IMG/VR virus record: IMGVR_UViG_3300020213_000018
Source: an uncultured virus (IMG/VR IMGVR_UViG_3300020213_000018)
Lineage: Duplodnaviria > Heunggongvirae > Uroviricota > Caudoviricetes
DNA length: 61,105 nucleotides
Strand: one strand, 5' to 3'
Of the stretch, positions 1-61,105 are shown piece after piece. The notes beneath the pieces are model-generated. The model was not told the origin of the DNA and searched no databases. It saw nothing but the letters and a program-made list of their open reading frames with translations. Each line of letters starts with the position of its first letter. Position 1 is the stretch's first letter. Position numbers and translations under genes: made by a program.

Positions 1-2
1 TA

Positions 3-212
3 AAACAAGTATATTTACCTTATGATAAAGCTAAATTATGGGTACATAATAACTTAGATATGACTTCCATAAACACAATACACAAATGGAAAGTAAATAC
101 TTGGCAGCTCCCTGAATTTATACCAAAAGTACCTGATAGTTTTTATAAAAATACAGGGTGGATTGATTGGAATTATTGGTTATTAAAAAAAAATAAATAT
201 GAAAGAGTTTAA
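3..212 (+). CDS. 3' end of a protein with an integrase-repeat-like (INT_rpt) unit, partial
   Basis: Manual translation of frame 3: KQVYLPYDKAKLWVHNNL...W...LPEFIPKVPDSFYKNTGWIDWNYWL, stop TAA at 210-212; resembles the Y.EAK...W...IP..P...Y...GW..W repeat. Confidence 0.6.
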   Translation, partial: KQVYLPYDKAKLWVHNNLDMTSINTIHKWKVNTWQLPEFIPKVPDSFYKNTGWIDWNYWLLKKNKYERV

Positions 213-936
213 AAAATTAAAAAAATTTAAGGTTCTTGTATGTGTCCCTCACTACGACGGTAAGAATTATTGCTTCGATGATTTTTTAAGTCGTGTCACA
301 AATTTGACTTACAAAAATTATGACATCCTAATAGCTGATAATTCTAAAAACAGAAAAAACAAAAAGAAAATTATGAAGTCGGGGGTTCAGTCTATTTATG
401 TAAACCCAAAACAAAAAGACAATCGTCAGTACATAGCAGATACACATGAAGCGTTACGTGTAGCTGCTTTAATAGGTAATTACGACTTTATGTTACACTT
501 AGAAAGTGACGTTTTTCCACCATTAGATATTATTGAGCGTTTATTATCTCATCAAAAAATGGTTGTTGCTGCACCTTACTTCATTAACTTCGGGCATGAT
601 AGTCATTTGATGGTACAACATATAGAAGGTGAAGGTGATTTAGTAAGACATACGGTTAACGTTGGTGGTGGATACGATATTCTTTTGATGGATGGAAAAT
701 TAAAAAAAGTTCATCACGCAGGATTAGGTTGTATATTAATTCATAAATCTGTTTTACAAAAAATTAATTTCAGATGGATGAAGGGATTGGATAGCCACCC
801 TGATGCTGTGTTTGCTGCGGATTGCAATGCTCAACAAATTCCAATTTTTTTAGATACAAGCATCTCAAATGTAGAACATAGAAATTCATCATGGTCGGAA
901 GTTACAGATTCGTTTGATTTACACTTAAGCCAATAA
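199..936 (+). CDS. GT-A fold (GT2-like) glycosyltransferase
   Basis: VLVCVPHY start, ILIADNS, LHLESDV (DxD-like), AGLGCILIHKSVL, HPDAVF. Confidence 0.75.
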   Translation: MKEFKKLKKFKVLVCVPHYDGKNYCFDDFLSRVTNLTYKNYDILIADNSKNRKNKKKIMKSGVQSIYVNPKQKDNRQYIADTHEALRVAALIGNYDFMLHLESDVFPPLDIIERLLSHQKMVVAAPYFINFGHDSHLMVQHIEGEGDLVRHTVNVGGGYDILLMDGKLKKVHHAGLGCILIHKSVLQKINFRWMKGLDSHPDAVFAADCNAQQIPIFLDTSISNVEHRNSSWSEVTDSFDLHLSQ

Positions 937-948
937 TTAAATTACAGA

Positions 949-1155
949 ATGAGAAATAAAATCATAAATATCTTATGTTCTGTGCTTAAATTTTTAGGAT
1001 TAAAATTTGAAATAACTCAATATCGTTGTGGTAGAAAATTATTTAAAGGTAAATACTATTATATATTCCCGAAAGGATTAATAATGGGATGCTTTTGGAG
1101 CGACCAACAAATAACTTCGTGCCTATCTGAAACTTTAGAAATAGAAGAATATTAA
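949..1155 (+). CDS. small hypothetical protein
   Basis: 68-aa ORF filling the gap between two co-oriented GT genes. Confidence 0.45.
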   Translation: MRNKIINILCSVLKFLGLKFEITQYRCGRKLFKGKYYYIFPKGLIMGCFWSDQQITSCLSETLEIEEY

Positions 1156-1211
1156 ATATCGGGGTTTTACGCTCAAATAGATAAATTTTAAAAAAAACAT
1201 AAAAAAATTGC

Positions 1212-1841
1212 ATGAGTAAAATTTCAATAGTAATGCCATCGCATCTTAATCCATACGTGGGTTCAGCATCACAAAGACGAGAAAAATTCCGAAGAGCAGT
1301 ACAATCTTTCTTACAACAAACATACGTTAACAAAGAATTAGTAGTAGTTTCTGACGACTGTAATGCCACAGAAGAAATAATACAAAAACATTTTCTTTCA
1401 CCACCAAACATTAAATTACTAAGGGTAAGTAAACAGCCTTTATTTTCGGGTAATGTTCGTGAAGTAGGTTTGAGGGCTGCGACAGGTGAAATAATTTGTT
1501 ACCTTGATAGCGATGACACCATAGGAGAGAACCATCTCAGTAACATTGTAAATAATTTTAATACAGAATATTTTGATTGGGTATTCTTTGATGACAAGAT
1601 ACGTTATCACCACTTGGAACACCTACCACTTGCTGAACGTGAAGTAAGTTTAACTGCGGGTATGGCAGGAACTTCTTGTATAGCTCATAAAAACTTACCA
1701 AACATCTCTTGGGATGGTGCAAACGGATACGGACACGATTGGACTTTTATTTCAAGATTGATGGCTCAATTCCCACGTTATACTAAAATAATTGGCGGGG
1801 AATATATCGTGTGCCATATACCAAATACCTGCGATAGTTAA
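1212..1841 (+). CDS. family 2 glycosyltransferase
   Basis: KISIVMPS, AVQSFLQQTYVNKELVVVSDD, GLRAATGEIICYLDSDD, GHDW. Confidence 0.9.
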   Translation: MSKISIVMPSHLNPYVGSASQRREKFRRAVQSFLQQTYVNKELVVVSDDCNATEEIIQKHFLSPPNIKLLRVSKQPLFSGNVREVGLRAATGEIICYLDSDDTIGENHLSNIVNNFNTEYFDWVFFDDKIRYHHLEHLPLAEREVSLTAGMAGTSCIAHKNLPNISWDGANGYGHDWTFISRLMAQFPRYTKIIGGEYIVCHIPNTCDS

Positions 1842-2431
1842 GTTATCTCCGAAAGTAAATAACCTGTTTTATTTTGAATCCTTAAATTAGGGTTATTGTT
1901 CTTTTGTCGGGAGTATTCACCGATACGATTAAAAGCTATTTCTGTCCTATTACACAAGTTATCTAACTTTAATGTAATCTTATTATCAATAACCTTGCAT
2001 TGTTCTTCTATTTCGGAATTTATGGTATTTAAAAACTTAGTAGATTCAATATACAAGTCAGATTGCCTTAAATAATTAATTTCCGAACCATTCATTCGTA
2101 TAATGAAACAATCGTGTCCGAGTTCATTAAATATACGTGTAGCCTCTACCTCTAATTTATACTGTATTTTCATTACAGCATCGTATGTATCTAATAATTT
2201 TTTATTTCGGTGTTCCTTATAGTTCCAATACTTTAAATAATCTATTCTCCTGATAGGAATGTTACGAAGTTGTTTTATAAAATCATATAAACTAATAGAT
2301 GAAATAAAATCATCACGATTAATGGTTTTCAAATACTTATCTGATTTACGACCAAAATAATCTAACTCAATAATGTTCTTAAAGGTTATTAATTCAAAAA
2401 TATCGTATTGAATTACGTTTATCATATTCAA
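1838..2431 (-). CDS. hypothetical protein
   Basis: 197-aa ORF, no recognised motif. Confidence 0.6.
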   Translation of the reverse strand: MNMINVIQYDIFELITFKNIIELDYFGRKSDKYLKTINRDDFISSISLYDFIKQLRNIPIRRIDYLKYWNYKEHRNKKLLDTYDAVMKIQYKLEVEATRIFNELGHDCFIIRMNGSEINYLRQSDLYIESTKFLNTINSEIEEQCKVIDNKITLKLDNLCNRTEIAFNRIGEYSRQKNNNPNLRIQNKTGYLLSEIT

Positions 2432-2454
2432 AAAACAATTTTTTTAAAAAATTA

Positions 2455-2997
2455 TTAGTTTTGAAATTTTTTGTGTTGCTTATTATTTTCAACTTCTTTT
2501 TTAACATACAAGTAGTATTCACGCTTAATAACTTTATCATTATTAGGGTTCTTCTCTTGGTATGTATTCATTACAGACTGTAAACGAATATTTGATTTAG
2601 CAACATCAATAGCTTCCAACATCAATTTATCGAAGTTATCTTCGCAATCTTTATCAATCTCAGTCACCTTAACTTCATAATCACGGCTACGAGCTAACCA
2701 ATTTTCAAAATATTGTTGCTGATAGAATAATTTACTCTCAGCATCCAATTTTTCAATTTCGAGTTTAGCAATAGAATACTCGTCAAGAATAACCTTCTTG
2801 GTAATGCCTATAAATAGAACACTCAAACTTTCTGTGGTATAACCACGCTCAATACGTAATTCTATTGCTTTAATCTGAGTATCGGTAGCGACTAATACTC
2901 CTTTAAAGTATTTTATTTTTTCGTCAATCTCAGGCTTTTGTTTTAAAAGCTCTACTAATTGTTCTGTTTCTTGGATTGTTGTGAATTTTTTATTCAT
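2455..2997 (-). CDS. hypothetical coiled-coil-rich protein
   Basis: 180-aa ORF, E/K-rich helical pattern. Confidence 0.65.
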   Translation of the reverse strand: MNKKFTTIQETEQLVELLKQKPEIDEKIKYFKGVLVATDTQIKAIELRIERGYTTESLSVLFIGITKKVILDEYSIAKLEIEKLDAESKLFYQQQYFENWLARSRDYEVKVTEIDKDCEDNFDKLMLEAIDVAKSNIRLQSVMNTYQEKNPNNDKVIKREYYLYVKKEVENNKQHKKFQN

Positions 2998-3067
2998 AAT
3001 AATTGGTTTTTGGTTTTTTGTACTTTATTTTTTTGCTGCTGTGCTATTAATGTCTAATGATGTAAAG

Positions 3068-5035
3068 TTATATATTTTTTTTAAGATTACATATCAAAGC
3101 TAACGTTGCTTTAGGTAAAATTGTAAACACTAACTTTTGTTTCTTTGAAATTTTAGTTTTTTTGGTTTCGTAGTTATTACCTGCGCTGTCATTTTCCTTA
3201 TTAACACCATAATCAATACGTGTTAAGTCTAACTTTACAGGATATTGTAATGATATAAATTCCCTTTGGAATTGACTTATACTTATATTACCCTGAGTTA
3301 ATATAGGTATAGTTATAGGATTTTCAGTGTCAGTATAATCAGATAATTCAATAATCTGAACTATTTGAGTATTACTTTTTGAATATAATTTTACAATATC
3401 TAAACTTTCATAATTCCCTGCTTCCACTCTATCTAAAAGCATCCTGTAAGAATCTTTAACTCCTACATGACAATTAATTCCTTCGGGGAAATCTTTTAAA
3501 TCATCAATATTATTTGGTAATTCTACACTTATAGTGTTTTCAGTTTTATTCTCAATCCAAATAGGAAATAAATGAAAATCGTGTGGTTTACTTAAAATAC
3601 CTGAAACATCACCACCTTTAATGGCACTCAATTCGTTTTGAGATTTGAATAAAATAACATTCATTCCATCACCCTTACTTTCTAAGTCAACTAATATTTC
3701 AGTATCCTTTAATTTAGAACTAAAATCAAAAGGTATAGTAATAACATTTCCATTGAAGCTATTTTCATCAATAAAACATATCGGGAAAATATCTGTACTC
3801 GTAATAACACCTTTTGAATCTGTTGACTTAATTAATATTGGTTGTTCAGCGTGAAGTTGTTTGTATAATTGAAATCTAATTAAATTTGGTTTAAAATCAT
3901 TTTCAGTCAACGCCAATTTATTTTTACCAATTGAATGACGAACATTATCAATAGTATTTGAACTAAGTATATCTACTTTTTTACATACATCAGATAAATT
4001 TTCAACTTCAATACTCATAAATCTATCGTTAGTTGTTGTTGCTATAAGACCGTTTTGATGTTTAAATAAATAAACAACACGAGTATTTGGCATAACAGTT
4101 ACTTTCATTTGGTTATCAGATGAAAGTTCCTCTCCAATAATATTAACATCATTTACTCCCGCCTGAAATTCATTACCGTTAATTTCAACAGACGGATAAT
4201 ATTTACTACCACTATTAAATTCAATAGGCTGTAAACATTGTTTGTGTTTATCCTCCAAACTACCTGATGTAATAAAAATTCTTATAGAATTAAAAATATA
4301 GTGTTGGTTCTCAAACTGAGAGCAAATATCCTGATAGTTTGTGCTAAACAAACCAAATATTCTTAAATCATCACGTAACATATAATCCTCTTTATATTTT
4401 TTTATATCAAACAGGATAATTTCTTTTGCTTCATTTGAATTATTTTCTATAACGACAGAACCTAAGTGTTTACAAGTAGTAAATGTTTGTTTACTTAACA
4501 AAACATCCAATTGCTTTCTGCTTCTTCCTTTTAATCTTTCACTGAAAAAAAATATTATAACAATTGTTGAGTTTGGAATCAAATTAAATTCCAAGTCATT
4601 TGTTAATCCATCTAATACAAATGAACATTGAACATCCATTATACCACTTTGGAACTGAAATTTTGAAAAAGAATCTAAAGGTATAATAGCAGGTCGGCTA
4701 TACGTTAATCCCATAGGGTTTTTTGAAACAAGATAAATTGGTGATTCAGATTGTACACCCATCAAAGTAGTTGACTGCAACCTAACCTTACATGATAAAT
4801 GTGGATTTTCATAAAAATATTTTTTTAGAAATTCAAGGCTCATATTATTTCCACCTGCCATTGCCATATTCTCTACTGTTACACCTTTTTGGTTTTGATT
4901 AAAAATCTCAAAAGCACAAACCTTCTTCACTTCGTTTGTGTGGTTAGTATATGTTAAATGTATAGGAATTAAACGGTCTGTGGTTTGCATTGCATTTCTT
5001 GTTAACTCTACGACTGACAAATTTTTATTTTTCAT
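3068..5035 (-). CDS. protein with four tandem copies of an unknown beta-rich domain (QFQSG family)
   Basis: Units begin with a hydrophobic strand plus N (LTYTN, VVIEN, IEVEN, IWIEN), contain QFQSG/EFQAG/SFNGN/QFQRE, and three of the four end in a strand-P-strand; paralogous to 7839-8861 and 11936-12745. Confidence 0.75.
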   Translation of the reverse strand: MKNKNLSVVELTRNAMQTTDRLIPIHLTYTNHTNEVKKVCAFEIFNQNQKGVTVENMAMAGGNNMSLEFLKKYFYENPHLSCKVRLQSTTLMGVQSESPIYLVSKNPMGLTYSRPAIIPLDSFSKFQFQSGIMDVQCSFVLDGLTNDLEFNLIPNSTIVIIFFFSERLKGRSRKQLDVLLSKQTFTTCKHLGSVVIENNSNEAKEIILFDIKKYKEDYMLRDDLRIFGLFSTNYQDICSQFENQHYIFNSIRIFITSGSLEDKHKQCLQPIEFNSGSKYYPSVEINGNEFQAGVNDVNIIGEELSSDNQMKVTVMPNTRVVYLFKHQNGLIATTTNDRFMSIEVENLSDVCKKVDILSSNTIDNVRHSIGKNKLALTENDFKPNLIRFQLYKQLHAEQPILIKSTDSKGVITSTDIFPICFIDENSFNGNVITIPFDFSSKLKDTEILVDLESKGDGMNVILFKSQNELSAIKGGDVSGILSKPHDFHLFPIWIENKTENTISVELPNNIDDLKDFPEGINCHVGVKDSYRMLLDRVEAGNYESLDIVKLYSKSNTQIVQIIELSDYTDTENPITIPILTQGNISISQFQREFISLQYPVKLDLTRIDYGVNKENDSAGNNYETKKTKISKKQKLVFTILPKATLALICNLKKNI

Positions 5036-5056
5036 ATTATTTATTTTATTTCAACA

Positions 5057-5812
5057 TTACCATTGTTTAAGGTTAGGTTGTGCTGATTGAGGGTCTTTAT
5101 TAACATCAGTAACATTTATATCAATATCAAAATCAACAGCAGGAAAATTTTTATTTCTCAACAATACATCACCTATATAATCTTCAACAATTTCAAAGTC
5201 AGGTAACATTTCTAAAATTTGTTTAAGACCAATTTCACCTTCATATAATTCAGAATCCACATATTCGGTGTATAAATAACGCACGTTTTTTAATGCTTCT
5301 TTACCACCGTTAATCAAGTCAACTTCCGCTCCCTGAATATCAGCCCAAATAAAATCAATTGGTCTTGCTGTTAACCCTCCACGCTGAACATGATAGTCAA
5401 GAGTTACTACATCAGTTTCACCTTCAATAAAAGTCATTTCTTTAAACGACTCAGTAACTAATTTTGGTTTACGTATTGAGGACGAACCATAGTAATTAGC
5501 TACCAAAACTCCTGATTCATATTTTTGACCTCCGCTTTTGTATAACTTCATTTTACCATTAGATGCACCAATAGCTTCTCTAAAGAATCGAACATTATTA
5601 CTATTGGATGATAGGTAATACGATAATCTATTTACAACACTACCCATCAATTCCTCATTAGGCTCAAAACAATGGAAGGTATATAATTTACCCGTGTGTT
5701 GTAAAATATCTAACATGATACGGCTGTGGTAGGCATCACAAGCACCAAATTCTAATACAGTAGGTTGTTCTGAGGATGCGATAATTTTTTTGAAACGTTC
5801 TAATATTTCCAT
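5057..5812 (-). CDS. FkbM-family methyltransferase
   Basis: VLEFGACD, CFEPN, SSSIRKP, IDFIWADIQGAEVDLINGG, YLYTEY. Confidence 0.88.
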   Translation of the reverse strand: MEILERFKKIIASSEQPTVLEFGACDAYHSRIMLDILQHTGKLYTFHCFEPNEELMGSVVNRLSYYLSSNSNNVRFFREAIGASNGKMKLYKSGGQKYESGVLVANYYGSSSIRKPKLVTESFKEMTFIEGETDVVTLDYHVQRGGLTARPIDFIWADIQGAEVDLINGGKEALKNVRYLYTEYVDSELYEGEIGLKQILEMLPDFEIVEDYIGDVLLRNKNFPAVDFDIDINVTDVNKDPQSAQPNLKQW

Positions 5813-5895
5813 AGCTTTTTGTTTTTATTTAGTTTATATTTTTTTATTTATTTTTTATTATTAAAATTTATATAAATCTTTGCGTTATTATCCAC

Positions 5896-6504
5896 CTATT
5901 TTTTCTCAAAAATTACATCCTTATAATCAATATCAATTTTAATATTGTTTTTATTGAACTTATGTACAAAACCACTATCATTTATTTTTTTGTCATAAGT
6001 AATAGGTCTAAATAAATTATAAACCGAACTTTCAAACATACAGAAGTTAGCATTATAAATTACTAAAAGTCCGCCATCTTTTACTTTATCGGATAATATT
6101 CTAACTCCTTCATCAAATACATTGAATGGATAAATATTACTGCAATCATCTATAAGTTCCGTGTCTTCCCATTTACAAAAAACACTCATTGCAAAAATAA
6201 CATCATACTTTATTGATGATTCAATAAATTCATCATATCTGTAAATTTTATTATCATCTCCGAATCTTTCTATACAATGAGTTACACAATCAGAGTTAAT
6301 ATCAACACCATCAATAACACTATGCTCAAAATATTTATCTTTTAATGTTTGTATTTCATCACCAAATGAACAACCAAAAGAAAGTATTTTAGGTTCAAGT
6401 CCTCTAATCATAGGCTCGTGATAACCACCTTTAATTATATGACACCTTTGAAATATCTCAGGGTATCTATCGTACTTAGTAGCGTTATTTTTTTGATGTA
6501 ACAT
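5896..6504 (-). CDS. class I SAM-dependent methyltransferase
   Basis: KILSFGCSFGDE, IDGVDIN, YDVIFAMSV, VKDGGLLVI. Confidence 0.8.
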   Translation of the reverse strand: MLHQKNNATKYDRYPEIFQRCHIIKGGYHEPMIRGLEPKILSFGCSFGDEIQTLKDKYFEHSVIDGVDINSDCVTHCIERFGDDNKIYRYDEFIESSIKYDVIFAMSVFCKWEDTELIDDCSNIYPFNVFDEGVRILSDKVKDGGLLVIYNANFCMFESSVYNLFRPITYDKKINDSGFVHKFNKNNIKIDIDYKDVIFEKK

Positions 6505-6520
6505 TATAAATTAATATTAA

Positions 6521-7150
6521 TTACTTTTTACAAATTATTACTATTCTTTTTAATACGGGTGATGGTACAGCGTGAATATCATACCAACCGTGTTTAGGTT
6601 GTTCGGGATACGTAACTATTGAATAATGTTCTTTTAGTTTTTCTACTAAACGATATAAATTTGGTCGAGAACCAACACCACTTAATGACTGAGATTGAGC
6701 TTCCTGAACTTCATCCAAATTATTTTCATCACCATTAAGTTCAATACAGGTTTCAATTACCATTTCCTTATGGTCAATTTTTTGTAAGTTATCAATGAAC
6801 TCAAAAGGGTTTCTTAAATGATAAAGTAAACCATAATTGTAAATAAAATCAATAGGTTCATTTATGATTAATGGCAACTCAAGGTCATGTAGTAACGGTA
6901 CAACATTTTTATATTTACCAACACGTTCTTTAAGAACTTCAACATTATCTTCACGACCCTCAACTGTAATTATTTTTTTAGGCTTCTTTTTAAGAAGAAA
7001 TAATGTATGATTACCAATACCCGAACCAAGTTCAAGTACAGTTTTACCTTCTAAATTAATATTTAAGGTATCAAAATTATCAAACCTTACTTTATCAATT
7101 GATAAATATTGAGGTTCGTCAAATACTTCTTCGGGGGTTGTCGTAGCCAT
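6521..7150 (-). CDS. class I SAM-dependent methyltransferase
   Basis: GKTVLELGSGIG, ITVEGR, YGLLYHLRNP, VIET. Confidence 0.85.
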   Translation of the reverse strand: MATTTPEEVFDEPQYLSIDKVRFDNFDTLNINLEGKTVLELGSGIGNHTLFLLKKKPKKIITVEGREDNVEVLKERVGKYKNVVPLLHDLELPLIINEPIDFIYNYGLLYHLRNPFEFIDNLQKIDHKEMVIETCIELNGDENNLDEVQEAQSQSLSGVGSRPNLYRLVEKLKEHYSIVTYPEQPKHGWYDIHAVPSPVLKRIVIICKK

Positions 7151-7158
7151 ATAGTTAT

Positions 7159-7770
7159 TTACTTTGCTAATATTATATTTTCGTTATTCAACATTAATTT
7201 CCTGAAACCAAAAGTTCCTAATTTTACAGCTATTTCATCATAATGTCCGTCATGTTCAATGCAAATCATTTTTAAGCGGTGTAAAAAATCATTTGGAATA
7301 GTCCTGAATAAATTTATGTTTGTTCCTTCTACATCAATATTTAAAAAATCAACGTCCGCACCATGAACACTAATTAAAGTGTTCATTGACATAGATTGAA
7401 CCTGTATTGGACTATATTTAATTTTATATTCCCCTTCTTCCCACTTCTTTTTATGTGCAATATCAGTAGTGCCTATTGCATCACCACCAACGGTATCATA
7501 AAAATCAATATAACCATCATTTTCAGTTATAGCCACTTGTAATAATTGAATACGTGGGTCAAATTCATATACTTTTTTTATACGACCCATACAGGTAGGT
7601 GAAGGTTCAACTAAAATTCCACGCCATCCTTGTTCAAGTAATTTTCTAGAGTTTGAAAATGTATATGGGTCAAACGACCCAATCTCTATTAATTTACCAC
7701 CTCTACCATTAAGGTCGTGGAAGTGTTCTGTTATGTATTTTTCTTCATCGTTTTGGCTAAAGTATTTCAT
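7159..7770 (-). CDS. FkbM-family methyltransferase
   Basis: YFSQNDEE, IEIGSFD, SNS, GWRGILVEP, DFLNIDVEG, ICIEH. Confidence 0.9.
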   Translation of the reverse strand: MKYFSQNDEEKYITEHFHDLNGRGGKLIEIGSFDPYTFSNSRKLLEQGWRGILVEPSPTCMGRIKKVYEFDPRIQLLQVAITENDGYIDFYDTVGGDAIGTTDIAHKKKWEEGEYKIKYSPIQVQSMSMNTLISVHGADVDFLNIDVEGTNINLFRTIPNDFLHRLKMICIEHDGHYDEIAVKLGTFGFRKLMLNNENIILAK

Positions 7771-7838
7771 GGTGTTTTTTTTTAGTTTATTAATTATTTT
7801 TTTATATCAACGGAAAAGGTTTGTAGCATAACCTGAAA

Positions 7839-8861
7839 TTAATCGTTAGGCTTATAATTTTTTATCTCATCGTAATTTCCAAAACTATACATCATCATTG
7901 ATTTAGGCGCAACAGTTACAATGAACGAATCAAACTTTTCTTCACTATCTAACCTCATGTCGAGAGCAATATTTAAAAATTGATGTTCACTCTTATAACC
8001 GTTTGTTTTTATTATGCGACCATTAACCACCAAGTCAGTAAATTCATCTTGATTAGGATTAACTAATCTTACAACATCATAGCCTTTGTAACTTTTATCT
8101 TTATATATATAAAGACCTTTATTCTTTATCCGTTGTAAATTGAAAATATATCCGTATTCTTTTTTATCTTCTCCATAAATCGTATGCTTAGAACCAAAAC
8201 TATCTTCACCTTCATACAAATTATACACCTTTCCGTTTTTGTCATACTCAACTAATTTACGATAGTGGTCTTCACTAAATAAATCAATTGTCATTGGTTC
8301 ATCTGAATCATTTTCTACCACAATAGGAAATCCTTTGAATGGCGTTAAACCTTTATCAATATTTAATACATTATCCAAAATATCAAAACCACTTTCATCA
8401 TCTTTCAATTTTTTCTTTTCTACTTTTGAAAACATTGTTACAGTAAAGCTCTCATTTGGTTCAATTTCAAAAATTATATCTGTGGAATAGCCATCAAACT
8501 CAGCATCAACAGGAATATCTACTATACCTGATTGAAATTGGTTTGGTGAAAAGTTTTCTCCTATAACGAACATTGGAATTTGCATCATTGAACCAAAAGG
8601 ATTCCCTGATTGAAATATAAATTTTCGGAAGTATAGTTTTTTATTTTCCTTACAATCACCAAACTGAAATCTAACTAATTCAATATCCATTTTATGATTC
8701 ATTAACCAATTTTTTAGATTATTGAAATCAAAATGATTGCAATGTGTTGATTGAACTACAAGACCACTATTATCAGAAAACACCTGAAACAATGAAGCAT
8801 ACTGTTTTTTTTCAGTTGAATTTGTAAATTTAAGTCCTAAGACATCGTGTTGATTTTTCAT
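7839..8861 (-). CDS. protein with two copies of the QFQSG beta-rich domain
   Basis: FSPNQFQSGIVDIPVD in unit 1; FPIVVEN...HQFL...VTVAPKS in unit 2. Confidence 0.75.
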   Translation of the reverse strand: MKNQHDVLGLKFTNSTEKKQYASLFQVFSDNSGLVVQSTHCNHFDFNNLKNWLMNHKMDIELVRFQFGDCKENKKLYFRKFIFQSGNPFGSMMQIPMFVIGENFSPNQFQSGIVDIPVDAEFDGYSTDIIFEIEPNESFTVTMFSKVEKKKLKDDESGFDILDNVLNIDKGLTPFKGFPIVVENDSDEPMTIDLFSEDHYRKLVEYDKNGKVYNLYEGEDSFGSKHTIYGEDKKEYGYIFNLQRIKNKGLYIYKDKSYKGYDVVRLVNPNQDEFTDLVVNGRIIKTNGYKSEHQFLNIALDMRLDSEEKFDSFIVTVAPKSMMMYSFGNYDEIKNYKPND

Positions 8862-8872
8862 AATTTGTTTTA

Positions 8873-9451
8873 TTAAATTTGTTTGTTTGAAATAAAATTG
8901 TAAAAATAGTACGCTTTACCTACATTAGCTTCCGTCTTTAATAAACCTGAACGCATAATACTCATACCCCATTCAACATCTTCACCGTGATTAATTTCAG
9001 GGAATCTGAATTGTCTTGATATTTTTGTACGTATTGGATTTAAGTGTAATGGTGGTCTGTAATAAATTCCACTTTGTTCAAACACAGAATTATATTTAAT
9101 ACTATGAATAAATGTTTTAGCATTTAATCCATTTGTTGTTATTACACCTTCGAGTGCAACCACGTCAGGGTTTTCAGTTTTCAATTTATTTATAATTAGT
9201 GGTAAATAATCGTCAGAAACCATATCGTCATCATCAATAAAAGCAGCCCAATCACCACTACAACTTTGTAGCAATGAATTACGCTTGTATCCGATAGTAT
9301 GTTCACCACGCTTATCTTTACTTAAAAGTATCTCGATGTCATTCTTTAAATTATAATCACGCATTTGTCTTGCTAACGTGAACATAAGACTATTTAGCAT
9401 ATTCTCACGTCCTTCAATCGTGCAAATTAGTATTGATAAAGTTGGGTTCAT
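8873..9451 (-). CDS. family 2 glycosyltransferase
   Basis: LSILICT, IGYKRNSLL, AFIDDDD, HGED. Confidence 0.88.
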   Translation of the reverse strand: MNPTLSILICTIEGRENMLNSLMFTLARQMRDYNLKNDIEILLSKDKRGEHTIGYKRNSLLQSCSGDWAAFIDDDDMVSDDYLPLIINKLKTENPDVVALEGVITTNGLNAKTFIHSIKYNSVFEQSGIYYRPPLHLNPIRTKISRQFRFPEINHGEDVEWGMSIMRSGLLKTEANVGKAYYFYNFISNKQI

Positions 9452-9516
9452 TTTTACGTTTTTTTAGTTTTTTAAATTACACTTATCAAGCGGTATATTT
9501 ATTTTTTCAGCCATCC

Positions 9517-10320
9517 TTAAAATCTAAAAGGGCAGCAGTTCCAAAGTTTATTCAAATCAATATCAAGTATCGGTTTAACAAAGCCATCATAAGCAGCTAA
9601 AGCCCATAGAGTTTCTTTCTTTAAATTATCCCCACGTAAATCAATAAAGCTATCTTTTTTTAACTCTATCGAACTGAAATAATCAAAATATTTAAAGTCA
9701 TCTCCACCAATAAGGTCAGTAAACTTAGTCCACTCACAAGGTATTTCGTAAGCGTGAGAAGCAATTATACCGTGAAGACTTGATGAAATTGTTTTTTCGC
9801 AAGATTTTATTTCACGAACTACACTTTCAACATCCTCATTTATATCAATAACCTTTATCCCGTATGTAGCTAATTCCATATCTGTCATATCCAATTTATC
9901 GTAGAAAGTTTTTGTATCTACATAATGTGGGATAATACCCAACTTCCACATCTTAGGGACTTCGGGATTATAAATACGTGGCAAAATCAAAGCAGGGTCG
10001 CCATAAACATGATTAAATTCAACGCCTTTATTCTGTAACAAAGCACCTGTAAGTTTTCCTCTAACGGCTAATATAGCTCTCTTAGGTGGTATATCATCAT
10101 TACTGAAAGCTAAACCGCATCCCCATACAATTGCGTTTACTACATCGTTATTTAAAATAGAACCCGTTACCATAACTTTTACACACGGGTCGTTACGGTC
10201 AACTAATACAGGCGTTCTACGGCTTAATTTCTTTATCAAATAATGTGTTAAATTATCACCAAAATTATTTGATGAATACCAAAATGCGGGTATGTATTTA
10301 CTATTTATAAATTCGGACAT
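9517..10320 (-). CDS. polysaccharide pyruvyl transferase family (ExoV-like)
   Basis: NNFGD, GSIL, VWGCG, AVRGKLT, GDPALILP, GIIPHY, SSSLHGII, FKYFDY. Confidence 0.88.
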   Translation of the reverse strand: MSEFINSKYIPAFWYSSNNFGDNLTHYLIKKLSRRTPVLVDRNDPCVKVMVTGSILNNDVVNAIVWGCGLAFSNDDIPPKRAILAVRGKLTGALLQNKGVEFNHVYGDPALILPRIYNPEVPKMWKLGIIPHYVDTKTFYDKLDMTDMELATYGIKVIDINEDVESVVREIKSCEKTISSSLHGIIASHAYEIPCEWTKFTDLIGGDDFKYFDYFSSIELKKDSFIDLRGDNLKKETLWALAAYDGFVKPILDIDLNKLWNCCPFRF

Positions 10321-10372
10321 ATATTAAAAAAATTAAATAAAATAAATGATATTTTATTGATTTTTATTTTTT

Positions 10373-11068
10373 TTATTGAGTTAAATAAAAGTTTGCTGCT
10401 TGTCTTCTTAAAAATGTATTTTTATCAGTTTCCCAATAACTTTCTGTTTTTTTAAGTAAATCATCGTAACCAACACCTATGTTTACAGGATGATTATGCT
10501 TGAAAATAATTTCAGAGAAATAAGACATTTTGTTTAATTTATTTGCTACCAAAGTATATTCTTCATCACAAAACAAACTAAAATACTCAGGATTATAAAT
10601 ATGCTTGTTATAATAACTATCAAAAAACATTTTACCCATAATTGTCATTGTACTAACACGACTTCCAACAAAACCATCGTTAAAATGTAAGTTACCGTTT
10701 GTATCAGGAAAATGTATGCTGAATTTTTCACGAATAATATTATCAAATCCTTTTACCTGAAACTCCATATCATCACTAAAAACAACTACTATTGCCCAAT
10801 CATCAAACTTTTCCATATCACGATTGATAGCGTGAATTTTACTTGTACTTGTCCCGAAAACAGGAACTACTTTATGGTTATCAATGTAATGTTTAAATTT
10901 CGTTAACACATCACGGTTATACATTGTTAAGTCATCAGTATCAAGAGTAACAGCTATCAAGTAATTTTCTTTATCAGCCAAATTATTTATTATATTATCC
11001 AAGCCAATAAAAAACTTTTCGGGTCTTGACCTACTAGGATATTTAAAAATTATTTTATAATTATTCAT
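10373..11068 (-). CDS. putative GT-A glycosyltransferase
   Basis: KYPSRSRP, LDTDD, KIHAINR, FSDDM, FNDG, FCDEE, HNHP; located within the GT cluster. Confidence 0.7.
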   Translation of the reverse strand: MNNYKIIFKYPSRSRPEKFFIGLDNIINNLADKENYLIAVTLDTDDLTMYNRDVLTKFKHYIDNHKVVPVFGTSTSKIHAINRDMEKFDDWAIVVVFSDDMEFQVKGFDNIIREKFSIHFPDTNGNLHFNDGFVGSRVSTMTIMGKMFFDSYYNKHIYNPEYFSLFCDEEYTLVANKLNKMSYFSEIIFKHNHPVNIGVGYDDLLKKTESYWETDKNTFLRRQAANFYLTQ

Positions 11069-11079
11069 ATTTTTTTTAA

Positions 11080-11913
11080 TTAGTTTCCATTATATTTCAT
11101 TAAATCTCCTATAACATACTGCAATGCTCTTTCTCTCGAATTTTTACCTGCACCAAAACGTTTTTGTGCATTGGTTAATACTTTAGGATGCTCTAATACA
11201 TAGGCATAACAAGCCTTTTGAAAATCTCTGATACTGAATTTACCGCTAATTTTACTGTATTCATTTTGAATATAACAATAAAATCTTTTATTCCTTACAT
11301 ATTGTTGGTCAACAAGTTTTTCAGCAATGAAATACATCTCGGCATTAGGTATCCTCTGTTGATAACGACTGATAGAATCTGTTTGTTTATGATACCTACA
11401 CACCTGCATATTTTGCCACATCCTTGTAGTAACGGGAGCTAAAGACTGTAAGTGAATATAGATGTCTAAATCTCTATGACGGTTAGTAGCCATAGTACCG
11501 ATAATTTCAGTTGTTTTAGTATCAATTAAGTAACGGTTAATATCCTCCAACACCAAAAGTCCGCCACGATAATAGTACAATATTTTATTAAGCATTTCAA
11601 CCATGCCGTCAATACCAAGAAAATGACCATTCTTATCGACAGGTAAAATTCTACGAACCTCAACACGTTTCTGTGCAGTCCATCTCGGTAAATCATCAAT
11701 ATCTAAAATTTCAGCTTTGTAACTTACACCATTCTCTTTTAAGTTTTGTTCTACGTATTCGTTATTAACGTCGTATATAAGAACTTTACGAGCTTCTTTA
11801 CCTGTAATTAAATTATCTTTTAGATAGTTTTCAATTACATGGCAGGTGGTATAGGTTTTTCCAACACCCTTAGTTCCTGTTGCAATTATCAGTAACGGTT
11901 CTCTTTTTTCCAT
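11080..11913 (-). CDS. P-loop ATPase, A32/FtsK-HerA packaging-ATPase-like
   Basis: Walker A GTKGVGKT near the N-terminus, IYDVNNEY, Walker B LLVLED, NRH (Arg finger) then IYIHLQ; 277-aa stand-alone protein. Confidence 0.75.
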   Translation of the reverse strand: MEKREPLLIIATGTKGVGKTYTTCHVIENYLKDNLITGKEARKVLIYDVNNEYVEQNLKENGVSYKAEILDIDDLPRWTAQKRVEVRRILPVDKNGHFLGIDGMVEMLNKILYYYRGGLLVLEDINRYLIDTKTTEIIGTMATNRHRDLDIYIHLQSLAPVTTRMWQNMQVCRYHKQTDSISRYQQRIPNAEMYFIAEKLVDQQYVRNKRFYCYIQNEYSKISGKFSIRDFQKACYAYVLEHPKVLTNAQKRFGAGKNSRERALQYVIGDLMKYNGN

Positions 11914-11935
11914 TATTATTTATTTGTTATTATGT

Positions 11936-12745
11936 TTATTTGTTAGATTTTTTAAATATATTAATAAACTTAATAAATGACTGTTTTAATTTATTTTTTT
12001 TAGTGTCTAAAGATAAATTAGAAACAAACATAGGTATTTGGTTAAATGATGATGGTTTGTATTTATCGTTAATTATTTTAGGCACAATTTCTAAATTAAA
12101 TCCTGACAATAACATCTCTATTAATCTTCTAAAACTTGAAATTTCACATTTTTCATTAGAAGGGAAAATAGTTAACACATAATTTGTACCTGCAAGAATA
12201 TTTATATCCATTCCAAAATTACCATCAATAACAATATCAACAGGAATGTCTATTATTCCCGATTGAAATTGGTTTGCTGAAAAATAAGATTGAGTATTTA
12301 ATGGTAAACAAATATATCCACCATTAGCCTCAGATGAATGTAAATTAACCATCTGAGTTACTTGTCCTGAGTTTGTTGATTGTATTCTAATTAAAGATGT
12401 TCTTAAAGGATTATCAGAAATATTATTTAATATTTGAATATACTCCTGCTCTTTACTTGAACAACATATTTCAATATTTTTACTATTATCAAAATTATCT
12501 TTACTTAAATTTCTATTTCTATTAAATAACTTTACAGTTTCAGGAGAAACCCCTTTATTTAAAATCATTAACTGAATTGGATTTGAAGAATGGCTGTTAT
12601 TTTTTTCATCAACAACCGTAATTATAGGTATTTTAAATTTAAGTTTACTTAAAAAATAAACTAAAATTAATCCTAAAACTATGGATATTTCTACTATTAA
12701 AATAAAGAATGATATGTTATTCATAAAATTGTAAAATTGTGTCAT
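11936..12745 (-). CDS. N-terminally membrane-anchored protein with one QFQSG beta-rich domain
   Basis: Hydrophobic segment ISFFILIVEISIVLGLILVYFL; YFSANQFQSGIIDIPVD. Confidence 0.75.
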   Translation of the reverse strand: MTQFYNFMNNISFFILIVEISIVLGLILVYFLSKLKFKIPIITVVDEKNNSHSSNPIQLMILNKGVSPETVKLFNRNRNLSKDNFDNSKNIEICCSSKEQEYIQILNNISDNPLRTSLIRIQSTNSGQVTQMVNLHSSEANGGYICLPLNTQSYFSANQFQSGIIDIPVDIVIDGNFGMDINILAGTNYVLTIFPSNEKCEISSFRRLIEMLLSGFNLEIVPKIINDKYKPSSFNQIPMFVSNLSLDTKKNKLKQSFIKFINIFKKSNK

Positions 12746-12763
12746 ATTTTTTTTTGTTTGTTA

Positions 12764-14329
12764 TTAAAAATCTTCGTTAATATCATCTTCATCAGGTGTA
12801 TTTTCCTCAACCTCAACTGTAATACCGCCATTTTCCTCAGTTAAATACTCATCAATAGTTGGGTCTTTTTCCACAACATTAATAGTTTCAGATTGAATCT
12901 CTACATCTTTAATATCAGAAGTAGTTTCTTCCTCTAAATTTGGAACATCCTCATTTGCATCCGAGTTAGGAATATCATCATTTTCTTCTTCCTTATTAGA
13001 AGGAATATCTTTAGCCTCATTTTTTGGTGGTGTTTTTTTAGGAGGCGTATTATTTGGCTGAGTATCGCTACTTGATTCAGTATTGTTATTATTGTTGTTA
13101 TTGTTGTTGTTATTGTTGTTTTCATTTCCACCAAAACGTTTCTCAGCCTCCTTAACTGTTTCTCTTTGTATTTCCTTACTTTCTTCATGGTAGCGTTTAA
13201 ATTCACTTAGAGCGTGTTTATTTTGTTGCATGAAACCAACGGCAGTCATAGTCATTTGAATAACTTGACCACCAACAGCCATTAATAAACGTTGAGTTGG
13301 AGTAAGAGCTAAGTTGTTTTCTAATAAAACATCAACCAAAGGGTCTTTAATTTCCTTCACCATTTCATCGGTGATAACGAAAGTTTGTTCTACTTGTTGA
13401 TTTACTTCTTCGCAATATTTTTTAACCGTTGTCCCGTCAGAAAACACCTCAGTATCGAGAGCAATCTCATTCTTCATCTCCATAATCTGCAATTTCCTCA
13501 TGTTGAATGAAGACAATGCCTTAAATGGTTTTGGAACGAATTTTTTGTAAGTTAATAATATAGCATCCGCAGCTTTTTCGGCAGCTTTTCTTTTTTGAGC
13601 GGGTGATAAATCATCTAATTTTGAATTAATGGTTTCTTTATCTTTTTTATCTGATTTTACACCACTATCACCTGTGTCAAATTTTTCAAAATTATCATTA
13701 CCGCCTGTGCCTTTACTACCTCCACCACTAATATCATTACCACCACTAGTGTTCTTTTTCTTTTCATCTTTAGGTGGTAAATTTTCGTATGTAGGATTTT
13801 TTATCTCAGGTTCGGGTATTTTTTCTTCAAGTTGTTTTGCTTTCTCAGCATCAATTTCTTTACTCGCAGCATCGCCTTCGATATTATTAACTCCGCTACC
13901 TTCTATTTGTCCCGTAGTGTATCCACGCTTCTTAACAGGTGGAGCTAATGGGTCAAAATCAATATCGGGAATATCATCATTTACATCGGTTAAATTCTGA
14001 CTACTATTTTCAATAGCAACATCCTGTTCTAAATTAACATCTTCATTTGGAATTTCATAGATGTCATCTTGGTTATTTACAGTATTCTTATTTGATTTAC
14101 TTACTGAATCATCATCGTTAAAATTAACGCCACCATTTATATCATTTTCTAATGATTCAATATCAATATTATTATTACTTTTATTATTAAAATCACTTTT
14201 ATTATTATCACCTAATTCATCATCTAAATTATTTGAATTTGAATTATTTTTTGATGATTCGTCCTTTCTTGGTCTTCCTTTCCTTCTTTTAGGAGTATCA
14301 TCTTGATTATCTTCAATTGTTTTTGCCAT
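12764..14329 (-). CDS. acidic low-complexity protein with N-terminal AT-hook
   Basis: KRRKGRPRK; D/E/N-rich termini around a helical core; poly-Asn tract. Confidence 0.7.
   Translation of the reverse strand: MAKTIEDNQDDTPKRRKGRPRKDESSKNNSNSNNLDDELGDNNKSDFNNKSNNNIDIESLENDINGGVNFNDDDSVSKSNKNTVNNQDDIYEIPNEDVNLEQDVAIENSSQNLTDVNDDIPDIDFDPLAPPVKKRGYTTGQIEGSGVNNIEGDAASKEIDAEKAKQLEEKIPEPEIKNPTYENLPPKDEKKKNTSGGNDISGGGSKGTGGNDNFEKFDTGDSGVKSDKKDKETINSKLDDLSPAQKRKAAEKAADAILLTYKKFVPKPFKALSSFNMRKLQIMEMKNEIALDTEVFSDGTTVKKYCEEVNQQVEQTFVITDEMVKEIKDPLVDVLLENNLALTPTQRLLMAVGGQVIQMTMTAVGFMQQNKHALSEFKRYHEESKEIQRETVKEAEKRFGGNENNNNNNNNNNNNNTESSSDTQPNNTPPKKTPPKNEAKDIPSNKEEENDDIPNSDANEDVPNLEEETTSDIKDVEIQSETINVVEKDPTIDEYLTEENGGITVEVEENTPDEDDINEDF
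13082..13120 (-). repeat. (AAC/AAT)13 coding microsatellite, poly-Asn
   Basis: 13 consecutive Asn codons read directly from the sequence. Confidence 0.9.
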
Positions 14330-14361
14330 TGTTTTTTAATGTTAATTGTTATGTTAACAAA

Positions 14362-14898
14362 TTATAGTTTGTCTTTATTTTGTTGAATAAATATTTCAAC
14401 TCTTTTACTTATAATACCATGTTTAGTCAAAAAATATGCGTGATGTCTATTTTTCGGATTCATCTCTTTAAATTCTTCCATCGTATTAAAAATTACCTGA
14501 CGGCTACGACTAAAGAAATTACCGATTTGAGTATCATTTAACTCGGATAAAAATTGTTTTAATAATACTATTGCCATTTTTCTTGCAACTGTAACATCTC
14601 CACGCTTAGTTCTATTAAATAAATCTTTTACAAAAATATTATCTGACTTAAATTCTAATACTATACATTCACAAATAAAATTTACTAATTTTTCTTTATG
14701 TAATGATTGAATTTCAGTTTGAACATCCAAATTATTTAATATAGCGATTACTTTAGTGATACCATGTTTACGTATTACGGATGCGTATAAGTTTAAATAA
14801 TCCGACACATCAACACTTGTACGAGCATCATCAATAGCCCTCTTTCCATTTTTTGAAAATTGTTCTTTATCTGTACTAATATTTTTATGTTCGCTCAT
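14362..14898 (-). CDS. DNA-binding protein with DnaA domain IV-like HTH
   Basis: DLFNRTKRGDVTVARKMAIVLLKQF...TQIGNFFSRSRQVIFN resembles the DnaA C-terminal R...ARQIAMYL...IG..F.RDHTTV pattern. Confidence 0.65.
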   Translation of the reverse strand: MSEHKNISTDKEQFSKNGKRAIDDARTSVDVSDYLNLYASVIRKHGITKVIAILNNLDVQTEIQSLHKEKLVNFICECIVLEFKSDNIFVKDLFNRTKRGDVTVARKMAIVLLKQFLSELNDTQIGNFFSRSRQVIFNTMEEFKEMNPKNRHHAYFLTKHGIISKRVEIFIQQNKDKL

Positions 14899-14935
14899 TT
14901 TTTTAATTAGACATTCATTAGACGTTACTAAATTT

Positions 14936-14951
14936 AACGCAAAATAGCGTA
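14936..14951. promoter_or_regulatory. degenerate copy of the TACGCA-N4-TGCGTA palindrome
   Basis: AACGCA-AAAT-AGCGTA, one mismatch per arm, 38 nt upstream of the HTH gene. Confidence 0.4.
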
Positions 14952-15109
14952 TAATATAGTATAGTTTGATATATTTTTTGTAATTTTCTTAACAACAGTA
15001 TTAACAAATTCAATTTTTTATTAACAGGAGATGATAATTTATTTTATTAAAAAATAAATTACCACCCCCACGCTAAAAAATGAAGTGTTGAAATGTTGTT
15101 AATTATATT

Positions 15110-15739
15110 TTAGGATTGCAATTCGTAAAGTGATTTCAGAAATACCTTTTTCAAGGAAATTGAATACACTTTTTGACTTGGGTAATCAGCAGATTCACCT
15201 ATAATACTTACTAAGTCTTTTTCAGTAATAAATCCGTTGTTCTTACCACAATTTTCAATAATCTTCTTTTCCATATCAAGAGTACCGAACTCCGTAATCT
15301 TTATTTTAGAAGCATCAGCAGCAGCTTCTTCTGCCTTTGCTTTTTCAACAGCTTCTTCTTCCGATTTCTTTTTTTCGTAATCATTAGCAGTATCGGCTTC
15401 CGATTTAGCTTTTGCCTCTGCATCGGCTTTAGCTTTTAACTTAGCTTCAATTTCTACTTCAATTTCCGCTTCTGTTTTCTGTGACTTATTACCTTTAGAA
15501 TCGTCATCATCGTTGTTATTAGATTCAGGTAAATCCTTTTCGATGTGGTCAGCAATTAACTCTGCAATCTCAACATCATTTTTAATGATGGACTGCTTCA
15601 TTTTTTCGCTTGGGTTAGTGTTAAACTTTGCGATTAACGGTCTTAGAACGTTAATACGTTTACGGATTTCAATTGGTAATTCTTCTACCGTCAAATCTTG
15701 TTCATCAAGAAGTGTTTGATACTCTAATTTTTTTGCCAT
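15110..15739 (-). CDS. hypothetical protein with Ala/Glu/Lys linker and a C-terminal module shared with topoisomerase IB
   Basis: C-terminal ITEKDLVSIIGESADYP...LKKVFLKSLY. Confidence 0.7.
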   Translation of the reverse strand: MAKKLEYQTLLDEQDLTVEELPIEIRKRINVLRPLIAKFNTNPSEKMKQSIIKNDVEIAELIADHIEKDLPESNNNDDDDSKGNKSQKTEAEIEVEIEAKLKAKADAEAKAKSEADTANDYEKKKSEEEAVEKAKAEEAAADASKIKITEFGTLDMEKKIIENCGKNNGFITEKDLVSIIGESADYPSQKVYSISLKKVFLKSLYELQS

Positions 15740-15807
15740 TGGTTTTTGGTTTTTGGTTTTTTTTGATTTGTTATTTATTTATTTGCTGTTATGTTATTAT
15801 TCGTTAT

Positions 15808-16242
15808 TTAATCTTTATTTATGTCATCAATAATTAACTCATTGAACTTAGCCATAGTCGTACCTTTAACACCTTTAATTTTTTGTAATTCAGAAGTTTT
15901 TAATGTCCAAACTTTTGCCTCTGTAATCGTTTCATTTAAAACATCAATATTTTTTTGATAATCTTCTTTATCCTTTTCTGAAATAAAAACATAACATCCG
16001 TTTAGTACAACTAAATTTCCTTTTTCATCTTTTTGGATATGTTTCTTCATCAAGGTACTCATAGTTTTATTGTATGCTTTTTCAGCCACAGATAAATTAG
16101 TTATTGACCTTGTGATGTTGTAGTTCATTTTAAAATCTTCAATTTCAAGATTTCCAATTTCAGTCAAACCAAGAATAGTACGACTGATGTTTATGTTTAA
16201 AATTTTGTTTTGTGTTTTTGTTTCTGTGTCTTTATTTTCCAT
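15808..16242 (-). CDS. hypothetical phage protein (weakly DUF1617-like)
   Basis: 144-aa helical protein with KDEKGNLV motif; family call tentative. Confidence 0.5.
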   Translation of the reverse strand: MENKDTETKTQNKILNINISRTILGLTEIGNLEIEDFKMNYNITRSITNLSVAEKAYNKTMSTLMKKHIQKDEKGNLVVLNGCYVFISEKDKEDYQKNIDVLNETITEAKVWTLKTSELQKIKGVKGTTMAKFNELIIDDINKD

Positions 16243-16292
16243 TTTGCTGTTGGTTTAATTATTAACTTATTTACTTTCACTCACTAAATTAT

Positions 16293-16844
16293 TTAACCTT
16301 TTGTGTACCTAGCATTTAAACGCTCAGTAGCAATTTTATTAGCTGCTAAACTTTTCCATTCAGGTATTGCACCTTTTTTAGAAGGAGTTGCGGGAGTTGG
16401 TTTAGATTTTGTCCACCATGAGCCTTCGCATTTAACATAATCAAAATCACGGTCAAAATTTGTATGAACCTGACCGCAACCTTTACCACTATTAGGTAAA
16501 GACCTAATATCATGTGTTGTAGTTGATGTGGTGGTAGTTTTTGTTATGTTAGTTGAGCTTGGAGTAGATGTTTTTACTTCCTTCTCAACTTCTGTTATGG
16601 TTGACTTTGTGGTGTCTTTTGTTTCAGACCCACTTCCTGATTTTTTATCATCACCACCTTTAGAAGCACCGCCTTCTTGTAATTTTTCATCTTTCTTACG
16701 AATAAAACCAAAATAAACTATACCACTTACGATTGCTAATCCCGTAAATATTATTAACCTTTTATTTAAAGTTGATAATTTTGACCAACCACCGCCTGTT
16801 TTTGTTGATACGGGTACTGCTGATTTCAATACTACTGATTCCAT
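16293..16844 (-). CDS. single-pass membrane protein with Thr/Ser-rich stalk
   Basis: TM segment LIIFTGLAIVSGIVYFGFI followed by RKK; T-rich linker; small C-terminal domain with two Cys. Confidence 0.75.
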   Translation of the reverse strand: MESVVLKSAVPVSTKTGGGWSKLSTLNKRLIIFTGLAIVSGIVYFGFIRKKDEKLQEGGASKGGDDKKSGSGSETKDTTKSTITEVEKEVKTSTPSSTNITKTTTTSTTTHDIRSLPNSGKGCGQVHTNFDRDFDYVKCEGSWWTKSKPTPATPSKKGAIPEWKSLAANKIATERLNARYTKG

Positions 16845-16852
16845 GTTGTGAT

Positions 16853-17563
16853 TTATTTTTTAATTTTTTTAAATTTAGCTACAAAAGTTTTTATTGCTTT
16901 TTCGATTTCATCTAACTCTTTTTTAACCTGAGTTGATTTGTATTCATCGCCTAATAAATCTTTTAATGAATTAACAAATTGAGTTGCTTTAGCATCGGCA
17001 CGTTCAAATTTTGTAATGTATAAACTTGGATTTTTAATAATCTTATCACGTTGGTCTGTTTCAACAAATTTGAAAGTTTTTAATACTGCATCCGCAACAT
17101 CACCTGCAACTTTTGATGAAATGGATTTTGTTTTGAATTTATTAGCTGATTTTTTCATTGCAGCTTTACGTCCATGCCATTTACTTAAAAGTTTATCACA
17201 AAACTCTTTATCTTGTTCAGTATATGTTTTACCGCCAATAGTAACAGTTCTTTCGGTTTTAGTTGCTAATTTTTCTTTACGTTTAGCAGTTTTTTCTTCT
17301 TTACTTGAAGGTTTACGACCTACCTTTGACTTTTTACCAACCTTCTTAGGGGCAGATTTCTTAGCAACCGTTTTTTTTGGTTCTACTTTAGTTTCTTCCT
17401 TTTTTGATTCAGGTTCTTTTTCAGCTTCTTTCAATTCTGATTCAAGTTTTTCAATTCTTTTATTAGCAAAATCAATAGTTGCCTGTGTAGCGTTCATTTT
17501 TTTCGCAGTTTCAAGCTGACGTTTTGCTTTGTCAAGTGCTTGTTGGATTTCAGCTTTGTTCAT
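16853..17563 (-). CDS. Lys-rich basic protein, possible DNA-binding core protein
   Basis: KKTVAKKSAPKKVGKKSKVGRK histone H1-like stretch. Confidence 0.65.
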   Translation of the reverse strand: MNKAEIQQALDKAKRQLETAKKMNATQATIDFANKRIEKLESELKEAEKEPESKKEETKVEPKKTVAKKSAPKKVGKKSKVGRKPSSKEEKTAKRKEKLATKTERTVTIGGKTYTEQDKEFCDKLLSKWHGRKAAMKKSANKFKTKSISSKVAGDVADAVLKTFKFVETDQRDKIIKNPSLYITKFERADAKATQFVNSLKDLLGDEYKSTQVKKELDEIEKAIKTFVAKFKKIKK

Positions 17564-17620
17564 TTTATTTAATGTTAAGGTTTAACTTTTATATTTTTAA
17601 TAATCAATCACAATAAAATA

Positions 17621-17661
17621 AAAACAATCTCTATCCAAAATAATCAGATAGAGATTATTTT
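17621..17661 (-). terminator. probable intrinsic terminator
   Basis: Perfect 10-bp inverted repeat AATCTCTATC/GATAGAGATT (17626-35/17647-56) with T-rich flanks, just after the 17668 stop. Confidence 0.65.
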
Positions 17662-17667
17662 TAATAA

Positions 17668-17853
17668 TTAAATTTTCTTTTTACGGTTTACATCAGAACG
17701 ATTAGGTCTGCTTTCGTAATAAACGTTACCACCTTTAGTAGTACCTTCCTGATTTTTAGCACCTTTTTTACTTACACGTTTTCCTGCGTGTTTAGCTTTA
17801 ATAGTTGCATCTTGTTTTTTACCTGCTGCTGTTTGTTTTACTTTCTTTGCCAT
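17668..17853 (-). CDS. small very basic protein
   Basis: 61 aa, AKHAGKRVSKK...YYESRPNRSD; followed by a hairpin. Confidence 0.7.
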   Translation of the reverse strand: MAKKVKQTAAGKKQDATIKAKHAGKRVSKKGAKNQEGTTKGGNVYYESRPNRSDVNRKKKI

Positions 17854-17890
17854 GATTTTTGTTTTTTTGGTTATTTATTTTATTGATTGA

Positions 17891-20800
17891 TTATTTTTTA
17901 CGTTTAAAACTTGCTCTTTTACCTAAATCAAATGTTTCAAACTTTTCACTAATACCACCGCCTTTTTTAAAATCAGCTACATGAGTAACTTGCTCACCAT
18001 CTTTTTCAGCGAGAACAACAGTTACTTCGTAAGATTTTTTTGCTTTAAACGCTACTGCTGCTTTTTTTTGAGCCTCATAAGACGTATCGGCATAAACATC
18101 CATTTGTTTTCCTTTGTAGAAAGCAACATATCCTTTTTTTCCTTCGCCAACACTGCCACCGTCAACCATTTTATCCGCCTCAGTAAATGTAACGCTACCG
18201 TGTTCCATCATTGTATCCAATGCACTTTCTACCATGTAGTTTGGAAACCAATAAACTTTTGCAGATTCAGGATAATCAGTTTTATACATTTCACCTTCTT
18301 CTCCTTCGTAATAATAACCGTCAGTAATTCCTTCTGCGTTTGTTAATCCGAATCCACTATCACCTATATCGTTATGGAAAATGTATTCGCTGTTACCGTG
18401 AACGTCCTCAAATAATTCAAACCAAATATTAGAATCATCAGCTTTACTATCAGTTTTTAATTCAGTTACAAGTTCAATGCCTTCATCATCTATTGATAAT
18501 TTTAAGCCATCTTTTACTTTTTGTAATGTCAAATATTTATAAACTTCGGGTTTTGATTCATCAATCCCACCGCCTTTGGCGTATTTTTTCTTTACACCCA
18601 TTATAGAAGTAAAATCACTATAAGATTTCTTTTTAACGGTAAATCCTTCTTTTTTTAATTCATTAATGTATTTTTTTGCTTTAGTATCATCCGATATACT
18701 TTTTGACTTAATTTCAAAAGCATTTGTTATTTCCTCCGAAAATACATTTGAACCAAAATATTTATTTAAAAATTCTATTTCTGTAACATCAACCCCACCG
18801 CCTTTAGCGTACTTAGAATCTTTACCCTCCATAAAATGAGTGGCATCTGATAAATCTGTTGCGGAACGAGTAATTTTTGAAACTATCCAAGCAGGAATTT
18901 CAGAATTATTTTTTACAGCAGAATCAAGTTCTTTTGAGTGATGAGAAATTTGCTTATTATATCTCTTTATCATTAAAAAATTTTCTTCACCAACTCCACC
19001 GCCTTTAGCCATTTGTCCGTGCATTACTTCTAAGGCAGAGTTCACGCCTTGAATATCTGCACCTGCACGTTTAAGGGCTATTGAATAAATCTGTGCCATT
19101 TTCTTGCTACCTTGTGAAATAGCAGATAACAAAGCCAAATAATCTCCGTAATGATTCTTAGTGGTCTTTGGTTTTCTTTCAATGCGTATTACTTCGGGTT
19201 TGAAATCCTCTGCAAGTCCGTTAAGCAATTTATCCTGTTCAGGTGTGATTTTATTAACATCACCGCCTGTGTCAAAAGTTAATGTTGATTTATCATTACC
19301 TGTTACTTTTCCTGTTTGTAAAACCTGTATTAAATCTCTTTTCATTTCATCAGAATACTTTTTATCAATATCCTTTGCCAAGTCTTTATAGTAATCAGAA
19401 ATATCGGCTACAAAATCTAAATTATTGCTATACATAGTGGATAAATTATGTTTACCCCAATTTTCTTTTGATTTATTGCCAACCCAATTAGTGTTAATCC
19501 TACCACCTTTAGTAAACTGACCATAGGTAGCAGCCTGATTGAACATACTAAAGAAATTACTACCTGCTGATACTTTAGATATATCTTTTCTGTTACCACC
19601 AAATGCAAACCTAAATTCTTTTTTATATGACGATTTTAAAACTTTATCTAAATGAGAAACAATTTTTTTCTTTAATTCAGCATTAATAGACTTAGATTTT
19701 TTTAGTTCAGCTTTTAATTTTTCAAGGTTTAGTTTTGTAGCTTGTTTATTTGTGATAGCGAGTAATTTTTCAATATCATTTTCACCTTTAATTTTTTCGG
19801 ATAATTCAGCTAATCCGTCAAACCAAGTATCTGTATCGCTACTAAATATTGAACCAATACCACCGCCTTTAGCGTAATCTCCACCGTCAATATAAACTTT
19901 ACCATCTTGGGCAAACACATAAGCACTCTCACCTAATTGCTTAGAGGCACTACTTAATCTATCACCAAGTTCTTTATCAATTCCTTCTCTATCCCAAAAA
20001 CCTGCACCGTGTCCAACTTGTGTTAACCATAAGTCATGCCCGATTTGCTCATCATTTAAACCACTTGCTTTTAAATCAGCATCGTTGTCAATCATAAACT
20101 TAATTATACGTTGTCTTATTTTTTCTAAGTTATCTTTATCAAATTCATCGTATGAATAATTTGAATCGAATGATTGGTCTTCATCATCTGTTGATGACCA
20201 TAACGCAGCAATAATATAATGCTTTAAAACAATTTCAACTCTGTCTTTATTTTTTAAATCACCACCATCAGCCATTAACGGAGTAGAAGATGATTTATAA
20301 TTTTCTGCAATCCAAGTAAATAATTTTGTTTGATTACCTACGCTTAAATCGGTAGAGAATTTTAAAACAGCTTCGGAACTTCCTGAGTTATTATAAATTC
20401 TTGAAAACGTATCGCTTAAATGTTTATCATTATCAAAAGCCTTTTCAACAAAACCTTGCGGATAATTAAACATGAAGTAAATCATGTTTCTCATTGCATT
20501 TATTTTGCAAGGCATATCATTATCACCAAAAGAACCACCGAGAGGTGTACTAAAAGATTGATAATTGTTAGCTACCCAAGTAAATAATTTTTTCTGATTA
20601 CCTGCATCTAAGTCGGTAATAAAATATAATAATGCTACGGCTGAACTTTTTTTAATTTTTTTACTTCTTGCAAAACCATCAAACTTACTATTTAAGTGTG
20701 CTTTAACCATATTTGAATCCCCCCAAACACTTTCAATAAAATTGTACGGGAAGTTATAAATGAAGTACACTATGTTACGCATAGCGTTTATCTCGCAGTT

Positions 20801-23053
20801 TATTTTATTACCGCTACCAACTCCGCCACCTTTATTAAATCTGTTTACTCTCATAACCATATTTAACGGAATATTATATCCCTGTGGGTCAATAATAGGT
20901 TCAGAAGGTAGATTATCTTCTTCATCATGCTCTCCTTCTTCATCTGTAATATATTCAATTTCTAACCAATCAGAAGTTTTAGTATTGTCGCTACCAAAAG
21001 CATCACGAACTCTTGCTGCATCTCCACTATTACTTATCATAATTTCATACCCACCTGAGTTTGAAACTGTGTATGTGCCATGAACAATAAATTCTTCATC
21101 GTTATCTCCAACACCACCACCTTTAGCCATATTACGGTTACAGTATTCAATCAAATCACTTGCATCAACATCTCCACCTTCTGTAATAGTAACATCAAGG
21201 ATTACACCTTCATCACCTTCGGGAGTAAAAATCCAATGGAAAACAGATGTACCTCCTGTATATGAAATCATATTACCTACTTCTAATAAGTCAGGCAATT
21301 GAGAAACTGTCGGATTTTTAATGGTTACTTTTTCACCATTTTGTTTTATTAAAACTAATGTACTGTCTTCAAAAACGTAATCTTCTTCTAACTGAAAATA
21401 ATCACCACGAGTTGCGCTGAATTGTCCCTCAAAACTATTTAAAGATGCGCTTCTGTATTTTCTTGGTTTATCTGCTCTTTTTCCTGAAACGAAAGAATCA
21501 GTAACCCATAATTTATCTTTACCGCAATGAATATACGCTCCTTGATATTGGTCAAAATATTTCGCTGTCGCATCAATACCATTTTTTCTTAGGTTATTTG
21601 CTACATCACCCGTGTACTTATATTCTTCGGGTAAATCAAATTCAATTGGTTTAAGTGATTTTACACCACCACCTCTTTTAAAATAGCCGTAATTATTATT
21701 AGCTTCAACTTCCGATACTATTTCAGCATCTTCGGGAATATCACCTAATTGTTTTAAATATTTTTCAAGACCTGAAATATCTTCAAAGTGCCTCATAAAT
21801 CCATCATCTACGGGAGATGATTGCATTTCACGTTCTTCTTCGGGTAAATCGTGGTCAGGATATTTGAACTCCCAAACGGTATTACCGTTGGTCATGTCTT
21901 CAACGTATGCGGAAATCTCACCTCTTTCTTCGTGAAACTTATAAACGAACTTGTTTGTTATATTTTTTTTTTCGTTATAATCTTCGTCGGTATCATCAAC
22001 CCAACCGCCTGTGGCGTGTTTTAATGACTTAAAATGAGTGTTCCAATAAGAGAAAAACCTTTCGATTTCTTCTTTGTTATTTTCTGCTATCGCCTTTTCC
22101 AACTTCACTAAATCGTCTTTTAGTAAATGATACATTATATTACTACCTTTTTTTGGCTCTAATGACTTCAAATAAATATTCCAATACGAATAGCTTCCGA
22201 AAAATTTGTCTATTTCTTCTTTGTTATTTTCTTCTATTGCTTTTTCTAAATTTATAAAATCATCTTTTATAAAATTATACAATCTTATATTTTTTTTTTC
22301 GTTATAATCTTCGTCGGTATCATCAACCCCACCGCCTATTGAGAATTTTCGAGTATTTTCCAAATCATTGTAAACTTCCATTCTCAACGAATTATCGGTA
22401 ACATACTCATACAAACTTTCTGCTTCATTGTCAGTAACTTCTTTTTGTGCTTCTTCAATAGAAATACCGTAATGAGTAGCAATATTTTTTAGTATCCGTT
22501 CTCTTTTAGATTCTGACAAACCCTCTAAATAACTTTTGTTACCAATTAAACCGCCTGTGGCGTAAATCTGTGAACCAACCCCACCACCGTCTTCAAACTT
22601 TTTAGTTTTCATGTCAGCAAGTGTGTCTTGTAATAATTCTAAATATTCTTTTGTTTCAGTATCTTTTGGATTTTCTTTTACGGTATCTTCAATCAATTCA
22701 ATTAATTCTGACATTGATTGTATTTCTTCCTGATGTTTTTGTTTTTCTTCTTTATTCGAGCTTTTTTTAATTGGCATCGGTTTAAGTTTTTTAACTTCAA
22801 CAATAGGTTCAGGTTTAATAATTTTTTTCGGTTCAGGTTTTTTGATGTCTGCTTTTGGAATTGGAATAATACCCAACGCTTGTGGGTAGTTTTCTTCAAT
22901 CAATTTTTTAACTTCCTCAAATTCAGGACTACCTTCTAATAAATCCACATTATCATAAGCTAATAAATCGCTCCTAATTAAAGTTGCTGTATTAGCATCA
23001 AGTTTACTTAGGTCTAATTTTTTTAGAAATTCAGAAGGTTTTATATTGCTCAT
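17891..23053 (-). CDS. 1720-aa modular protein made of short modules separated by ~17 PhixxGG motifs
   Basis: FEDGG, YATGG, FSIGG, HATGG, FKRGG, MAKGG x2, FNKGG, MADGG, YAKGG x3, FAFGG, FTKGG, FDTGG, MVDGG, FKKGG; internal duplications. Confidence 0.85.
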   Translation of the reverse strand: MSNIKPSEFLKKLDLSKLDANTATLIRSDLLAYDNVDLLEGSPEFEEVKKLIEENYPQALGIIPIPKADIKKPEPKKIIKPEPIVEVKKLKPMPIKKSSNKEEKQKHQEEIQSMSELIELIEDTVKENPKDTETKEYLELLQDTLADMKTKKFEDGGGVGSQIYATGGLIGNKSYLEGLSESKRERILKNIATHYGISIEEAQKEVTDNEAESLYEYVTDNSLRMEVYNDLENTRKFSIGGGVDDTDEDYNEKKNIRLYNFIKDDFINLEKAIEENNKEEIDKFFGSYSYWNIYLKSLEPKKGSNIMYHLLKDDLVKLEKAIAENNKEEIERFFSYWNTHFKSLKHATGGWVDDTDEDYNEKKNITNKFVYKFHEERGEISAYVEDMTNGNTVWEFKYPDHDLPEEEREMQSSPVDDGFMRHFEDISGLEKYLKQLGDIPEDAEIVSEVEANNNYGYFKRGGGVKSLKPIEFDLPEEYKYTGDVANNLRKNGIDATAKYFDQYQGAYIHCGKDKLWVTDSFVSGKRADKPRKYRSASLNSFEGQFSATRGDYFQLEEDYVFEDSTLVLIKQNGEKVTIKNPTVSQLPDLLEVGNMISYTGGTSVFHWIFTPEGDEGVILDVTITEGGDVDASDLIEYCNRNMAKGGGVGDNDEEFIVHGTYTVSNSGGYEIMISNSGDAARVRDAFGSDNTKTSDWLEIEYITDEEGEHDEEDNLPSEPIIDPQGYNIPLNMVMRVNRFNKGGGVGSGNKINCEINAMRNIVYFIYNFPYNFIESVWGDSNMVKAHLNSKFDGFARSKKIKKSSAVALLYFITDLDAGNQKKLFTWVANNYQSFSTPLGGSFGDNDMPCKINAMRNMIYFMFNYPQGFVEKAFDNDKHLSDTFSRIYNNSGSSEAVLKFSTDLSVGNQTKLFTWIAENYKSSSTPLMADGGDLKNKDRVEIVLKHYIIAALWSSTDDEDQSFDSNYSYDEFDKDNLEKIRQRIIKFMIDNDADLKASGLNDEQIGHDLWLTQVGHGAGFWDREGIDKELGDRLSSASKQLGESAYVFAQDGKVYIDGGDYAKGGGIGSIFSSDTDTWFDGLAELSEKIKGENDIEKLLAITNKQATKLNLEKLKAELKKSKSINAELKKKIVSHLDKVLKSSYKKEFRFAFGGNRKDISKVSAGSNFFSMFNQAATYGQFTKGGRINTNWVGNKSKENWGKHNLSTMYSNNLDFVADISDYYKDLAKDIDKKYSDEMKRDLIQVLQTGKVTGNDKSTLTFDTGGDVNKITPEQDKLLNGLAEDFKPEVIRIERKPKTTKNHYGDYLALLSAISQGSKKMAQIYSIALKRAGADIQGVNSALEVMHGQMAKGGGVGEENFLMIKRYNKQISHHSKELDSAVKNNSEIPAWIVSKITRSATDLSDATHFMEGKDSKYAKGGGVDVTEIEFLNKYFGSNVFSEEITNAFEIKSKSISDDTKAKKYINELKKEGFTVKKKSYSDFTSIMGVKKKYAKGGGIDESKPEVYKYLTLQKVKDGLKLSIDDEGIELVTELKTDSKADDSNIWFELFEDVHGNSEYIFHNDIGDSGFGLTNAEGITDGYYYEGEEGEMYKTDYPESAKVYWFPNYMVESALDTMMEHGSVTFTEADKMVDGGSVGEGKKGYVAFYKGKQMDVYADTSYEAQKKAAVAFKAKKSYEVTVVLAEKDGEQVTHVADFKKGGGISEKFETFDLGKRASFKRKK
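21958..22337. repeat. 53-nt direct repeat with 1 mismatch, 327 nt apart
   Basis: 21958-22010 vs 22285-22337, encoding GG(W/G)VDDTDEDYNEKKNI. Confidence 0.9.
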
Positions 23054-23098
23054 TTTATGTAGGTAATGTCTAATTAAATATTAATTTAATCACTCTGA

Positions 23099-23119
23099 CA
23101 AAAATAACTAAATAAACAA
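23099..23119 (-). promoter_or_regulatory. putative Bacteroidota-type -7 promoter box
   Basis: TATTTTTG (TAnnTTTG) 46 nt upstream of the 1720-aa ORF; flanking CAAAAATAACTA..TAAACAA also present at 54118. Confidence 0.5.
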
Positions 23120-23275
23120 ACCAATTACTATACGCATAATAAGTAATCGGACATAACATGACAATAAAAACTTTTTTATGGTCGTTTAATAAAATAAAAT
23201 AAACAACGTAGAAACATCAGTAAACACAAGGCTTTAAGGTATGTTTTTTGATTAAAACACTACCGTATCCTGACA

Positions 23276-23299
23276 AACATATACGCAGATTTGCGTAAA
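23276..23299. promoter_or_regulatory. palindromic operator-like site TACGCA-N4-TGCGTA
   Basis: AACATATACGCAGATTTGCGTAAA, 22/24 identical to 54193-54216. Confidence 0.65.
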
Positions 23300-23375
23300 G
23301 TATAGGTTATAATAAACTTTCAGAAAAGTTATTTTTTTTTCAACACTAAAAACATTCTTTATGTTAATAAAAAAA

Positions 23376-26363
23376 CTACTTGAAACTAAATAATGATTCT
23401 ACTAATTTATTTGAATCCAATTTTAACCCATTTAATTCTCCACCATCTTCCATAGTTTCTTTTTTACGAAGTAACTCGATTAATTTTTTTAGTTTATTGA
23501 TACCGATTTCTCTCTCTTTAGATTCTTCTTCAATAATATTTTTAGTTTCTTCATCAACAACTAAAGTTTGTTTTTCAGAATCATCTCCGCTATCTTCACT
23601 AAGTTCAACGTATTCATCAACACGAGTATCCCTGAATGACGTAAATGATTTTATGTTAAGTTCAGTCTTAATAACTTCAAACAAATAATCATACAAAATA
23701 TAAAATATTTTACGCTCAATACCGTATGGATAAACCCCTTCTTTTCTATCGAAATAAACTCCACTAACTAAATAATTGTTACTTCTGTTATTATCCGCCA
23801 TCTTATCGTACAGGTATGTTTCCATACCTCTCGTAAATAATTCCCAATCAAATGTCCAATATTCAGAGCGCATAGCATTATTTTTTTTAAAAAATGCAGT
23901 TCCGCTTCTTTGACCAAAAACATTACCTCTCGAACTATATGGTTTATTAGATAATTGAAATTCATGTTTATCTAATTTCAATTGATTTAATATTGCACCT
24001 AAAGTATCTTCAACATTAGATTTATTTGATAAATAAAAATCATAGTTTAAATATTTCGGTAAATATTCATTCAAATATTTTATGTATTCTTCAATTGTAT
24101 CAAACTTTTCAAACGTAGGAATTTTATTGTTTTTTTCAAATTTAATTGTAACAGTTGATGACATTACAGATTCCACAAACTCATTAAGCAACGGTAGCAA
24201 CTGTACCATTACGGGATGTTCTTTACTTATTTTTGTATCATCAAATTTATTATCATTAGTTACGAAGCATCCTTGCTTAATGAAGCTCATTAATGAAGTC
24301 ATAGCAGCACTTATTGATTCGTTACCTATATTATTTGCACCGCCTTTTGTATAAGAACCATATACCGCATGATTTTTTTCACTCTTATTATCCTTCGGTG
24401 ATAATCTACTGATATTGAAATCCAAGTAATGACCTAATTCGTGTGCGACACTACCATCACCATTACTTCTCGTTAAATTAACAGCATTTGTATCGGGGGA
24501 AAAATGTGCCATTGCTTTACCACGACCTGATGCTGCAAACAAAATACCTAAATCACCAAGACCTGTAAATGATTTAACGTCCCAATTTAATGTTTCACAT
24601 AAATCTATTACTGATTGTGCAAAATATTTAGCGTTTTCTTTACGCTCATTGTCGGGTAAAGTTAAACCAAATGTAATACGTGTGATTCCCAAAATATTTT
24701 TATAGAACTGTAATAATTTATCTTGGTCGGATAGGTCGCTATCATAAACAGCAACTCCGTTTGTACGCTTAATATAAGACAAAGGGACACTGCTATTTAC
24801 GATTAATTCAGTACGTTCACCTTTTTTACGTTCCTTTTCTTCCTTATCTAAAAAAGAATAATTGTTTTCACGAACAAAATATTTTTTATTTAGTTCATCT
24901 AATTCGTTTTTGTATCCTTCAATTTTCTTTTGATAACCACTATTAGGGTCATCTACGATACTTTTCATTAAACGAATAGCATCATCAATATCGTTACGTT
25001 TTACCATCGTAGCGAAATTCCTTTTTCGATTTGAAGTCCAATACCAAGAACTCATACCATTCGCTAATCCATAATCAACTTTTTCACGATATGTTTTTTC
25101 AGGGTCGCTCAAAAAATTAATATCGTTTGTGTACTTAACGATATTATCTTCTAAAGGCTTCATTTGTGATTCATAAATATTATCGTATTCTTCTTGTGTG
25201 AAAGGCTCGTATCGTTTCGCATCTTCATAAACTTTGTAGGTTGATGATTTTGTTTTACCTGAGTAAAAAACTTTATTAATAAACATATAAAATTTATCAC
25301 CAAACACGGACTTAATTAATTCCTTCCTAACCGCACCTGAATAATTCCTTATATAATCTTTATCAGATTGTTCATAAACACCCGAAGTAATATCTTTTTC
25401 AGTTAAGACACTAATTCTTTTATCACCCTCAACTACATAAAGTTTATGTAGAAATTTATATTCAAGTGGTAATATTTTATTGTTACTAAATTGTACTGCT
25501 ACATTTTTTAATGTGTTCCAATAATCATATTCTTTGTATAGTTCGGGAAAAGATAATTTCTTTTTATCAAAATCCCAATGCATTATATTAACTTTATTTG
25601 CTAATTCATTAATTTTCTCATCAATTTTATCAGCCTTATCCCTATACTCTTGTTCACGTTCAACTTGTTCCTGATATTCTTTATTCTGTAAAATCAATTC
25701 GTTTTCCATTTCAGGATTAGCAATTAAAATTGATTTACGGATAATACCATTAATAAATAATCTACGTGTTTCTTCAAAATCTTTTAATGTGATTGCTTCG
25801 TTAAATATTTGATATAACCATTCACTTAACCCAACGTACAATGCACGGAACTCTGCGGTGTCGGGAGGTGTATTGCCGAGAAATTCACGAAGTTTCATTT
25901 TTAAAAATAAACATCCACCCGAAACACCTTTATCAATTTGTTCGTTGGTATTTATTTTAGGATAAACTTTATCCTTTTTAATTAATGCTCTTGCAATGAC
26001 GGCATCCTTCTCAATGTTTTCTAAATCAGAAAAGTTAATTAGCCCTTTGTATGCGTTCATTTCTTTCCTACTTCCCGAAACACGAACATCACTATCTTTA
26101 AAATTTTTATTAATATCTCTATTACGAAGAACCAAATCCACGTTTCTATCAACACTTGAATAAACAAATTCAATATCATCTTCGGGAACATCAGTTATTT
26201 GATGACCCGCAGATTTTACATTATAGAAAAACTTATCGTTACGTTCAAACGCTTTTTCATTTTCAATACGACCTTCATCACCAACAGTATAAATTACATT
26301 ATCATCTTTGGTAACGGTTGTCACGAACTTAACAGCATCGTCTATTTTGAATTTTTGTTCCAC
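23376..26363 (-). CDS. polyvalent protein with LPD1-like region and HExxH zincin motif
   Basis: GRGKAMAHF...GDGSVAHELGHYLD; YW...ELFTRGMETY...NNYLV...YPYGIER; terminal MEDGGEL. Confidence 0.75.
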   Translation of the reverse strand: MEQKFKIDDAVKFVTTVTKDDNVIYTVGDEGRIENEKAFERNDKFFYNVKSAGHQITDVPEDDIEFVYSSVDRNVDLVLRNRDINKNFKDSDVRVSGSRKEMNAYKGLINFSDLENIEKDAVIARALIKKDKVYPKINTNEQIDKGVSGGCLFLKMKLREFLGNTPPDTAEFRALYVGLSEWLYQIFNEAITLKDFEETRRLFINGIIRKSILIANPEMENELILQNKEYQEQVEREQEYRDKADKIDEKINELANKVNIMHWDFDKKKLSFPELYKEYDYWNTLKNVAVQFSNNKILPLEYKFLHKLYVVEGDKRISVLTEKDITSGVYEQSDKDYIRNYSGAVRKELIKSVFGDKFYMFINKVFYSGKTKSSTYKVYEDAKRYEPFTQEEYDNIYESQMKPLEDNIVKYTNDINFLSDPEKTYREKVDYGLANGMSSWYWTSNRKRNFATMVKRNDIDDAIRLMKSIVDDPNSGYQKKIEGYKNELDELNKKYFVRENNYSFLDKEEKERKKGERTELIVNSSVPLSYIKRTNGVAVYDSDLSDQDKLLQFYKNILGITRITFGLTLPDNERKENAKYFAQSVIDLCETLNWDVKSFTGLGDLGILFAASGRGKAMAHFSPDTNAVNLTRSNGDGSVAHELGHYLDFNISRLSPKDNKSEKNHAVYGSYTKGGANNIGNESISAAMTSLMSFIKQGCFVTNDNKFDDTKISKEHPVMVQLLPLLNEFVESVMSSTVTIKFEKNNKIPTFEKFDTIEEYIKYLNEYLPKYLNYDFYLSNKSNVEDTLGAILNQLKLDKHEFQLSNKPYSSRGNVFGQRSGTAFFKKNNAMRSEYWTFDWELFTRGMETYLYDKMADNNRSNNYLVSGVYFDRKEGVYPYGIERKIFYILYDYLFEVIKTELNIKSFTSFRDTRVDEYVELSEDSGDDSEKQTLVVDEETKNIIEEESKEREIGINKLKKLIELLRKKETMEDGGELNGLKLDSNKLVESLFSFK

Positions 26364-26387
26364 GTTAGTTTTATTTTTTTAGTTTAA

Positions 26388-29300
26388 TTAACCGAAATAT
26401 TCGTCAACAGGATAAATCTGAAACAACGGTTTGCTTAAATCAGGTATATCGCCTTCAAAAACGAATAAACGATTTACATCATCATTAACAAATTCAACAA
26501 ACGCTCCACCGATACCTTCTGAATATAACCTATCAGTAATATCATTTTTTTCAGTCAAAAACTTAGGAGCATGAGTTTTGTAAATCTCATTTAAGTCCTG
26601 CGAATTAGTTACTAATTGAAATGAATCATCATGTTCGGTATCAGAAATTTTATTTATTTCTTTTGAAACACCTCCACCATCTTCTTTTTTTGTAATATTA
26701 TTCTTCTCCCACTCTTTTTTTGCTTGAAGTAAAATTTCATTCAAAGCATCTAATGAATATGGTTTGTCGCCATCACGATTCAAAATATTTACCGCATAAA
26801 ATCTCACGGAATCAATATCCTTGTATTTAGAATAACCCGTTACATTACCGATTGTACCTGATGAAATATGTTCTGATAAGGCATACTTTAATCCATTTTT
26901 ATCAACCGAATTACTACTTTCTTTCTTTCTAAGTTGGTAAGCACCTGAACTAACAAGATAATCGAACTGATTTTTAACTAACGAGTTAACACTATCATTT
27001 TCAAACTCTGTTCCTGTTTTATTAAAATACTTCCAACTAACTAATCCATTATCAACGGAAGTTATTTGACCTTTCTTATCATATCTCGTATCGTAAAATT
27101 CATCCCCTGCAATAACTTCACCAATACCTCCACCATCTTTAAGTTTATAATATTCATCACTTGAAACAAAAGAATTTTTCTGTAACCATTCAACTAATAA
27201 ATTAGTTTTGTCTTTTTTACCTGCAATAAACAACGTGTTTTTGTGCGGATTAAATTTACCTAATACTTTACCACCACCATCGGCATTGTAAATTTCCCAA
27301 ACATAACCACTCCAACGACCCGAAAATCCACCTGACTGAATTAATTTATTATAATCACCTTCTGTAAAACGTCTATCAGAATCAATACTTCCACCGTCTT
27401 CCATTTGTTCAGTTGATTTCGCTGCATCTTCGGCTTCACGTTTACGTTTACGAATATCGTCATTCATCATTCGGCTCATCTTGTAAATACGACGTAACGC
27501 TTCTAATTCAGCAACACGTTTTTTCAATTCATAATTATCTTTCTCCAACTCATCCATTTTATTTAGTTCTTTTTCAGAGATTGGAGTGAATTTTTTAGAA
27601 CGTTCATATTCTTCAAGCAAAGCATTATGTTTTTTTATTAGTTCCTCTGTACCGTCAGTAGTTCCATGTTCTTTTTCTTCAATATCAAATTGAGATTTTA
27701 AACCCTCAAAAACGGTTTGTGTTACTGAGGCGTTCATCTTGTATTTATCCCACAAAATGTTCAATAATTTTTTTATTGCAACACTTTCAAATTGATTTTG
27801 CCAATGACCTGATTTCTTTTCAAACTCAGTATTAAACGCAATATTATTTATGTCGTTGTCATTCTTAATATCAATGTATGGATTATTTTTTGTAGATAAA
27901 ATCAAATAAATAAACTCTCCACGACTTTGAAACGTAACATATTCGCCAACCAACTGCATTGTTTGTCCATCACGCATACCCATAATATAACTTATTAGTC
28001 TGTTTATAGGAACTTGCACACGAACATCAGATACATCAAAATTATCGGGTAATAAAATACCTTTCTTAATCGTTCCCTTGTCGGTAGTGTAAGAAATTAA
28101 TTTACCACCAATACGGTAATCAGGATTACCATAACCTTTCAATATATTACCTGTAACAATATAACGTGTTACACGGTTAGACTGACTTTCTTTAGTCAAT
28201 TTATCCCAATTGTCAATGAAGGCATCCGCTTCACGCTCATTTGAATCTCTGATTTCATATTTACTATTTGTGGCAGCTTTAATAACCGATACGAATGAAT
28301 CACTTAAAGGAAATTTAAGCATACGCATACCGTTTGGTAAACAAAGTTTCAAGGTCATTCCACTTGGAGCAAATGGATTTCCTGCTTTAAAGTTCACATC
28401 AATACCCAAGCAAACACATTCTACAACTTGTCCTGACACTTCGTAATTTGCCAAAGGATAAGCTATTAAACGTTTTGGATAAAAGAATTTTAAATGACCT
28501 TCAACTAATTGTCGGATATATTTGTAAGAAATTTTATTTCCCTCAATATGCTTCTCAAACTCCTCAGTTATTTTTTTAGTTTTTTCATCAACAATCGTTT
28601 TACGTTCATCTTTTTTTAACTTATCTAAAGATGGGGCTTCGGAAGCAGATGTAATATCTTCCTGCATACGTTTAGTTATATATTCTAATTCACTTTTTTC
28701 ATTTGTTTCAATGTAGTCGTACAGTTTTTGAAGTATGTAACCTGTTTTTTCGTCAGAAGTAAATTTCTTAACACGACCTTCATTATCAGTCAAGGTTAAA
28801 CTTTGGTCAACCATATTTACTACCTCACTTTGTTTGTAAGGTTTACGTAAATTATTTACCTCACATTTTTCTAAAAACACAGCCTCAGAAAACACAGATG
28901 ATTTATTTGGATTACCAACTGTTACGGGGTCTTTATCAATAGTCTTGGCATCTAAAGACATATTCTCAACTTCTAAATTCCACTCACCACTTGATTTTAA
29001 TTGTTGTTCTAAGTGTTGGTATGTTTCAGAAACTGTTTTGTAAAAATCAGATTGCATTTCCACAGGTAAAATAGCTATACGACCACTCACTTTATGTGCT
29101 TTATCGGTGATTTTTTTTGTACTTTCTGTCGGCAAACCTAAATCAAATTTTAAAATATTTCCCGTAAGTTCATTTACAATAGGATTTGATTTTAAATATT
29201 CAACAACTTTCTCGTCACCGTAAACATTCAAGAAGTCAACTACATCTAATAATTTTTTAGATTGTTTTTGGTTTGAAGTTGTATTTGCATCCAATGATTT

Positions 29301-32300
29301 TAATTTCTTTTGCAACATCATCATTAAACGTTCTTCGGCAGGAATAGAAGAAATTACATAATCATAAATAGGTTTGAACACCTGACCTGTACGGTTTGTG
29401 CGACCACGTTTTTGAACCTCAGTATTAACGTCAAGTTCGGCTTGTAAAATAATCATTACACGTTGCTTAACTTCATTTTTAGGCTCTAATGACTTAGGAA
29501 TAATTGGTGTACCGTCATCATTATAATTTATAATATACGCCTTTTTAGATTTAATAGCTTGTGCCGACGCTCCCGTAGAACCCGATTGATTAATTAATAA
29601 ACAATCTAAATCGTTATTGTTAAACTTACGAAATAAGTCATTCGTTGTTTCTATCCTACGACTTTTTACTATACCATATTTACCATCAGGTAAAAACTCA
29701 ACATATTTTTTACGACCTGTTACTTCACCAACTGTAAATCCCGCAGCTTTAATACGGTCAAGTATTTTGTCCAACGGAGAAATACTAATACCTGTTGAAG
29801 CCTTATTAATGTCATTTAAAATAGAGTTGTATTCCTCACCCATGATAGGATAATCGTCAGGATTCAATGCTTCTTTTGTTGTTTCACCTTCCGCATTAGT
29901 GATAGTATATTGTAATACTTTTTCTAAGCGACGTTTCAAAATTATACTGAAATCAGTTTTAATTTTATCTTCATTTTCCTTGATTAAATAATCTAAGAAT
30001 GATTCAAGAGTATTACCGAAACCAATAATAACTTTTTTACCTTCTTTCATTCTTGTTATTGCAAAGTCCGCCACAGCATCAGCTTTAATAGAAAATAACA
30101 ACTGATTAATTAAATTAAAAATTCCGCTAAATGGAGGTGTGTTATTTATTCCCGCTTCTTTTACTCCTTCTTCCTGAACCAATTTTCTTTGTTCTATTCT
30201 TAAATCTTTATCTATTTTTTCAAGGATTGTATTAACGTGTTCTTTTTGGAAATCAATTATACGACGAACAATTGCAGTTACTTTATCGCATACAGCTTCA
30301 TGCGATTCTTTTAAATTAAATGAAGGCAATGGCACATCACGGTCAAGCATACGTTCATCCAAATAATTATAGTTAACTATAACACCTTCATAAGAGCGTT
30401 CACGTCTTAGCATTTGTCCCTCAGAAACTAATTCAGATGATAAAATTTCCTGTAACGCTACACCACCTTTAAGTATAGCGGAAACCAAAGTATCATTATT
30501 CATTTCAGCATCCTGAATTGCCGTTTTCATTGCGTAAATAGGCATATTGTCAGGGCGTTTCGCAAACGTTGCAGATAAGAAACATACACCCGAAGTTTGT
30601 TTAATAAAATTTTGTAAGAACGCACCTGTTTGTGATGAACCTGATGCGTTATGGCTCTCGTCCATGATAACAATTGAATCGTTACCAACTGAATTTAACC
30701 ATTGAATTTTATTAATAGCTTTAGATGGTGAATTTACTTGCGAATAAGTCAACAATACAACATCGTAACCTTTAGGTAAATCACGGCTCTCAAAAATTTT
30801 CTTTAGTTTAAAGTCAGGCTTCGTATTTGAAATACCCTCATAAAGAATATCTCCATTTTCATCTTTAATATGTGTCTTATCTTTCTTACCATTTACAATA
30901 AATGGAACTAAACGTGTTGATTTCTTTGTTTGTTTAGCGTAATCTTCATTACGGATATATTGTACTTTTTTTACAACAGTTGAATTAAAATATAAATCAC
31001 GGTATTCTTCCACACACTCGTCAGTTTCTTTTTTGTAACCCTTTGTGAATAATTTATCTTCGTCATAATCTAATTCAAAATCTCCATCCTCAATATCGTC
31101 AATTATTTTTTCCTTAATAGATGTAATGGTAGCTTCTTTAACAACGTCAATTTCTTTACCCGCATAAGACAACGGTATTCCATCGTCTGAACCAATTGAA
31201 ATTAAATCACGATAGATGTCAGAAAATAAGTTTGTTTTAGCTGTAAAGAAAATAGGTGTCTTACCAATTTTTTTAGCATAACGAATTATACCTGCTGCAA
31301 CTCTACCTTTCCCAACTCCGACCATATCACCAACGATTAACGCTTGTCCTTTTTCAATTTGATAAATTGCGTTTGCGATTGCATCAACTTGTTCGGCAGA
31401 GAAAGCACGGCACATAGCCATCATATCAGAGTAACCTAATTTAACTCTCACGTAGTCATCAATACCACGAACCTCACGGTCAATTTCAGTTAACGAGCGG
31501 TTCATATCGTACAGCATTGATACGGGTGCTACCGTATCAATAGTTTCGCAAACCAATGATTTTGGTACGTATTCCTGTGTTGATATATCGGCATTTTGGA
31601 TTGACGGTTCAGACAAAGGATTACTTTTATCAACGGTCATATCTTCTGTATTGATTAAACCACCGTCATCCATTTTTTGAGTTTTCATATCGTTTTTATT
31701 TTTAGTATTTTCAGTTGTATTGAATACAACTATATAATTGTTTCTGTAATTTTCAGGGAATTGCATGAACTCAATTTTTTGACGAACATCAATTGAGTTT
31801 TCATGTTCATTATAAAGAACTAAATAATCATTTTCTGTTGATTCTTTATTTTTTTTAGCCTCTAAAATTGATTTATTTACGTCTTTTTGTGTCAAATCCC
31901 CATAAATATTAACCGTATCGTTATTAATATCACTAACACCGCCACCTGTTTCCATATTACTTTTAATTTTGTTTATGCGTTCTAAAATATCCTCTACTTC
32001 TTTAATTCTTTCTTTAGTGTTATTAATTACAGATTGATATTCTTTTTTCTCCCAAACTTCATCTGTTAATCTTATTTTTTCTTCTGAATAATCAATCTGA
32101 CCTTTTAATGATTCAATTTCTTTTTTATACTCACGCATAGTCAAGCCATCAGCATCAGTAGTTTCCATAAATTCGCCACCACTATTAAATAATTGTTTAG
32201 CTACTCCTTCTCTGTATGTATAATATGCTTTCGTGCTATTGAAAGTTCCTTTCGTGAAATAAACATTTGACCAATCGTTATGGTTTTTTTTTGCCCATTC

Positions 32301-32411
32301 GTTAGCCTCACTTAAAGAATCAAATTCTTTAGTTTTTCGTTCATCGTTAATATAATATGCAACATTATATTTACCTGAGTTTTTATTGGTTACCATTTCA
32401 GTGTTTTCCAT
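26388..32411 (-). CDS. polyvalent protein with Strawberry-notch-type SF2 helicase
   Basis: GDMVGVGKGRVAAG, LLTYSQ, MDESHNASG, LSATFAKRP, SGSTGAS, QKRGRTNRTGQ. Confidence 0.88.
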   Translation of the reverse strand: MENTEMVTNKNSGKYNVAYYINDERKTKEFDSLSEANEWAKKNHNDWSNVYFTKGTFNSTKAYYTYREGVAKQLFNSGGEFMETTDADGLTMREYKKEIESLKGQIDYSEEKIRLTDEVWEKKEYQSVINNTKERIKEVEDILERINKIKSNMETGGGVSDINNDTVNIYGDLTQKDVNKSILEAKKNKESTENDYLVLYNEHENSIDVRQKIEFMQFPENYRNNYIVVFNTTENTKNKNDMKTQKMDDGGLINTEDMTVDKSNPLSEPSIQNADISTQEYVPKSLVCETIDTVAPVSMLYDMNRSLTEIDREVRGIDDYVRVKLGYSDMMAMCRAFSAEQVDAIANAIYQIEKGQALIVGDMVGVGKGRVAAGIIRYAKKIGKTPIFFTAKTNLFSDIYRDLISIGSDDGIPLSYAGKEIDVVKEATITSIKEKIIDDIEDGDFELDYDEDKLFTKGYKKETDECVEEYRDLYFNSTVVKKVQYIRNEDYAKQTKKSTRLVPFIVNGKKDKTHIKDENGDILYEGISNTKPDFKLKKIFESRDLPKGYDVVLLTYSQVNSPSKAINKIQWLNSVGNDSIVIMDESHNASGSSQTGAFLQNFIKQTSGVCFLSATFAKRPDNMPIYAMKTAIQDAEMNNDTLVSAILKGGVALQEILSSELVSEGQMLRRERSYEGVIVNYNYLDERMLDRDVPLPSFNLKESHEAVCDKVTAIVRRIIDFQKEHVNTILEKIDKDLRIEQRKLVQEEGVKEAGINNTPPFSGIFNLINQLLFSIKADAVADFAITRMKEGKKVIIGFGNTLESFLDYLIKENEDKIKTDFSIILKRRLEKVLQYTITNAEGETTKEALNPDDYPIMGEEYNSILNDINKASTGISISPLDKILDRIKAAGFTVGEVTGRKKYVEFLPDGKYGIVKSRRIETTNDLFRKFNNNDLDCLLINQSGSTGASAQAIKSKKAYIINYNDDGTPIIPKSLEPKNEVKQRVMIILQAELDVNTEVQKRGRTNRTGQVFKPIYDYVISSIPAEERLMMMLQKKLKSLDANTTSNQKQSKKLLDVVDFLNVYGDEKVVEYLKSNPIVNELTGNILKFDLGLPTESTKKITDKAHKVSGRIAILPVEMQSDFYKTVSETYQHLEQQLKSSGEWNLEVENMSLDAKTIDKDPVTVGNPNKSSVFSEAVFLEKCEVNNLRKPYKQSEVVNMVDQSLTLTDNEGRVKKFTSDEKTGYILQKLYDYIETNEKSELEYITKRMQEDITSASEAPSLDKLKKDERKTIVDEKTKKITEEFEKHIEGNKISYKYIRQLVEGHLKFFYPKRLIAYPLANYEVSGQVVECVCLGIDVNFKAGNPFAPSGMTLKLCLPNGMRMLKFPLSDSFVSVIKAATNSKYEIRDSNEREADAFIDNWDKLTKESQSNRVTRYIVTGNILKGYGNPDYRIGGKLISYTTDKGTIKKGILLPDNFDVSDVRVQVPINRLISYIMGMRDGQTMQLVGEYVTFQSRGEFIYLILSTKNNPYIDIKNDNDINNIAFNTEFEKKSGHWQNQFESVAIKKLLNILWDKYKMNASVTQTVFEGLKSQFDIEEKEHGTTDGTEELIKKHNALLEEYERSKKFTPISEKELNKMDELEKDNYELKKRVAELEALRRIYKMSRMMNDDIRKRKREAEDAAKSTEQMEDGGSIDSDRRFTEGDYNKLIQSGGFSGRWSGYVWEIYNADGGGKVLGKFNPHKNTLFIAGKKDKTNLLVEWLQKNSFVSSDEYYKLKDGGGIGEVIAGDEFYDTRYDKKGQITSVDNGLVSWKYFNKTGTEFENDSVNSLVKNQFDYLVSSGAYQLRKKESSNSVDKNGLKYALSEHISSGTIGNVTGYSKYKDIDSVRFYAVNILNRDGDKPYSLDALNEILLQAKKEWEKNNITKKEDGGGVSKEINKISDTEHDDSFQLVTNSQDLNEIYKTHAPKFLTEKNDITDRLYSEGIGGAFVEFVNDDVNRLFVFEGDIPDLSKPLFQIYPVDEYFG

Positions 32412-32428
32412 GTGTTTACATCAATTAA

Positions 32429-32436
32429 CAAAATTA
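32429..32436 (-). promoter_or_regulatory. possible TAnnTTTG -7 box
   Basis: TAATTTTG 18 nt upstream of the helicase ATG; could be chance in AT-rich DNA. Confidence 0.3.
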
Positions 32437-32455
32437 ATAAAATTTACAACTTTTT

Positions 32456-35400
32456 TTAAATATACTTTTGCGTTCTTTTGAATAATTCATCGAAAGTATC
32501 AACAACCTTTGTTGAAAAGGGTTCGAGTAATGGCTTATCCTTGTCCTCTAATGGATAAAAACCCTCTGCGACTGATTTTTTACCCGCAATCAGGATAATT
32601 CTTATCGGGTAGGTAGTGCCTTGCCGACCATAAAGCGTACCGTTCACATTAATTACATCATCCAAGTAGTATTTTTTAAATAAATAGGACAAAAACGCTC
32701 TATCTTTTTTACTTCTTATCCTTCCTTCGGTATCAAATTCAGTATGACCACCGATAATAAATGCAATTTTTGCTTTGTCTTTCAAATAAGTTAACGAGTG
32801 TACAATAATTTGTTGCTCCAATCCTGTTATATGAAAGCCATCAGCGACTATATCACTTTTTGTAGTAGCGAAAGGTGGATTAGCTAATAATCCATCAAAC
32901 TTATAGTCGAAATTAAATTTTTTGTTGGCATCCTGATTTAAAATCAGCTTATAATTTTCTTTAATAAGGTTGTTGTATCGGTGCATATCCAATTCGTTTA
33001 CAACAAAGTTTTTCGGATTCCCCGAAATTGTTAAAGCCCCATTTCCTGCACACGGCTCGAAAAATGTTTTATCAGATATTTCGTTAATTCCAACGTACAC
33101 ACCCATTAAATAAGCCATTGGCACAGGTGTACTAAATTGTCCCAACTCAACCGATGTTGATGTACGATGTGTACTATAAGGCTGATTACTGTAAAGAGAA
33201 ACCATTTTGTAATAGGCTTCTTTCACGTCAGGATATTTTTTTGATATTTCACGACCAACGAAAAGAACGGCATATTCAGTTAACTCACGGACTTTACGTT
33301 TATCTTCAAATCCAAATTCTTTTTCGGCAATTGTTTCAATGGATGTTTTACTCTTGAAATCTTTGCCGTCGTAAATTAACTGTACTACACGTTCAATGAA
33401 TAAGTCTTCTTTTGTTTTACCACTTTCGTCGGTAGCTTTATACTTCAACAAACTAATTAAATACCTCATTCGTTGTTTCAATCTTAACTGTTCAACAACA
33501 TCATCATCTGATAGAACTTGTCCACCATCATCAAAACGAATATCAGTATTACCTACATCAAAGTTTGTGTTAGTGCCGTCTGTGATATTTGATTTTTTAC
33601 CGTTAGGGGAGATTAATCCGCCTTTAGCATAATCATCAAAATCACACTCCATACCACCACCTTTTTTACTAAACACGTATTCAATTGCTGAATGACGAAT
33701 GAAATACACGGTATTATTGTCTTCATCTTTTGATTTAAAGAACCTTACGTGCCAATCTTTTGTAATTGGGAAATCACGACTATAACCTAATCTTTGTTCT
33801 ATTACTAATCGGTCTTCTTTATTTACGTTCTCTATAAACGTATCGTATTTAATTTCTTTTTCGTTGTCAATAATTTCTTCCAAATCAGATAACACAGGAT
33901 AACCAACGCAATCTGAATAAAAACGAAGGTCGTTAATTTTTTTAGTTTGTTTGTATGGCATAATTTGTTTATCAGCAGGTAGGACAATACTCTTATGATA
34001 CCATTGTCCGTTTATTTTAAATTGAGTTTCTGTTTCGTCTTGTATTTTACCAATATGTGAGTATTTGCCTTTACCTAACTCTCCGCCATCTTCATAAATT
34101 AATGATTCTATTAAATTTTGTTTTTCAACTGTTTGTTTTACTCCGTTAAGATGGTCAACTTCATGTTGCCAAACACGAGCGTAATATCCCGTATGACTTT
34201 CATCACTTACTTTTTTTCCTTCAATATCATAATAAGAAACAACAACCTTGTAACTTCTTTCTGAAACTATTATTTTTCCTTTATGAGATAAACAGCCCTC
34301 ATCAAATTTATTTTTATCACCAACATACTTATCAATTTTTGGATTAATAATTAACTTCCAACCTAAAGGACTATTGTATGCGAATACTCTTACTAAAAAA
34401 GGTTTACTATTAATAGTTACTTGATTAGCTGATAAACCTACCGCACCCGAAACTGATTTTGCAAATTCTAAAAAAGAATCAAGTTCGTTTTTACTATTTT
34501 TAATAAAATCATTTACATCACCAATTACAGGAACGTTAGGTGTTTGGTGGTTAGGTGTAATTTCAAACTTGAAGTTATCTAATTGTCCGCCATCTTTATA
34601 GTCTAATTCTTCAAATTCACCTTCATCTTTTTTATCAAAAACTCCTTCTTCCATTGCAGAATCAATTGAATGTTTTATATCGTCAAGTTCTGAATTAATA
34701 TCATTCTCAAAATAAATTTCAGACACATTACTATCAGAAACATCGTAAGTTAAATAGCCTATTAAATCAGGATGTTTAGATTTACTTCGCCTGTATTTAA
34801 AATCACTTATAAAATCACGATTATCCTTATAATAACTACTATTACTATCAATAATGTGTATAGAAATAAAACCATAAATATTTCTTACTTCGTTTTTCCA
34901 ATTTGGATTAATTGATTCATTTTCTTCCCAAGTAACATTTCTACCTAAATTAACATAATCCATTTTAAAGAAATGGTCTGATACTCTAAATTGAATAAAC
35001 CCATCTAAATACGGAACGAGAGCGTAAAACGTAGAACCAAGAAAGGCAGCATTTTTCCATTCTTTTGCAATAGATTTTACGTAATCCTTAACCCCTGTTT
35101 CTAAACTTTCAACATTTTCTTTTTCTTCTCTCTCAGATTCCTCTACCGATGTTTCAATATCATCGCTTTTTAAATCTTCACGGTAGCCTTCATCAATTAA
35201 TTCATAAACACTTTTGTCTTCATAATATTCATTGATAGGGAAATCTTCTATTGTTTCATATTCTGAATCAAGTTCGTAAACAAATTTATAAGTGTTTGTT
35301 TGTATTTGTAGCGACTTAGAAACGCCATAAGTCATTGAATCAGGAATGGATGGATTATTATATTCCGCTTCTGCATCCGATTTATCAATTCCATGATAAA

Positions 35401-36967
35401 TACATTCAGAATCTCTTTCTGTATTCAAATCTACATAATAAATATCTAAACTATATTCGTTGTCGCCTATATCGCCACCATTTTCAAATTTATCAATAGA
35501 AGTAAATATTTTACCATCACGAATATCTATAAAATTAGTGACCTGCTTTTTATTTTCACGTTCAATATTATATATTGTTCTACTTGCGCCTCTTCTTCCT
35601 GAACTTAATCGTGTTGATAATATTTTATCCGTTTGGCGTAAATCTTTATCATTTGCCTCCATCCGTACTTTGTAATATTCAATACCATCTTCTTCTTTAA
35701 AGTATTTCTTTCTATTAAGTGAAAAATCAATGTCTTTTAACGCTCGACTTAAACCTAATAAACCTTTGTATGGCGGATAATGTAAATGTATTTCATTAAA
35801 CATTCTATCACGATTTGTAACTGAATGGTCTGATATTCTAACTTTTAAACCACCAATAGAAAAATCATCTACTTTATCTTTTGAAACGTATAAATAATTA
35901 CTATTACCAAAATCTGTTTTTGAATAACTAACATTAGATACAAAATATCCATTACTTTCTATTTCTTTTTTAACCTCTAAGGTATAATTATCCATATTTT
36001 CATTAGATGGATTAGAATAAACACTACCACCATCAACAAAATCAATATCTCCACCGTCTTGTTTTTTCAAAGGATTATGCCCCCATATTAATAACGAAGT
36101 ATGTTTCCTTGTTTTATTACCCTTATCATCAAGTAACTTGCCTTTATTACCACTCATTCTGCTAATAAAAGATGTCTGTCTTTTAGCCCAACCCCACATA
36201 GTAGGTGTCCATTCATCTCTGTTAGTTTTTTTCATCTTCATAATCCACCTTGCACTTTCCCTTCCTGAATTAATACCAAGCTCATTAGCTTGCGTTGAAG
36301 ATAAACCCGCTTCTTTACCTTCTTGCGTATTGTAAAATTTTTCAAGTTCAGAAAAAGACATATTTACCAAACCCTTCCATTTTGAATAAATCTCATCTTT
36401 ATCATCATCATTTAAAGAACCGCCTTTGTCAAAACGAATATCAGGATTACTACCGTCAAAAGTAGTGTTAGTCCCATCTGCGATTTTTATTTGGTTTGGC
36501 TCAAATGCTACAAAATGCTTATCTGATTTTTCGTCAAGAACCAATCTTTCCACTTTTATTTCAATTCCATCATTTTTTATAAAATTGTTTGAATCAAAGT
36601 TTTTATAATCGTAATCAAAATCAGAATAAGTTTCACTTTTTATTTTATATGGATTTTTTATATTTAAAAAAACTTTAATAACTTTTTTGCCATAACTTCC
36701 TTTTTCATTATGATTAGAAAAATAAAAGCCAAAATATGCAGTTCGCCAACCAGATTGATTTCCTAATTTTTCTTTATCAAAAATTGTAAACTTGTTGTCT
36801 GTTCTATGAAATACAACTAAAGGCTCACCATTTTCATCAACAACTTTACTTGCTGTTTCGGGAGAGTTAATCCAATCCCCGAACCAAGAAATAAATTCAG
36901 GAGTACGAACAAGTTTGTGTTGAACCTCATTCAGATTTGATTTTTTACCGTTTGGTGCTAATAACAT
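32456..36967 (-). CDS. polyvalent protein: ART-PolyVal + DUF3140 + RxSDH modules + peptide deformylase + N6-adenine DNA methyltransferase
   Basis: WFGDW..SKVVDENGEPLVVFH..NQIK..DIRF; LVNMS..GRESA..WGHNP; GLSANQ/EGCLS/HEVDH; GQFSTP/EPCAGNG/NPPF. Confidence 0.85.
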   Translation of the reverse strand: MLLAPNGKKSNLNEVQHKLVRTPEFISWFGDWINSPETASKVVDENGEPLVVFHRTDNKFTIFDKEKLGNQSGWRTAYFGFYFSNHNEKGSYGKKVIKVFLNIKNPYKIKSETYSDFDYDYKNFDSNNFIKNDGIEIKVERLVLDEKSDKHFVAFEPNQIKIADGTNTTFDGSNPDIRFDKGGSLNDDDKDEIYSKWKGLVNMSFSELEKFYNTQEGKEAGLSSTQANELGINSGRESARWIMKMKKTNRDEWTPTMWGWAKRQTSFISRMSGNKGKLLDDKGNKTRKHTSLLIWGHNPLKKQDGGDIDFVDGGSVYSNPSNENMDNYTLEVKKEIESNGYFVSNVSYSKTDFGNSNYLYVSKDKVDDFSIGGLKVRISDHSVTNRDRMFNEIHLHYPPYKGLLGLSRALKDIDFSLNRKKYFKEEDGIEYYKVRMEANDKDLRQTDKILSTRLSSGRRGASRTIYNIERENKKQVTNFIDIRDGKIFTSIDKFENGGDIGDNEYSLDIYYVDLNTERDSECIYHGIDKSDAEAEYNNPSIPDSMTYGVSKSLQIQTNTYKFVYELDSEYETIEDFPINEYYEDKSVYELIDEGYREDLKSDDIETSVEESEREEKENVESLETGVKDYVKSIAKEWKNAAFLGSTFYALVPYLDGFIQFRVSDHFFKMDYVNLGRNVTWEENESINPNWKNEVRNIYGFISIHIIDSNSSYYKDNRDFISDFKYRRSKSKHPDLIGYLTYDVSDSNVSEIYFENDINSELDDIKHSIDSAMEEGVFDKKDEGEFEELDYKDGGQLDNFKFEITPNHQTPNVPVIGDVNDFIKNSKNELDSFLEFAKSVSGAVGLSANQVTINSKPFLVRVFAYNSPLGWKLIINPKIDKYVGDKNKFDEGCLSHKGKIIVSERSYKVVVSYYDIEGKKVSDESHTGYYARVWQHEVDHLNGVKQTVEKQNLIESLIYEDGGELGKGKYSHIGKIQDETETQFKINGQWYHKSIVLPADKQIMPYKQTKKINDLRFYSDCVGYPVLSDLEEIIDNEKEIKYDTFIENVNKEDRLVIEQRLGYSRDFPITKDWHVRFFKSKDEDNNTVYFIRHSAIEYVFSKKGGGMECDFDDYAKGGLISPNGKKSNITDGTNTNFDVGNTDIRFDDGGQVLSDDDVVEQLRLKQRMRYLISLLKYKATDESGKTKEDLFIERVVQLIYDGKDFKSKTSIETIAEKEFGFEDKRKVRELTEYAVLFVGREISKKYPDVKEAYYKMVSLYSNQPYSTHRTSTSVELGQFSTPVPMAYLMGVYVGINEISDKTFFEPCAGNGALTISGNPKNFVVNELDMHRYNNLIKENYKLILNQDANKKFNFDYKFDGLLANPPFATTKSDIVADGFHITGLEQQIIVHSLTYLKDKAKIAFIIGGHTEFDTEGRIRSKKDRAFLSYLFKKYYLDDVINVNGTLYGRQGTTYPIRIILIAGKKSVAEGFYPLEDKDKPLLEPFSTKVVDTFDELFKRTQKYI

Positions 36968-36979
36968 AAATTAATTTTT

Positions 36980-39900
36980 TTAGTTTTTTGACTTTAACCA
37001 TTCCTTCCAATGTATTCCATAAACAGACATCATTTGACCTCTTACGTTACCATAAGAAATATCATCAGGATTACCCACATTTAATTCGGATAATGTTTTA
37101 CCGTATGATAATACAAGTAATTCTTTTCTCACTTCGTTTGGAATTATTTGCTTACTACTAAAAGTTGAAATTTCATACCAACTTCTATCAAGACCTCTTA
37201 CCGTTTTAATATATCGGGTATCAATATCAATATCGTAAGTTTTTTTGAAATACTGTTTTAATGCAGTACCTAATGCTCTTGGATTATCAATTTCTCCACC
37301 TTCACCATAACTAATATTTCCACCGTCTTTATACATAAATCCTTCGTCAGCCATACTGTAATAACTACCTTCTGTCGGCACGATAATCTGACTATCCAAT
37401 AAATTAATGCTAACTAATTTCAAGGCTTCTTTTAATTGTTTTGTGAATTTTATATCAGCATCACTTGGTTTAATATTTCCTGACGGATGGTTATGAGCAA
37501 CAATAACGCCTGATGCCAATGCTTTACTTGCTGTTGCTAAAATTATTGATGAATCAACCACAGTACCCGCAATACCACCTTTACTTAATTTATTATATCC
37601 TTTTATTTTATTTTGTCTATCGAGATAAAGAACAATAAATTCTTCCTGAATATTTATTGCGTTTTTATCCCATAATTTCCAAAAATAATCGTATGAATCT
37701 TTACTCGATGAAATTTTATCGGAAGGAATATCCGTGTCTTTAAATATTAATTCAATTTCACGAACTGTTTTTATTTTTTTAGTTTTTTTATCGTCATCAG
37801 TAATAGCATTAACGTCATCAACATTACCTTCGTCTTCAATCACAACAGCAGGTAGTGGTTTTGCATACGGAACAACATCACCACCTTTAGCGTATTGTTC
37901 ATCTAACTCAAACTCATTATTCAACTGCCTTGTTGTTGCTGTTATATCTGTATCACCTTTTATGTCTTTTAAAAAATAACCATATTCATTAGAATGGCTC
38001 TTAACCTCATAATGATTATAACCATTTCTTAAATTTTTACGTTTCACTTTTTTTCCAATCCACTCATCAACACCGCCACCTTTAGCGTAGGTATTAGCGG
38101 GTTGAAAATTAGTTCCGTTAATCATGTCTTTTGCATAACTTAATTTATCTGCATTATCAACATGGATACCGTTCTTAAAAATACCCCAAACTCTAAGACC
38201 TGATATATCAGAAAATTCACTTTTAAAATATTTCTTTACAGTAAAAACATTATCACCAATTTTTGTTTCGTAATATATTTTATCGTAAAAACCATCTTCA
38301 CCAATAGTACCACCTTTAGCCATAGCACCATGCTTGTAAGCATTTATTGTTTTATCATCCATTGGTTTACCACCGTCTATGTGAGCCATTGCTTGTTGAA
38401 TAGTTGTGAAGCTGTAATCCTCAACCATAAACAAATTATCATCATCCGAGAATTTGGTAATCGTTTCACCATTATATTCGGTTGTAGCGATAGCACCATT
38501 GTCTGTCCAAGTCAAATTACCAACACCGCCCCCGTCAACCATTTTAGCATCACCCTGTCTATCTAAATCAAGTTCATTAGTTACTTGTAAAAATAAGTTA
38601 TCAATTTTTAAAAGTGATTTTTTTATTTCATCAGACGAATCAGAAACAATATAGGTAGCATCATCACCACGAAGCAACTTAACCATTATGTAATGTGCGC
38701 CTTCTTCTTCGGATAATTTTTTTAGTTCAGTTCTACCTTTTTCTTTATCAAATAAGGAATAATAATTTTTAATCTCATCGTGTAATGAAGACCAATTTTC
38801 TTTAAGTGTTTTTTCGTTATCACTTATTTGGTCAGCACTCATATAGCTTTCTACCGCATATAAAATACCTTCATTAATAACAATAGCTCTGATAAGTTTT
38901 TTACCCCAATCATAACCTTTGTAAAAGTTACCACCTTTAGCCATAGTTTTTGTTTCAAAACCACTTTGTACATCATTAATGAAATTTTTACCTTTTTCAG
39001 TCAAAGCGTATTCGTTACGGTCATAGCTCATTGGTTTATTAAACACAATCCAATAGTCGTCAATGTAATTTTTCTTCAACAATGATTTTTTAATTGAGCC
39101 TTTAAAGCTATCCGAAGTAATCCAAATAGCCATTTCTTCATTACCATTTAAAACAGTTTTCTTAAAGTTATTGTATAAGAAAGTTGCTTCTGTTTCAATC
39201 AAATCAGGATACTTACTTAATGTTTCTGTAATTGAATTTTTAATTGATTCTTCTATGTTTTTTTCATTATCATAATCAATACTTTCAACAGATACATCCG
39301 ATTCAATATCGTATAAATCGGGGTCATTAGAAAATAAAACTAAATAAGTTCCACGATGCTCGGTAACAATTAAACTATCGAAACCCGCATCAGCCATCTT
39401 GCGAGTAAATTCATCACGAGTTTTTATATCATCGTTTTTAACCGCAGACATATACGCCTCAATGTACTCAGAGTTTTGTATTGTGTTATCACCTTTTACA
39501 TAAATTAAAGGGTTTTGTAAACGAGGTTTGATAGTTAATAATCTTCCGTTTTTAAATTTTTCCTTGTAATAATAAGAGTTTTCTAAAAAGTAAATTCCAT
39601 AACCGTACTTGTTTGTTGCTTCAAAACTTAATTCAAATGGATTAACGCCTACGGGATAGTAACGATAGAACAATGTATTATTAATTACGTTTATTTGGTC
39701 AATGTTGTTTAATTCATTATCATCAAACAACGATAATTTATCAGATAATAAACTACCACCGTTATTGTATTTTTTAGTTTCATTGTAAACCATTTTACCA
39801 CCAAATTTAAATTTTTCTTTATTTTTATCACGCATGGTCGATAACTTTTCTTTCAGTAATTCAAGATACTCGGATGTTTCAATATCATTTGGTTTTTCTT

Positions 39901-42900
39901 TAACAGTTTCTTCCATTAACTCAATTACATCATTCAAATCATTTATCTCCTGAGATTCAGTTTCAGCACCGAATGTACCATGAGCAGAATTGAAATCAGT
40001 AAACAAATCATCTGTTACACCTGCCGTCTGAGCTATACCTGTATTGATGTCAATATACATTTCACCTCTGTACAAGTTACGAACAACCCCTTCACTGTCA
40101 ATATTAACAGCCATCAAAATACTTCCTGAACCTTTTAATCCATTAGTAAACTTGGCTATATCGGGAGAAACAATTAAAATATTTCTTCTTAATTCTTTAC
40201 CTTTAGAATAAAGTGTTTTATTAGTTACTTCAAGTTTTTCAAAACCAATCTTTAACCATGCTTCAAATAAATCAATCAAAAAATGAATATTGTATGCTGA
40301 TGCTTCACCTTTATACAATGATACAACACACTTTTCTGTAACTATGCCATAATAGTTAACATTCTTTAATGTTTTTAATGACATAATAATTTTTTCAACC
40401 GCTTCACGATTCAATGTAATAACATCCGAATATTTTGTTGGTATTACCGCTTCATATTTAGGATACTTCATGTCTTTTTTACCAACTAAATATTTACTAC
40501 GTTTAGCATATTGACCGCTTTCTGATGCGATTTTACCATAACCATAAATACCAATTTTATCAGTTTTTCCTTTAATGAACATTAATCTATGAGCATCGGT
40601 AGATGTAGCACCGTTATTATCAAAATTAATGGATGCCATTATAGGACGTAAATCATCATTACTAAAAAACGGTTTCATTATTTTAACTAAATAATCACTA
40701 CTTGGGTCAATCTCATAACTTAATTGTTTTGGTAATTTACCGATATAAACCATTCCTTCGGGTAATAATTCGTACAATCCTTTTGCTTTATTTTTACCGA
40801 TATTAGATTTTACTAACGAATTAAAGAATTGATTTAAGTTAGTCAATGTATATTCAACATCAACAAATTCTTTAAGTAAATGGTCTTTGTAATTCGGTAA
40901 TTTTTCAACTTGTAAATTTAACCAATCAGTAAGCATCAACGGATAACGACAAATCACTTCACTAAACCATGCGTAAAATATTTCCCAAATTTCATTTTCA
41001 AAACGTTCTTTCCAATATTTGTTACGATTATCATTATGCTCAATATATTCTTTATATTTTAAATCAATTGAAATTATGTACAGGTTAGATAATTCATCTG
41101 CTTCATTTTTAGTTAATAAGTCCGCCAATCCTTTTTCAATCTTAACTTGTGTAAATTCTTCCTTAACTTCCTGTTCAGTTTTCAAACTTAAACGACCTTC
41201 CATAACATTATAATTCTTTTCGTCATCGAACATATCCACTACATTATAAGTATGATGCGGTTTCCATTTTTCACTATCTCTTACAAATGTTGATTCACCT
41301 TTAATATGACCATATTCATAATTAATATTTTTTAAATCTTCGCTAACAATAGAAACCTGTACCAAATCACCATCTTTAAATTTAGGTTCAGGCGTATAAT
41401 AACTACCGAACTTATATTTATCACCATACTCATAGATTGACCAATCGAAATTAGCATCAACTTTTTCTTTTAAGTAATCCATTAAGTCATCAGTTTCAGG
41501 ATTATAGTCGCTATCATTATGTCCACCATAAATAGTAACATAACTTATTGTTCCTTCATTCGGATAATCTTTGAACCAAACTTTATTTTTTATGTAAGTT
41601 TGCGAAGGATTATTAGTTACACCCGCCTTCTTAATCATTTTTTCAAGTTCATACAAATAGTCAAAACCTATATTTCTTTCTGCTAAACCTTCGCTCTTTT
41701 CTAATACAATTGGATAATTAATTTTAACTCCTTCAAGTTTATTTTCTTCATCGGTAGCATCTTTTCTAATTTGCTCTTGCAGCGATTCACCTAAATCACC
41801 TGATTTTAATTCAGCTAATGATTTCTCAGCCCGTGAAATTACTTCGTCTTTTGTTTCGTAACGACCTAAAGGGATAACGATAAGTTCTTTATTGTATCTT
41901 ATGTTAGCACCGTAACCATCTTTACCGCTTTCAAATTTAGCTTCTGTATATTCAATACTTCCTTCTTCTTCGGTTTGTTTTTTAATTGACAGAGCAGATT
42001 CATTTATCAATTTATTCAATTCTGTTTCAGATTGATTTTGGTATTTATTAATCAATTCACCCGTATAGTCAGCTAAAGTAGTTGTATTATTTTCATTTCC
42101 TTTTGCGAAATAAATTAATTTATATAAATCATTAATAGCCATCCAAATATAATCCTGTTGAGTTGCTTTTTCGGGATTTTTATCAATAATAAATCTCTGC
42201 ACAAAATCTTGCAACAACACTTTATGTGATTTATTTTCCAAACCATCAAATGTGTTTTTAGCTTGTTTAAATAATGCGATATGCTCTAAGAACACTTCAC
42301 CACCTTCGATAGCACCAACTTCAATAGCACGTTCAAGTTGTTCAAATCCAAAAGAATCCAAACTAACTATATACAATAATTGATTAGCATAAAATCTCTC
42401 ATACTTTTCATCTTCCAAATCAGAAATGGTATATTGTAAGGCTTCGGCAAAAAACGCCAAATTATCTCTACGGTCTTTTCCTTCTAACTGAGCGATATTA
42501 TCTGCAATTTCGATAGTACGCTTTAAATCAACACCAAGACTTCTCTCAACCGCTCTATTATACATTGTAAGTTCAGTTACAGAAAGTTCTTTTGCTAAAT
42601 CACTCATATTTGCTTTACTCTCCACCTCACTTACAGGGATAAGTGAAACACCTTCCTTTTGGGGTTCTACCTTAGATTGGTTTGGTTCTGTGGGGTTGGT
42701 TATTTTTTGCTGATAGCCTTCTTCTAAAAACATATTATCAAAAACCTTGTTCTCCTTTGCTGCCTTTAAGTCTTTTTTTGAAGATTCAATGACCCTATCT
42801 CTTTCAAAACCAATCCAATTTCCCCTTTTCTCCATAGAAGATTTAACACCTGTGTAATAATCCCTTATGTATTCTTCTCTTGATTGTGCGTTATCTACTA

Positions 42901-44896
42901 CTACCCCCTCACTTACAGGGATAGCTACATCACCTTCCTTTTGGGTTTGGGGTTGGTTATCTAATAACGCTTCAACTGCTTTTGTTAGTTCTGTTTCTTT
43001 ACCTGCTTCTTTGTCGGAGTGGTATAATTCAGAGATATTGGTTTCTCTACTTTTTTTAGGCAGTAGTTTATCAGGGTTTTCTGATTCGCTTCTAATATAT
43101 TCCTCTGTTTTATCAATATTATATTCGTGTTTTAGGTCAATATTATAGGACACTTTTGACCCTCTTAATCCTATGTTAGTTCCTATGTTTTTAGAAGATT
43201 GTGGATTATAAGTATCTACTTGATGGTCTGACACTCTCAATATCTCACCATCTGATAATTCTATATAAACAGACCCGCTTGGTGATTTATAAGTTACCTT
43301 ACCACCTAATCTTCTAATAAGTTCATTAGCGTGGGTTTCTATATTTTCAAACGCTTCGTTTAGTTTCCAATTATTTTTATTTACCTTAATAGCCTTTTCT
43401 GTACTCTCTACATCTTTTAATTCAGGGATAGCTACACTTTCTTTTTGCGTTTTGTTATTGTCAGTAATAAGTCCGCCATCAACATTATTATTATCTTCAA
43501 TTTCTAAAGAACTACCCAATAACAATCTATCTGCTTCTTTTTGTGTTATATCAGATTTCAATACAAAGGCAGTTACAAAAGATGAATAATAACCACGAAT
43601 AGCCTTCACGTTACTTTCAATCTTTTTGTAATTATCACGGTCAACACGGGACTTTAATCTGAATAAATAAATTGTGTCACCTGTTTTTGTATGCGTACTT
43701 TGAATCAACTGATATTTTTCGGTATCAAGTAACACCGTGTCCCCTACATTAACATCAAATGTTTTTTCAGGCGTTTCAGTTTTAAATAATGGTTTAGCGG
43801 TTTGTTTTGCCTCTTTCTCATAAACATTAAATAAATTACCCTTTTGAATATAACCATTTAATACTCTTTCAACAGATTCAAATAATTTATTACCACGACT
43901 ATTACGTATTTCGTCTGAAATAGTTGTTTGTATTTCACTCCAATCTTTATAATCCTTATCAGAATAAACTTTACGACCTGTCTTATTTCTGAATACATAA
44001 TAAACTTTTATATTACCAAAATAATTTTTAACTATTGCAGCAACTATAAATTCATCCGATGTAGGTAATTTTTCTATTTTAGGAAAAATAGTTTTTTCTT
44101 TTAATTCATTTAATAATTTTTGCTCATTATCTTGTTCCTCTAATCTATTTTTTTTATAAATTTTTTCACGTTCTTCTTCTTTTATGCGTTCTTTTTCAAG
44201 TAACTCATTAAATGATTCTTGACTTCCGATACGACCATTAGTTAACGCAGAAATAAATGACCATAAATTATCTTGCTTAATAGCTTTTAAATCAATCAAT
44301 AATTCAATTACAATTTGTCCCCAAACTTGGTAAGCATTAACTATTTTTTTACCAATGAAGTTTGAAGGTATGTTTTTAGATTCTTCTTTTGTTTCATCAA
44401 TTAATTTTAATGCTTCTTCTTTAGTTTTTGTAACTTTTCTTTTATACAATTCAAATCCCTTGCTGTCCATTCTGTAACCGAACCCATCTTTAACATCGTT
44501 GAACTCACGGTCAAGTCTTAATACCTTTGAAATAGTTTTTTTCTTTTCGTAATCAATAGCGTTATATCTGACACCGAGAGTTTCGTTTCCGTTTAACACT
44601 AAATTTTTATACCCACCAACACGTTCTTTAGTAAGTCCTGTAAACTTACCATGAATGGTAATTTGGGTTTGATATTTGAAAATTGGTAAATCCAATTCAT
44701 CCATACGTTCTAAGGTAATGCCTTTGCTTTCGATTTCATCAATAACAGCTTTATCAACTACTTTATCAGAGCGGTTTATGCCCTTTCGGGTATCGAAATT
44801 AATCTCATCGGCAATAATTTCTTCGGGTTTTGCATTACTTCTTTTTATTTCATTTTCAATGTTACCACCGTCTGTGTAAAAATCGTTTTGTTCCAT
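36980..44896 (-). CDS. 2638-aa polyvalent protein with beta-clamp-like, degenerate ART-like and RadC/JAB domains
   Basis: DDLRPIM..STDAHRL..YPKYEAVIP; YGYGIYF..QNP..GFDSLI; QEEFIVLYLD..GGIAGTVVD..AHNHPSGNIKPSDAD..LLD. Confidence 0.82.
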   Translation of the reverse strand: MEQNDFYTDGGNIENEIKRSNAKPEEIIADEINFDTRKGINRSDKVVDKAVIDEIESKGITLERMDELDLPIFKYQTQITIHGKFTGLTKERVGGYKNLVLNGNETLGVRYNAIDYEKKKTISKVLRLDREFNDVKDGFGYRMDSKGFELYKRKVTKTKEEALKLIDETKEESKNIPSNFIGKKIVNAYQVWGQIVIELLIDLKAIKQDNLWSFISALTNGRIGSQESFNELLEKERIKEEEREKIYKKNRLEEQDNEQKLLNELKEKTIFPKIEKLPTSDEFIVAAIVKNYFGNIKVYYVFRNKTGRKVYSDKDYKDWSEIQTTISDEIRNSRGNKLFESVERVLNGYIQKGNLFNVYEKEAKQTAKPLFKTETPEKTFDVNVGDTVLLDTEKYQLIQSTHTKTGDTIYLFRLKSRVDRDNYKKIESNVKAIRGYYSSFVTAFVLKSDITQKEADRLLLGSSLEIEDNNNVDGGLITDNNKTQKESVAIPELKDVESTEKAIKVNKNNWKLNEAFENIETHANELIRRLGGKVTYKSPSGSVYIELSDGEILRVSDHQVDTYNPQSSKNIGTNIGLRGSKVSYNIDLKHEYNIDKTEEYIRSESENPDKLLPKKSRETNISELYHSDKEAGKETELTKAVEALLDNQPQTQKEGDVAIPVSEGVVVDNAQSREEYIRDYYTGVKSSMEKRGNWIGFERDRVIESSKKDLKAAKENKVFDNMFLEEGYQQKITNPTEPNQSKVEPQKEGVSLIPVSEVESKANMSDLAKELSVTELTMYNRAVERSLGVDLKRTIEIADNIAQLEGKDRRDNLAFFAEALQYTISDLEDEKYERFYANQLLYIVSLDSFGFEQLERAIEVGAIEGGEVFLEHIALFKQAKNTFDGLENKSHKVLLQDFVQRFIIDKNPEKATQQDYIWMAINDLYKLIYFAKGNENNTTTLADYTGELINKYQNQSETELNKLINESALSIKKQTEEEGSIEYTEAKFESGKDGYGANIRYNKELIVIPLGRYETKDEVISRAEKSLAELKSGDLGESLQEQIRKDATDEENKLEGVKINYPIVLEKSEGLAERNIGFDYLYELEKMIKKAGVTNNPSQTYIKNKVWFKDYPNEGTISYVTIYGGHNDSDYNPETDDLMDYLKEKVDANFDWSIYEYGDKYKFGSYYTPEPKFKDGDLVQVSIVSEDLKNINYEYGHIKGESTFVRDSEKWKPHHTYNVVDMFDDEKNYNVMEGRLSLKTEQEVKEEFTQVKIEKGLADLLTKNEADELSNLYIISIDLKYKEYIEHNDNRNKYWKERFENEIWEIFYAWFSEVICRYPLMLTDWLNLQVEKLPNYKDHLLKEFVDVEYTLTNLNQFFNSLVKSNIGKNKAKGLYELLPEGMVYIGKLPKQLSYEIDPSSDYLVKIMKPFFSNDDLRPIMASINFDNNGATSTDAHRLMFIKGKTDKIGIYGYGKIASESGQYAKRSKYLVGKKDMKYPKYEAVIPTKYSDVITLNREAVEKIIMSLKTLKNVNYYGIVTEKCVVSLYKGEASAYNIHFLIDLFEAWLKIGFEKLEVTNKTLYSKGKELRRNILIVSPDIAKFTNGLKGSGSILMAVNIDSEGVVRNLYRGEMYIDINTGIAQTAGVTDDLFTDFNSAHGTFGAETESQEINDLNDVIELMEETVKEKPNDIETSEYLELLKEKLSTMRDKNKEKFKFGGKMVYNETKKYNNGGSLLSDKLSLFDDNELNNIDQINVINNTLFYRYYPVGVNPFELSFEATNKYGYGIYFLENSYYYKEKFKNGRLLTIKPRLQNPLIYVKGDNTIQNSEYIEAYMSAVKNDDIKTRDEFTRKMADAGFDSLIVTEHRGTYLVLFSNDPDLYDIESDVSVESIDYDNEKNIEESIKNSITETLSKYPDLIETEATFLYNNFKKTVLNGNEEMAIWITSDSFKGSIKKSLLKKNYIDDYWIVFNKPMSYDRNEYALTEKGKNFINDVQSGFETKTMAKGGNFYKGYDWGKKLIRAIVINEGILYAVESYMSADQISDNEKTLKENWSSLHDEIKNYYSLFDKEKGRTELKKLSEEEGAHYIMVKLLRGDDATYIVSDSSDEIKKSLLKIDNLFLQVTNELDLDRQGDAKMVDGGGVGNLTWTDNGAIATTEYNGETITKFSDDDNLFMVEDYSFTTIQQAMAHIDGGKPMDDKTINAYKHGAMAKGGTIGEDGFYDKIYYETKIGDNVFTVKKYFKSEFSDISGLRVWGIFKNGIHVDNADKLSYAKDMINGTNFQPANTYAKGGGVDEWIGKKVKRKNLRNGYNHYEVKSHSNEYGYFLKDIKGDTDITATTRQLNNEFELDEQYAKGGDVVPYAKPLPAVVIEDEGNVDDVNAITDDDKKTKKIKTVREIELIFKDTDIPSDKISSSKDSYDYFWKLWDKNAINIQEEFIVLYLDRQNKIKGYNKLSKGGIAGTVVDSSIILATASKALASGVIVAHNHPSGNIKPSDADIKFTKQLKEALKLVSINLLDSQIIVPTEGSYYSMADEGFMYKDGGNISYGEGGEIDNPRALGTALKQYFKKTYDIDIDTRYIKTVRGLDRSWYEISTFSSKQIIPNEVRKELLVLSYGKTLSELNVGNPDDISYGNVRGQMMSVYGIHWKEWLKSKN

Positions 44897-44929
44897 GATT
44901 TTATTTTTTTAAAAAATTACTTTATATTT

Positions 44930-47900
44930 TTATTTTTTTACAAACAACTCATCATAAATACCCTTGCTTGGGACTTTATTATCTCTAAATTTGAACTTAC
45001 ATGATTTATTTTTTGAAATTGAACCTCCTTCTTTAAGTTCTTTTTCATCATGCTCATCGTTTTCTTTTTCTTTGTAAAATTCCGTTGATTCATTAATGGT
45101 AATCTCATCACCCAAGTCGTAATCGTCATATTGTTTCTGTGTTATTGCTTTTACTTTTAAACCATCTTCGGTAGCCTTATCTACCAAACGTATTACTGTG
45201 TCAATCTCATCCTGTTTATCTATATCGTATTTAGCTACCATATACCAATTTTCTTCATCTTCTTCAATGGCAAAAATAGCAAAATAAACAATCTGTGAAA
45301 CTATACCACCATCAGCATAAGTAACTATATGATAATCCTCTACAATTTCATTATTAAAATGATTGTATATTTTTGGTATAATTTTTTTATTTTGTCTGTT
45401 TTTTAATTCACTAAAGAAACCTATTACATCGGTAGCAGAAAATTCCTGCAACACCTTATATAGTTTTAAACCAAATTTTTTATCTCGATGCTCTTCATCA
45501 ATGTATATTGATTGAACGCTTAAAAATTTACCTGTGTATCGTCCATGATAGTCATTAAGATAATTATCACGAGCTTCAAGTACACCAACACGTTCATCGT
45601 TATACCATAATGTAATATACTTAGCGTTATCAGGGTCATTTACTGCAATCACATAACCATCTTTATTTTCATAAACAATATGTTTTCCGTTATTATCTAT
45701 GTATAAAAATGTAAAAAGTCCGCCACCTTTTGCCATTTTATCTTTTACTTTCAATATGCAACTTTCATATTTATGTAATTGCGCTGCGTTCCATTCACTT
45801 CTTTTTTGTGTACCTGCGGTATGACCGATTGAAACCGTACAAATAGAAAACGGATTTATTGAACCGCCTTTTTTAAACATCGGTATTCCTTGTTCAATTG
45901 ATTCCTGTAATTGGGAAGTAATATCTATTGATGGTTGAGTAGATGTTTTTTTACCGAAATCAATAGGATATTTATTTGCTGAATTAACTAAATCAGCATG
46001 ATGGTCTTCATTTGAATAAAAATTATCTCTCCAACTAAGAGAGCCATCAGATAATATTTTATTATCTACTTTGCTTTTCAATAAATATTTATTTTGTAAT
46101 TTTTCAACATAAGTATTTTCAACTGTGATTTCTCGTGAGGGTTGTTTTAACACGTTAATATCAAGAGTTTCAATTTCAGATTCAATTATTTCTGTTGTTT
46201 TTCCTGTCAATTCTTTAACCAACGATTTTAATACAGAACCAACTATACCTTCTTTACCTTGTATTATAGAACCATAAAATCCAATCATTCCGCTACTTGA
46301 TAATTTTAAATCATCATCTGTAAGTTCACCATAAGTTGTTTGACCCATATTATCTGTAAGACCAACCTTATTTTTAATTCGTTCCGCAACATCCTTGCCA
46401 ACCAATTTTTCAATTTGTTTTAAATCAATATCACGTTCTTTTAAAACCATTTGATTTGATTTATCGTATGTGGTAATTCCGTAACCTTGTTCATCATCAC
46501 CAACCTGCCACCAAGAAATTTTACTAAGTTGTTTACTCAAATCATATAAATCATTTTCCTGCTCACCTGTCATCCACGAAAATTTATTAGCATCATTCTT
46601 AACAGCGTGTTGTAGTAATACTTTTAAACCTAATTTAACCCACTTGTTTGTATCTGTAACGAATGGGGCGGTTGGTACGCCATTTACTCCTTTAATCAAC
46701 ATATTATCCGTAGCAACTTCTTCATCTGTTCTATCTGAGTACCAACTATGCCCATATTTACGTTTCATTTCTTCACGAAATTCAACAAGATTTTTTCCAT
46801 CATTAGTTTTAAACCCTTCTCTCTTAGCTTTTTGACCCCAATCTGACTGAATTTCCGATACGAAAAGAACTTTATAACCGTTAGCATCAGTTCTTATATC
46901 GTAACGCAAATGCACTAAAATATTTTTTTCATCCCAATGACTTGAAGTGAATGTTTGTATTGATTTGTGCGATAAACTATCAATATAATTTAATTGATGT
47001 AATTCGTTTTCGGTTAATATACCTGAGTTTTTATAATCGTATAAATTAAAAGTATTCCACTCAACCGTATCTGATTTTATACCTACCCTTTCTTTTACAC
47101 TATCAGACAACGCATGAAATAATTTATTATAAAATAAACGATTCTTTTGTTCTTCATCAGGCATCATAATTAATACCTCTGTATAATTTTTTGATTCTCC
47201 TGATAAAACGTGCTTTGAGTATTTAGTTTTAGATTTTCTTTTTTCTATATTATCATAATTCACTTTATCTAAGGCTGATTGTATAGCCTCCGCTTCATCA
47301 TCAACTTCATTAGCGTTAATTCCAATTACACCAATATCTCCACCAAAATCAATTTCCCATGAACCCGATGCGAATTGATTAAAAGATACTTTTTTAATAT
47401 CTTTCTCTTGTATATTTTTAATATCTCCCTTAACTACTTCAATAAACTCTAATGAATTATCACGAATAAAATTTAACACATCAATTTTTAATACTTGCTC
47501 GTCAGGTTTTTTTGTATCTAAATACTCGGTTAAACCCGTATAGATTGCTTCATCAGATTTAGTTCCAATAATATCCTTCCATTTGTTTGTAGATGCACGG
47601 TCTTGTTTAAATTCAAGGATACGTTTTTCAATAGGTGAATAAAAACCCATTTCATTAACGGTTGGTGATATTTTTTTAGTTTGTTGTTCGACTACGCCAC
47701 CGTTAGAAAGTTTTTCATAATTCTCATCAACTTCAACAACAGTACCCGTATTATCAATTCTCAACCCTGCCATATACTTTATGTCATTAAGAAAAGTATT
47801 ATAATACTTTACTATTCTTTCATCGTATGTACGTTCATTAATTCGCTTGTAATTATTTTCCTCTAATCGCTTCATGGCACTATAATAACTTTTAAGCACT

Positions 47901-50677
47901 ATCCTGTATTGAGCGGGAGTGCTACGATTAATCGGTGAAGGGAATACCTGTTTGAATTTTTTACCGATAATTTCTTCTTTTTTATAATGAGTGATTGGTA
48001 TTTTGCCACCTAATACAAATTCGTTTTTATTTAACTCATAGTTCATAGCGCAAATATTTATTTCACCACCTTCATCAAAACGAACATCTCCACCATTTAC
48101 TGAAAACTTTTGTAAAATTTCCCATAAAGGAGGATTTGTTAATTTTTTTCCATCACTTAAAATAACATCTGTGAAATCGGACAAATATCTAAAATGGTAT
48201 TTTTGTATATTATATCCACCTGCTCCGATAGCTTCTGTTTTAAATGTAAACTTACTTCCATTTTCAAAATTAAATAAAATTAATCCTTGAAACCCTTTTG
48301 CTCCAACTTCAAGTTGAATTAATTTATAATTTTTAATAGGTATGTTTATCTTTTCAAAATTTCCAAAAACAGAAAGTAAAAATTTCAATCTCAAATTAAA
48401 TATGTAGTATGTTATTTCTCTATCTAAAACTTTCTCATAGTCCGATTTTAATTTAAGATTTTTATAGTAAGGAACATCAATAATACCATCTTCATTAAGT
48501 CTTATTCTCCAATTATATACTTTACCTTTTACTTTTTTAACAACATCTTCCCAACTACTAAATATCTCTCTCCAAAACGGTATTTGTTCCCTTATGATTT
48601 CTGCTTTAACCTCTACAATATAACTTTTAATCAAATCATTATACCTAATCATTTCTCTCTCGTATATTTTATCCTCCATAGGCTTAAATGATAATTCAAT
48701 ATCTTTAAGCATTTTAGTTAAAACATCCTTATTTATACTCGGCATTAAATTATAGGCTTGTTGATAAAGTTTTTTAATTTCATCTTCTCGCTTCTGTTCT
48801 TCCGTTCTTTCCTGTCTTTTAGTTATTTTTAATTTGATTTGCTTTAACTTATGCTTTACTTCTTTTTCTATCGGAGCTAATGGGTCAGGTATTTTTTGAT
48901 AATCATAAACAGCCTTCTCGTATTTATTCATCAAAGGAATATACTCTTTTTTAAAATTACCGTAAGATTCAACTAATTGTATAAGTATAGTGCTTTCGTA
49001 ATAATCTTTACCATCACTAATGTATCTGTTGTATTCTGTATATTTAATTTGTATAGTTGTTCCGTACTCTTTACCTATATTATGGATGCTTTTTTGTTCT
49101 ATACCTTCTGATTTTAATAAATCTACAATAAAATCTCCTGAACTTTTCTTTGAAAATAATTTCAAATAATTATCAATAGCATATTTAATTTTATCGTAAT
49201 GAGCTTTTATTAAAGTATCATTTTCAACATCAAAATCAATAAATTTTTGTATTTCAGTTTTATATGACTGAGATGCTTTTTCTCTTATTAAAGGTGTAAT
49301 GTTTTCAGTAGTTATTAATCCGCCTTCATTAAATTTAATAATACCACCATCATTAAAACGAATATCAGTATTACTACCGTCAAAAGTTGTGTTAGTTCCG
49401 TCTGCTAACTTTATATCGTTTGCATTATAAACCGCATAAGTCTTATCACCTCTTTCAAAAGAAATCCAACCTCCAAAACCATTTTCAGTTAAAAACTTCT
49501 GCACAGTTTCGTTCTCAAACATATTCCAATTATCTCGTGCTTTTGTTTTGTAAGATGTAAGGTTTCGTTTTTTGATATACAATGTTTTATCATAACTACT
49601 TTTCGTATTTTTCAATCGTATAGTAAAATATCTTTTATCCTCATCTTCTTTTGGTAAAGTGTTTATATTATCAATATAATACTTTTTTATATTTACAACT
49701 TTATCGAAAAATTCAACAGCAATAGGGTCTTCGTTAAGTTTCATCCTATAAGTTTTTTCATCTAAAATATAAGGTTCAAATGTTTTTCCATTATATTTTA
49801 TTTCCTTTCTTCCATTAGAACTCAATGAGAATGAAGTCGAGTTAATATAATCAGCAACTACCCATTCCATTTTTTCATCAAAATCTCTTTCATTGACTGT
49901 ATAAGCTAAATTTTCATCTTTGTAAATTAACATACGGTTTTCGTGTTGCGACATAGAAATTTTCTCAGGAATAACATCGCCCACATTGGCTTTCAAAATA
50001 TCGTCTGTCATTTGGTCAGGATATATAGTAACTATACCCGACAATTGTTCAACCACATCTTCTTTATCTAAATCAGCATCCAAAAACCACATAGTACCAT
50101 GAGATACATTAATCTTTTTGGGTAATTCTTTATTAGCTAATTCAATAACCGATTTATTATTAGGGTCAAATAGATTCTTTATGTTTAAGAAACAGGCATA
50201 CGAATCAATATCCGCATCAAGTCCACCGTCCATACTTTTTGTTTCAGCATAAGATTCAGCAAATGCCCTACTTTCAGAAAAAAAAGCGGGTAATCTTTTA
50301 AATTCATTAAATTTTTTTTCTGCACCGTAATTATACATGAACCCGTGATAAACTACTAATGGCTTTCCATCTTTATCAACTACTTTACTAACGGCAGGAA
50401 AAAATTTATCTCCAATTTTTGAATTGGGATATAATTTTAATGCAAAACTAATTAATTCCTCACCCGCAACCTTTATAGCACCTCTACGTTCACTCTCGCT
50501 ATTATTAGCTTGAATTGACATCTCGAATAAAAATTCTTCTTCGTTGCCTTTAAACGAACTTTTTAAAATTCCTTTAATGTTATCACCAAGTAATTTTGCT
50601 TTGGCTAATAATTCCCAATCACCGAACCATTTTTTAAATTCAGCAGAGTAAATAATATTATTTTTATTACTTTCCAT
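44930..50677 (-). CDS. 1915-aa polyvalent protein: ART-PolyVal, EIQSD-type domain, GNAT acetyltransferase
   Basis: FKKWFGDW..SKVVDKDGKPLVVYHG..FFS..AESYA..LNIKN..DIRF; SHW..HLR..SEIQSDW..APF; VQSIYIDEEHRDKKFGLKLY. Confidence 0.8.
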   Translation of the reverse strand: MESNKNNIIYSAEFKKWFGDWELLAKAKLLGDNIKGILKSSFKGNEEEFLFEMSIQANNSESERRGAIKVAGEELISFALKLYPNSKIGDKFFPAVSKVVDKDGKPLVVYHGFMYNYGAEKKFNEFKRLPAFFSESRAFAESYAETKSMDGGLDADIDSYACFLNIKNLFDPNNKSVIELANKELPKKINVSHGTMWFLDADLDKEDVVEQLSGIVTIYPDQMTDDILKANVGDVIPEKISMSQHENRMLIYKDENLAYTVNERDFDEKMEWVVADYINSTSFSLSSNGRKEIKYNGKTFEPYILDEKTYRMKLNEDPIAVEFFDKVVNIKKYYIDNINTLPKEDEDKRYFTIRLKNTKSSYDKTLYIKKRNLTSYKTKARDNWNMFENETVQKFLTENGFGGWISFERGDKTYAVYNANDIKLADGTNTTFDGSNTDIRFNDGGIIKFNEGGLITTENITPLIREKASQSYKTEIQKFIDFDVENDTLIKAHYDKIKYAIDNYLKLFSKKSSGDFIVDLLKSEGIEQKSIHNIGKEYGTTIQIKYTEYNRYISDGKDYYESTILIQLVESYGNFKKEYIPLMNKYEKAVYDYQKIPDPLAPIEKEVKHKLKQIKLKITKRQERTEEQKREDEIKKLYQQAYNLMPSINKDVLTKMLKDIELSFKPMEDKIYEREMIRYNDLIKSYIVEVKAEIIREQIPFWREIFSSWEDVVKKVKGKVYNWRIRLNEDGIIDVPYYKNLKLKSDYEKVLDREITYYIFNLRLKFLLSVFGNFEKINIPIKNYKLIQLEVGAKGFQGLILFNFENGSKFTFKTEAIGAGGYNIQKYHFRYLSDFTDVILSDGKKLTNPPLWEILQKFSVNGGDVRFDEGGEINICAMNYELNKNEFVLGGKIPITHYKKEEIIGKKFKQVFPSPINRSTPAQYRIVLKSYYSAMKRLEENNYKRINERTYDERIVKYYNTFLNDIKYMAGLRIDNTGTVVEVDENYEKLSNGGVVEQQTKKISPTVNEMGFYSPIEKRILEFKQDRASTNKWKDIIGTKSDEAIYTGLTEYLDTKKPDEQVLKIDVLNFIRDNSLEFIEVVKGDIKNIQEKDIKKVSFNQFASGSWEIDFGGDIGVIGINANEVDDEAEAIQSALDKVNYDNIEKRKSKTKYSKHVLSGESKNYTEVLIMMPDEEQKNRLFYNKLFHALSDSVKERVGIKSDTVEWNTFNLYDYKNSGILTENELHQLNYIDSLSHKSIQTFTSSHWDEKNILVHLRYDIRTDANGYKVLFVSEIQSDWGQKAKREGFKTNDGKNLVEFREEMKRKYGHSWYSDRTDEEVATDNMLIKGVNGVPTAPFVTDTNKWVKLGLKVLLQHAVKNDANKFSWMTGEQENDLYDLSKQLSKISWWQVGDDEQGYGITTYDKSNQMVLKERDIDLKQIEKLVGKDVAERIKNKVGLTDNMGQTTYGELTDDDLKLSSSGMIGFYGSIIQGKEGIVGSVLKSLVKELTGKTTEIIESEIETLDINVLKQPSREITVENTYVEKLQNKYLLKSKVDNKILSDGSLSWRDNFYSNEDHHADLVNSANKYPIDFGKKTSTQPSIDITSQLQESIEQGIPMFKKGGSINPFSICTVSIGHTAGTQKRSEWNAAQLHKYESCILKVKDKMAKGGGLFTFLYIDNNGKHIVYENKDGYVIAVNDPDNAKYITLWYNDERVGVLEARDNYLNDYHGRYTGKFLSVQSIYIDEEHRDKKFGLKLYKVLQEFSATDVIGFFSELKNRQNKKIIPKIYNHFNNEIVEDYHIVTYADGGIVSQIVYFAIFAIEEDEENWYMVAKYDIDKQDEIDTVIRLVDKATEDGLKVKAITQKQYDDYDLGDEITINESTEFYKEKENDEHDEKELKEGGSISKNKSCKFKFRDNKVPSKGIYDELFVKK

Positions 50678-50681
50678 TATT

Positions 50682-51623
50682 TTACTTTATAACCATATAA
50701 TACGGTTTCAAAAACATTTTTTTTAATTTAATTCCACCAATATATTCATAAGGATAATCAGGTGAACGACCTAATATTTCACGAAGCGTTTTACTGTCAA
50801 TGTGATTGTCGGTATCTAAATTCTTTTTTACTTTTTCTTCTTTATCATTATTTGTTTTACGTTCATCCACAACACCACCTTCTTCATAAGTATCTCTATC
50901 GTTTATATCAATTACTTCACCCTTCATAATGAATGATGATTCGAGTTCAGGAATTAAATAATGTTTACGTAAAGTACCCGAACCGTGTCCAACTTTAGAT
51001 GCTATTGAACGTAAAGTTTTTAAAAATAATTTCTTTCGCTCTTTTTGATTTTTTTCCTCAGTATCTTTATCAGGCATTTCAACGTTTTTCAACTTATCTA
51101 TTACCCATTTGTTGCTAGAAAATCCACGTATGTCTTTTGAACGTATATCAAAGTCCGCCAAGTATCGGTTAACAGCATCTGCTTTAACCCTAAACCCATC
51201 TGAAGTTTCAAACACATAATTACTTTTTGAAGTAGCGATTGCTTTTTTTAATGCTTCGGCTAACTTAGCATCTGAAAAACTCCTTTCATGGTCAACACCT
51301 GATTTACCAACATATTTTAAAATAATTTTATTACCATCAAATTTAATATGTTTTTTTCTAAACCAAGTAATTCCGAAATGACCATTAGATGCCGATGCTT
51401 CATTCCCAATCCGTTCTCCCGTAGAAAGCATAAGTGAAACTACTAATGCCTTTAAAAATACTTTTTCATTTTCGTCTTTGATGTCAGTACTAACATTGTA
51501 ACGTAACTTACGCATATTGTTTGACAATACCTCAATCTGTTCTTTTTTCTTATCCCAACGTTTACGTAAGTCTTCCTCAGAAATCTCAGGTCGTTTTTCA
51601 AATTTAGGTTTTGTAGTAAACAT
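50682..51623 (-). CDS. DNA topoisomerase IB catalytic core
   Basis: ERIGN (Arg), VGKSG (Lys), KDIRG (Arg), VGH (His), LRKHY (Tyr nucleophile). Confidence 0.88.
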   Translation of the reverse strand: MFTTKPKFEKRPEISEEDLRKRWDKKKEQIEVLSNNMRKLRYNVSTDIKDENEKVFLKALVVSLMLSTGERIGNEASASNGHFGITWFRKKHIKFDGNKIILKYVGKSGVDHERSFSDAKLAEALKKAIATSKSNYVFETSDGFRVKADAVNRYLADFDIRSKDIRGFSSNKWVIDKLKNVEMPDKDTEEKNQKERKKLFLKTLRSIASKVGHGSGTLRKHYLIPELESSFIMKGEVIDINDRDTYEEGGVVDERKTNNDKEEKVKKNLDTDNHIDSKTLREILGRSPDYPYEYIGGIKLKKMFLKPYYMVIK

Positions 51624-54040
51624 TATTTCACGATAGATTTAAGTGCGTTTAATTTAGCTTCTTTATTATCACTTCCTGAATTTAATTCATAAGTAACGAA
51701 TGGTACTTTGTATTTATTTAAAATAGCTTTAGCCTCATCCATACTTTCAGGAATAATAGCATACTTAATTTCCCTAACTTCAATATAATCAGGTGTATTA
51801 GCGTTTACATTGTGTAAAACTAAAACTAATGGCTTTGGTATTAATTTACTATCATAATCGTTTTCAATATTAATAAAATGCACTGTTGGATAATAGAACC
51901 CACCTTTTTTATCAGCAAACATCAATGTTGAAAAATCACTACTGATTACACCAACTGTTGATGGTTTAGATTCAGTTTCAGTATCGGATACTGAACCACC
52001 TTCTTCAAAAGTTACTTCGTTTTTCATCTTGTTTACTATTTCATTCAACGCCTTAATTCTATTTTTTATTCTTTTTTCTCTATCCTTCTCATCATACTTA
52101 TAAGTTTCAATATTTTTCATCCCGTGCTTTTTTAGAATATCAATTGCTTCCTTAAATTCTTCGGGAACAATAGCACCAACAAACTCATTCAATCTTACTG
52201 ATTTTTTTAGTTTAACTTCAAAATATTCAGTAGGTGAATTTCTTACTGACATTGCAGCTTCATGAACATTATTTATTATTTCAGTTGGTAAATCATTAAA
52301 ATCTTCACCTCTAAAAATACGTTGTATTTGTTCATCAGTTGGTTCATTATATTGACCAACTTTTCCTAAAGCATTATAAAATGAATGTGATGAATCCTGA
52401 TACTTATAATATCCCCTTGCTTGGTCTGCCTTATCAATTAATTCAGTTTGGTTTGCGAGAAACTTCTGAAAATCTTTATCACTAATTACCTTATCAAAAT
52501 CTGATTTTGCAGCAGATAATGATTTATATTCTTTAGATGCAAGTGCAGAGGCATTGCCTAATCTATAAGAGAAACCTTCGGCATTTTTTAATCCCTGACT
52601 TTTCATGTATCTTTCTACATTTTCAAGTGTCATAGGCACTTTACGACCACTTACTGACTGAATAAAATAATGACCAACAACAGCGTTATTTGATAATTCA
52701 TAAACAAACTCCTGAATTTCAGCAGAGTGTTTATTACTAAATTTACTTTCTTCAAAATAATCACCTAATTTACTTTCGTTAATTATTTTTTCAGATTCAT
52801 AAAGTGATTTTATTTCGGTTATAATCTCTACACCCGTTGCATAAAATATTTTACCATCCTTTAAATTATTTTCAATTATTTCTTTACCTAAGTCAACAAT
52901 AATATCGTCAATAGACTTTTTACCGTTAGCGTATTTCATACGTAACATACTCTTATCCGAATGTGTTTCTACATAAAAATCAGTTATTAATTTTGTGGCT
53001 TTTTCATCATCATGCTGATAATGTTTAATTTCTTTTAATTCAGGATACTTTTTATCAATTAATTTTTTTAAAAAATCAATTGCTTTTTTTTGTGGTTCTG
53101 TACTTAGTATTACTTGTAATGGTTTGTATTTATATTCAATTGGAACGTTAATACCTTTTACATTAGCGAAAGCCAACATGAACCTATTATTGTATTCTAC
53201 ATCAGAAATAACCTTTCTTACAGTTTCTTTACCTTGCTCAATTTTATCATATACATACCTAAATCCTTCGTAAACTAACTTACGTACCTGATTATCTTCT
53301 ATATTTTTCAAGAACTCAGTATCTTCACCGTAAGGTATAATGTATTTTGAAAAATTAGCTTCCAATTTCTTACGGTCTATTTTCATGTAAACCGTTGGGA
53401 AACGTGGAGAGTATATATCCCTGTTGTATAGTTTATTCTTGGCACTTTCCTTTGGGTCATACAGGTCTTTCGGTGCAACCAAAGTGATTTCACCATACTT
53501 CACAAATGGAATATTTGGATTTATTATAGCAAGACTTGGCATCGGAAGTCCGCCCATCTCGTCAGCGAAAATTAAATGTTCAAACCATAAGTTATGAACG
53601 CCAATTAAACGAGTATCTTTATCCGCTAATTGTCCGCCAAGACGATTACTGTAAGTATCTGCTGCATCAGCAGTAACTCTACAATTTTTTTCTGATTGTA
53701 AAACATTTATGATGTCCTTCGCTGAACCATTCATATCCCTACGCTTATCGTCAAGTACAACAGGTCGGCAGATGATAAAATCATTGCTGCTACTTTTACC
53801 CTGCTCGAAGACACAATGGTTATCCTGAAATATAGCTTGTAGTATTTCTTTATTGGTTTTATTTTTAAATTCGTATTGTTTATTATGAGCCATAACAGTT
53901 TTACAAATATGGTATTCATCTTTTTCAATTTCCACCTTACGAACCCCGTCAACAATGGATTGTATGCCTCCTTCGGTATGTAATTTTCCTTTATACAATC
54001 CCGATTTTGAATTAGGAGGAAGGTTTATGATATTGCTCAT
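51623..54040 (-). CDS. polyvalent-type protein with HNL..GG..MPS domain
   Basis: N-terminal GKLHTEGGI..EIEKDE; LIGVHNL..GGLPMPSLAI..YGEITLV..DIYSPRFP..EYFEVK; degenerate C-terminal copy. Confidence 0.7.
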   Translation of the reverse strand: MSNIINLPPNSKSGLYKGKLHTEGGIQSIVDGVRKVEIEKDEYHICKTVMAHNKQYEFKNKTNKEILQAIFQDNHCVFEQGKSSSNDFIICRPVVLDDKRRDMNGSAKDIINVLQSEKNCRVTADAADTYSNRLGGQLADKDTRLIGVHNLWFEHLIFADEMGGLPMPSLAIINPNIPFVKYGEITLVAPKDLYDPKESAKNKLYNRDIYSPRFPTVYMKIDRKKLEANFSKYIIPYGEDTEFLKNIEDNQVRKLVYEGFRYVYDKIEQGKETVRKVISDVEYNNRFMLAFANVKGINVPIEYKYKPLQVILSTEPQKKAIDFLKKLIDKKYPELKEIKHYQHDDEKATKLITDFYVETHSDKSMLRMKYANGKKSIDDIIVDLGKEIIENNLKDGKIFYATGVEIITEIKSLYESEKIINESKLGDYFEESKFSNKHSAEIQEFVYELSNNAVVGHYFIQSVSGRKVPMTLENVERYMKSQGLKNAEGFSYRLGNASALASKEYKSLSAAKSDFDKVISDKDFQKFLANQTELIDKADQARGYYKYQDSSHSFYNALGKVGQYNEPTDEQIQRIFRGEDFNDLPTEIINNVHEAAMSVRNSPTEYFEVKLKKSVRLNEFVGAIVPEEFKEAIDILKKHGMKNIETYKYDEKDREKRIKNRIKALNEIVNKMKNEVTFEEGGSVSDTETESKPSTVGVISSDFSTLMFADKKGGFYYPTVHFINIENDYDSKLIPKPLVLVLHNVNANTPDYIEVREIKYAIIPESMDEAKAILNKYKVPFVTYELNSGSDNKEAKLNALKSIVK

Positions 54041-54117
54041 TTTTTACTTTAATTTAGACATTGTTAATATTTCCTTAAAATGTTTACTATCAGTCTTTAG
54101 CATATTAATTATCTTAG

Positions 54118-54136
54118 CAAAAATAACTATAAACAA
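54118..54136 (-). promoter_or_regulatory. putative Bacteroidota-type -7 promoter box for the giant-protein operon
   Basis: TATTTTTG on the minus strand, same context as at 23099. Confidence 0.5.
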
Positions 54137-54192
54137 CCCTGTTTAAAAATATATTTTTTAACTATCAATAATAAAACGTAAATTTATCCAAT

Positions 54193-54216
54193 AACATATA
54201 CGCATTTTTGCGTAAA
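54193..54216. promoter_or_regulatory. palindromic operator-like site TACGCA-N4-TGCGTA
   Basis: AACATATACGCATTTTTGCGTAAA in the divergent intergenic region. Confidence 0.65.
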
Positions 54217-54233
54217 ACTTAATAAACATTAAC

Positions 54234-55457
54234 ATGGCTAAGACAAAAGAAGAAGCACCTAAAAAAAAGGGCAGACCATCTAAAAAACAAGTGGTTGCTG
54301 AAAAAAAACAGACTAAAAAAACGACGGAAAAAAAACCCGTTAAAAAAAATAACCTGACATCTGAAAAAAAGTCTAAAAAAGTAGATGAAACAGTCGAAAA
54401 AGTTGAAGAAACAGTCGTTGAAAACTATATTGAGCCTATTAAAGAAATAAAAACACAAATATTTGCTGAAATACCTATTACTAAGGTTGAAGAACCGAAG
54501 AAAAAAATTGAAGAAAAAAATGTGGTAAAACAACAATCAAATCCAAACAGTATATCTCCTGTTGATGACGATGATGATGATGAAAAAACAAATCAAATTA
54601 ATAATCCAAATAATTCACCTCAAAAAGTTTACACCTGTAAGAAAGGTGCTGTGTTCATGGAAGGACATTTAAAAATTCAGATTGATGATACAAACATAAG
54701 TCGTAAAAACGATACCATATTTGATGTGTTTGGTAAATCTGAACATGGTGCTGAATATAAAACAGAATTTGAGTGCCACGATAAAGAAGAAGGTGATTTT
54801 TTAGCAAAGCAATTAAGTGATTACGAGAAAAATCCCGCTCAATTCATCACCGAAGTTACTGAAACCGAAAAAGTAGCAGAAACTAATACTACACCGCCAC
54901 CAACACAAACCACATCAACAGGTGTACCAAAACCTAATATCCCTTCCCATGCCTTAGATGCAAACGGTAACATTGATATGACTAAACTTACCGCAGCCGA
55001 GATAATGAGTATTCAGAACGGTAATATAAGTAAGGTTGTTGAAGAAAAGAAAACGGTAAATTTTGAAGGAGTACCTGTAACTGCTGTAAATATCGAAGAC
55101 ATGATTAATAATCTACCTCCGAAACCTGAAAATCAAAATATAATTCCTGTACAAAACACGATAAACGATAATATTTCTGCAAAACCGTTAGATTTTTCTA
55201 ACATAATGAATAGTCAAATACTTACTCATATTCGTGCTTATGGCAAATCAGTTCAAGATAGTATTGATGGTTCATTTCAGGCTAATTCTTGGGGTGGTAT
55301 GCCACAAAACGATGTTCGTTCATTCTTAAAAAACTGTGATGGACAATACATTTACGAATTATTATCTGATGGTACAGGATTTTTTATTAATATGAAAAAA
55401 GATTCTAATGAAATAAGGATTCCTGAAAATCCTAATGAATACTTAAAGGTAAAATAA
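54234..55457 (+). CDS. hypothetical protein with basic AT-hook-like N-terminus
   Basis: KKKGRPSKK; low-complexity linkers; followed by a terminator. Confidence 0.7.
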   Translation: MAKTKEEAPKKKGRPSKKQVVAEKKQTKKTTEKKPVKKNNLTSEKKSKKVDETVEKVEETVVENYIEPIKEIKTQIFAEIPITKVEEPKKKIEEKNVVKQQSNPNSISPVDDDDDDEKTNQINNPNNSPQKVYTCKKGAVFMEGHLKIQIDDTNISRKNDTIFDVFGKSEHGAEYKTEFECHDKEEGDFLAKQLSDYEKNPAQFITEVTETEKVAETNTTPPPTQTTSTGVPKPNIPSHALDANGNIDMTKLTAAEIMSIQNGNISKVVEEKKTVNFEGVPVTAVNIEDMINNLPPKPENQNIIPVQNTINDNISAKPLDFSNIMNSQILTHIRAYGKSVQDSIDGSFQANSWGGMPQNDVRSFLKNCDGQYIYELLSDGTGFFINMKKDSNEIRIPENPNEYLKVK

Positions 55458-55478
55458 TCAAATTACATAATGGGAACG

Positions 55479-55512
55479 AAGGAGCTAAAATAATCATAGC
55501 TCCTTTTTTTTT
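55479..55512 (+). terminator. intrinsic terminator
   Basis: AAGGAGCTA-loop-TAGCTCCTT followed by a T run. Confidence 0.8.
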
Positions 55513-56205
55513 ATGGACGAGCAACGTGAGAAAATAATTGAGAAAGCCCTAAAGATAAGGGAACTTGCAAACAGAGGTATCGGTGGCGAGAAGTCAAACG
55601 CTATCCGTATGCTATCAGAATACAGAGAAAAAAATTCCGTTACTGATGCGGAAATGAATTTATTTACATCGTTTGAAACTGAATGGTATAGCGCAAAAAC
55701 ACCCGAACAAAAAAGTGAACCATTCGTTAAATGGTTTGGTAAATCAATTTCAATCGACGGTAAAACAAATGAACCCATCGTATTCTTCCATAAGAGCCGT
55801 ACCACAACAATATTTTACGAGTTCAGGCATGATATAGGTTTAAAATACGACAACAGTAGCTATGGATTTGCGTTTGTACACGAAGATGATTCAAGGGTAA
55901 TAACTCATATAGGTAACAACCATATAAGCAGGGGAGTTGAGTTTAAATGCTATTTAAAGATGGTTAATCCATATTACATATATGCAAAATTAAACGGTGA
56001 ATGTTATGGTCAAAACGGGGAATTACATAAGCCGATTTACATTGACAAAGAGTTCTGTGTAAAAATAATGCGAATGGATTTCGATTCAATAATAGTGCAA
56101 TCCGATACAGGAATAAATTGTTACATCGTGTTCTTCTCAAATCAAATAAAGTCAATCAATAACAATGGTAATTACGACCCTACTAATGATAATATTTTCG
56201 GGTAG
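55513..56205 (+). CDS. DUF2786-like N-terminus fused to an ART-PolyVal-like domain
   Basis: KIIEKALKIRELANRGIGGEKSNA; FVKWFG..EPIVFFH..YLKMVNP..FDSII..NQIKS.NNNGNYDPTNDNI. Confidence 0.7.
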   Translation: MDEQREKIIEKALKIRELANRGIGGEKSNAIRMLSEYREKNSVTDAEMNLFTSFETEWYSAKTPEQKSEPFVKWFGKSISIDGKTNEPIVFFHKSRTTTIFYEFRHDIGLKYDNSSYGFAFVHEDDSRVITHIGNNHISRGVEFKCYLKMVNPYYIYAKLNGECYGQNGELHKPIYIDKEFCVKIMRMDFDSIIVQSDTGINCYIVFFSNQIKSINNNGNYDPTNDNIFG

Positions 56206-56230
56206 TAATTATAATAAAGTCCGCCAAGAA

Positions 56231-56482
56231 TTATTTACCTGACTGTTTTTTTTCAATATCTTTTATTTCATCGTCCAAGTACCAACGTGCCTTACGCAAA
56301 TCCTCTAAGAGTTTATTAGGGTCTTTCTTACCTGCTCTTGCGATGTACTTGAAAGTATTGCCTATGGAAAAGTTCATACCTAAAGCACGAATTATTTTAA
56401 TTACTTCGTATGGATTATCCGCTCCACCATAATGTGATGGGTGATTAACTTGTTCTTTTGCTGTTGCTGTTTTTTTTGCCAT
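56231..56482 (-). CDS. DUF3310 phage protein
   Basis: VNHPSHY, GNTFKYIARAGKK, EDLRKARWYL. Confidence 0.9.
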   Translation of the reverse strand: MAKKTATAKEQVNHPSHYGGADNPYEVIKIIRALGMNFSIGNTFKYIARAGKKDPNKLLEDLRKARWYLDDEIKDIEKKQSGK

Positions 56483-56487
56483 TGTTA

Positions 56488-57408
56488 TTATTCTTTAGGT
56501 GCTAACATTTCAACTTTAATTTCTTCATCCGAAGTATATCCAACTAATTTAAAATCTTTAATAGTGTACTCATTGAAAATACTGTCAATGTCCCTGTATG
56601 AATGGTCAGCCATAATTGTATCAGTCAATCTCATTTCAATTTCACAATTAGGATGCGTGTCAGGATTCCTTGAAAGTAATTGTTTTGCTGCTTCATATTG
56701 ATTATCGTAAAAGTGAACACACTTTAAGTTACCTTCAATAGCTAATGCTTTATATCCTGTTAGATATTCAATTATAGTTGCAAGTAATCCGTATGAAGCG
56801 ATATTAAACGGCAACCCTAAAAACGTATCTACACTGCGCTGAACCCATTGAAGTTCAAAACCAAACTCTCCATTTTCCAAAGGAACACCTATCACTTGGA
56901 ACTCGCTATGGCAGGGTGGTAATGCCGTCATATCAACTTCACATGGATTCCAAGCGTTTACTTTAAGACGACTTGACATTATATCCTTTCTCATATCATC
57001 AATCAAATTCTTAATTTGGTCAGTCTTACCATTAAAGTTTCTCCATTGAACGCTGTAATTTTGCCCTACACTTCCGTAACCTAATTTATTGAAGTCTTCC
57101 TCAGATAAAACCTCTGTGGCGGTCTTTTTATGCCAATTGTAGGCATCCTTATTCCAAATCTTGATTCCGTTATCATTTAAAAATTTAACATCGTTATCGC
57201 CTCTTAAAAACCAAATTAATTCTCCGACAATTCCCTTCCAATACAATTTCTTGTTTGTGATTGCAGGGAAGCCATCTTTAAATTCGTGTCTGAAAGTGTA
57301 ACTCGGTATCTGTAACCTCTTTACTCCACGATTTTTGTTTTCGTACTCTTTACCTTCTGTAAGGATTTTATTGCATAACGCAGCGAACTCTTGGTCTATT
57401 TTTGACAT
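56488..57408 (-). CDS. thyA: thymidylate synthase
   Basis: ELIWFLRG, IWN, LPPCH, QRSVDTFLGLPFNIASY, HFYDNQ. Confidence 0.95.
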   Translation of the reverse strand: MSKIDQEFAALCNKILTEGKEYENKNRGVKRLQIPSYTFRHEFKDGFPAITNKKLYWKGIVGELIWFLRGDNDVKFLNDNGIKIWNKDAYNWHKKTATEVLSEEDFNKLGYGSVGQNYSVQWRNFNGKTDQIKNLIDDMRKDIMSSRLKVNAWNPCEVDMTALPPCHSEFQVIGVPLENGEFGFELQWVQRSVDTFLGLPFNIASYGLLATIIEYLTGYKALAIEGNLKCVHFYDNQYEAAKQLLSRNPDTHPNCEIEMRLTDTIMADHSYRDIDSIFNEYTIKDFKLVGYTSDEEIKVEMLAPKE

Positions 57409-57420
57409 ACTTTTTTTGGG

Positions 57421-57582
57421 TTAAATTGTTATTAGTAAATTTTTAAATGGTTTATTCATCAGGTCAATTAATTTTTGTTGTTGTAATATTGTTTTTTCTA
57501 TTAAAGCCAAATCTTTTTTTGTTAGTTTACCTGATTTTAATTTAGCACCTTTCTTCAATATTGTACTTATGTGTGGTTTCAT
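57421..57582 (-). CDS. small hypothetical protein (53 aa, below the ORF-track cutoff)
   Basis: Manual translation MKPHISTILKKGAKLK...; fills the gap in a co-oriented gene run. Confidence 0.45.
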   Translation of the reverse strand: MKPHISTILKKGAKLKSGKLTKKDLALIEKTILQQQKLIDLMNKPFKNLLITI

Positions 57583-57615
57583 TGTTGTTTTTTTTATAAA
57601 AGTAATTTTTTTTAA

Positions 57616-58119
57616 TTATTCTAGTTCAATTCTATTTTGAAACCTGTTTAATATTTCGTACTTCTTTTCTTCATCGTGATATATATGCGGGTAAAATTCA
57701 CTAAACACGGGGTAAGGACTTCTCATATTTAATTTATCGTGATGATTAAATCCCGTCAAATACAATCTCATATTTTTTATTTTAATAGTCCATACAGGTG
57801 AATGAGTACAATTATTAATCCAATCTTGAAATATGAATCTCAACTGCTCAATTTTTTCATCACTATCAATAGTTTCATTTGATAATTTCATTTTAAAAGA
57901 TTCTTCTCCTGAATCATGCGGTCTTGTATTTAATATGAGTTCAAAATTCTTTACATAACCGCTATATTCAACTGAATAATCTGCACTATAAAACATTGGT
58001 TTATCAGGCAAATTAAGGATATGTATTCCTAATTTTAATCTACTTATTAAGGTTATAAGTAGTTTATTTCTTCTATCAACAAAATCTAATTGTTTTTTCT
58101 CCATAACTAGTGTTTTCAT
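57616..58119 (-). CDS. hypothetical protein
   Basis: 167-aa ORF, start overlaps the upstream stop. Confidence 0.65.
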   Translation of the reverse strand: MKTLVMEKKQLDFVDRRNKLLITLISRLKLGIHILNLPDKPMFYSADYSVEYSGYVKNFELILNTRPHDSGEESFKMKLSNETIDSDEKIEQLRFIFQDWINNCTHSPVWTIKIKNMRLYLTGFNHHDKLNMRSPYPVFSEFYPHIYHDEEKKYEILNRFQNRIELE

Positions 58120-58454
58120 TTTCCCGTAAAATTATTATTGTTAGTATTATAATCCTTAGACTTTGTATTTTCATCTACCGAAACATTAGCGGGTTTAATA
58201 AATGCTTGTTCTAATTGACTTATCACCTCTCTTAAATATTGTGCCGAATCCTTTATTTTCATTTCGTGAGCATTATAAATTACGGTAGTGATGCCTTCAA
58301 CCATTAGTTCAATCCACTTATCAGCATCATCTATATTGAACGTTTCTTTTTCATTATCAACCCAATCTTCCCCCTTAACATAAACTCTTTTTAAGCTAAA
58401 ATGATTCAAACCTTTATCGGTTACATCGGCTTCGATTATTATTCCTGTTTTCAT
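58116..58454 (-). CDS. hypothetical protein
   Basis: 112-aa ORF in a tight gene run. Confidence 0.65.
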   Translation of the reverse strand: MKTGIIIEADVTDKGLNHFSLKRVYVKGEDWVDNEKETFNIDDADKWIELMVEGITTVIYNAHEMKIKDSAQYLREVISQLEQAFIKPANVSVDENTKSKDYNTNNNNFTGK

Positions 58455-58608
58455 ATATATTGTACTTTAAATCCCCTTCTATTTTACCCTTGCTAATTAA
58501 TTGATGCCTGTCTTGTGCTTCGCTCCATTTTTCAGGAAAAAAATTAGTATCTGAATTTTGTCCGATGTAAACATCACGATAAGCCAATTTAATTTGATTA
58601 GCACACAC

Positions 58609-59043
58609 TTAGTCCAAAACTTCAATTTCATAAATATCCCAATCCTTAAATCTATCAAATTCACCAATTGAATCAATTAATTCTTTTCTTACATTATCAT
58701 CAAGTTTTTTGTCTTCCATGTACTCTTTAATTATTATTTTTTTGTACTCTTTTTCAAATTTCAATCTCTTAGCTTCTTTATGCTCTTTCATGGATTTTTC
58801 AGCACCTTCAAGGGTACGATGTAGGCTTATAGTAGCATAACTACTTTCTTCGGTCATTTCGCAATAAACAAATTCGTAAAGTTTATCTAATTTTTGTACA
58901 GAATGAATTACACTATATCCTTCATATATCTGTTTAGGAGTAGAACCTTGAATAGGTAAATTCATTTTTAGAGATGCTATTATTTTATTTGCGTATGATA
59001 ATTCGCAATCAAATATTTCAGAAATTTTTTCTTCTAATATCAT
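58609..59043 (-). CDS. hypothetical protein
   Basis: 144-aa ORF in a tight gene run. Confidence 0.65.
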   Translation of the reverse strand: MILEEKISEIFDCELSYANKIIASLKMNLPIQGSTPKQIYEGYSVIHSVQKLDKLYEFVYCEMTEESSYATISLHRTLEGAEKSMKEHKEAKRLKFEKEYKKIIIKEYMEDKKLDDNVRKELIDSIGEFDRFKDWDIYEIEVLD

Positions 59044-59045
59044 TT

Positions 59046-59276
59046 TTACACCTCATTATTATCTTTAGGTTCGTAATAATCTTTTATTTTTTTAATTTCA
59101 TCATCATTAAAGAAACCAGTGTAAACTGTATTTTTCTTTGATGATTCAAAACCCATGCCCTTTATGTCATTCCTGAACATAAACTGAGTAAATAAATTTA
59201 AACCTTCGGGAGTTTTAAAATCAATATCCAAACGATTGCAGGATTTTATTTCAATATTTTTAACACTATTCGACAT
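59046..59276 (-). CDS. hypothetical protein
   Basis: 76-aa ORF in a tight gene run. Confidence 0.55.
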   Translation of the reverse strand: MSNSVKNIEIKSCNRLDIDFKTPEGLNLFTQFMFRNDIKGMGFESSKKNTVYTGFFNDDEIKKIKDYYEPKDNNEV

Positions 59277-59493
59277 CGTATCTATCCTTCCATTCGTTAA
59301 ATTCCGCTTCTGTTATTTCTGTGCAAGATACAATGTGAAAATGTTTGTAGTTCTCATCCCCTAAGTTGTCAGGAGAAATTTTATTAAGTTCAATAAATTC
59401 CATTGGTGTAGTGTCAATTACATCATTCCAATACATTAACCTTTCGTCATCTCTACGTATTGCACCGTAGGAAATAAAATAGTGTTTTTTCAT
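59266..59493 (-). CDS. hypothetical protein
   Basis: 75-aa ORF in a tight gene run. Confidence 0.55.
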   Translation of the reverse strand: MKKHYFISYGAIRRDDERLMYWNDVIDTTPMEFIELNKISPDNLGDENYKHFHIVSCTEITEAEFNEWKDRYDVE

Positions 59494-59496
59494 GTT

Positions 59497-59685
59497 TTAT
59501 TTTTTTAGCTGTTGTTTTATTTGTTCATATTTCTTTTTTTCACTTGACATAAATTCTTCTTTTGTCATTTCACCTTCGGGTCTTGCTATATCATTGACAT
59601 AATCCCAAACGTATTTTACAGTCTTACCATTTGCGCTAACAGTCATACCTCCATAAGCCTTACATATCTTTGCTAATCCACCCAT
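59497..59685 (-). CDS. hypothetical protein
   Basis: 62-aa ORF in a tight gene run. Confidence 0.55.
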   Translation of the reverse strand: MGGLAKICKAYGGMTVSANGKTVKYVWDYVNDIARPEGEMTKEEFMSSEKKKYEQIKQQLKK

Positions 59686-59709
59686 TTTCGTTTGTATATT
59701 TTATAAATT

Positions 59710-59991
59710 TCACTCACCCTTAAACTTATTTTCAAAACCATCTAAATAATCACCATTTAATTCCCACCATTCATCATGTGATTTTTTTTTGTAGTTCAGT
59801 AACAGCTTTTTTTCTTTGTCTTCTTTTCTACATTCTTTTGAGCAAGTGATAAATGTTTTTTCATAACCCCTATAACCAACACCTACACCAAACTCCCATG
59901 CCTCCCATCTGTTTGACCACTTATCCTGACGACCACAAACATCGCAAGTGCATACAGGCTTATTATCTCGTTTATAAAAAACTACTCTCAT
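59710..59991 (-). CDS. small zinc-finger-like protein
   Basis: CDVCG...CSKEC. Confidence 0.65.
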   Translation of the reverse strand: MRVVFYKRDNKPVCTCDVCGRQDKWSNRWEAWEFGVGVGYRGYEKTFITCSKECRKEDKEKKLLLNYKKKSHDEWWELNGDYLDGFENKFKGE

Positions 59992-60018
59992 TAAAAACTT
60001 AAATATGAACGTTTACTT

Positions 60019-60876
60019 TTACTCATTAATTAAACTTTTAGGTAATTTTTTAAAAAATGCCCCTGCTGCTTTTACGTGTCCTCCGCCTCCATGTTTTTTA
60101 GCAATAAAAGTACAGTCAATATTATCTTTTGTTGCATAAAAAGATACAGTCCATCCTTTACCTGTGTATTGAAAAGGAATCATTATATCATGTTTACTTT
60201 CATCGTACAACGACTTGAACACATCCGAATTGAAACCACCACCATTAAGACAAATAGCTCTTAAACCATCAAACTCAGTTTCAAATGCAGCTTTTTTACA
60301 TTGCTGTTCGTTAACCATAGCTTGATATTTCAATACAATTTTACCTTTTTCAATTATAGAATCAATTGTTTCGTCGTCATCACCGAATAAATAATTCGGG
60401 AATGTTTCAACTGAATTACAGATTATACGCATACCAAATTGGAATGGAAGAATTATATTTTCCCAACGGTCTTTATCTTTATTACGCCAAGTATCGTACT
60501 CGCCTAAAATTAAAATAGCTTTTGGCATAGATTTATCAGGGAAAAGATATTTCCAAGTTCCTTCACACGCTGATATACCATCCTCTAATACAGCTTTACA
60601 GAAAGTTTCACCGTCGCCAACAAATTTTTTATAATCAGATATTTTGGAGGCATGATGGTCAATCCAAGTTAAATCCCATTTAGATTTTTCAGCTAATTTT
60701 AGCATATCGGGCATTTCTAAAGACACATCAGCCATAATAGTAGCTCCATTAATTGCATTAAAATCGAATGATTGCCCGTAATCGTAACCAATCATTTTAG
60801 CATCAGGGTATTTTAATTTAATTATTGCTCCGCTCGTGAACCCATCAAGGTCGGCACTATGGTAAATTCCAATCAT
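60019..60876 (-). CDS. DHH/DHHA1 phosphoesterase
   Basis: YHSADLDG, MADVS, WIDHH, GGGGHVKAAG. Confidence 0.92.
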   Translation of the reverse strand: MIGIYHSADLDGFTSGAIIKLKYPDAKMIGYDYGQSFDFNAINGATIMADVSLEMPDMLKLAEKSKWDLTWIDHHASKISDYKKFVGDGETFCKAVLEDGISACEGTWKYLFPDKSMPKAILILGEYDTWRNKDKDRWENIILPFQFGMRIICNSVETFPNYLFGDDDETIDSIIEKGKIVLKYQAMVNEQQCKKAAFETEFDGLRAICLNGGGFNSDVFKSLYDESKHDIMIPFQYTGKGWTVSFYATKDNIDCTFIAKKHGGGGHVKAAGAFFKKLPKSLINE

Positions 60877-60888
60877 TTTTTTATTTTT

Positions 60889-60978
60889 TTAGTTTAAGTC
60901 CCAACAAACTTCGGTTAGAAATTCACTTGGTAATTGTACATTTTCAATTTCTTTTTTATGCCTAATAGCCAATCTTTC
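60889..60978 (-). pseudogene. possible C-terminal remnant or 3' exon of a gene interrupted by the tnpB element
   Basis: Open frame ERLAIRHKKEIENVQLPSEFLTEVCWDLN* directly after the element end, stopping 12 nt before the DHH gene start. Confidence 0.45.
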
Positions 60979-61105
60979 CTGACATACTCTCGTCCCTAAA
61001 GGAAACGAGGTTCTTCAACCAAAGCATATCCTAACGGATTACTTTTGCGATTGAGAGCAATGCCCTTGCTCAAAATATTTTTCGCAGCGTTTGTATCAGC
61101 ATTAC
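60979..61105 (-). mobile_element. right end of an IS200/IS605-type element (omega-RNA scaffold 3' region)
   Basis: Minus strand GAAC-CTCGTTTCCTTTAGGGACGAG-AGTATGTCAG: subterminal hairpin and a GTCA/TCAG end overlapping the tnpB stop. Confidence 0.75.
60996..61103 (-). CDS. tnpB: TnpB C-terminus, partial
   Basis: Manual translation NADTNAAKNILSKG...EEPRFL*, matching the RuvC-III D-x-N-A-A-x-N-I motif. Confidence 0.8.
   Translation of the reverse strand, partial: NADTNAAKNILSKGIALNRKSNPLGYALVEEPRFL

Follow-up and report, generated by a model that had tools for sequence, protein, structure and literature searches.

A di-glycine motif marks module junctions in an array of giant polyvalent proteins from a jumbo-phage-like genome

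In eukaryotic viruses, the proteases adenain, ASFV pS273R and coronavirus PLpro cut polyproteins after Gly-Gly, at short sites with an upstream hydrophobic residue that repeat at the borders of the mature products. In phages, prohead proteases process internal head proteins, at L/I-x-E in T4 and at S/A/G-x-E in the phiKZ-like jumbo phages, and cargo including the T4 ADP-ribosyltransferase is cut at short consensus sites, of which phiKZ proteins contain several each. Short peptides also demarcate modules in polymorphic toxins, VENN in CdiA and PxxxxDPxGL in Rhs, each found as one copy ahead of the only variable tip of its protein; the Rhs motif is a self-cleavage site as well. Zincin-like MPTase domains were described by Iyer, Burroughs, Anand, de Souza and Aravind (2017) in the polyvalent proteins that phages and conjugative elements encode, with the proposal that these domains cut the chains into functional units (PMC5512222). 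The cleavage site is left unnamed in that article, in which "linker", "glycine" and "GG motif" occur 0 times. Our literature search found no paper describing a [FYML]xxGGx[IVL] junction motif, the element with which we are concerned here.

The window is a 61,105-nucleotide stretch of DNA in which eight minus-strand ORFs, totaling 11,896 aa, form an array whose coordinates we confirmed. The ORFs are phage-type polyvalent proteins from a jumbo-phage-like genome. As the preliminary description had proposed, Pfam finds several unrelated catalytic or binding domains per chain, polyvalent-specific families among them: ART-PolyVal twice, LPD1, PBECR5, RadC, AAA_34 with Helicase_C_4, Pep_deformylase, GNAT and Topoisom_I. 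The Pfam scan of the array returned no MuF or other packaging domain. ART-PolyVal, LPD1, PBECR5, RadC and an SNF2-like helicase are shared with the proteins covered by Iyer et al. (PMC5512222), where RadC is listed as confined to conjugative-element proteins, whereas here it occurs in a phage-type array; a defined junction motif further separates the array from the proteins described there.

Searching with [FYML]..GG.[IVL] gives 47 matches across all eight ORFs, in keeping with the roughly 50 copies previously claimed, while 1000 residue shuffles of the array give a mean of 1.86 (sd 1.31, maximum 7). GG dipeptides number 103 in the array versus 48.2 ± 6.6 in 300 shuffles. In the rest of the window, 25 ORFs of at least 150 aa (6,649 aa) hold 2 matches, YYRGGLL and MAVGGQV, which are chance-like and both in hydrophobic settings; the comparison with background named beforehand shows strong enrichment. 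The x positions are informative too, with K/D/T/R at -1, A/E/K/D at +1, D/K/E at +2, G/S at +5 and G/D/N/S at +7, and the sequence beyond this extended motif is unconserved. The motif is summarized as K-[FYM]-[AEK]-[KDN]-G-G-x-[VIL], a short linear motif found where modules join, in flexible and polar linkers, the polar fraction of its flanks being 0.68 versus 0.61 in bulk. It resembles the adenain, pS273R and PLpro sites, but its hydrophobic residue lies one position further from GG, and it has a conserved aliphatic residue two positions past GG. Its consensus also differs from the T4 and phiKZ prohead-protease sites. Like VENN and PxxxxDPxGL it is a short conserved peptide bordering exchangeable modules, though it occurs up to 15 times per protein and between unrelated modules.

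All features given here lie on the minus strand. ORF1 (17891..23053, 1720 aa) is the polyvalent protein richest in motifs, with 15 of them delimiting 14 segments of at least 40 aa; it matches no Pfam family at E<=0.01, and a phrog_1915 match covers residues 937-1055. ORF2 (23376..26363, 995 aa), the candidate processing protease, contains LPD1 alongside a zincin-like HExxH domain, and its single motif lies 24 aa short of the C-terminus. ORF3 (26388..32411, 2007 aa, 5 motifs) contains a Strawberry-notch-like helicase identified by Pfam (AAA_34 + Helicase_C_4; residues 541-1149, nt 28965-30791) lying between motifs at 247 and 1432. In ORF4 (32456..36967, 1503 aa, 7 motifs), ART-PolyVal (44-170) is followed by a motif at 179, DUF3140 (197-292) lies between that copy and one at 310, and the Pfam peptide deformylase (817-943, nt 34139-34519) between copies at 790 and 958. 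ORF5 (36980..44896, 2638 aa, 8 motifs, one at residue 7) carries a RadC-like JAB domain (2395-2519, nt 37340-37714; Pfam RadC, E 7e-33) between motifs at 2335 and 2522. A partial ART-PolyVal (101-184) and a GNAT domain (1680-1748, motifs at 1648 and 1787) are found in ORF6 (44930..50677, 1915 aa, 9 motifs). ORF7 (50682..51623, 313 aa) consists of a type IB topoisomerase core (20-215), a single motif at 246 and a 63-aa C-terminal module, and ORF8 (51623..54040, 805 aa), the array's first gene, has a PBECR5 nuclease (144-339) and 1 motif at residue 678.

The Pfam coordinates agree with the bracketing of the ART, DUF3140, deformylase, helicase, JAB, GNAT and Topo IB domains noted in the preliminary description. 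None of the 47 motifs lies inside a recognized domain, compared with 6.3 expected (P = 4.5e-4). In an AF2 model of ORF1 residues 920-1275, one module is predicted at pLDDT above 90 and the motifs fall in low-confidence linkers; three of the four are at pLDDT below 50, and the fourth is in a block at 57 adjoining the >90 module. Both observations bear out the placement at module boundaries, outside folded domains, and since the motif is enriched and outside domains, neither of the objections anticipated earlier, a lack of enrichment or a position within folds, applies. The median spacing is 98 aa, and the array is split into ∼46 units of at least 40 aa. Some domain junctions have no motif, with motif-free stretches of 1703, 1185, 975, 682 and 611 aa, and some copies hug termini (residue 7 of ORF5, and 19-28 aa from the C-termini of ORF1, ORF2 and ORF6). 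Six proteins end in ..Y-S-I-G-G-L. The variable positions of the motif are more alike within one protein (0.259 versus 0.204 ± 0.0025 with labels shuffled), giving lineage "dialects" that may also stem from module duplication.

Synteny with a 375-kb contig, C16, extends over the array, the glycosyltransferase block, thyA and a DHH gene. The contig encodes homing endonucleases, RNA ligases, RtcB, a lysozyme, a tail-fibre gene and a T4 gp9/10-like domain; capsid, portal and terminase genes were not recognized in it by Pfam or PHROGs. This synteny and gene content support a phage-type setting for the array. C16 holds 69 motif matches, 40 in its 11.6-kaa array and 29 in the remaining 97 kaa, and weight matrix scores above 12 are reached at 24/82 GG sites in the array versus 2/453 outside. 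Motif-like sites also cluster in a putative virion module of C16 (116-143 kb). Alignments with C16 orthologues cover 15 motifs, of which 12 are kept as motifs and 14 as GG, and identity is 0.83 at the key positions versus 0.53 in the flanks; in ORF3, three motifs are retained at aligned positions. Motif copies vary by synonymous codons, and the motif is therefore conserved as protein, not as DNA. C16 and the window carry the deformylase module in different ORFs, with motifs on either side of it in both phages.

The motif also coincides with the breakpoints at which related phages swap modules. Homology endpoints fall within 12 aa of a motif in 56 of 81 cases versus 16 expected, and 32 of the 47 motifs are at breaks of homology to C16. 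In a survey of 165 homologues by length, the motif is kept in large proteins (68/71 of at least 800 aa, 41/44 of 400-799 aa), occurs in 22/34 of 200-399 aa and is rare in single-module proteins (2/16 below 200 aa). Among the matches listed for ORF1, all 20 homologues, a set that includes one fragment from the window itself, have 4-16 motifs versus 0.2-0.6 expected. Four motif positions are fixed in 767 instances, in homologues that are just 30-70% identical and in which the surrounding linker drifts.

The protease-like domains found in the array are the zincin-type HExxH of ORF2 and the RadC-type JAMM of ORF5. On the basis of homologues and AF2, the predicted zincin (MPTase-like) catalytic region of ORF2 spans residues ∼540-905 (23649..24746). 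It includes HELGH at residues 641-645 (nt 24429-24443), followed by D648, and a Glu-bearing helix, W836-E848, at nt 23820-23858; the zincin features of HExxH on a helix and a downstream Glu helix are thus present. HExxH is retained in 87/88 ORF2 homologues, and 18 orthologues show no variation at H641, E642, H645, D648, W836, E841, R845 and E848. The AF2 model of ORF2, which is truncated, at pLDDT 70 and lacks the Glu helix, has its best structural matches all among zincin catalytic domains, with a Foldseek E of 0.018 (probability 0.89) and a best VIA-align Z of 7.7 (middling, below 8; rmsd 3.2 Å, 112 aligned residues, 19-21% identity). The invariant D648 corresponds to the Asp three residues after HExxH that characterizes the phage-type MPTase of Iyer et al. 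(PMC5512222). ORF2 differs in that the Pfam MPTase-PolyVal model (PF18818) does not hit it at E<=5; the model has 0 matches in the genome containing C16 as well.

The C-terminal motif copy of ORF2, MEDGGEL (residues 971-977, 23433..23453), precedes a conserved 18-aa tail (..LVESLFSFK), and 18 orthologues all share G974, G975, L991 and F992. Of 19 ORF2-family proteins of about 980-1160 aa, 18 contain the strict motif, and the C-terminal copy is found in an IMG/VR relative at 32% identity as well. In the window, C16 and L031 alike, motif-rich giants have a protein of this type with a C-terminal motif as their neighbor. The HExxH enzyme family is not tied to the motif, because its members also occur in motif-free proteins, giants included: proteins of 4,734 and 1,192 aa have 0 motifs each, and 61 of 65 HExxH-retaining homologues of 565-937 aa are without one.

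The data above show a motif that is enriched, located at junctions, conserved at the protein level, largely missing from solo single-module homologues and coincident with points of module exchange. We tentatively favor the explanation that a processing protease recognizes this motif and cleaves the chains there, the candidate being the zincin-like domain of ORF2. Such a protease, with its HExxHxxD and Glu helix, would cut at the motif and free the units during or after delivery, and ORF2 may process itself at its own invariant C-terminal copy. A hydrophobic P1' residue is what zincins usually favor, so the cut could precede [VIL] or [FYM] and need not fall directly after GG. The ..YSIGGL ends and the HExxH relatives without a motif weigh against cleavage by ORF2, as do the missing MPTase-PolyVal hit and the middling structural score of the truncated model. 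The N4 virion RNA polymerase speaks against cleavage too, being MPTase-bearing yet packaged unprocessed according to Iyer et al. (PMC5512222), and this fits a motif that is never cut. The motif would then be a junction signal, either a docking or loading tag for capsid, portal or chaperone, or a hinge for the packing and tail threading of a beads-on-a-string protein. We consider this rather unlikely, even though two hydrophobic anchors in disordered, polar surroundings are the anatomy of a binding motif, and the copies near termini and the clustering within C16's putative virion module are consistent with it, as are the six ..YSIGGL proteins, in which a cut would free almost nothing. One tag would suffice for loading, however, and the copies number about one for each junction and as many as 15 in a protein; no partner for a tag was identified, and a plain hinge would have no use for conserved aromatic and aliphatic positions.

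JAMM enzymes and the CE-clan and papain-like viral proteases cut after Gly-Gly, and the site could accordingly belong to another enzyme: the ORF5 RadC-type JAB/JAMM, an unrecognized prohead protease, a host protease or a GG-cutting cysteine protease. The JAMM signature H-x-H-x(7)-S-x(2)-D of ORF5 is intact (HNHPSGNIKPSDAD at residue 2468), and a head protease could escape detection in C16, since the virion genes of that contig are too divergent for recognition. We nevertheless regard a different protease as unlikely. By tblastn the C16 array lacks a RadC module, the top match (E 0.001) being elsewhere on the contig, and Iyer et al. make the case for nucleic acids as the target of RadC (PMC5512222). 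An ORF5 JAMM protease accompanying every motif-bearing array is contradicted by the C16 array. The Ulp1/adenain/I7-like cysteine protease suggested in the preliminary description was not found by Pfam in any window ORF of at least 150 aa, nor was any other CE-clan or papain-like protease. The genome containing C16 has 0 matches to PF02902 and likewise 0 to PF00770 and Peptidase_S77 (PF03420), two absences of little weight because their controls matched nowhere either; no peptidase family appears among 144 (Pfam) or 204 (PHROGs) ORFs of C16. Finally, the hydrophobic residue is three positions before GG, at P5, in 47/47 copies (by design of the regex), as opposed to the P4 of the (M/I/L)-x-G-G consensus of adenain and PLpro, which is not matched. 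A motif without any biochemical reader, a tolerated standard joint inherited with duplicating and recombining modules that marks where in-frame shuffling gives folded chimeras, appears quite improbable. It would account for the coincidence of motifs with homology breakpoints, for modules that change ORF along with their bracketing motifs and for the greater likeness of motifs within proteins than between them. The conservation of the motif DNA does not exceed what the peptide needs, and it therefore offers no substrate for homologous recombination; the four fixed positions amid drifting linkers also argue against a joint that nothing reads.

With cleavage by ORF2 as the favored explanation, the array may represent a phage counterpart of the polyproteins on which eukaryotic viruses rely, an extension that we hold as possible but somewhat doubtful. 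The candidate zinc metallopeptidase of ORF2 would read [FYM]xxGGx[VIL] at 47 sites and free ∼46 effector units from eight precursors after delivery, and the code and its reader would drift together between lineages, as "dialects".

The array comprises eight tightly packed ORFs on the minus strand (17891-54040), encoding proteins of 1720 aa (ORF1, 17891-23053), 995 aa (ORF2, 23376-26363), 2007 aa (ORF3, 26388-32411), 1503 aa (ORF4, 32456-36967), 2638 aa (ORF5, 36980-44896), 1915 aa (ORF6, 44930-50677), 313 aa (ORF7, 50682-51623), and 805 aa (ORF8, 51623-54040). Its base composition is uniform, with ~30% G+C and a strongly negative GC skew. Pfam identifies ART-PolyVal (twice), LPD1, PBECR5, a RadC-like JAB domain, and a Strawberry-notch-type helicase in these ORFs, as well as peptide deformylase, DUF3140, GNAT, and a type IB topoisomerase core. 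All that PHROGs contributes further is matches to giant-protein families whose function is unknown. Judged by this domain set, the eight ORFs are polyvalent proteins as Iyer et al. 2017 (PMC5512222) define them, in line with the preliminary description. The RadC-like JAB domain, with an intact JAMM motif, is housed in a phage-type polyvalent protein (37340-37714); Iyer et al. list RadC as confined to proteins of conjugative elements. Two plus-strand genes diverge from the array, one for a low-complexity protein of 407 aa that matches no family (54234-55457) and one for a stand-alone ART-PolyVal protein of 230 aa (55513-56205), and both are conserved beside the array of a related contig, C16. 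Downstream, 199-11068 holds at least nine glycosyltransferase, FkbM-type or other methyltransferase, and pyruvyl-transferase genes, which are also syntenic in C16.

The junction peptide [FYML]-x-x-G-G-x-[IVL] occurs 47 times in the 11,896 aa of the array, with every one of the eight ORFs represented, as compared with 1.86 ± 1.31 matches (maximum 7) in 1000 shuffles. Elsewhere in the window, 25 ORFs totalling 6,649 aa yield two regex matches, and both have hydrophobic surroundings that the true motif does not share. Positions left free by the regex are biased too, giving the full pattern [KDTR]-[FYM]-[AEKD]-[DKE]-G-G-[GS..]-[IVL]-[GDNS]-[SEND], beyond which there is no conservation. The 767 instances in 115 homologues of at least 400 aa have the consensus K-[YFM]-[AEK]-[KDN]-G-G-x-[VIL]. 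Synonymous codons vary among the copies, which rules out a DNA-level repeat or recombination site; by its codon usage, the motif is a signal at the level of the peptide. GGC accounts for 23 of the 94 motif Gly codons versus 48 of 660 elsewhere, and GGA is nearly absent as the first codon of the GG pair, a skew that may reflect avoidance of GGAGG-like words. At the variable positions, likeness within a protein is 0.259 versus 0.204 ± 0.0025 with shuffled labels. Such "dialects" are compatible with co-adaptation to a lineage-specific reader, and also with module duplication.

None of the 47 motifs falls inside the 1,821 residues assigned to Pfam or PHROG domains, where random placement would put 6.3 (P = 4.5e-4), and several domains have flanking motifs only 3–21 residues away. 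When ORF1 residues 920-1275 are modeled with AlphaFold2 (alignment of 42 sequences, mean pLDDT 70), one module has pLDDT >90; three motifs, at model positions 8-14, 141-147, and 261-267, lie in stretches with pLDDT <50, and a fourth, at 341-347, lies in a block with pLDDT 57. The polar fraction in the 10 residues on each side of the motif is 0.68 versus 0.61 in the protein bulk, a value reached by none of 5000 random 47-window sets. Foldseek with this three-module model returned nothing meaningful, and sequence searches of solved structures with ORF1, ORF5, ORF2, and the homologue profile A3 gave RadC (2qlc) as the sole match. The motif had been described beforehand as occurring some 50 times over all eight ORFs, and as bracketing domains; the count of 47, set against the shuffled and extra-array counts, bears out the former, and the domain overlay, together with the low-pLDDT linkers of the model, agrees with the latter.

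All 20 proteins found with ORF1, one of them the window's own fragment, have 4–16 motifs versus 0.2–0.6 expected, in a word-based search that may favor sharers of motif words and whose bit scores (68–2136) rest on module homology. When ORF1 residues 920-1720 were compared with 1.84 billion representatives, 6,426 matches were obtained at E ≤ 0.001, and the query falls into separately matching modules, many of which exist as small stand-alone proteins. In a length tally of 165 proteins, made up of the 20 from the ORF1 search and 145 new ones among the best 150 of the 6,426 matches, the motif is present in 68 of 71 proteins of at least 800 aa, 41 of 44 of 400–799 aa, 22 of 34 of 200–399 aa, and 2 of 16 below 200 aa. 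Where the ORF1 937-1055 module occurs alone, the homologous protein starts just past, and stops just short of, the ORF1 motif positions. Successive motifs stand a median of 98 aa apart (lower quartile 72, upper quartile 141). In IMG/VR, ORF1 and the alignment A1 as queries found nothing beyond two stand-alone module homologues on 640–675 kb contigs, and an exact 50-mer from the window has no match there. These viral contigs, L001 (675,678 bp) and L002 (639,979 bp), each encode a stand-alone homologue of ORF1 module 1503-1629, surrounded by short ORFs at table 11 and with the motif absent. A tblastn search of GenBank phages with ORF6, the ORF1 orthologue, and ORF2 gave single-module or LPD5-region matches and no motif-rich relative.

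Within ORF1, a motif is no more than 12 residues away from 56 of the 81 internal BLAST endpoints (random mean 16, maximum 40, in 5000 trials), a count to which motif–motif matching may itself contribute by drawing endpoints to motifs. A syntenic array is found on C16 (375,071 bp), in a record titled Bacteroidota MAG. When the window is compared with C16 proteins, 32 of the 47 motifs are at ends of homology blocks, lacking 10-residue coverage on both sides. The alignments do span the other 15: GG is retained in 14 and the entire motif in 12, and the four key motif positions reach an identity of 0.83, compared with 0.53 for the flanks. Motifs bracket the deformylase module in both arrays, at 790 and 958 in the window, where it belongs to ORF4, and at 374 and 533 in C16, where the ORF6 orthologue carries it. 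At the level of sequence, the data show that this short linear motif is under selection and specific to junctions within a lineage of polyvalent phage proteins; we infer that it serves as a cleavage site.

C16 (31.5% G+C, 527 ORFs) has in common with the window the array, the glycosyltransferase and methyltransferase block, thyA, and a DHH gene. It carries many homing endonucleases, RNA ligases, RtcB, RecT, and lysozyme, SLT, and amidase domains, a collagen-like tail-fiber protein with a T4 gp9/10-like N-terminus, and NAMPT, PRPP synthetase, and tRNA nucleotidyltransferase; from its gene content we read C16 as a jumbo phage. A microbial-type PARG, class I and class II aminoacyl-tRNA synthetase fragments, and a TPR-SpoIIE phosphatase are also encoded (stretches L019, L020, and L023). 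No capsid, portal, terminase, or peptidase gene, head protease included, was recognized by PHROGs in 204 ORFs or by Pfam in 144 ORFs of at least 170 aa. The array (11.6 kaa) holds 40 of the 69 regex matches in C16, and the other 97 kaa hold 29, mostly in hydrophobic or membrane-like settings; the few good-looking ones cluster at 116–143 kb, among large unknown proteins adjoining lysis and tail genes. At the start of this putative virion block are a 330-aa protein (C16 119979-120968) with five motif-like GG sites (KFKKGGQTKAG twice, KLANGGSL, NYEKGGSF, and KFEHGGGT) and a 366-aa protein with two (C16 131893-132990, crossing stretches L011 and L012; L012:11893-12990).

ORF2 has HELGH at residue 641, and G-[ST]-[VL]-x-H-E-x-x-H-x-x-D is kept in 87 of 88 homologues, the exception being a 640-aa protein whose chain stops short of the site. 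In 18 orthologues of ~990 aa, H641, E642, H645, and D648 are invariant, as are W836, E841, R845, and E848 later in the chain, which fits the zincin pattern, in which HExxH is joined by a Glu from a helix further along. Iyer et al. (PMC5512222) describe a phage-type subfamily of the MPTase, the zincin-like metallopeptidase domain of polyvalent proteins, with an Asp three residues after HExxH, and the ORF2 sequence fits this subfamily. For an AlphaFold2 model of ORF2 residues 420-760 (pLDDT 70; the Glu helix is outside this range), the best PDB matches are zincins, led by the lethal-factor catalytic domain (Foldseek E 0.018; VIA Z 7.7, rmsd 3.2 Å, 112 residues) and then LTA4H, ERAP2, aureolysin, and PPEP (Z 4–5), providing middling model-based support for a zincin fold. 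Pfam MPTase-PolyVal (PF18818) has no match in ORF2 and none in the genome holding C16. The Pfam LPD1 match in ORF2 (residues 829-901, window 23661-23879) spans the invariant W836-E841-R845-E848 helix, and the ESM Atlas clusters nearest ORF2 540-930 are all LPD1. Since the match covers this Glu helix, a zincin domain may here be interrupted by a large insert, with "LPD1" as its C-terminal half that bears the zinc ligand. The ORF2 orthologues have one motif ~24 residues before the C-terminus, followed by a conserved tail, with G974, G975, L991, and F992 invariant; the strict C-terminal motif is found in 18 of 19 ORF2-type proteins of ~980–1160 aa. A 32% identical relative on an IMG/VR contig shows this pairing again: a 2,113-aa giant with five motifs precedes the HExxH protein, in which METGGNL lies 19 residues before the C-terminus.

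As the leading reading, we tentatively propose that the zincin-like domain of ORF2 may cut polyvalent chains at the junction motif. The ORF2-type HExxH family is present in 3 of 401 sampled Bacteroidota genomes, and in the two that do not hold C16 the HExxH proteins, of 4,734 and 1,192 aa, have 0 motifs. Among HExxH-keeping homologues of 565–937 aa, 61 of 65 are without the motif, including ~670-aa chromosomal forms whose sources name Marinilabilia, Carboxylicivirga, and Saccharicrinis. If ORF2 reads the motif, such specificity would belong to this phage lineage. No other junction motif emerged in the 4,734-aa relative from a crude gapped k-mer count that is barely sensitive to the ORF5 motif. 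Cutting of the motif by something other than ORF2 is unlikely. A GG-cutting cysteine protease, as suggested in the preliminary description, was not found among the window ORFs by Pfam, and PF02902, PF00770, PF03420, and PF18818 all have 0 matches in C16's genome, with the controls for PF03420 and PF00770 also matching nowhere. The RadC-type JAB domain of ORF5 keeps its JAMM motif and is missing from the C16 array. A DUF2201_N match (E 0.027) in the ORF at 15110-15739 was dropped as a protease lead, the protein being without HExxH.

That the motif is instead an uncleaved signal or hinge seems somewhat unlikely. Motif copies at extreme termini, and six proteins that end in ..YSIGGL, suit a binding signal at least as well as cutting. 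As against a loading tag, the motif occurs once per junction and not once per protein, which favors cutting, as do the analogy with viral polyproteins and the processing hypothesis of Iyer et al. (PMC5512222), where MPTase processing of polyvalent proteins is predicted and no site is given. Full-text searches, judged from titles and abstract openings, found no publication on the junction motif. A joint with no reader at all is the least likely reading. The six proteins (P0095, P0133, P0146, P0148, P0157, and P0162, of 257 collected) end exactly in [FY]-x-[YF]-[STE]-I-G-G-L, and each has a second GG motif 10–12 residues upstream; by sequence, this ending represents a conserved variant of the motif at the C-terminus.

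Other chain ends recur as well. A recurrent C-terminal module of ~45–64 aa, which ends in ..LGR.P..Y..IGG..L[RK]K.FL[RK]P.YK.., comes after the last motif in ORF7 (50682-50870) and in P0008, P0010, P0014, P0022, P0024, P0027, P0028, P0034, P0045, P0090, and P0122, and it may serve these proteins as a common end for targeting or anchoring. Short tails with acidic-x-Leu-Phe words close ORF2 (LVESLFSFK, 23376-23432), ORF6 (IYDELFVKK, 44930-45016), and ORF4 (FDELFKR, 32456-32500), and similar endings recur in homologues; we take them to resemble, loosely, the C-terminal docking tips of clamp- or SSB-type interactions.

Polyvalent proteins are presumed to be the first weapons that a phage or plasmid delivers to the cell. 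That they are cut into working units, and where, is a prediction that has stood since 2017, and a conserved junction peptide together with a candidate enzyme in one operon makes it directly testable. The motif would also supply a parsing rule by which hundreds of unannotated giant phage proteins could be divided into modules (here 767 instances in 115 proteins of at least 400 aa), and the ORF1 modules by themselves account for 6,426 matches in the library searched (E ≤ 0.001).
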